A stretch of DNA of 20,000 nucleotides, taken from IMG/VR virus record IMGVR_UViG_3300020049_005154. One strand, 5' to 3'. Made by a program: the position numbers and the translations under genes. This document shows positions 1 to 20,000 of the stretch, in pieces. The DNA is from an uncultured virus (IMG/VR IMGVR_UViG_3300020049_005154). Lineage: Duplodnaviria > Heunggongvirae > Uroviricota > Caudoviricetes. The notes below the pieces were generated by a model. It searched no databases. It was not told where the DNA came from and worked only from the letters and a program-made list of their open reading frames with translations. How positions within the stretch are numbered: the first letter of the stretch is position 1; each line of letters begins with the position of its first letter.

Positions 1-1
1 G

Positions 2-52
2 TTGCGCAACGTAGTTGTGGAAGTACCGCTTGAAGGTATCCAACCAGGATAA
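2..52 (+). CDS. 3' end of an upstream gene (partial, ...LRNVVVEVPLEGIQPG*)
   Basis: Open frame from the window edge to TAA at 50-52, followed by the AAGGAG RBS of the next ORF; only 16 codons visible. Confidence 0.45.
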   Translation: MRNVVVEVPLEGIQPG

Positions 53-63
53 GGAGCATTAGG

Positions 64-285
64 ATGAATGACGTAAATAGTAGTACTCAGCCCGCGCGCT
101 TCCGCGTCGGCCAGCGCGTCGTCTGGAGCGAGCTAGTCGTCTTTATCCCACGCCGCATAGTCGAGAAGTGGACTGGCAGCGTCGTGTCTGTGGAGGAACT
201 GAACTTCTTTACCGTCAGGCTTGATGCCGGTGGAGAACAGCTCTGTCACGAATCCGAACTGGAGCCCGCCGATGCCCACGAATGA
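64..285 (+). CDS. Small hypothetical phage protein, SH3/KOW-like beta-barrel
   Basis: AAGGAG at 51-56; pattern FRVGQRV...WTGSVVSV...FTVRLD...CHESEL is typical of small SH3-fold phage proteins. Confidence 0.65.
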   Translation: MNDVNSSTQPARFRVGQRVVWSELVVFIPRRIVEKWTGSVVSVEELNFFTVRLDAGGEQLCHESELEPADAHE

Positions 286-721
286 AACCCGCGCGCCGGA
301 GCGGTGCCCGAGGTGCGGAGCCAATCCGCCAACAGGAAGCGGGACACAGGGCGGCGTCCGTGCCGTCTCTTTCCCGTGCGGATCGGCATGGAGGGAGGAC
401 GGAGACAACTACCAATCGGCGGGCTGCATCCGTGCCGAGCGCGACGCCCTCCTCGCGCGGCTCGCCGAACTCGACGAATTGCTCGAAGGGCTCAGCGAAC
501 TCGCCCGCGACGTTGAGGAGCAGCACGCCGAAGCGCTCGCCCGCCGGATTCTGTCCCTTGTGACGGAAGCGAAGATGGGTCACGCCGAAGCGCTCGCTTT
601 CGAGACGAAGCAACCGGGCGGGATTCCGAAGCGCATCGCGGCGAAGGTTCAGACGATCCACGCGGCGATTGAGGAACTCGGAACGCTTCGCGCCGCCGCA
701 GCCGAGGCAACCGCCCGATGA
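272..721 (+). CDS. Hypothetical protein with Cys cluster (CPRC...C...C) and coiled-coil C-terminus
   Basis: Same frame as track ORF 221..721; start moved to ATG 272 because GGAG lies at 261-264. Heptad-like helix ERDALLARLAELDELL. Confidence 0.65.
   Translation: MPTNETRAPERCPRCGANPPTGSGTQGGVRAVSFPCGSAWREDGDNYQSAGCIRAERDALLARLAELDELLEGLSELARDVEEQHAEALARRILSLVTEAKMGHAEALAFETKQPGGIPKRIAAKVQTIHAAIEELGTLRAAAAEATAR
524..597 (+). repeat. 17-bp direct repeat CACGCCGAAGCGCTCGC (524-540 and 581-597)
   Basis: Exact in-frame duplication; HAEALA appears twice in the protein. Confidence 0.85.
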
Positions 722-828
722 ACTCGCCCGCCCGCTATTGGCCGACTCGCCCCGATGGAACGAACAAGACTATTCGCGAAATGACACGCGCCGAACAAGA
801 CCGCGAAGGAGATAACTAACCCAGGATA

Positions 829-2343
829 ATGCACACTATCCACATCTACAATAACAGATGTCAGTTTATAGATGCTGACCAAGTTAAATTCTTGACTGCG
901 TGGAAGCTATACCATGCAGGCATTACTCCGTATAAAGACAGACACTTTAGGGAAACTACTAACAGGAAGAATGAAGCTAGCGGAGACCCTAGGCGTATGC
1001 CGTTGACAGTAGAGCTAGTAACTCCTCCACCTATCTGCACCTTTGGTCTAGGTATGCTGCATGGTATTGTTACCAAGATACTTGGACCAAAGAATGTGAA
1101 GGTAATTGATAAGAGGTTGAAGCCTGCTAAGGTATACGATTGGGAATTCAACTTCCCTCATACGTTCTACCCTAAACAATCAGAGGCAGTTAACAGTTTC
1201 CTAAATTCATGGATGGGTAAAGGAGTACTACATTGCGCTTGTTCTTCTGGAAAGACCCCTATGGCTGGGGCTATTACTGCTACACTAGGGGTACCTACAG
1301 CTATCTTTGTAAATTCTGCACAATTACTTAGACAGCTTAGAAAAGAGTTTGAGAAGTTCTTTGAGACGGAGGTAGGTATCCTAGGTGATAGCGAGTACGA
1401 ATGGCAGCCTATTACTGTAGTGTCAGTAGACACCTTCATTGAGTATCTACATAACCCTATTGACACACCTAGAAATAAAGTAGCTAGGATGGTGCATGAG
1501 TTAACCAAGCTAGCTATACATGATGAATGTCATAGAGCTACGTCTGATACATGGAATGAGTGCGCTATGGCTCTAGAGTGCTACTACACATTAGGACTAA
1601 GTGCCACACCTACTAAGGGGTGTGCTGCTAGGGATAACAGGCTACTGTCCATGTGTGGGCATGTGCTAGCTAAGATTACAGATGAAGACTTGCAAGCAGT
1701 AGAGAGGAATGCACCTACCTATGTAATCTCTATTCCTTGTAGTTCTCCTAGACATCTGTTTGATAGCGATAAACCTAGCTGGATACTAGATAAGCCACTA
1801 CTCACTAACAACATTACTAGGAATGACATCATAGCGGAGGTAGCCAAGACATGCGAGAATGCTGGGCTACGTACACTAATCCCTGTTGATTTCTCTACTC
1901 ATGTGGATCAGATACAGGAAGCATTGAAGAAGTTTAGGGTGCGTAGTGTGGCAGTAACGGGGAAGATGAAAGTCATTCAAAGGAATGCCGTAATTCAGCA
2001 GCTTAAAGAGCTAGACATTTCTACTATCGTATCTACTAGGGTAATGGATACCGGCATTGATATACCTGAGCTAGCTGTAGTTATTGACGCCGGTAAGAAG
2101 TCTGATGCTGTTACTACAGAGCAGACTAAGGGGCGCATCAAGCGTAAGAAGCCAGGAGATATTTACAATGTAGGCTTCTACATTGTGATTGCTGATACTA
2201 CTCATGGTGCTCTGATTGGCAGGCACAAGAAGATTATCAAGACATTGCAGAATGATACTACCTGTACATTCCATACAGTGCAGTCTATAACAGAACTTAG
2301 ACAATTAATTTCAAATATCCTAGGAGTACATGCTAATGCCTGA
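829..2343 (+). CDS. Superfamily 2 DExH helicase (UvsW / T5 D10-like)
   Basis: Motif I CACSSGKT, motif II DECH, motif III SAT, motif V TGIDIP, motif VI QTKGRIKR; 504 aa. Confidence 0.9.
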   Translation: MHTIHIYNNRCQFIDADQVKFLTAWKLYHAGITPYKDRHFRETTNRKNEASGDPRRMPLTVELVTPPPICTFGLGMLHGIVTKILGPKNVKVIDKRLKPAKVYDWEFNFPHTFYPKQSEAVNSFLNSWMGKGVLHCACSSGKTPMAGAITATLGVPTAIFVNSAQLLRQLRKEFEKFFETEVGILGDSEYEWQPITVVSVDTFIEYLHNPIDTPRNKVARMVHELTKLAIHDECHRATSDTWNECAMALECYYTLGLSATPTKGCAARDNRLLSMCGHVLAKITDEDLQAVERNAPTYVISIPCSSPRHLFDSDKPSWILDKPLLTNNITRNDIIAEVAKTCENAGLRTLIPVDFSTHVDQIQEALKKFRVRSVAVTGKMKVIQRNAVIQQLKELDISTIVSTRVMDTGIDIPELAVVIDAGKKSDAVTTEQTKGRIKRKKPGDIYNVGFYIVIADTTHGALIGRHKKIIKTLQNDTTCTFHTVQSITELRQLISNILGVHANA

Positions 2344-2536
2344 AATTATCTGGGCAATTTCAACATTGGTAGTTCTAACATGGTGCGTACATGCTATCAT
2401 CTGCCACAATAAAACATTCAAACACGGCATGACTATCGTTAAGTGTTTAGAAGATAGAGTTAAGCATCTAGAAGACGCTAGGAGTGCAGAGATTAAGCAA
2501 AAGATAGAAGATTGGAAGACCTCTAAGGGGCTATAG
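2330..2536 (+). CDS. Small membrane-anchored hypothetical protein
   Basis: AGGAG upstream; hydrophobic N-terminus IIWAISTLVVLTWCVHAII followed by a charged helix. Confidence 0.6.
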   Translation: MLMPEIIWAISTLVVLTWCVHAIICHNKTFKHGMTIVKCLEDRVKHLEDARSAEIKQKIEDWKTSKGL

Positions 2537-2537
2537 C

Positions 2538-2753
2538 ATGAGCTATGATCCTACACCTTACTCATATAGCAGGCCCGGCGGTAAAGCTAAGTCTAGAAGT
2601 AAGCACATAAAGAATCGAGGAAAGAACTATGCCAGTAGGAACAAGTGGAAAGAAGAAGAAGAAGGCATCGAAGATTACCCTTGTGTTTACGGCGAGCCAA
2701 CAAGCATTCGACGAATACTCGAAGACGGTAGCAGAAACAGAGAAGGGAAGTAA
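2538..2753 (+). CDS. Possible small basic hypothetical protein (overlaps the next ORF)
   Basis: ATG 1 nt after the previous stop with AAGGGG upstream, but overlaps 2629..2922 by 125 nt. Confidence 0.3.
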   Translation: MSYDPTPYSYSRPGGKAKSRSKHIKNRGKNYASRNKWKEEEEGIEDYPCVYGEPTSIRRILEDGSRNREGK

Positions 2754-2922
2754 GAAGAAGAAGACTACAGTAATGTATATCCATACTGAGAATTTGTTTA
2801 GAGGGTATGTGCCCTCTGAATGCAAGACAGTGTTCATTCATCCAGTACCGCTGTGGGTATATTCTGAGAAGTTTCAAGCAAGGCTAACATCATTCCAGAT
2901 CAAAGGACAGCAACATGCTTAA
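2629..2922 (+). CDS. Lys-rich hypothetical protein
   Basis: GAGG RBS upstream; stop overlaps the start of the next gene; two GKKKK/SKKKK patches. Confidence 0.6.
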   Translation: MPVGTSGKKKKKASKITLVFTASQQAFDEYSKTVAETEKGSKKKKTTVMYIHTENLFRGYVPSECKTVFIHPVPLWVYSEKFQARLTSFQIKGQQHA

Positions 2923-3529
2923 GACCCCTGTATCTCGTGAAGCTAGGGTTTGTGAGAAGTGCAAGGGCTTCATGGCTAAGGGCGAGAAGTACTACACATG
3001 GCAAGTTAGAATCTCTCATGGGCATTCAGTAACACATAAGCGTTGCTTGAATTGCAGGCCACGGCCAAGCGAGATGGCTTCTGGCAGGGCAGCAGAGATT
3101 CTATCGGCAGTAGAGTCGGCAGAAGATAGCATTAGTAATTTGCGCACTGTTGATAGAGATAGCAGAGATGTTGCTGATGTTGAAAACATTCTTAGTGATC
3201 TGTATGATACACTAGAGGGCGTTAAGGATGAACTAGACGGCAACATCAGTAGCCTAGAAGATTCATTTCCTGGACATGCTAGGCTAGAAGATATGCAAGG
3301 TAAGTCTTCTCAGCTAGAAGAGATGATGAGCATAGTAGACTCAGCTAAGGATAACCTTCCTGAATATGTAGGGCTAGCAGTAGAGGAAGAAGAGCCTGAC
3401 CCTGACGACGAAGATGCCGAAGCAGAAGAGAAGGAGAAGATTGCGGAAGCTTGGATCGAAGCAGATGCACAATGGGAAGCTGTGCTTGATGCAGCACAAG
3501 AAGCAATCAGCGAGGTATGCGTACCTTGA
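2915..3529 (+). CDS. Zinc-finger plus acidic coiled-coil hypothetical protein
   Basis: CEKC...CLNC pair, then long acidic amphipathic helices and an EEEEPDPDDED tract; AAGGA RBS. Confidence 0.8.
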   Translation: MLKTPVSREARVCEKCKGFMAKGEKYYTWQVRISHGHSVTHKRCLNCRPRPSEMASGRAAEILSAVESAEDSISNLRTVDRDSRDVADVENILSDLYDTLEGVKDELDGNISSLEDSFPGHARLEDMQGKSSQLEEMMSIVDSAKDNLPEYVGLAVEEEEPDPDDEDAEAEEKEKIAEAWIEADAQWEAVLDAAQEAISEVCVP

Positions 3530-3693
3530 GCACGGCTGAATACCCTACAGGCAAATTTGTTATGCTGATACATCCTAAAGCTAGGACTGTACTGAGGGTA
3601 GCGTTTACACCAAAACCTTTCAGGTACAGAGACTTGCTTAAGAGGCGGGCATTGAACAAGATGGCAGCTAAGTCAAGGAGGCGCAACCGATGA
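3526..3693 (+). CDS. Small basic protein (55 aa, TTG start; alternative ATG at 3517), not in the ORF track
   Basis: Fills the gap exactly with TTGA and ATGA overlaps at the two ends; GAGG at 3512-3515; ends RRALNKMAAKSRRRNR. Confidence 0.7.
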   Translation: MSTAEYPTGKFVMLIHPKARTVLRVAFTPKPFRYRDLLKRRALNKMAAKSRRRNR

Positions 3694-4541
3694 ACCTACT
3701 AACTAAGTTAAGGTACAAGATAGGGCATGATAGATACTACTCCATAGCTAGGAAAGTCTATCAAGCCCTATCATTCACAGCAATAGGTAGAGGATTTACC
3801 TGCAACTGTTGCGGTAAGTCCTATAGAACTACATGGTTCAAGGCTAAACTATGCCCCGGTTGCGGCAGCTACCCTAGGCACAGGCTGCTAGTAGCCTACC
3901 TTGCTAGGTATGAAGGGCATGGCGTTAGGCACATCCTACATGTAGCGCCTGAACCCTTCTTAGCTAAGACAATGAAGAAGCTATTTCCTGATGCAGTGTA
4001 TGTGCCTATAGACTTGAACGCTAGTAAGGGTACAGTACAGGCCGATCTATGTAGGCTAGAATTCCTGGCATCAGAGACCTTTGATCTAGTTATCTGTATG
4101 CAGGTACTAGAGCATATACCTGATGACTACCATGCCATGTATGAGATAGGTAGACTGCTATCCCGTAGCGGTACGGCCATCATTCAAGTACCTATCGGTA
4201 ATGAATTCAAGGAAGACTTTAGTATTACTGACCCGTACCAAAGAGAGCTAGCATTCGGGCAGTGGGATCATGTACGAGTATACGATAGTATTACTCTGGC
4301 CCGTAGACTAGAACATACTGGATGGTTCGATGTAAGCTATCCTACCCATCGCGGCGATGATTGTATTGAAGGGTACATGACTTGTGAGCGTGAGAATCAT
4401 GTGCCTGAATTAGAATACTTACTTAGACTGTACAGAAAGTACAGCACCTTTGAGCATGGCAAGCCAGATAAGGGTAGGTCTAAACACTACTACTGGAATT
4501 GCCCAACTTGCCGTAGGCCAGTAGACTCGCCAATGAATTGA
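3690..4541 (+). CDS. Class I SAM-dependent methyltransferase (type 11-like) with N-terminal zinc ribbon
   Basis: CNCC...CPGCGSYPRHRL, ILHVAPE, FDLVICMQVLEHIPDD, IIQVP, FGQWDHVRVY; AAGGAGG RBS. Confidence 0.88.
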   Translation: MNLLTKLRYKIGHDRYYSIARKVYQALSFTAIGRGFTCNCCGKSYRTTWFKAKLCPGCGSYPRHRLLVAYLARYEGHGVRHILHVAPEPFLAKTMKKLFPDAVYVPIDLNASKGTVQADLCRLEFLASETFDLVICMQVLEHIPDDYHAMYEIGRLLSRSGTAIIQVPIGNEFKEDFSITDPYQRELAFGQWDHVRVYDSITLARRLEHTGWFDVSYPTHRGDDCIEGYMTCERENHVPELEYLLRLYRKYSTFEHGKPDKGRSKHYYWNCPTCRRPVDSPMN

Positions 4542-4549
4542 GGCTAGCG

Positions 4550-5536
4550 ATGGATGATGTAAGAGAGAAGATACGTAAGCTGCAAGCATTGGCAGATAAT
4601 ACAACTTTCCCTGCTGAGAGGAAGGTTGCGCTAGATAAGATCGCACAACTGAAGGCTGCTAATCCTACGGTCGATACTACACCTAAAAGTAAAGCTAAAC
4701 CGCGTGTTGATAACTACGCCTACAACGATTTTGGGTACGCCTCTTTCAGGGAAGACCTAGAACGAGAGCTTAAGCGGGCTAGGGCTAAAGTTGATGCAGA
4801 AAATGAACGTAGATATAAAGAAGCTCAGAGGGAGTACCAAAGACAAGCTGACAAGGAGAGGGCTGACAAGGAAAGATACGACCAAGCGCCTATTTCCATT
4901 ACAGGCTGGCAATGGAGTAAGGGAGTGCGGCCACCGTCTGACTACGTTCCGATCAGCTACTCCCACACACTAGATGAGTACAGATTTGTACATAAGTCTA
5001 AGTACAATAAAGCACATGAAAACAGGCCATATATTGCACCTACCTGGGGGCCGTGGGCTGAGGCTGCTAAAGAAACGCCTAAAGAAGAGCGCAAGGATAT
5101 GTGGATTAGCTATGAATTCTATAGAGACCACAAGAACTTAATACCTGCTGACTACTTCCCTGAATGGTATGACATACCTAAGAATGCTTGGGTGTTTGTA
5201 CCTAAAGAACGTAGAGGTATTAAGGGCGCTCCTATCAATGCCTTTGAAGCTACCTGGTTCCCGGACAGCATAGAGCCGCCCGATATTAGTATAACCAGAA
5301 ATGCTTACGAAGATGGCAAGAGAGCACCAGACGGGTACGAATATTACGAGTATGACGCGGCCAAGGAAATTGCTACATTCAGGCACAAGAGTAGGATGCC
5401 TAAGAAAGCACCAGAGCCAGCTAAGCCATATCAATCCTACACTAGCTACACTGGCAAATATACTGACGGCCCGGTATTTAATGTGGATATGCTAGATGAA
5501 ATGCTTAGAAACTTCGCTAAAGTGAATAAGCCATGA
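4550..5536 (+). CDS. Protein with DUF2786-like N-terminal helical hairpin, coiled coil and three internal ~37-aa repeats
   Basis: REKIRKLQALADNTTFPAERKVALDKIAQL resembles DUF2786; ATG 4550 has GAGG upstream (track start is TTG 4538). Confidence 0.75.
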   Translation: MDDVREKIRKLQALADNTTFPAERKVALDKIAQLKAANPTVDTTPKSKAKPRVDNYAYNDFGYASFREDLERELKRARAKVDAENERRYKEAQREYQRQADKERADKERYDQAPISITGWQWSKGVRPPSDYVPISYSHTLDEYRFVHKSKYNKAHENRPYIAPTWGPWAEAAKETPKEERKDMWISYEFYRDHKNLIPADYFPEWYDIPKNAWVFVPKERRGIKGAPINAFEATWFPDSIEPPDISITRNAYEDGKRAPDGYEYYEYDAAKEIATFRHKSRMPKKAPEPAKPYQSYTSYTGKYTDGPVFNVDMLDEMLRNFAKVNKP

Positions 5537-6264
5537 ACATAATCCCTAAAGAAGCAGTACTAGGATTTGCTTTCGATAAGGATATGTATATCCGGGACTC
5601 TAACAAAGAGTGGGATGTCTTTGTTACTGCTTACCCTCACGGCATAGATAGCTTCAAGGTACTGCTAGTTGATAGAGACCCAGACCTGCTTGAATACTTC
5701 CATGCCTATAACCTATGCAAGATGTTCTATAGGCTGCAAGAAGCAGATGATCCGGCTAACAAGTACATACCGACTAAGGTAAAGAACTTGTTTAGCAAGC
5801 ACATGAAACAATGGAGATTGCTTGGCGAGCTTCTTGCTACCAAAGGGCTCCCCGCTGCGGGATACCTTAAGGCACAGATTAAGTACCTACCTAAAGACAA
5901 GTGTAGACCTACTGCATTACTGTCTGCTAATGCCTTAGAGAGATGGGAAAGATACAAGAGAACTGAGCTAGCTAAGGTAGTACTAAGCAAGGATAAGGAA
6001 GAAGCACTACGTAAGCTAGCAACAGAAGAAGATGCTGACCGCAGTTATAGGTACTATGCCGGAGAGAGGTACTTCCTCTGGCTTAAGGGTATGGTCAAGG
6101 GCAACATGACAGATGAAGAGCTTATCTGGAATGAAGTCCTAGCTATCTCCCCCGATTACCTCATTACTCGTACAGAGTTTACAAGCAACTATGTTCCTGG
6201 AATCCATCCCCTATTAGACAGAAGGGTGAATGAGGCTATGATACGTGCAAGAGCCACTAAATAA
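5533..6264 (+). CDS. Hypothetical helical protein, possible helicase loader or initiator
   Basis: 243-aa ORF with ATGA coupling, overlapping the start of the SF4 helicase; function inferred from position only. Confidence 0.7.
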   Translation: MNIIPKEAVLGFAFDKDMYIRDSNKEWDVFVTAYPHGIDSFKVLLVDRDPDLLEYFHAYNLCKMFYRLQEADDPANKYIPTKVKNLFSKHMKQWRLLGELLATKGLPAAGYLKAQIKYLPKDKCRPTALLSANALERWERYKRTELAKVVLSKDKEEALRKLATEEDADRSYRYYAGERYFLWLKGMVKGNMTDEELIWNEVLAISPDYLITRTEFTSNYVPGIHPLLDRRVNEAMIRARATK

Positions 6265-7582
6265 ACCTAGCGTAGTAGAAGGCACCTATGGGGCTATGAT
6301 GCTTACGCTAGATATGCAGCGTAAGATATTAGCCCTGATATGTAGAAGGCCAGACTTCCTCCCTAGATTTGCCTCCATCGTTAAGCCTGCTTACTTCTAC
6401 CCTTCAGAGATTAGGGTTGACATATGCAGACTATGTATTGAATACTTCAACAAGTATAAAACAGGGCCAACACCTGATGCAGTAGCTCAAATGATTACCA
6501 CTATGGTAGTCAATGACTCGGAGAAGTTTAAGATTCATCAAGCTTACTTCGATGAACTTAACCTGCTGGTAAGCTACTCACTGATTGAAGAGCAATTCAT
6601 TACGGATACAGCTATCACCTTTGCTACATCCTATGAACTATACATGGCAGGTACTAAGCTCAGAGATGTACTGATGAAAGGAGACTTGGCAGGGTGCAGG
6701 AAGGTACTGCCCATGTTCCAAGAAGCTTCAAGGATTGGGCAGGACAAGAAAGATATTGGGTCTAGGTTTGCAGATGGTGCATGGATTGACACTCCCCCTA
6801 GGCATGGTATTCTTCCCACCATGCTCCCTACTCTTGATGGCTACCTATGCGGCGGGCTAGCAAGAGGAGAAATGGGAGTCATAGCAGCACCAATGAAAAG
6901 GTTCAAATCTGGTGCTCTGATTAACATAGCTATTGCTGCTATGATGTATGCCGGGTACACAGTAGTACACCTTACAATGGAGCTAACCATACCAGAAGTA
7001 GAGGATAGGTATGCTAGGGCTCTGTTGCGTAAGTTTAGAGGGGTGCATACTGCTGATGATATGCGGCAAGGGCTTAATGATCTACTGGCTAAGCATAAGG
7101 TAGACTTGATTACTAAACACTGGTCCATTGGTACAGCTAAGCCAGAACAAATCAAGGACTACCTGCGCAACCTAGTAAGCATTGGTGCTATCGTTCCATC
7201 AGAGGGTAAGCTGCTAATCATTTGCGATTACCCTGGCTGTATGTACGAGGACAGAGGCAAAGGTCAGAATAGAAGCACCAATATACAGGATAACTATAGA
7301 GCTATGATTCAGATAGCTCAAGAGTTTAACTGCCCTGTATGGTGCGCAGCACAGATGAACAACGATGGCTTCAGGAAAGAAGTTACCGACCAACAGGACC
7401 TAGCTTGGTGTAAGGCCATAGCTGCCGATGCTCATGTGATCCTAACACTATGCCAAACTAAGGATGAGTTTGAAAGAAAAGAACTACGTATCTACACAGC
7501 AGTAGTTAGAGCCGGTAAGATGTATCAGATAGTTAAGATGATGTGCGACCCTGAAACTACGTGGACATGGTTTGAAGCATGA
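6245..7582 (+). CDS. Replicative SF4 DNA helicase (DnaB / T4 gp41-like)
   Basis: LDGYLCGGLARGEMGVIAA, Walker A variant APMKRFKS, H1a HLTMEL, H2 ICDY, H3 VWCAAQMN; helical N-terminal domain; GTG start. Confidence 0.88.
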   Translation: MQEPLNKPSVVEGTYGAMMLTLDMQRKILALICRRPDFLPRFASIVKPAYFYPSEIRVDICRLCIEYFNKYKTGPTPDAVAQMITTMVVNDSEKFKIHQAYFDELNLLVSYSLIEEQFITDTAITFATSYELYMAGTKLRDVLMKGDLAGCRKVLPMFQEASRIGQDKKDIGSRFADGAWIDTPPRHGILPTMLPTLDGYLCGGLARGEMGVIAAPMKRFKSGALINIAIAAMMYAGYTVVHLTMELTIPEVEDRYARALLRKFRGVHTADDMRQGLNDLLAKHKVDLITKHWSIGTAKPEQIKDYLRNLVSIGAIVPSEGKLLIICDYPGCMYEDRGKGQNRSTNIQDNYRAMIQIAQEFNCPVWCAAQMNNDGFRKEVTDQQDLAWCKAIAADAHVILTLCQTKDEFERKELRIYTAVVRAGKMYQIVKMMCDPETTWTWFEA

Positions 7583-7800
7583 AACGATACGATGTATATT
7601 ACGATAGTATGCAAGAAGATGTCGAAGGCAGGTATGTAAAGTATGAAGATGTCGAAGCCAAACTGCGCGCATTCGATATGCTATACGAAGCTGCTAAGAA
7701 TTGTACTGAATATACTGGCGAGAGTAAGTTACTAGAATATGCAGAGCTTAGCTCTATAGTTAATGATGTTCGTAATATGAATCTGCGAGACACAGAATGA
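7579..7800 (+). CDS. Small hypothetical phage protein
   Basis: ATGA overlaps at both ends; GRYVKYED motif is typical of small phage proteins. Confidence 0.7.
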   Translation: MKRYDVYYDSMQEDVEGRYVKYEDVEAKLRAFDMLYEAAKNCTEYTGESKLLEYAELSSIVNDVRNMNLRDTE

Positions 7801-8237
7801 TTGAAATATACACTGATGGCGGGTGCAGGCCCAATCCTGGTAATGGGGGCTGGGCTGCTATCATATACTATGGCTATGTGCCTGTACCTATTGAACTGTC
7901 CGGCTATGTAGAGGGCACTACTAACAATAGGATGGAGATTCAGGCAGTAATAGAAGCTCTGACCTACATTGGGAATGATAGCAACGCGAAGATAGTTATT
8001 ACTACAGATTCTCAGTATGTAAAGAATGGCATTACTTCTTGGATTCATAGTTGGAAGAAGAACCATTGGCGCAACAGTGCAGGAGAGGTAGCCAATAAGG
8101 ACTTATGGCAACGGCTAGATGCGCTAGTACAAGGCAAGGACATTACATGGAAGTGGATTAGAGGGCATTGTGACAACCCTCACAATGATAGATGCGATGA
8201 ACTATGCACTATGGAAATTCTAAAGGATAGAAGCTAA
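7797..8237 (+). CDS. rnhA: Ribonuclease HI
   Basis: IYTDGGCRPNPG.GGW, TTNNRMEI.A, TDSQYV, NKDLW, WIRGH, NDRCDEL: complete acidic catalytic set. Confidence 0.97.
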   Translation: MIEIYTDGGCRPNPGNGGWAAIIYYGYVPVPIELSGYVEGTTNNRMEIQAVIEALTYIGNDSNAKIVITTDSQYVKNGITSWIHSWKKNHWRNSAGEVANKDLWQRLDALVQGKDITWKWIRGHCDNPHNDRCDELCTMEILKDRS

Positions 8238-8238
8238 C

Positions 8239-8475
8239 ATGAATAAGCTAGCTAAGCCTATTGATGAGATGCCTAGACACGACGGCAAGAAATACCTAGT
8301 ATACCATATATCGGCAGGAAGATGGGTTGATGCGTACTGGGATACTCTTCTATGGCATTTACAGGACAAAGAAGTAACAAATATCCTATACACTTGCGAT
8401 AGCCAATGTAGGACTAAAGAGAAGGACATCAAATGGCATTACTCGCACTATATGCCACAACCTCCTAAGCCATAA
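8239..8475 (+). CDS. Small hypothetical protein (loosely DUF551-like)
   Basis: KPIDEMPRHDGKKYLV...SHYMPQPPKP pattern; tightly packed between neighbours. Confidence 0.65.
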   Translation: MNKLAKPIDEMPRHDGKKYLVYHISAGRWVDAYWDTLLWHLQDKEVTNILYTCDSQCRTKEKDIKWHYSHYMPQPPKP

Positions 8476-8479
8476 CCCT

Positions 8480-9460
8480 ATGCTACACTTTCCAAGAAAG
8501 GTGCTAGTTGACTGGCTGGAAAGTAGCCTAGGTGTGCTTACCAAGGGTGGGGACAGAGTGCGACTAGCAGCCTGCCCTTGGTGCGGACGATCAAGACCAG
8601 CCTATGTATTCAACCTATCATCGCAACGATTCAGATGCTATAGGTGCGGCACTAAAGCAGGGCTGTACGATCTGGTCAAGAAGGTTAACCCTAACTGCTT
8701 CACCTTAGAAGACATCATCAAAGACATCTATAGTGGCGGGGATGTCTGGGGTATGGAGTTTACAGATGGCCTGGAGCAACAAGCCTTTGAAGACTTCTGG
8801 ACGGGGTTTACTGATAAGTTTCCTGAAGAGACTCTAGCCATGCCGGTAGATTACTCCTGTGACTTCTCTACCCCTATAGGTGAATGCGTATACAGGTATG
8901 CTGAGATGCGTAAGCTACCTACTGAGGCTATACAATCAGGGGAGATAGGCTACGCCAAGGGTACTATGAGTAACAGGCTAGTCTTCCTTATAGTAGAGAA
9001 CAAGAAAGTAGTCTACTGGTTTGGCAGAGCTATCTATGATTGGATGGCACCAAAGGTACTGTACCCTAAGAATACCTCGGTAGGCAAAGGCAAGGATGAA
9101 GTAGTATTCGGATTGGATAAGCTACAGAAAGGAGATAGAGTAGCTTGCTGTGAGGGCGGTATCTCTGCCCTCTCTGCTACTAGGGATGGCTGGAAAGGAA
9201 TAGCTATCCTGGGTAATGAGATGTCCTACCATCAAGCCTACAAGATAAGTAAGCTAACACCTAGTAGATTTGTGTTCTTACGGGAGGATGGAATATCTAT
9301 GCAACATGCCGCTGACCAATGTCTCAGACTAGAATCCTTTGGTACTGAGGCAGAAGTAGGAACGCTAATCAATGGCGATCCTAACGATGATCCTACGCAG
9401 CTAGTTAAGGTATACAGCAACACAAGTAAGGTATCCCCATTCACAGGATGGTTTCAATGA
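8480..9460 (+). CDS. DnaG-type DNA primase (zinc finger plus TOPRIM)
   Basis: CPWC...FRCYRCG zinc finger, NRLVF...VVYWFGRAI, VFGLD, CEG, GIAILG, GDPND. Confidence 0.88.
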   Translation: MLHFPRKVLVDWLESSLGVLTKGGDRVRLAACPWCGRSRPAYVFNLSSQRFRCYRCGTKAGLYDLVKKVNPNCFTLEDIIKDIYSGGDVWGMEFTDGLEQQAFEDFWTGFTDKFPEETLAMPVDYSCDFSTPIGECVYRYAEMRKLPTEAIQSGEIGYAKGTMSNRLVFLIVENKKVVYWFGRAIYDWMAPKVLYPKNTSVGKGKDEVVFGLDKLQKGDRVACCEGGISALSATRDGWKGIAILGNEMSYHQAYKISKLTPSRFVFLREDGISMQHAADQCLRLESFGTEAEVGTLINGDPNDDPTQLVKVYSNTSKVSPFTGWFQ

Positions 9461-9708
9461 TTCGCAAATTCCGCAAGAAGCCTGTAGTTATTGAGGCAAT
9501 TCAATTTACCTGCAATGATAGAGAGTGTAAGGCATTCTGCCCCACTGCTAGAGACCCCGTAGACGATAGGCCCAACCTTATTATTCCTACCTTAGAAGGA
9601 GACCATCTAGTATCTATGGGGGACTACATAATCAAAGGCGTTAAAGGGGAGTTTTATCCATGCAAGCCAGACATCTTTGAGATGACTTACGAGGAGATAG
9701 ACCAATGA
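9457..9708 (+). CDS. Conserved phage hypothetical protein (KKPVVIEA...TLEG...GDYIIKG..GEFYPCKPDIF family)
   Basis: Recognisable widespread phage family; start set at the ATGA overlap with the primase stop. Confidence 0.85.
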   Translation: MIRKFRKKPVVIEAIQFTCNDRECKAFCPTARDPVDDRPNLIIPTLEGDHLVSMGDYIIKGVKGEFYPCKPDIFEMTYEEIDQ

Positions 9709-9995
9709 CGTAAGAAAACCTAGAGCTTGCTGCTGAGATTTTTGAAATAGCTGAAACACTTAAAGCTGAGATAGATGACGGATATTATTTGGGCGACCCT
9801 GAATATATTGAAACTGAATTTGATAAACTGCAAAGTCATATTTTCAAACACTACAATGAATACGGCGGCTCTACTGTAGAATGGCGTAAAAGCGCAGAAG
9901 ATGCACCACTTAAGTTAGCAGCATATGCTATTCTAGCACATAGGGCTATATGGGATGAACGGGATAGACTACTGCTAGATAAGGAAGGGCTGTAG
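9705..9995 (+). pseudogene. Hypothetical gene interrupted by TAA at codon 3
   Basis: GAGGAG (9691-9696), then ATG ACG TAA GAA AAC..., in frame with track ORF 9789..9995; the intervening peptide ENLELAAEIFEIAETLKAEIDDGYY is protein-like. Confidence 0.7.
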
Positions 9996-9996
9996 A

Positions 9997-10188
9997 ATGA
10001 ACATCCCAGATCAAGAATACATTGCCCTACTAGAAGAGCGCACACAACTACTTGAACTTGTAGCTTTGATATGCAGGGATGGTGGACACTACTATCAAGA
10101 GCATGGCGAACAGAAGACGGTAGCACATTGCGTAGAAGAATGGACCAAACTAATTACAAAGGCTGAAGCATATGACAGCATTGAATAA
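9997..10188 (+). CDS. Small hypothetical phage protein (RDGGHY motif)
   Basis: LICRDGGHYYQEHG resembles a motif I recall from small phage proteins; tight packing. Confidence 0.7.
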   Translation: MNIPDQEYIALLEERTQLLELVALICRDGGHYYQEHGEQKTVAHCVEEWTKLITKAEAYDSIE

Positions 10189-10870
10189 GTATGACCTAGC
10201 ATTCGCAGTTACAAGACTGCCAAAGAGGGTTGCCGATCTACTTAAGCGAGAAGGCCCAAAGCTATTCATTGCCGGTGGTTATCTTAGGTCTATTGTAGCT
10301 AATGAAACCATCAACGACATCGACATCTTTACTGACGATAAAGCATCAGCTAAGCGATTCGCTAAAGAGCTATTAGATACTAACTTCCACGATAAGCTAG
10401 TAGAATCTCCTAACGCGATTACGCTAGTAACTAAGCCATATGTGATTCAGTTTATTACTAGGTGGACATTCAATAGGCCGGAAGAGGTACTGCCCAGCTT
10501 CGATTACACAATTGCCAAGGCCGCTTTGTGGTATGAAAATAAGGAATGGAAGTCGTCAGTAGATGATAACTTCTATGTAGACCTAGCAGCTAGGCGCCTA
10601 GTGTATACATCCCCACAGCGTAACGAAGATGCAGGTGGCAGTATCATTCGTATGCTGAAGTTCTACCAGAAGGGCTACAGGATTACCCTTCAATCCCTAG
10701 CAGCGGTAGTTGCTAGACTTAATACAGGTATCAAAGACCCAAGAGCGTTTGAGTTCGAGAGTAGGATGGCTACACTTCTCACAGGGCTACTTGTGGAAGT
10801 TGACCCGCATAGCGCGGACAGTTACATCATTAGGACTGAGGCAGAAGCGAAAGGCGAGCAAGATGCCTAG
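10172..10870 (+). CDS. Pol-beta superfamily nucleotidyltransferase (poly(A) polymerase / CCA head-like)
   Basis: FIAGGYLRS...INDIDIF (hG[GS]...DxD signature), IQFI, FDYTI, R.LKF.QKGY. Confidence 0.85.
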   Translation: MTALNKYDLAFAVTRLPKRVADLLKREGPKLFIAGGYLRSIVANETINDIDIFTDDKASAKRFAKELLDTNFHDKLVESPNAITLVTKPYVIQFITRWTFNRPEEVLPSFDYTIAKAALWYENKEWKSSVDDNFYVDLAARRLVYTSPQRNEDAGGSIIRMLKFYQKGYRITLQSLAAVVARLNTGIKDPRAFEFESRMATLLTGLLVEVDPHSADSYIIRTEAEAKGEQDA

Positions 10871-11144
10871 CTCAAACGATAGACTAAGAAAGAAGTTCTT
10901 TACTTACAACAGTGAAGGTAGAATAGTCGGTGACGGTATAGGCAAAGCAGAGGCTACCATAGAAAGGTATGGTGGAAAGATTCTACCTCGTGGTACGATT
11001 ATCATGCCCAAACTGCTGCCGGGAAGAGACTCTGATATGACAGAATTCTCGGATGCTATTGATTGGCTATGCCTAGAGTGGGACTATGATACCACTACCC
11101 AAGAAGAGATAGATTTTATGGAGGGGCGAAACCCTAATGAATGA
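10863..11144 (+). CDS. Small hypothetical protein (DAIDWL.LEWDY motif)
   Basis: ATG 10863 overlaps the nucleotidyltransferase stop; same frame as track ORF 10710..11144. Confidence 0.7.
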   Translation: MPSSNDRLRKKFFTYNSEGRIVGDGIGKAEATIERYGGKILPRGTIIMPKLLPGRDSDMTEFSDAIDWLCLEWDYDTTTQEEIDFMEGRNPNE

Positions 11145-13827
11145 AATAGTAGCCCCTGATTTCTCTATACTGAAACAGCCTATAGAAGCTTGTGCTAAAT
11201 GCGGTATCTGCCAGCAATGCAGAAGTCCTTACATGCTAGGCAGAGGTAAGTGGAGCAAGCCTAAGCTAATGATTATCTCTGAAGCACCAGGAGAACAGGA
11301 AGACTTTGCCGATATGGCATTGATCGGTCCTGCTGGTGCTCTGCTTGATAAGATGCTTACATGTTTGCAGATAGATAAGACAGACATCTACTATAGCCAA
11401 GCTGTACGGGGACGACCGCCCGGCAATAAGATGTATGATAAGTACATTGGCTACTGTTCCCCCTACATCCGCAAGGAGATAGAGCTAGTACAGCCTACAG
11501 TTATCATTACCCTAGGCAACAGTGCTCTTAAGTCTCTCACTGGTGAAGGTAGTATCACTATCAATAGGGGTAGCATCAAGAAGCTAAACGACATTCCTAT
11601 TGTCCCTACCTATAGCCCTTCTAAGTATCTGAGAAGTAGCGATCAGAATGACTATGATCTTATGCTTCAGGACATTAAGAAGGCATGGGACTTAGCCAAT
11701 GGTGCAGCAGAACCTACTAAGATGCCTGTCAACTATAGGATTGTACGTAACCTAGAACAGTTGATAGAGATGTACAATGAGTGTATGGCTGCACCTATTC
11801 TATCATGCGATATTGAAACCTCTGGCCTTAGCCCTCATAGCAATACAGCTAAGGTAGTGTGCATACAATTCTCCGCCACCCCCTACACTGGATGGCTAGT
11901 ACCTATTCAACATGCCGAATGCTTTGATCTACCTAACTGTGTAGCTTGTGTTAAGGACATCCTTACTAAGCATACAGGGCTAATTGGGCACCATCTTAAG
12001 TTCGATTGGAAGTACATTGAACATGTGCTTAGGTTTAGGCCAGCACTACCTGTAGCTGATACTATGGTAATGCACCACTTGCTCTATGAAGAAGAGAGCA
12101 AGATTGGTATGCTTAAGCTAAAGTCAATGGCCCAGAGGTACACAGACTTAGGCAACTATGCGCCCGATGACTCGGATGAATTCTTCGCATCGTTGCCTAC
12201 TATGCCTCTGGACCAGCTAGTTAGCTATGCTTGCTCTGACGTTGATACAGTGCAGAGGGTCTACCTTCAGCTTAAGCCACTGATCGATACTGAAGGTAAT
12301 CTAGCACAAGCACTTAGGTACGAGATGATTAAGCAGATGCTCTGTGCAGATATGGAACGCAGAGGCGCTTGCATCAATTGGGAATACCATGCCTACTTGA
12401 TGGAAGAATTCCCCAAGCGTATATCTAAAGAGCTAGACATTGTACGCTCCTTCTCAGAAGTACTAGACGTAGAGGATCAACTAGTAGAGGAGTATGTAGC
12501 TAAGCATTTAGCAAATAAGCACAAGACTATCAAGACAGAGATAACCCAAGAGAGGCTTGATGCTTGGGCTGTTAAGGCTAAGGAGAAGGCTATCGCTGAA
12601 ATCAGGTTCAATCCTAAATCCCCAGACCAGTTACGTAAGCTAATGGTGGATAGGCTAGGACTACCTGAAATTGTATTCACTGATTCAGGAGAGCCTTCTT
12701 GTGGCAAGGATGCAAGGGGCGCTTGGCTCATGGCACTGAAGGGTAAAGGCATCAAGGCCGACATCATTAATGCTGTAGCTGAATACCTGATAGCCCACTC
12801 TACCTATAGCTTCGTTAAGCAGTATGGCGAGCATAAAGCAGACGACGGTAAGCTACACTGTAACTACAATACCTGTACCGCAGTAACCTTTAGACTGAGT
12901 TCCAGTGGAGTAAATCTGCAAAATTTGCCTAGAGATGATGAGTCTCAGGAAAAGAAGGAACAAGGTCTTGTAGGTAAAGGAGACATCAAGAGGCTCTTCA
13001 TTGTACCACATCAGGGGTGGAAGCTGTATGAGCCAGATGGTAAGCAGATTGAGCTAGTCATTGCAGGGTTGCTATCCCAAGACCCTGAGATGCTACATGC
13101 TTTCAGTAATGGTATTGACCTGCACTATATGCTGGCATCTAAGGTGTATGGCAAGCCAGCCTGTGAAGTATCTGACAAGGAGAGAACTGAAGCTAAGAAG
13201 GCTAACTTTGGTGCTCTCTATGGTATCAGTCCGGGACAGCTATCTCTGAAGAACAAGATTCCTCTTGACACCGCTAAGGCTTTCATTGAAGAGTTCTGGC
13301 GGACGTTCAAGGGATTCCAACGCTGGGTGCTGGAAACACAGACGTTCGCCCGCCTGAATGGCTACGTTGACTGCCCGTTGGGGCACAGGCGCCACCTTCC
13401 CGCCGCACAGTCGGCAGACCAGGAGGCTAGATCAGAAGCACTACGCCAAGCAGTCAATACCCCTATCCAGAATACTGCTAGTAACATCATCATCTATGCT
13501 GCTTCAGTAGCTAACAATATCTTCAGGCAGCTAAAGTTACAGGCATACATCTTTGGGCAGGTACATGACTCTGTTTGGGTAGCTTCACCAGAGGAAGAAG
13601 AAGCACTAGCACTAGGTATAGTAATGTACTGTATTGAAAACATGCCGTTTGATTTCTTACATGGCAGAGATGAAAGATACCCTGTACCTCTAAGGATTCA
13701 AGCGGGAATCAAATCAGGAATCAACCTATGTGACACAGCTAAGACTACTGTTAAACTCACACCAGAAATAGCGGCTATCTGCCGACCACACCTAGACCTA
13801 TTCCTCCAAGGAAAAATCCTTACATGA
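11137..13827 (+). CDS. Family A DNA polymerase with N-terminal UDG family-4-like domain and 3'-5' exonuclease (SPO1-type architecture)
   Basis: UDG-like: CAKC, SEAPG, GPAG.LL, RPPGN, EIELVQP..IITLG. Exo: DIET, HLKFD, YACSD. Pol: RLSS..NLQN, D..QIEL, RTEAKKANFGALYG, VHDS. GGAGG RBS. Confidence 0.95.
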   Translation: MNEIVAPDFSILKQPIEACAKCGICQQCRSPYMLGRGKWSKPKLMIISEAPGEQEDFADMALIGPAGALLDKMLTCLQIDKTDIYYSQAVRGRPPGNKMYDKYIGYCSPYIRKEIELVQPTVIITLGNSALKSLTGEGSITINRGSIKKLNDIPIVPTYSPSKYLRSSDQNDYDLMLQDIKKAWDLANGAAEPTKMPVNYRIVRNLEQLIEMYNECMAAPILSCDIETSGLSPHSNTAKVVCIQFSATPYTGWLVPIQHAECFDLPNCVACVKDILTKHTGLIGHHLKFDWKYIEHVLRFRPALPVADTMVMHHLLYEEESKIGMLKLKSMAQRYTDLGNYAPDDSDEFFASLPTMPLDQLVSYACSDVDTVQRVYLQLKPLIDTEGNLAQALRYEMIKQMLCADMERRGACINWEYHAYLMEEFPKRISKELDIVRSFSEVLDVEDQLVEEYVAKHLANKHKTIKTEITQERLDAWAVKAKEKAIAEIRFNPKSPDQLRKLMVDRLGLPEIVFTDSGEPSCGKDARGAWLMALKGKGIKADIINAVAEYLIAHSTYSFVKQYGEHKADDGKLHCNYNTCTAVTFRLSSSGVNLQNLPRDDESQEKKEQGLVGKGDIKRLFIVPHQGWKLYEPDGKQIELVIAGLLSQDPEMLHAFSNGIDLHYMLASKVYGKPACEVSDKERTEAKKANFGALYGISPGQLSLKNKIPLDTAKAFIEEFWRTFKGFQRWVLETQTFARLNGYVDCPLGHRRHLPAAQSADQEARSEALRQAVNTPIQNTASNIIIYAASVANNIFRQLKLQAYIFGQVHDSVWVASPEEEEALALGIVMYCIENMPFDFLHGRDERYPVPLRIQAGIKSGINLCDTAKTTVKLTPEIAAICRPHLDLFLQGKILT

Positions 13828-15038
13828 CTTTCGTTGACACCCGAGAAATCTCAGCAGCGCGCGCAGCAGAAATGAAGGCCCAGGATAAGGAAGCCAGCAA
13901 GGCTTACTATCAAGGTGGAGATTACCTTCAGAAGTTTGAAATGCCAAAGGATATGGCCCCAGGTACATATCGCGTACTGCGGTTTATCGTTCCTGACTAT
14001 GTTACTCCGCAGAACTTGACTGCCTTTAACCATATGGGTATTACCTACTGCTTCGCTTCAGCAGCTACAGTAGGCTGGGGCAAGATGGCTAACTACCGTG
14101 CGTATGTTGACCCTTCCCCCTTTGGTCAGCCTAACCCTTATGGTGAATACTCCCACTGGATTACTACTCAGGGCACTAAGACAGATCGTGAACGGCTTGC
14201 AGAGATTAGGTTTAATCGCTCCCACCATGCTTTCGTTCTGGATATTACAGACCAGAATAGCTTTAACCTTGGTCTACAGATGTGGAGCAATATCCCCTTC
14301 TCTGTAGTTGAAGCCCTTACTCAGCTTGCCGAACAGCGTAACCCTATGGACCAGAGCAAGCACGCCTACCCCTGCTTCTGGCACCCAGAACAGGGCTTCC
14401 CTATCCTTGTGCGTCGCTTTGCTAGCGATGGCGGCAAGACTAAGTATGAGATTAAGCCATACATGGCTGGCAATGAGGCGGGGCAGATCGTGCTCCAGTG
14501 TGGCCCTATCCCTAATGCTGTAGAAGTTATGAAGCAGGCCAACGAGAATGACATTGGCGGCTTCATCTATCTTGAAACCGAAGAGACTATTAGGGAAATG
14601 CTCTCCGGTAAGGAAGTTGATGCTAAGGTTAAGCGTACCCGTCGTGAACTTAGGGATAAGATGCTTGGCCGTGATCCTGTGTGCAGGTTCAAGGACTTCA
14701 CTAAGAAGGGTGGCGACGGTATCCCTGATGCTGCTAAGGCTGGGTCTGTTGAGTTCAATCGCCCTCCCGTTACTACGCCTAATACCGCCCCAGCACCCTT
14801 TGGGCTACCTGCTACTGCCGCCCCTCCCGCCGTCCCGTTCGTTAGTACTGTCCCGGCACGGGAGGAGATGCCACACATGGGGGCTCCGGCCCCCGCTGCT
14901 GCCTTCGTTGCGCCTCCGATCGCCGTTCCTCCTCCTGTCGCTGCTGCCCCTGCCATTCAGCCTCCGGGGACGGTTGCCGCTGCTGCTAGTACTCCCCCTC
15001 CCGCTGGTATGCCGCCCTGGCTCCAGAAGCAAGGATAA
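13824..15038 (+). CDS. Probable single-stranded DNA-binding protein (T4 gp32-like) with Pro/Ala-rich tail
   Basis: Sits right after the polymerase; VLRFI and HPEQGFPILVRR...GKTKYEIKP resemble gp32-like OB-fold phage SSBs. Confidence 0.65.
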   Translation: MTFVDTREISAARAAEMKAQDKEASKAYYQGGDYLQKFEMPKDMAPGTYRVLRFIVPDYVTPQNLTAFNHMGITYCFASAATVGWGKMANYRAYVDPSPFGQPNPYGEYSHWITTQGTKTDRERLAEIRFNRSHHAFVLDITDQNSFNLGLQMWSNIPFSVVEALTQLAEQRNPMDQSKHAYPCFWHPEQGFPILVRRFASDGGKTKYEIKPYMAGNEAGQIVLQCGPIPNAVEVMKQANENDIGGFIYLETEETIREMLSGKEVDAKVKRTRRELRDKMLGRDPVCRFKDFTKKGGDGIPDAAKAGSVEFNRPPVTTPNTAPAPFGLPATAAPPAVPFVSTVPAREEMPHMGAPAPAAAFVAPPIAVPPPVAAAPAIQPPGTVAAAASTPPPAGMPPWLQKQG

Positions 15039-15043
15039 CTACT

Positions 15044-15352
15044 ATGCCTACGCCAGAACAAGAAACTAAAGAACCTATAGGACACTACACCTATATATAC
15101 TCATGTAGCAACTGTGATATGATATTTCAGAACAAGATTCCAAAGGGTACTACTCTACCACGTAACGATGAGTGTACTAGCTGCGGATGCAAGACAGCCA
15201 ATCCGTATAAGGGTAGCGATAGGCTAGTTAAAGCGTATGAAGGTATACTGCCTGCTATAAAGAAGCGTAGTCTGCTTGACGAATTCAGAGAAGAACGCGA
15301 CATGCTCGGTAAACCTATAGCTAGACTAGCGATAACAGGACTGAAAGGATAA
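15044..15352 (+). CDS. Zinc-ribbon protein (FmdB-like)
   Basis: YIYSCSNCDMIF...CTSCG; AAGGA RBS. Confidence 0.75.
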   Translation: MPTPEQETKEPIGHYTYIYSCSNCDMIFQNKIPKGTTLPRNDECTSCGCKTANPYKGSDRLVKAYEGILPAIKKRSLLDEFREERDMLGKPIARLAITGLKG

Positions 15353-15354
15353 AC

Positions 15355-15380
15355 TAAGGGGGCTAGCAATAGCCCCCTTA
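15355..15380. terminator. Perfect 11-bp hairpin TAAGGGGGCTA-GCAA-TAGCCCCCTTA (terminator or RNA-stabilising stem)
   Basis: Intergenic perfect inverted repeat with GNRA tetraloop; no real U-tract follows. Confidence 0.65.
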
Positions 15381-15389
15381 ATACTAACT

Positions 15390-15656
15390 ATGGCTAAAGC
15401 TTTAGTGAAAGAACTTAACTGGCAAGAGTTTAAAGACCTCGACGATGGCACAATACAGTACTTACTGGCTATCAATTTAGGTAACTTTACTATGGCTGTA
15501 TACATAAGCGAAGCTGATGCAGCAGGACGCTACATTGTGCATGGGCCTAATTTTAAAACATCCTACTGGCCTTCAGTGGACCACGCTAAAGCCTACGTAA
15601 AACGCACCCTACGCATGGTATCTAGAGAAGTTACAAGGACTAAACTAAATGGCTAA
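15390..15656 (+). CDS. Small hypothetical protein
   Basis: 88-aa ORF filling the gap; overlaps the recA start. Confidence 0.7.
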   Translation: MAKALVKELNWQEFKDLDDGTIQYLLAINLGNFTMAVYISEADAAGRYIVHGPNFKTSYWPSVDHAKAYVKRTLRMVSREVTRTKLNG

Positions 15657-16623
15657 ACGTGAATACTACATGACTGCGGACCAAGTTATACCGCAGCACA
15701 TTGATCGTATCCCTAGCGGTAGCCGTATCCTAGATAGCATCCTAGGTGGCGGCTGGGCTAGAGGTAGGCACCACATCATAGCAGGACAACAGGCGGCAGG
15801 CAAGACTACCCTAGCTTTGATGGCTGCTATCTCATGTCAGAACATGGGGCTTAGGGTAGCCTACATAGACGCAGAACATGCACTAGATAGGACTTATGCT
15901 AAGTTTCTAGGCGTTGACCTTACTAGAATGCTGTACCCTGAGCTAACTACTGGCGATGATGCCAAGGAAGCTTTGGTTACATACCTAGATGACAGGAACC
16001 CATTTAGCCTTATCGTCATTGACTCTATTGCTGCATTGTGCCCTGAAGGTATGTACGATGGTACCAATGAATCCCTAGGCGGCAGAGCTAGACTTGTTAA
16101 CGATATGTTCATAGTCTGCAATGCTAGGCTGGAGCTAGCTAACTGTGCAGTTATCTGGATCAATCAGCTTAGGGATACCATTGGCGGATACGGCAGCGGT
16201 AAGATCATGCCGGGCGGTAATGCCCCTCAATTCTACGCCACCACCATTATGCAGATCAACTCCCCTCCGCTTAAAGATAATTCTGATAAGGTTATCGGTA
16301 GGAACATTACTCCCAAGATTACCAAGAACAAGCTTGGCCCTACTTGCTATGATCCTGAGCCAATCCCCTACGTATTCGGTAAGGGCGTTGACACTTCTAG
16401 GGAGCTACTTACCCTAGCTTACAGGGCTGGGCTTATTACCATTGGCGGTACTCGGTATTCGTTCAAAGATCAAGTCATAGCTAACGGTAAAGAAAACACC
16501 ATTGCATTACTTGATCGCGACGAAACTTTAAGGGTTGCTATCATTACTGCCTTGGATGGTAAGCCACCTGCTGCTAAGTATGTTCCTCCTCCTCCACCTT
16601 CCTTTGAATTCAAGATAGGATAG
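15649..16623 (+). CDS. recA: RecA/UvsX-family recombinase
   Basis: Walker A GQQAAGKTT, YIDAEHALD, IVIDSIAAL, INQLR, GGNAPQFYA, KNKLG. Confidence 0.95.
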   Translation: MAKREYYMTADQVIPQHIDRIPSGSRILDSILGGGWARGRHHIIAGQQAAGKTTLALMAAISCQNMGLRVAYIDAEHALDRTYAKFLGVDLTRMLYPELTTGDDAKEALVTYLDDRNPFSLIVIDSIAALCPEGMYDGTNESLGGRARLVNDMFIVCNARLELANCAVIWINQLRDTIGGYGSGKIMPGGNAPQFYATTIMQINSPPLKDNSDKVIGRNITPKITKNKLGPTCYDPEPIPYVFGKGVDTSRELLTLAYRAGLITIGGTRYSFKDQVIANGKENTIALLDRDETLRVAIITALDGKPPAAKYVPPPPPSFEFKIG

Positions 16624-16626
16624 TCT

Positions 16627-19600
16627 ATGTATCTGTTCTCCGTAGTAGCTGACTTGCATTTGGATGACTGGCCTAGGTGGGCGCACAAGACAGATGAAGG
16701 TAGTAACACCAGGCTAGAGGCACAGATCAAAGTAGTAAAGGATATGCTCTCCCTTAGTCAGCATACCCCCAAGCGTTTAGTTATTGCCGGAGATACGGCT
16801 AACCCTAGAAAGGAATCACTACCCCTAGCTGTATCTAATGGTATTACTAACCTGATGAATTGGTGCTCTGCTAACATGGAGAGCACCTATGTCATTGAAG
16901 GCAACCATGATTACCCTTGGCGCACACCGGATAAGGGCAAGCTATCCTCTGTTAGTATCTGCAAGAGAGATAATGTGCATGTGGTAGAGGGATGCAAGAT
17001 CGTTAAGATTCCTCTCATTATGCCGGGCAGCTTCCTTGATCTGTGCTTGCTATCCTACCAGCCTACTGAAGAAGCTCTAGCTGCTGCTATCAACTACTTC
17101 TTCACCAACACTGGCCCCGATAGGGTGCTCATTGCCCATCAACCCTTGATGGAAGGTATGCTTGATAATGGTGGGCTAGCTATTAAAGGCAATAGCCCTG
17201 ATACCTTTCAGCCCGAGAAGTGGAAGCTAATCCTCTTAGGCGATTACCATAGGCCACAGAAGATTAGAAGCAATATGTTCTACGTCGGCGCTCCGTATGA
17301 GCTAAACAGAGGCGATGCCCGACATGACGGCCCTAGAGGCTACGTAGAAGTACACTTCGACCCTATCACCAATACCGTACAGCATAAGTACATAGCTTCT
17401 CAGCACACCAATATGAAGTTTGTTACAATCGACGTAACGGACGATACCGATGTTACTAAGAACATTGCGCTACATAAAGAAGACTTTGTTACGTTTAGTG
17501 TGCTACCTGCTGCTGCTAGTAGGTTCGCGCAGATTGAAGCTATCGCCAGAGCCAACTATACCTTCCCGCCGGAAGTCCTCAATCAAGGCAGGCTTAAAGC
17601 TTCCGACCTAACAGACGATGCTAGATATGATGGCATTACAGCCAATACCGATCCTATTGATGTTGTCAAGGCGTACATTGCTAGGAGGGGATGGGAGCCT
17701 CTTAATCTAGAGTACCTATTCCAGACCTGCAAGTATTGCCTTGATAGGATTCCAGTTACTAACGCTGGCATCTATAGAGGCTTCATTGTCTTTAAGCAGC
17801 TAGACATGATTAACTTCATGTCTCATAGAAATACCTCCGTTAAGCTAGACAACATAGGCTTAGTGCTACTTGACGGTAAGAACGGTGCCGGTAAGTCTTC
17901 TATCTTTGAAGGCATCTACGTTACCTTATTCGGTAAGACTATGCGTGAGCTTCCTGTTAAGAAGGTGCGCAATAGATTTGTTGATGAAGACTGCGTACTT
18001 AAGCTTACCCTATCCACTGAGCATTCAGAGATTAGGATTGAGCGTACCTTCCCTTTCAAGGGATCGGAACAGGTACGCATATACCGTAATGGTGTGGAAG
18101 AGCCAGTATTCAAAGACTCTGCACAAAAGATATACGAGATTACTGGTATCTCAGAGACCTACTTTAAGGCTGCCGGTATCTTGTCGGCTAATATCCTATC
18201 TAGGTTTATGGCTGCCAGTACCAGCGAGCGTCAACGTATCATTCAGGAAATGATTGATACCGAGCCATATGATCTAGCATTTAAGGTAGCTAGCGAACAG
18301 CTTAACAGTATTGACGCTAACATCAGAGACCTTAGCTCCCTATCTGATAGGGCTCTAGGAGCTAAGGAGCAAGCAGAGAGAGCTATTGCCCAGCTTACTG
18401 CTGAGAGAGACATCTTTGAGCTAAGGACCAAGCAAGCTAAGGCTGAGCTAGGGGGTAGGATAGCTAGCGTGCAGGAAAAGGTTAATGCACTACAGGACCA
18501 GCTTAACCTTAAAAATGCTGCTATAGCTGCAATGGTTATACCTACCATGAATGTACCTGCTGAGGCTCTACAGTACGAGGCTCAGGCAGCTATGTTACAA
18601 TCAGAGATTAACACTAGGCACCATCAACTAGGCGGGTACTCTGCCGACCTAGCTAGGGCTCAGGCGCTTAAGGAGAAGATGCGACAGTATGAGTCAGGCA
18701 AGAGCAAGTGCCCTACCTGCTTGCAGAGCATCGGGCTAGAACACATCAATAGCTGCATTGCTGCCGCTGACGTTGACGGCAGGGATGCTGCCGAAATGAA
18801 GACGAAGCTTAACGATGAAATCTTTGCCTTCAATCTCCAGATCAAAGAACTGACGGATAAGGCTCGGCAACTGCGGGCACAGAACGATCTTAACTACCAG
18901 CGTGCGAACCAGGATTACCAGAGCGTGTACAACGAGGCCAGGACCGTCTCCGTTGCCCTTCAGGTAGCTCAGGCTGAGATTGCCGCTCTGAGGAACGAAC
19001 AAGACAAGGTGCAGTCTCAGAGTACCAACTATGACGTGTCGATTGAGCGAGAGCGGAAGCGCGTAGAGGAAAACACCGCGATCTACCAGCAACGGAAGAC
19101 CGAGTTAGAGAGCATATCGGGTAGCCGCCCCCTCATGGCTGCCGCCCATAACATATTCTCCTCTACCGGAGTCAAGAACTTTCTTTTGGATACGATCACC
19201 CCAGCGATTTGCCTTGAAGCGATGCGCTGCTTAGAGCTAGTAGCGCCGGGGCAGTACTCCATTACTTCTGCCGTCAAGAGCACAGCCGTACAGGACAAGC
19301 TGACCTTCGCCGTGGACAACAAGCGGGGCTCAGATGATCCACGCGGCAACTCCGATGGCGAGAAGAACATCGTTGACCTATGCACCTTATGGGCGATCAA
19401 CCGCGTGGCCGTGCGGTGGAACATCCTTGACTTCGATGAACCCTTCTCGGCCTTCGACGACACGGTTACACCTAGGGCATTCAGGCTGCTTGAATCGGCA
19501 GCTAACGAAGGGAGGAGCATCATATGTACTACCCATCGTGACGATCTAAAGAACTTATTTCCGCAACGCTGGCTGGTTGAGAAGACTGAAGTTAACGGTA

Positions 19601-19629
19601 TCGAGACAAGCATTCTTCACGTAGGCTAA
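16627..19629 (+). CDS. Fused SbcD (Mre11/gp47) nuclease and SbcC (Rad50/gp46) ABC-ATPase
   Basis: Phosphoesterase motifs ADLH, AGD, GNHD, AHQ, GDYH; then Walker A GKNGAGKSS, coiled coil with CPTC hook, signature NSDGE, Walker B DFDEP, H-loop TTH, all in one 1000-aa frame. Confidence 0.93.
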   Translation: MYLFSVVADLHLDDWPRWAHKTDEGSNTRLEAQIKVVKDMLSLSQHTPKRLVIAGDTANPRKESLPLAVSNGITNLMNWCSANMESTYVIEGNHDYPWRTPDKGKLSSVSICKRDNVHVVEGCKIVKIPLIMPGSFLDLCLLSYQPTEEALAAAINYFFTNTGPDRVLIAHQPLMEGMLDNGGLAIKGNSPDTFQPEKWKLILLGDYHRPQKIRSNMFYVGAPYELNRGDARHDGPRGYVEVHFDPITNTVQHKYIASQHTNMKFVTIDVTDDTDVTKNIALHKEDFVTFSVLPAAASRFAQIEAIARANYTFPPEVLNQGRLKASDLTDDARYDGITANTDPIDVVKAYIARRGWEPLNLEYLFQTCKYCLDRIPVTNAGIYRGFIVFKQLDMINFMSHRNTSVKLDNIGLVLLDGKNGAGKSSIFEGIYVTLFGKTMRELPVKKVRNRFVDEDCVLKLTLSTEHSEIRIERTFPFKGSEQVRIYRNGVEEPVFKDSAQKIYEITGISETYFKAAGILSANILSRFMAASTSERQRIIQEMIDTEPYDLAFKVASEQLNSIDANIRDLSSLSDRALGAKEQAERAIAQLTAERDIFELRTKQAKAELGGRIASVQEKVNALQDQLNLKNAAIAAMVIPTMNVPAEALQYEAQAAMLQSEINTRHHQLGGYSADLARAQALKEKMRQYESGKSKCPTCLQSIGLEHINSCIAAADVDGRDAAEMKTKLNDEIFAFNLQIKELTDKARQLRAQNDLNYQRANQDYQSVYNEARTVSVALQVAQAEIAALRNEQDKVQSQSTNYDVSIERERKRVEENTAIYQQRKTELESISGSRPLMAAAHNIFSSTGVKNFLLDTITPAICLEAMRCLELVAPGQYSITSAVKSTAVQDKLTFAVDNKRGSDDPRGNSDGEKNIVDLCTLWAINRVAVRWNILDFDEPFSAFDDTVTPRAFRLLESAANEGRSIICTTHRDDLKNLFPQRWLVEKTEVNGIETSILHVG

Positions 19630-19724
19630 ATTTTTCTCTTGCGCCGTGACAGGGTTTCGTGCCCTATTACGGACAGACGCTTGCAGAGAGCAAGCGAAAC
19701 CCCTAGCTCAAAGGAGCTACTCAG
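19630..19724 (+). promoter_or_regulatory. Structured intergenic leader: three hairpins, the last sequestering the AAGGAG RBS; possible weak promoter (TTGCGC at 19639)
   Basis: Stems at 19644-19672, 19678-19696 (CGCTTGC/GCAAGCG) and 19704-19719 (TAGCTC/GAGCTA); the -10 element is not canonical. Confidence 0.55.
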
Positions 19725-20000
19725 ATGGCAGAAGTTATCGCAAACCCGGCAGGTACAGATGGTGCAGTTAAGACTCGCGTCCGTCGTTCACAGGAACAGA
19801 TTCGCGCCGAGAAGGCTGCGAAGGCGCGGGCTAAGCTTGAAGCTGCTCAGAAGGAACTGGAGCGCATTGAGACAGGTGTCGCTACTAGCGGGAACCATAG
19901 TCGCGGTGGTGGCAATGGCAGCGAGTACAAGGATGCCGTCAAGGTTCTTAACGCATCCATCAACCGTATGGCTGCTAATCAGGCGCTCTACCCGACTCAG
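19725..20000 (+). CDS. Basic Ala-rich helical protein, partial (MAEVIANPAGTDGAVKTRVRRSQEQIRAEKAAKARAKLEAAQKEL...)
   Basis: AAGGAG RBS and an open frame to the window end; KTRVRRS patch suggests nucleic-acid binding. Confidence 0.8.
   Translation, partial: MAEVIANPAGTDGAVKTRVRRSQEQIRAEKAAKARAKLEAAQKELERIETGVATSGNHSRGGGNGSEYKDAVKVLNASINRMAANQALYPTQ

Follow-up and report, generated by a model that had tools for sequence, protein, structure and literature searches.

The abundance of CTAG in the 20,000-base stretch of uncultured phage DNA analyzed here (the window) is not specific to CTAG: three dinucleotide biases, for CT, TA, and AG, account for all of it. Taken as a whole, the observations are probably best explained by CTAG being a passive by-product of a neighboring-base-pair signature. 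Since dinucleotide preference explains CTAG and restriction sites are avoided, neither a special CTAG function nor a protective DNA chemistry is needed. The sequence-only reading of this DNA had put forward three causes, namely a base modification shielding the genome, selection on CTAG or TAG as a target, and an unusual mutational or compositional bias; the first two fared poorly, and the third is viable and preferred. The compositional segments and annotated genes of the window are as follows.

829..19150, no strand: homogeneous block, GC about 45%, 8.6 CTAG per kb (composition profile, Markov models, shuffle, and delta*)
90..810, plus strand: GC-rich island, GC 65-69%, CpG O/E about 1.4, TA nearly absent, 0-1 CTAG
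19200..20000, no strand: right flank, intermediate in composition, with GC 53-58%, CpG O/E about 1.0, and a delta* to the block of 0.16
829..2343, plus strand: SF2 (ResIII/Helicase_C) DNA helicase (Pfam, PHROG), 20 CTAG
3690..4541, plus strand: class I SAM methyltransferase-domain protein with zinc-ribbon-like ends (family searches)
6245..7582, plus strand: DnaB-like replicative helicase (Pfam, PHROG)
7797..8237, plus strand: RNase HI (Pfam, PHROG)
8480..9460, plus strand: DnaG-type primase (Pfam, PHROG)
11137..13827, plus strand: DNA polymerase combining a family-4 UDG-like domain, a 3'-5' exonuclease, and a family A polymerase in a single protein
13824..15038, plus strand: 404-aa protein with no family assigned, located where SP-10 has its SSB
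15649..16623, plus strand: RecA/UvsX-like recombinase (Pfam, PHROG)
16627..19629, plus strand: SbcD-SbcC fusion nuclease of 1000 aa (Pfam, PHROG)

CTAG counts against composition, dinucleotide, and codon nulls

Relative to mononucleotide composition, CTAG is far more abundant than chance allows: the window holds 165 copies, compared to 76.4 predicted (O/E 2.16). The sequence-only reading's tally of 20 CTAG in the helicase gene at 829-2343 proved exact (about 5.8 are expected), and the dense CTAG that it saw in most genes was borne out in 14 of the 17 called genes, which exceed the base-composition level of approximately 3.8 per kb. The genes that do not are 2629-2922 (0), 13824-15038 (1.6 per kb), and 15390-15656 (3.7 per kb). 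The second of these has a Pro/Ala-rich C-terminal tail that causes both a local GC rise and the low CTAG count, and it was therefore rejected as a foreign insertion. The other traits listed from the sequence alone also held up. CpG is scarce, with an O/E of 0.65 for the whole window and 0.3-0.8 in the per-kb profile of the block. Homopolymers of A/T are few, with 25 A runs of at least 4 bases (106 expected), 8 such T runs (49 expected), no A or T run of more than 5 bases, and O/E values of 0.16-0.18 for AAAA and TTTT in the window; C runs are at expectation (38 vs 37) and G runs are slightly low (33 vs 56). Frequent codons include CTA (39% of Leu), AGR (65% of Arg), and AAG (78% of Lys), and AGCT and GTAC are frequent tetramers (O/E 2.26 and 1.37, respectively).

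The CTAG excess is reproduced by its component dinucleotides: the product of the odds ratios for CT (1.41), TA (1.21), and AG (1.24) is 2.12, compared to the CTAG O/E of 2.16. A Markov-1 (dinucleotide) model over the two strands predicts 309.4 copies where 320 are observed (z 0.6), a Markov-2 (trinucleotide) model predicts 168.2 for the observed 165 (z -0.36), and shuffles that keep protein, codon usage, and dinucleotides (n=200) give 148.9±5.3 for the observed 147 (z -0.36). When only codons are kept in the shuffle, CTAG is raised 1.49-fold, as are GCTA (1.59), TAGC (1.56), TAGG (1.64), GTAG (1.52), CCTA (1.36), and CTAC (1.37), all NCTA and TAGN tetramers being up by a similar factor. Thus, the CTAG-specific enrichment proposed by the sequence-only reading vanishes after dinucleotide and codon correction, the very outcome on which that reading was itself to be given up. 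Since the three favored steps CT, TA, and AG compose CTAG, the tetramer is common, and the same applies to GCTA, TAGC, AGCT, CCTA, and TAGG.

Dinucleotide signature and extent of the block

In the block, GC, CT/AG, and TA are high, while CG, AA/TT, and AC/GT are low (TA 1.21, CT/AG 1.35, CpG 0.56, AAAA O/E 0.17), such that each base has a preferred successor: C after G, T after C, A after T, and G after A. The bias peaks at codon junctions, where it is nearly strand-symmetric, with odds of 0.46 for AA, 0.47 for TT, 1.60 for CT, 1.46 for AG, 1.46 for GC, 1.42 for TA, and 0.63 for CG. The same biases occur at codon positions 1-2, 2-3, and 3-1, as well as in intergenic DNA; TA at positions 1-2 is the exception, because stop codons limit it there. 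The 1,630 bp of intergenic DNA in the block show CT/AG at 1.28, GC at 1.38, TA at 1.16, CG at 0.70, and AA/TT at 0.85, along with 13 CTAG compared to 6.0 expected. Dinucleotide odds taken outside codons also predict relative synonymous codon usage (RSCU) with r = 0.66-0.67, compared to 0.22 for base composition, and correctly name the most frequent codon for 13 of 18 families; the odd codon usage is therefore largely predicted by the dinucleotide signature. The codon-junction peak, the near strand symmetry, the intergenic recurrence, and the prediction of codon usage together show that the bias works on double-stranded DNA and not via proteins or translation. One component goes further: TTTT stays low in a dinucleotide-keeping shuffle (4 vs 16.1±3.6, z -3.4), so some further factor acts on T runs.

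Quarters of the block differ from the whole by a delta* of just 0.024-0.039, and coding and noncoding DNA share the biases, making this a Karlin-type genome signature. Such signatures were reportedly described by Burge, Campbell and Karlin in 1992 and by Karlin et al. in 1997, and CTAG and TA are said to be under-represented in bacteria and phages. Passages of PMC3308326 review both subjects. The signature here is likewise strand-symmetric, homogeneous, and coding-independent, with CTAG set by lower-order composition; in contrast, TA (1.21) and CTAG (O/E 2.2) deviate in the opposite direction.

The interval 829-19629, which had been treated as a unit in the sequence-only reading, is a real compositional block, poor in A/T runs and 6-bp palindromes, but its right edge lies closer to 19150-19200, and the SbcD-SbcC gene turns GC- and CpG-rich from about 19200. 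On the left, the island at 90..810 lacks the block signature (delta* 0.37), contains three small overlapping ORFs, and has a copy of the 9-bp direct repeat CCAGGATAA on either side (44-52 and 821-829). The island may be host- or phage-derived. A tblastn search with an island ORF against cultured phages found no match, and in the atlas an island ORF reached only sub-threshold phage hypotheticals.

Reference loci, host clues, and origin of the signature

Compared to 10 reference loci, the signature falls outside all of those sampled. The two nearest loci are from Herelleviridae, with delta* values of 0.11 for Lactobacillus phage 3-521 and 0.14 for Staphylococcus phage K; both display a weaker signature of the same kind (CpG 0.40-0.48, TA 1.02-1.06, CT/AG 1.23-1.26, CTAG O/E 1.09-1.33). 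Their stretches carry the same kinds of genes as the window (helicase, DnaB, SbcD/SbcC, and primase), and the 3-521 stretch ends within the beginning of a DNA polymerase gene. However, they differ in GC (32-37%), in having unbiased AA/TT and GC dinucleotides, and in encoding SbcD and SbcC as separate genes; SbcCD identity is only 23-25% to 3-521 and Staphylococcus Herelleviridae (phage K not being among the matches listed). SP-10, YungSlug, and LysYB1, which are Bacillus and Lysinibacillus Herelleviridae with a module of like type, are without the signature (TA 0.77-0.85, CTAG O/E 0.61-0.86), indicating that replication-module type alone does not set it. Depletion of AA/TT together with A/T runs is found in none of the 10 loci, where AAAA O/E is 0.60-2.13, compared to 0.17 in the block; AA/TT exceeds 1 in seven of them and is 0.90-0.98 in the other three, whereas it is depleted here.

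Two polymerase relatives (P0002 and P0003) at 64-65% identity are known as proteins only, and searching viral contigs with P0002 or the three-sequence alignment yielded no match. The polymerase search reached one weak IMG/VR locus and four metagenome-contig loci at about 25% identity, and the two ends of the window had no exact match in viral contigs. Nothing relevant on TA over-representation in phages came from a literature search.

The signature most likely originates in a neighbor-dependent mutation/repair spectrum of the phage lineage's own machinery, for which the PolA with its UDG-like domain, RecA, and SbcCD would be candidates, and selection against A/T tracts would act alongside it. 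The signature may represent an extreme case of a tendency present in some phages with a like replication module. The block could also be a mosaic piece carrying the signature of a donor lineage.

It is rather unlikely that the signature and codon usage mirror those of a host with equal biases, CTAG being common in both. Passages of PMC3308326 give the drift of phage signatures toward that of the host as a general principle, and also state that autonomously replicating phages retain distinct signatures; the phage analyzed here encodes its own replication/repair set. The two nearest signatures are those of phages of low-GC Firmicutes, and the block is very homogeneous, as if long resident in one regime, but the GC- and CpG-rich island, the sole strongly different DNA in the window, is nothing like the block. 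No host clue emerged from a tRNA search of the window (none found), from a search of species genomes (no close genome or prophage relatives), or from the RNase H atlas neighbors, which are scattered over Spirochaetota, Pseudomonadota, and Bacillota.

Quite improbable is the view that the signature marks a chemical or physical peculiarity of the lineage's DNA, or selection on DNA mechanics, rather than mere mutational drift. The traits in question are the favored TA and CT/AG steps, the halving of AA/TT at codon junctions, the lack of A or T runs above 5 bases, and the loss of T runs beyond dinucleotide prediction. A chemical candidate is replacement of thymidine by hmU or a hypermodified T, as known in the distant relatives SPO1 and SP-10, making consecutive T:A pairs costly; in the mechanical version, selection would favor TA/CTAG steps for their flexibility and disfavor A-tracts for their rigidity.

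Restriction-site avoidance, DNA modification, and selected words

Nearly half of the 6-bp palindromes (31 of 64) are absent from the window, compared to 7.3 expected, and palindromic sites number 186 vs 297 under a Markov-3 model (0.63 of expectation; 297-339 across nulls), with palindromes depleted relative to non-palindromes (Mann-Whitney p ~1e-12). Within genes, shuffles that keep dinucleotides, codons, and protein (n=200) give 269.3±12.8 palindromic sites where 168 are observed, and 32 palindromes are absent where 8.9±2.2 are expected, the maximum in 200 shuffles being 17. For instance, RGATCY does not occur (14.5 expected), CTGCAG, CAGCTG, and GATATC are among the avoided words, and ACTAGT, though it contains CTAG, is avoided (1 site vs 6.9 expected). 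Cores of CTAG, AGCT, GTAC, and TTAA escape the depletion, with GCTAGC (17 sites) and CCTAGG (11 sites) at expectation. Since the sites avoided most strongly all combine A/T with G/C, selection against restriction sites is not relaxed. Short palindromes are reportedly avoided in phage genomes, as Sharp in 1986 and Rocha et al. in 2001 are said to have found. Restriction-site avoidance in phage genomes is also the subject of PMC4687349, and the palindrome depletion here is the same, with nothing essential differing. The avoidance is not exceptional, as ratios in the left arm of lambda (0.55) and in two metagenomic phages (0.63 and 0.68) are similar. The loss of palindromes is thus ordinary restriction avoidance, which argues against a blanket protective modification, although it could partly reflect inherited history or enzymes insensitive to a modification.

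Protective hypermodification is exemplified by glucosyl-hmC in T4, hmU in SPO1, modified T in SP-10, and the Z-genome phages. It is very improbable that a non-canonical or hypermodified base likewise shields the DNA analyzed here, with CTAG/TA contexts tolerated or favored and A/T runs avoided through properties of that base. SPO1 and SP-10, both phages with modified thymidine, have replication modules distantly related to the PolA-centered one found here; however, SP-10 itself lacks the signature. T runs are depleted beyond dinucleotide prediction and the polymerase carries a UDG-like domain, but 6-bp palindromes comprising all four bases are strongly depleted, so that restriction sites are still purged. 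Unlike in the hypermodified phages, the search for modification genes, which the sequence-only reading had suggested, found no DNA-modification family among the window proteins in Pfam, PHROG, and NCBIfam: there were no matches to a thymidylate-synthase-like hydroxymethylase, PurZ, DpdA/QueC-type proteins, a glycosyltransferase, or a DNA methyltransferase. The window is about a quarter of the genome (20 kb of ~76 kb), and modification genes could lie in the rest.

The methyltransferase-domain protein at 3690..4541 was considered as a DNA methyltransferase and rejected: its weak matches are solely to small-molecule-type class I families, no DNA-methyltransferase family was matched, a PDB sequence search gave no match, and neither the DPPY/NPPY nor the PCQ motif of DNA methyltransferases was seen. 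A PDB sequence search with the nucleotidyltransferase of the window was also without a match.

A role for CTAG or TAG as a word selected for recognition by a phage protein that binds, modifies, or packages DNA is hardly credible. The raw density is high at 8.6 per kb, and GCTAGC and CCTAGG are common, but these two hexamers are merely at expectation, ACTAGT is avoided, and CTAG shows no excess over di- or trinucleotide expectation, with neighboring tetramers that lack CTAG raised equally. The spacing of CTAG is random: the gaps have a CV of 1.00, a KS comparison with an exponential gives p = 0.51, and 500-bp bins yield an index of dispersion of 1.29. The reading frames of CTAG are simply CTA-G (93) and nCT-AGn (54).

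Next to no credence is given to a thermophile-infecting virus with the CTAG-centered, CpG-poor composition of thermophilic archaea. Codon preferences for CTA, AGG, AAG, and GTA presumably resemble those of Thermoproteota. Passages of a bioRxiv report (10.64898/2026.06.16.732181) describe CTAG-centered hexamers as enriched in thermophilic archaea, and abundant CTAG hexamers such as GCTAGC are common to both; passages of PMC3308326 give TA as normal in Sulfolobus and Pyrobaculum and CG as low in some thermophilic archaea. Unlike the archaeal CTAG-hexamer family, this phage has mesophile-like proteins, bacterial-type genes, and a CTAG excess that is fully dinucleotide-derived. Its replication genes are all of bacterial type (RecA and not RadA, DnaB, a DnaG-type primase, and RNase HI), and the hosts of the nearest phages are Firmicutes and Actinobacteria. 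The IVYWREL value of 0.381 corresponds to about 22 C by a formula said to be that of Zeldovich et al. from 2007, and charged-minus-polar is 6.7%, which is mesophile-like. A thermophilic or archaeal host was therefore rejected on protein composition and gene content. Reassignment of the TAG stop was also rejected, as all 17 genes are free of internal TAG and 15 of the 17 stops are TGA or TAA; reading TAG as Q changes called genes only by extending them upstream or by read-through, in each case at a terminal TAG (4499, 10915, 11053, and RecA-SbcDC in-frame), the remaining extra ORFs being antisense or out of frame.

Restriction sites in this DNA face ordinary strong selection, and nothing eliminates CTAG in particular. 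The host would be without a restriction system that cuts CTAG or a repair bias that depletes it, which would leave CTAG at the level that dinucleotides dictate. A phage CTAG excess of more than twofold is thus by itself no sign of DNA modification or of a CTAG-reading protein, and the decisive control for a word excess is a shuffle that keeps dinucleotides and codons. Likewise, unusual codon usage (CTA, AGR, AAG, and GCT) can follow from a DNA-level bias and not from translational selection. Avoidance of A/T runs would be of wider interest if its cause is chemical or mechanical. This analysis documents an uncultured phage lineage with a signature beyond the 10 sampled reference loci, and that signature could mark the lineage for binning or host linking.

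Order at which the CTAG excess arises

The window holds 165 CTAG where base composition predicts 76.4 (O/E 2.16), with exactly 20 against ~5.8 expected in the helicase gene at 829-2343 and a density above the base-composition level in 14 of 17 genes. The over-representation described in the sequence-only reading is thus confirmed, as are its scarce CpG (O/E 0.65), few A/T homopolymers (AAAA O/E 0.18, TTTT 0.16; A runs of at least 4, 25 vs 106 expected; T runs, 8 vs 49; none longer than five) and frequent CTA, AGR and AAG codons (39% of Leu, 65% of Arg and 78% of Lys). GCT, CCT and GTA account for 48% of Ala, 52% of Pro and 45% of Val codons, respectively; C runs are as expected (38 vs 37) and G runs mildly low (33 vs 56).

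The odds ratios of CT (1.41), TA (1.21) and AG (1.24) multiply to 2.12, close to the observed 2.16. CTA/TAG stands at 1.04 relative to a dinucleotide model, and CTAG itself is as predicted on two strands under Markov-1 (320 vs 309.4, z 0.6) and under Markov-2 (165 vs 168.2, z -0.36). When synonymous codons were shuffled with proteins and codon usage kept, the excess remained (147 vs 98.9, z 7.5), and neighbouring words were raised alike (GCTA 1.59, TAGC 1.56, TAGG 1.64, GTAG 1.52, CCTA 1.36, CTAC 1.37, CTAT 1.36, ATAG 1.42). Under a stricter null, in which synonymous swaps also preserved every dinucleotide count (200 shuffles, preservation verified), it disappeared (147 vs 148.9±5.3). Loss of the excess after dinucleotide and codon correction had been named beforehand as the outcome that would refute a special role for CTAG, and that role is therefore not supported: the excess comes entirely from the dinucleotide level.

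The proposal of CTAG or TAG as a selected target fares no better. The association of C before TA with G after TA, expected under CTAG-specific selection, is absent, and no departure from random spacing was found (CV 1.00, KS p 0.51). Apart from one at a stop codon, all CTAG within genes fall in the CTA|G (93) or nCT|AGn (54) frame; reading TAG as sense improved no gene. CTAG is selected neither for nor against.

A double-strand dinucleotide signature

Symmetrised odds are high for GC (1.27), CT/AG (1.32) and TA (1.19), and low for CG (0.65), AA/TT (0.84) and AC/GT (0.86). The bias peaks at the codon junction, the site of weakest protein constraint, where it is nearly strand-symmetric (AA 0.46, TT 0.47, CT 1.60, AG 1.46, GC 1.46, TA 1.42, CG 0.63). 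Inside the compositionally homogeneous block from 829 to ~19150, intergenic DNA (1,630 bp) has similar odds (CT/AG 1.28, GC 1.38, TA 1.16, CG 0.70, AA/TT 0.85) and contains 13 CTAG vs 6.0 expected. Relative synonymous codon usage correlates with dinucleotide odds from junctions only or intergenic DNA only (r = 0.66-0.67; base composition, 0.22), and in 13 of 18 families these odds pick out the most used codon. The codon usage thus follows from the DNA-level signature and does not cause it. AA/TT bias mostly accounts for the A/T-run depletion: in the dinucleotide-preserving shuffle AAAA stands at 22 vs 29.7 (z -1.8), with T runs still depleted (4 vs 16.1, z -3.4). CTAG richness is therefore a side effect of a genome signature seated in the dinucleotides of double-stranded DNA, and the sequence-only reading's third alternative, a mutational or compositional bias, is retained.

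Ten reference phage stretches span 0.52-1.06 for TA, 0.07-1.33 for CTAG O/E and 0.60-2.13 for AAAA O/E; the block lies outside all three ranges (1.21, 2.2 and 0.17). By signature distance (delta*), the nearest are Lactobacillus phage 3-521 (0.11) and Staphylococcus phage K (0.14), both Herelleviridae, which share with the block low CpG (0.40-0.48), TA of at least 1.0 and CT/AG of ~1.25, whereas the Bacillus/Lysinibacillus Herelleviridae SP-10, YungSlug and LysYB1 do not share its signature. In the stretches of phage K (60001-98000) and 3-521 (80158-99278), TA is 1.02-1.06 and CTAG O/E 1.09-1.33; since CTAG is there at or above base-composition expectation, its rarity in phages is not universal.

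Gene content and mosaic structure

The substantial ORFs, all on the + strand, together make up a phage module for DNA replication and recombination.

Features of the window
64-285, 272-721, 719-820: three small overlapping ORFs of the GC-rich island
829-2343, +: SF2 helicase
3690-4541, +: class I SAM methyltransferase-domain protein
4538-5536, +: DUF2786 protein
6245-7582, +: DnaB-like helicase
7797-8237, +: RNase HI
8480-9460, +: DnaG-type primase
10172-10870, +: nucleotidyltransferase-like protein
11137-13827, +: polymerase (family-4 UDG-like domain, 3'-5' exonuclease, family A polymerase)
13824-15038, +: 404-aa protein, no family match
15649-16623, +: RecA/UvsX-like recombinase
16627-19629, +: SbcD-SbcC fusion, 1000 aa

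Gene content and order resemble those of the SP-10, YungSlug and phage K replication regions. The best cultured matches of the polymerase and DnaB are Bacillus and Lysinibacillus Herelleviridae (27-31% identity); SbcCD shows 22-25% identity to Staphylococcus, Lactobacillus and Bacillus Herelleviridae, and RecA 36.6% to Mycobacterium phages. Judged by these protein comparisons, the closest cultured phages are still distant. An identical polymerase is recorded on contigs of up to 76,193 bases, and two relatives (64-65% identity) come from contigs 49 and 73 kb long; the source is therefore an uncultured tailed phage of ~75 kb.

SbcD (metallophosphoesterase) and SbcC (SMC-like ATPase) form a single ORF here, whereas SP-10, YungSlug, phage K, 3-521 and LysYB1 encode them separately, in neighbouring genes. 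The 404-aa protein, between polymerase and RecA, occupies the slot of SP-10's single-strand DNA-binding protein; the GC rise at 14700-15000 stems only from its Pro/Ala-rich C-terminal tail of ~100 residues. The polymerase N-terminal domain (11137-11700), a putative glycosylase, scores 93-97 bits against family-4 uracil-DNA glycosylase and UdgX-type models, under curated cut-offs of 125-250. The methyltransferase-domain protein was rejected as a DNA methyltransferase, matching only small-molecule-type families, weakly.

The 18.3-kb core contains neither TATAAT (the -10 consensus) nor its complement (expected on two strands: 17.7 under Markov-1, 4.4 under Markov-3), and sigma-70-like sites are not enriched in 829-19150 (22 vs 29.1±5.5 in shuffles). 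A strong 13-pair hairpin at 15353-15382, between two small genes, is not followed by a T-tract on the coding strand, and the + strand of the window yielded no canonical terminator of the T-tract type.

The block is very homogeneous (quarter-to-whole delta* 0.024-0.039). The island at ~90-810 differs (GC 65-69%, CpG O/E ~1.4, TA nearly none, delta* 0.37 to the block) and lies between two direct copies of the 9-bp sequence CCAGGATAA (44-52 and 821-829). No match to the island's 149-aa ORF turned up among cultured phages, and the island resembles a recent insertion (a 'moron' cassette) that does not yet carry the block's signature. A third copy of the repeat lies at 13880 (chance expectation, 0.18 copies per window). 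From ~19200, inside the end of sbcC, GC is 53-58%, CpG O/E ~1.0 and delta* to the block 0.16; the shift spans the last ~450 bases of sbcC, extends downstream (19150-20000) and may mark where recombination joined the block to a genome part of different composition.

Restriction-site avoidance and possible sources of the signature

Of the 64 six-base palindromes, 829-19629 lacks 31 (~7.3 expected, Markov-3), and palindromic sites total 186 vs 297-339 expected (palindromes vs non-palindromes, p about 1e-12). Against the dinucleotide-preserving shuffle, genes alone contain 168 sites vs 269.3±12.8 (minimum 240) and lack 32 palindromes vs 8.9±2.2 (maximum 17). Missing words of highest expectation include GATATC, CTGCAG, CAGCTG, ATGCAT, GCATGC, AGATCT, TGATCA and AGGCCT; RGATCY occurs 0 times vs 14.5, and GGNNCC 21 vs 46. 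CTAG-core hexamers are at expectation for GCTAGC (17 sites) and CCTAGG (11), lowish for TCTAGA (5) and avoided for ACTAGT (1 vs 6.9). Ten 18.8-kb control windows (loci L001, L003 and L004, too short, were excluded) gave palindrome ratios of 0.55-0.92, compared with 0.63 here; two metagenomic phages (0.63 and 0.68) and the left arm of lambda (0.55) avoid palindromes just as strongly. The phage DNA is under restriction-avoidance selection, and the palindrome depletion is an ordinary mark of that pressure.

Among other sources of the signature, mirroring of host composition is unlikely. A base modification shielding the DNA, also put forward from sequence alone, is improbable: purging continues at sites that contain all four bases, which argues against it, and no DNA-modification enzyme family was matched among the proteins of the 20-kb window (about a quarter of the genome). 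A CTAG-reading protein is very improbable, given no excess beyond dinucleotides. By the IVYWREL formula, the window's proteins look mesophilic (0.381), and its genes are of bacterial type; a thermophile-type signature is accordingly just as improbable, and a link to thermophilic archaea, for which a preprint reports CTAG-centred enrichment (10.64898/2026.06.16.732181; see also review PMC3308326), was rejected.

The phenomenon is of a known kind, and this is an unusual example. The dinucleotide signature would probably arise from neighbour-dependent mutation and repair in a phage lineage that handles its own DNA replication and repair, to which selection against A/T tracts may add, and CTAG would persist because the host has neither CTAG-specific restriction nor CTAG-depleting repair.

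Follow-up and report, generated by a model that had tools for sequence, protein, structure and literature searches.

A likely disarmed family-4 UDG domain at the N-terminus of a phage family A DNA polymerase

A 20,000-nucleotide stretch of DNA from an uncultured Caudoviricetes virus (IMG/VR IMGVR_UViG_3300020049_005154; the whole stretch is referred to below as the window) encodes a DNA polymerase, P0001, whose first 195 residues form a UDG-like domain. According to our analysis, this domain probably carries out no useful uracil removal, and the replicative polymerase would retain it as a structural part that contacts DNA; we give this reading a probability of about 60%. Mutants of Thermus UDGa make loss of uracil excision likely, and it is from structures published for related enzymes that we infer the DNA-guiding role.

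The ORF list and the translation give P0001 as a single open frame of 896 aa (11137..13827, + strand); its protein cluster is recorded on a contig of 76,193 bases. A family-4 UDG-like domain (residues 1-195, 11137..11721, + strand), recognized by phmmer against the PDB, AF2 modelling and Foldseek, is followed by a 3'-5' exonuclease domain (Pfam DNA_pol_A_exo1, residues 200-383, 11734..12285, + strand) and a family A polymerase domain (Pfam DNA_pol_A, residues 471-836, E 1.1e-69, 12547..13644, + strand). The Pfam UDG profile PF03167 matches residues 41-177 with an E-value of 3.7e-20 and 72.9 bits, above its cut-off of 24.3. P0001 thus joins a UDG homologue, an exonuclease and a PolA in one chain, as UDG-PolA fusions do, and the order of the Pfam domains within one frame bears out the sequence-only reading of a family-4 UDG domain fused to PolA. 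The catalytic residues of the exonuclease (D225, E227, D290, Y364, D368) and of the polymerase (D634, E639, R683, K687, F691, Y695, H810, D811) are all there, so P0001 should be a working replicase. A pseudogene or frameshift was ruled out by the single open frame and the intact exonuclease and polymerase sites. The AF2 model of the full-length protein has a pLDDT of 95.9 and a pTM of 0.93. With VIA-align, residues 199-869 superpose on 6vdd with a Z of 36.8 and an rmsd of 2.2 Å over 565 aligned residues, and over residues 196-869 there is a one-to-one alignment with large fragments of the Klenow type (560-600 residues). Among the best 50 matches listed in full-length fold searches, which cover residues 193-872 only, we found Klenow-type fragments only and not the fused enzyme 9qhs.

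When residues 1-208 were compared with the PDB by phmmer, 32 rows had E <= 1, and 28 of them were family-4 UDG or UdgX chains. The closest are free-standing family-4 enzymes sharing 27-31% identity with P0001, namely those of S. tokodaii (4zbx, E 2.3e-21), T. maritima (1l9g, 5.4e-20) and Thermus (Tth UDGa, 1ui0, 2.8e-19); residues 12-187 align to residues 7-189 of 4zbx with short gaps only. The AF2 model of the domain (pLDDT 96.6) gave Foldseek TMq values of 0.80 with 1l9g (179 columns), 0.82 with 1ui0 (197) and 0.77 with 4zbx (195). As modelled, the domain is a complete family-4 UDG fold. Of 12 fused polymerases scored against the NCBIfam family-4 UDG profile TIGR00758 (cut-off 125.3), P0001 comes out lowest, at 88.9 bits. 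Nine of these lie outside the trio that P0001 forms with its close relatives P0002 and P0003; seven of the nine are also under the cut-off (105.2-123.8), which is passed only by P0019 (169.2) and P0022 (175.6) and proved uninformative here. Glu, Asn and His are all kept in eight of the nine, and P0019 has a His at position 88.

Several family hallmarks are changed in P0001. Motif A reads SEAPG (11278..11292, + strand), with Glu49 kept and Ser48 in place of a first Gly that is conserved in 81% of 145 other fused domains. Motif B reads SPSKYLR (11614..11634, + strand), in which Ser160 takes the place of the catalytic His (Tth H155) that 4zbx, 1l9g and 1ui0 show at this column; Pro161, Leu165 and Arg166 are kept. 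Within QAVRGRPP (11398..11421, + strand), Gly92 replaces the third Fe-S Cys, turning KCRPP into RGRPP. The sequence-only reading had pointed out that motif A departs from GE[A/G]PG, that the motif B His is gone and that the KCRPP Cys is lost, and all three observations hold in the translation. They hold also in the alignment it had proposed to the Thermus and Sulfolobus enzymes, in which SEAPG, RGRPP and SPS lie under GEAPG/GEGPG, KCRPP and HPA/HPS. The PDB phmmer alignments add two further pocket changes: Gln88 stands in place of the uracil-binding Asn (itNvv; Tth N80), and the Phe of PFVG, which stacks on uracil (Tth F54), is Leu62 (11320..11322, + strand).

Xia 2017 (PMC5387724) examined seven residues of Tth UDGa: E41, G42, E47, F54, N80 and H155, all in the pocket, and N89. 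At these sites P0001 keeps E49, A50, E55 and N97, and has L62, Q88 and S160 at the positions of F54, N80 and H155. In the data reported there, H155S lowers k2 from 2.3e-1 to 7.2e-5 s-1, about 3000- to 3200-fold, and leaves Km unchanged; N80A and F54A lower k2/Km 44-fold and 17-fold, with a Km that could not be determined and is given as relatively large (PMC5387724). His160Ser of P0001 is the natural counterpart of the engineered H155S. Because this substitution cuts k2 without changing Km in the Thermus enzyme, a DNA-binding, template-guiding module with inefficient uracil excision is the likeliest reading. The earlier description of the domain as catalytically disarmed is thus likely, given His160Ser and the replacement of Asn and Phe as well, although it is drawn by comparison with mutants of another enzyme.

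We consider it unlikely that the domain is still a glycosylase, either slow on uracil or with a pocket remodelled through Leu62, Gln88 and Ser160 for another base, for instance a 5-substituted pyrimidine. Glu49, Glu55 and Asn97 are indeed kept, P0002 retains the His, and the MUG-type UDG domain of the YerA41 polymerase is described as excising dU with no His in motif B (printed MYSL), so His loss alone is no proof of inactivity. The Phe position, moreover, is replaced in 25 of 149 related domains, by Leu in 15 of them, several being otherwise canonical. Gln88 occurs in 3 of the 149, which are the trio only, and being fixed there it looks selected; it could be a selected new contact rather than a sign of decay. 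This reading has to contend with the loss of about three orders of magnitude in k2 caused by H155S alone in Tth UDGa (PMC5387724), and with the lack of fixation of the His, Phe, motif A and motif 3 Asn within the trio clade. Since these pocket residues differ across the trio, a single tuned pocket is argued against. We also know of no resemblance of the P0001 motifs to those of UDG families 2, 3, 5 or 6.

P0002 and P0003 are the only close relatives of P0001. Compared with P0001, they are respectively 65.6% and 63.9% identical across the UDG part, 73.7% and 70.7% across the exonuclease and 60.4% and 60.8% across the polymerase; between themselves they share 83.8%, 83.9% and 84.5% in the same three parts. 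By this measure the UDG domain appears as constrained as the polymerase. Positions 48/49/62/88/92/160 nevertheless read SELQGS in P0001, SEFQCH in P0002 and TEFQCS in P0003, and the trio is therefore variable at sites that the family conserves. Asn to Gln88 is common to all three, whereas the His (Ser/His/Ser in P0001/P0002/P0003), the Phe (Leu/Phe/Phe) and the Fe-S Cys are missing in some only; motif 3 Asn is N/D/D and motif A is SEAPG/SEAPK/TESPK. G64, P65, the L126-G127-N128 loop, P161, S162 and L165 are invariant. In a tree of the exonuclease and polymerase columns, the trio forms one clade (support 100), and the canonical GEFNCH is found in its sister P0010. The surrounding clade (support 97) comprises 14 rows, and 7 of these show GEFNCH as well. 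Such a mosaic of losses is in keeping with relaxed constraint on catalysis. The trio probably descends from an ancestor whose UDG domain was canonical. Along the stem of the small clade, Gln would have replaced the Asn that binds uracil, and the Gly of motif A would have gone; thereafter the His, the Phe, the motif 3 Asn and one Fe-S Cys would have been free to drift by lineage, while the remainder of the domain would have stayed under selection. A search for close relatives with DNA gave one distant locus only in viral contigs (L001), four loci at 25-26% identity in metagenome contigs and none in genome contigs.

Loss of catalytic residues is not restricted to the trio. Glu, Asn or His is lost in 40 of the 149 related domains, requiring at least 17 changes on the tree, and such loss thus appears common and recurrent; the motif B His is missing in 20, with Ser in its place in 9. 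All four cluster Cys are retained in 35 of these 40, so dead UDG domains seem to be maintained in the family. This speaks against the P0001 domain being a functionless, decaying remnant, a reading that we regard as extremely unlikely. In its favour, 10 of 38 family-conserved columns are changed in P0001, compared to a median of 5 in the 145 other fused domains. It sits badly, however, with a conservation across the trio that matches that of the polymerase domain, with a UDG domain that has neither indels nor stops and with its confident fold prediction.

The iron-sulfur ligands are altered as well. The N-terminus carries CAKCGICQQC (Cys19/22/25/28, 11191..11220, + strand), the four-Cys stretch of the sequence-only reading, as direct translation confirms. 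Cys19 and Cys22 align with canonical Fe-S ligands and Cys25 and Cys28 are extra; the fourth canonical ligand, Cys107 (11455..11457, + strand), aligned with a Cys of the solved enzymes and invariant in our alignments A2 and A3, is kept. Three of the four canonical Cys are thus present (Cys19, Cys22, Cys107), with Gly92 at the third ligand. In the 149-domain alignment, Cys28 is found in 50 domains, Cys25 in 17 and both in 3, and the four-Cys N-terminus therefore looks only partly special. Cys92 is replaced in 4 of the 149, P0001 being the sole Gly, and within the trio the loss of Cys92 and the presence of Cys25 are seen in P0001 only; what appears unusual in P0001 is only Cys92Gly together with the extra Cys25. 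Compensation of Cys92 by Cys28 as a general rule was rejected, since nearly all of the 50 domains with Cys28 keep Cys92. A rearranged metal site, as proposed earlier, is plausible from these residues. Literature searches, thin in their coverage of subscription journals, turned up nothing about which residues bind Fe-S in fused UDG domains. The Cx2Cx2C spacing of Cys19/22/25 resembles that of ferredoxins. A quite unlikely extension would be a ligand-swapped Fe-S module (Cys19, 22, 25, 107) reading the template base through a non-cutting Gln88 pocket ahead of the polymerase; if true, nature would have turned a DNA glycosylase fold into a metal-dependent sensor of bases on a replicase.

More generally, the domain might act as a read-ahead sensor that binds a template uracil or other odd base without cutting it, slowing or stalling the polymerase. 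We regard this as very unlikely, even though Tth H155S loses its chemistry at wild-type Km (PMC5387724). The Asn and Phe that hold uracil are replaced too, and since the N80A and F54A mutants have a relatively large Km in that study, the specificity of uracil binding is probably lost as well. The ORFs of the window show no sign of uracil handling. Nor was any nucleotide-modification gene recognized among the ORFs of this 20-kb stretch, and the suggested link of the UDG domain to modified-pyrimidine DNA finds no support there. In published accounts, the T-modified phages YerA41 and phiLo have active UDG domains, and Czernecki et al. relate the inactive N4-like domains to unmodified DNA (PMC10201439).

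The best deposited-phage matches of P0001 are SPO1-like UDG-PolA enzymes (SPO1 gp31, SP-10, YungSlug); they are 26-30% identical to it across 85-94% of its length and have the three domains in identical order. The alignment to SPO1 gp31 proposed by the sequence-only reading shows QENPF / YMTG / YTSIV-KYPTP / IHPN and no CxxC in the SPO1 domain; that of SP-10 reads TDTAS / FTALV-KQPTP / IGPD, without the Glu, Asn, His or Cys. Both are degenerate in another way than P0001, which keeps three cluster Cys, and the SPO1 and SP-10 sequences suggest that the fold carries no cluster in those phages. The N4-like UDG-PolA enzymes (cluster 17, Czernecki et al. 2023, PMC10201439) are described as carrying, like P0001, an N-terminal family-4 UDG homologue on an exonuclease and PolA, in proteins of about 800-900 aa, with non-conserved catalytic residues and a proposed role in processivity. 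According to that description, a short helix and the His-bearing beta-hairpin are missing from their domains, whereas P0001 has a complete fold with point substitutions. No N4-like phage is among the best 40 phage records listed for P0001. The free-standing enzymes share the fold but are unfused, while P0001 has it on a polymerase, with Ser48, Leu62, Gln88, Gly92 and Ser160 at the hallmarks. A UDG fold is also used for processivity in the replicase of vaccinia, by D4 with A20, an analogy drawn in PMC3201878. D4, however, is not fused to its polymerase, which is of family B, but acts as a separate subunit; the P0001 domain lies in the same chain as a family A polymerase. The mpox orthologue E4 is stated to be enzymatically active (PMC13697223).

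The proposed mechanism draws on the SP15-like UDG-PolA enzymes (YerA41, phiLo; PDB 9qhs; Missoury et al. 2026, PMC13697223), in which a UDG domain precedes exonuclease and PolA as in P0001. These are reported to have 1100-1300 aa, two inserts and a C-terminal domain and to excise dU, in contrast to P0001 with 896 aa and no His, and the P0001 UDG domain matches 9qhs only weakly (phmmer E 0.29; Foldseek E 3.6e-7, TMq 0.62). The solved SP15-like structures place the UDG domain in contact with the 5' strand of the template, before this strand reaches the polymerase site, and a strand-displacement role is suggested where the catalytic residues are lost (PMC13697223). Because of this contact, we propose a template-guiding mechanism for P0001. 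By analogy with the phiLo and YerA41 enzymes, its UDG domain would sit beside the exonuclease and the fingers, where it would keep hold of the single-stranded 5' template, or steer it, before it enters the active site, and so aid processivity or strand displacement. The earlier suggestion of a processivity module or a non-excising reader is already in print, a non-catalytic role of such UDG domains having been proposed in 2011, 2023 and 2026 (PMC3201878, PMC10201439, PMC13697223).

UDG-PolA fusions with inactive UDG domains have been published, as has the idea that these domains serve processivity or strand displacement. P0001 is a further example of this described phage design and leaves the current picture of UDG-PolA enzymes unchanged. 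What it contributes is a clean case from nature for a question already raised in print, namely which task remains for a UDG fold on a phage replicase after cutting stops. Because its members carry different catalytic subsets at 64-84% identity, the trio may serve as a natural mutant set for separating DNA guiding from excision.

P0001, the UDG-exonuclease-PolA fusion, is encoded as one 896-aa ORF at 11137-13827 (+), in which Pfam assigns residues 41-177 to UDG (E = 3.7e-20), residues 200-383 to the 3'-5' exonuclease and residues 471-836 to DNA_pol_A (E = 1.1e-69). Direct translation confirmed the motifs quoted in the sequence-only reading: CAKCGICQQC (19-28), SEAPG (48-52), RGRPP (91-95) and SPSKYLR (160-166). 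When residues 1-208 were compared with the PDB by phmmer (E ≤ 1), 28 of the 32 rows were family-4 UDG or UdgX chains, with matches to the enzymes of S. tokodaii (4zbx, 2.3e-21), T. maritima (1l9g, 5.4e-20) and T. thermophilus (1ui0, 2.8e-19). As proposed, SEAPG lies opposite GEAPG or GEGPG, RGRPP opposite KCRPP and SPS opposite HPA or HPS. Cys19, Cys22 and Cys107 align with three of the four cluster cysteines of the solved UDGs. The alignments also revealed two substitutions beyond those described before: the Phe in PFVG has become Leu62, and Gln88 takes the place of the Asn in (I/V)TN(V/I)V.

Mapped in this way onto the Thermus enzyme (Tth UDGa), P0001 has L62, Q88 and S160 at the positions of F54, N80 and H155 and keeps E49, A50, E55 and N97. 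Xia et al. (2017; PMC5387724) assigned E41, G42, E47, F54, N80 and H155 to the uracil pocket of that enzyme, and N89 was among the residues they studied too. In that enzyme, H155S lowers k2 from 2.3e-1 to 7.2e-5 s-1 while Km stays nearly the same (9.7e-7 and 7.6e-7 M); k2/Km is 2.4e5 for the wild type, 9.4e1 for H155S, 5.5e3 for N80A and 1.4e4 for F54A (PMC5387724). Because Ser160 occupies the H155 position, the natural change in P0001 equals an engineered one that, in these data, abolishes the chemistry but not DNA binding, and this equivalence is the strongest ground at present for regarding the domain as catalytically disarmed. The substitutions behind that description are real, but loss of activity may not follow from them, since the MUG-type UDG domain of the YerA41 polymerase lacks the motif B His and yet excises dU (Missoury et al., 2026; PMC13697223). 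The YerA41 case speaks for residual or retuned glycosylase activity in P0001 and the H155S kinetics against it; we regard such activity as unlikely.

The UDG fold is intact in the predicted structure. The AF2 model of residues 1-200 (alignment A3, 123 rows) has a mean pLDDT of 96.6, and the UDG domain superposes on 1l9g (TMq 0.80, 179 columns), 1ui0 (0.82, 197 columns) and 4zbx (0.77, 195 columns). The full-length model (pLDDT 95.9, pTM 0.93) places residues 196-869 on Klenow-type polymerases with Z scores of 33-37 (6vdd: Z 36.8, rmsd 2.2 A, 565 residues aligned). The exonuclease residues D225, E227, D290, Y364 and D368 and the polymerase residues D634, E639, R683, K687, F691, Y695, H810 and D811 are all kept. 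Judged by these residues, the gene is that of a working replicase, not a wreck. Polymerase motif A (13036-13059) reads DGKQIELV in P0001 and its two close relatives, P0002 and P0003, versus a family consensus of DYSQxELR; it retains the catalytic Asp and Glu. Of the 123 rows, 4 have Gly635, 12 have Lys636 and 3 have Val641, a position at which 114 have Arg.

None of the 4787 matching records of deposited phages reaches 60% identity to P0001, the best being the SPO1-type Bacillus phages YungSlug, SP-10 and SPO1 (gp31) at 26-30%. A search of 5.8 billion proteins with residues 1-200 returned four other proteins only: P0002 (65%), P0003 (64%), P0004 (31%) and P0005. The last of these is of the UdgX type, has a TIGR03915 domain joined to it and is not a polymerase. 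Within the trio the three domains are equally conserved, with UDG, exonuclease and polymerase identities of 65.6%, 73.7% and 60.4% for P0001-P0002, 63.9%, 70.7% and 60.8% for P0001-P0003, and 83.8%, 83.9% and 84.5% for P0002-P0003. This equality argues that the UDG domain is not decaying, so that a functionless remnant, which the lost hallmarks might bring to mind, is very improbable. Positions 48, 49, 62, 88, 92 and 160 read SELQGS in P0001, SEFQCH in P0002 and TEFQCS in P0003; the last motif A residue is G, K and K, and the motif 3 Asn is N, D and D, respectively. All three proteins share Gln in place of Asn and lack the first Gly of motif A, while His is lost in P0001 and P0003, and Phe and the third cluster Cys in P0001 only. 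G64-P65, L126-G127-N128, P161-S162 and L165 are invariant in the trio; we take the loops that carry them to be putative DNA-backbone contacts, as in UDG-DNA complexes. Hallmarks that vary by lineage in a conserved domain are what would be expected had excision been abandoned on the stem of the clade.

How common such domains are was assessed on the best 150 of the 3125 proteins found at E ≤ 1e-30 in an exhaustive search of representatives. A UDG domain was detectable in 149 of the 154 proteins collected, and these 149 were aligned. The six positions read GEFNCH in 96 domains; 109 retain Glu49, Asn88 and His160 together, and 40 have lost one or more of them. Of the 149 domains, 20 have no His (9 have Ser instead), 23 no Asn and 25 no Phe (15 have Leu). 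At 38 columns conserved in at least 70% of the 145 other fused domains, P0001 deviates 10 times, compared with a median of 5, and 27 of the 145 deviate at 10 or more, which suggests that its substitution load is not very unusual. A FastTree phylogeny was built from the exonuclease and polymerase columns of alignment A2 (123 rows: the query and 122 of the 128 proteins with a domain E < 1e-12 starting before residue 70; six long proteins, P0057, P0068, P0101, P0126, P0128 and P0154, were excluded by hand). The canonical/degenerate label changes 27 times on this tree, at least 17 of these being forced by well-supported branches, and it is no more tightly clustered than at random (in 74-93 of 500 shuffles the count is as low). 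The trio forms a clade (support 100) with the canonical P0010 as sister, nested in a 14-row clade (support 97) of which half is canonical; supports are local, several long branches are flagged and deep placements are uncertain.

A full set of the four canonical cysteines is found in 132 of the 149 domains; among the 40 that miss at least one of Glu, Asn and His it is found in 35, so non-catalytic domains maintain the cluster site as well. Of the 17 other rows, eleven lack the N-terminal segment and are probably short gene calls. True ligand substitutions occur in six domains: Cys92 is replaced by Gly in P0001, by His in P0005 and P0119, where it could still bind iron, and by Tyr in P0024, while P0128 has Cys107 changed to Ala and P0138 Cys22 to Ser. 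Only P0001 in the trio lacks Cys92, and only it has Cys25 (Asn in P0002, Ser in P0003). As the two changes coincide in P0001, a swap of Cys92 for Cys25 as ligand is a reasonable hypothesis, founded on one co-occurrence. At position 25 the family mostly has His, Tyr, Cys, Trp or Phe, and the position aligns with Met in 1ui0, Trp in 4zbx and His in 1l9g, which suggests that its side chain packs near the cluster; Cys28 is found in 50 of 149 domains, usually alongside Cys92. Our literature search on iron-sulfur ligands of fused UDG domains found nothing, and the altered cysteine set is the only feature of P0001 with some novelty.

The reference phages SPO1 (L006:556-1155), SP-10 (L007:595-1194) and YungSlug (L008:577-1176) have UDG-like domains that are degenerate in our own alignment, like that of P0001. 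SPO1 gp31 (QENPF / YMTG / YTSIV-KYPTP / IHPN) retains only the motif A Glu and motif B His, with none of the four cluster cysteines and no N-terminal CxxC. YungSlug (ADNPT / WMVG / FTGIV-KCPTP / VHPQ) retains the cysteines and His without Glu and Asn, and SP-10 (TDTAS / YMTD / FTALV-KQPTP / IGPD) lacks Glu, Asn, His and cluster Cys. At least the SP-10 sequence is hard to square with the printed claim that SPO1-like polymerases retain the catalytic residues.

The sequence-only reading had called the altered domain compatible with modified-pyrimidine DNA. The published correlation (Czernecki et al., 2023; PMC10201439) runs if anything in the opposite direction. SPO1 and SP-10 replace T by modified uracils (PMC10201439) and have degenerate domains in our alignment; the cases together yield no rule. 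The scanned ORFs of the window, seven of which are family-less, gave no match to a thymidylate-synthase-like, deaminase, dUTPase or hypermodification family, and nothing in the window bears on modified DNA. A non-cutting base sensor, which the same reading had allowed, seems to us quite improbable.

The window carries a phage-type replication module, and every gene listed here is on the + strand: a ResIII/SF2 helicase (829-2343), a class I methyltransferase (3690-4541), a DnaB-like helicase (6245-7582), an RNase H (7797-8237), a primase (8480-9460) and a RecA homologue (15649-16623). Just upstream of the polymerase gene, with a single short ORF (10710-11144) between, lies a small nucleotidyltransferase-like protein of 232 aa (10172-10870), whose PolyA_pol head domain scores 20.7 bits, under the Pfam cut-off of 23, and which matches phrog_1614 'nucleotidyltransferase' at 4.8e-9. 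Between the polymerase and recA genes, a 404-aa protein (13824-15038) gave no match in Pfam, PHROG and NCBIfam scans; at a guess, from position alone, it is a candidate single-strand-binding or annealing protein. Its C-terminal tail is rich in Pro/Ala, raising the GC of 14001-15000 to 0.545. In the 1000-aa protein at 16627-19629, an SbcD/Mre11-like phosphoesterase (Metallophos, residues 6-105; phrog_100) and an SbcC/Rad50-like ATPase (AAA_23/SMC_N, residues 390-974; phrog_77) appear to be joined in a single chain. Positions 1-1000 have a GC of 0.589, versus 0.42-0.49 across most of the window, and contain short overlapping ORFs only.

The proposal of a non-excising module was reasonable, but its core, an inactive UDG domain on PolA with a processivity role, is already published. 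Kazlauskas and Venclovas (2011; PMC3201878) noted the UDG domain on the SPO1 polymerase and cited a hypothesis under which it acts as an intrinsic processivity factor, on the model of vaccinia D4-A20. The N4-like group of UDG-PolAs, whose catalytic residues are not conserved, was defined by Czernecki et al. (2023; PMC10201439), who reported that only some other UDG-PolAs retain them all, predicted that the UDG domain lies between exonuclease and polymerase, and proposed inactive domains as processivity modules. In the solved YerA41 and phiLo polymerases, dU is excised ahead of the fork and the UDG domain contacts the 5' template strand (Missoury et al., 2026; PMC13697223). For P0001, the most likely function of the UDG domain, with a probability of roughly 60%, is that of a non-excising, template-contacting module of the replicase. 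Excision would have been abandoned at the base of the trio clade, and the domain retained for another job.
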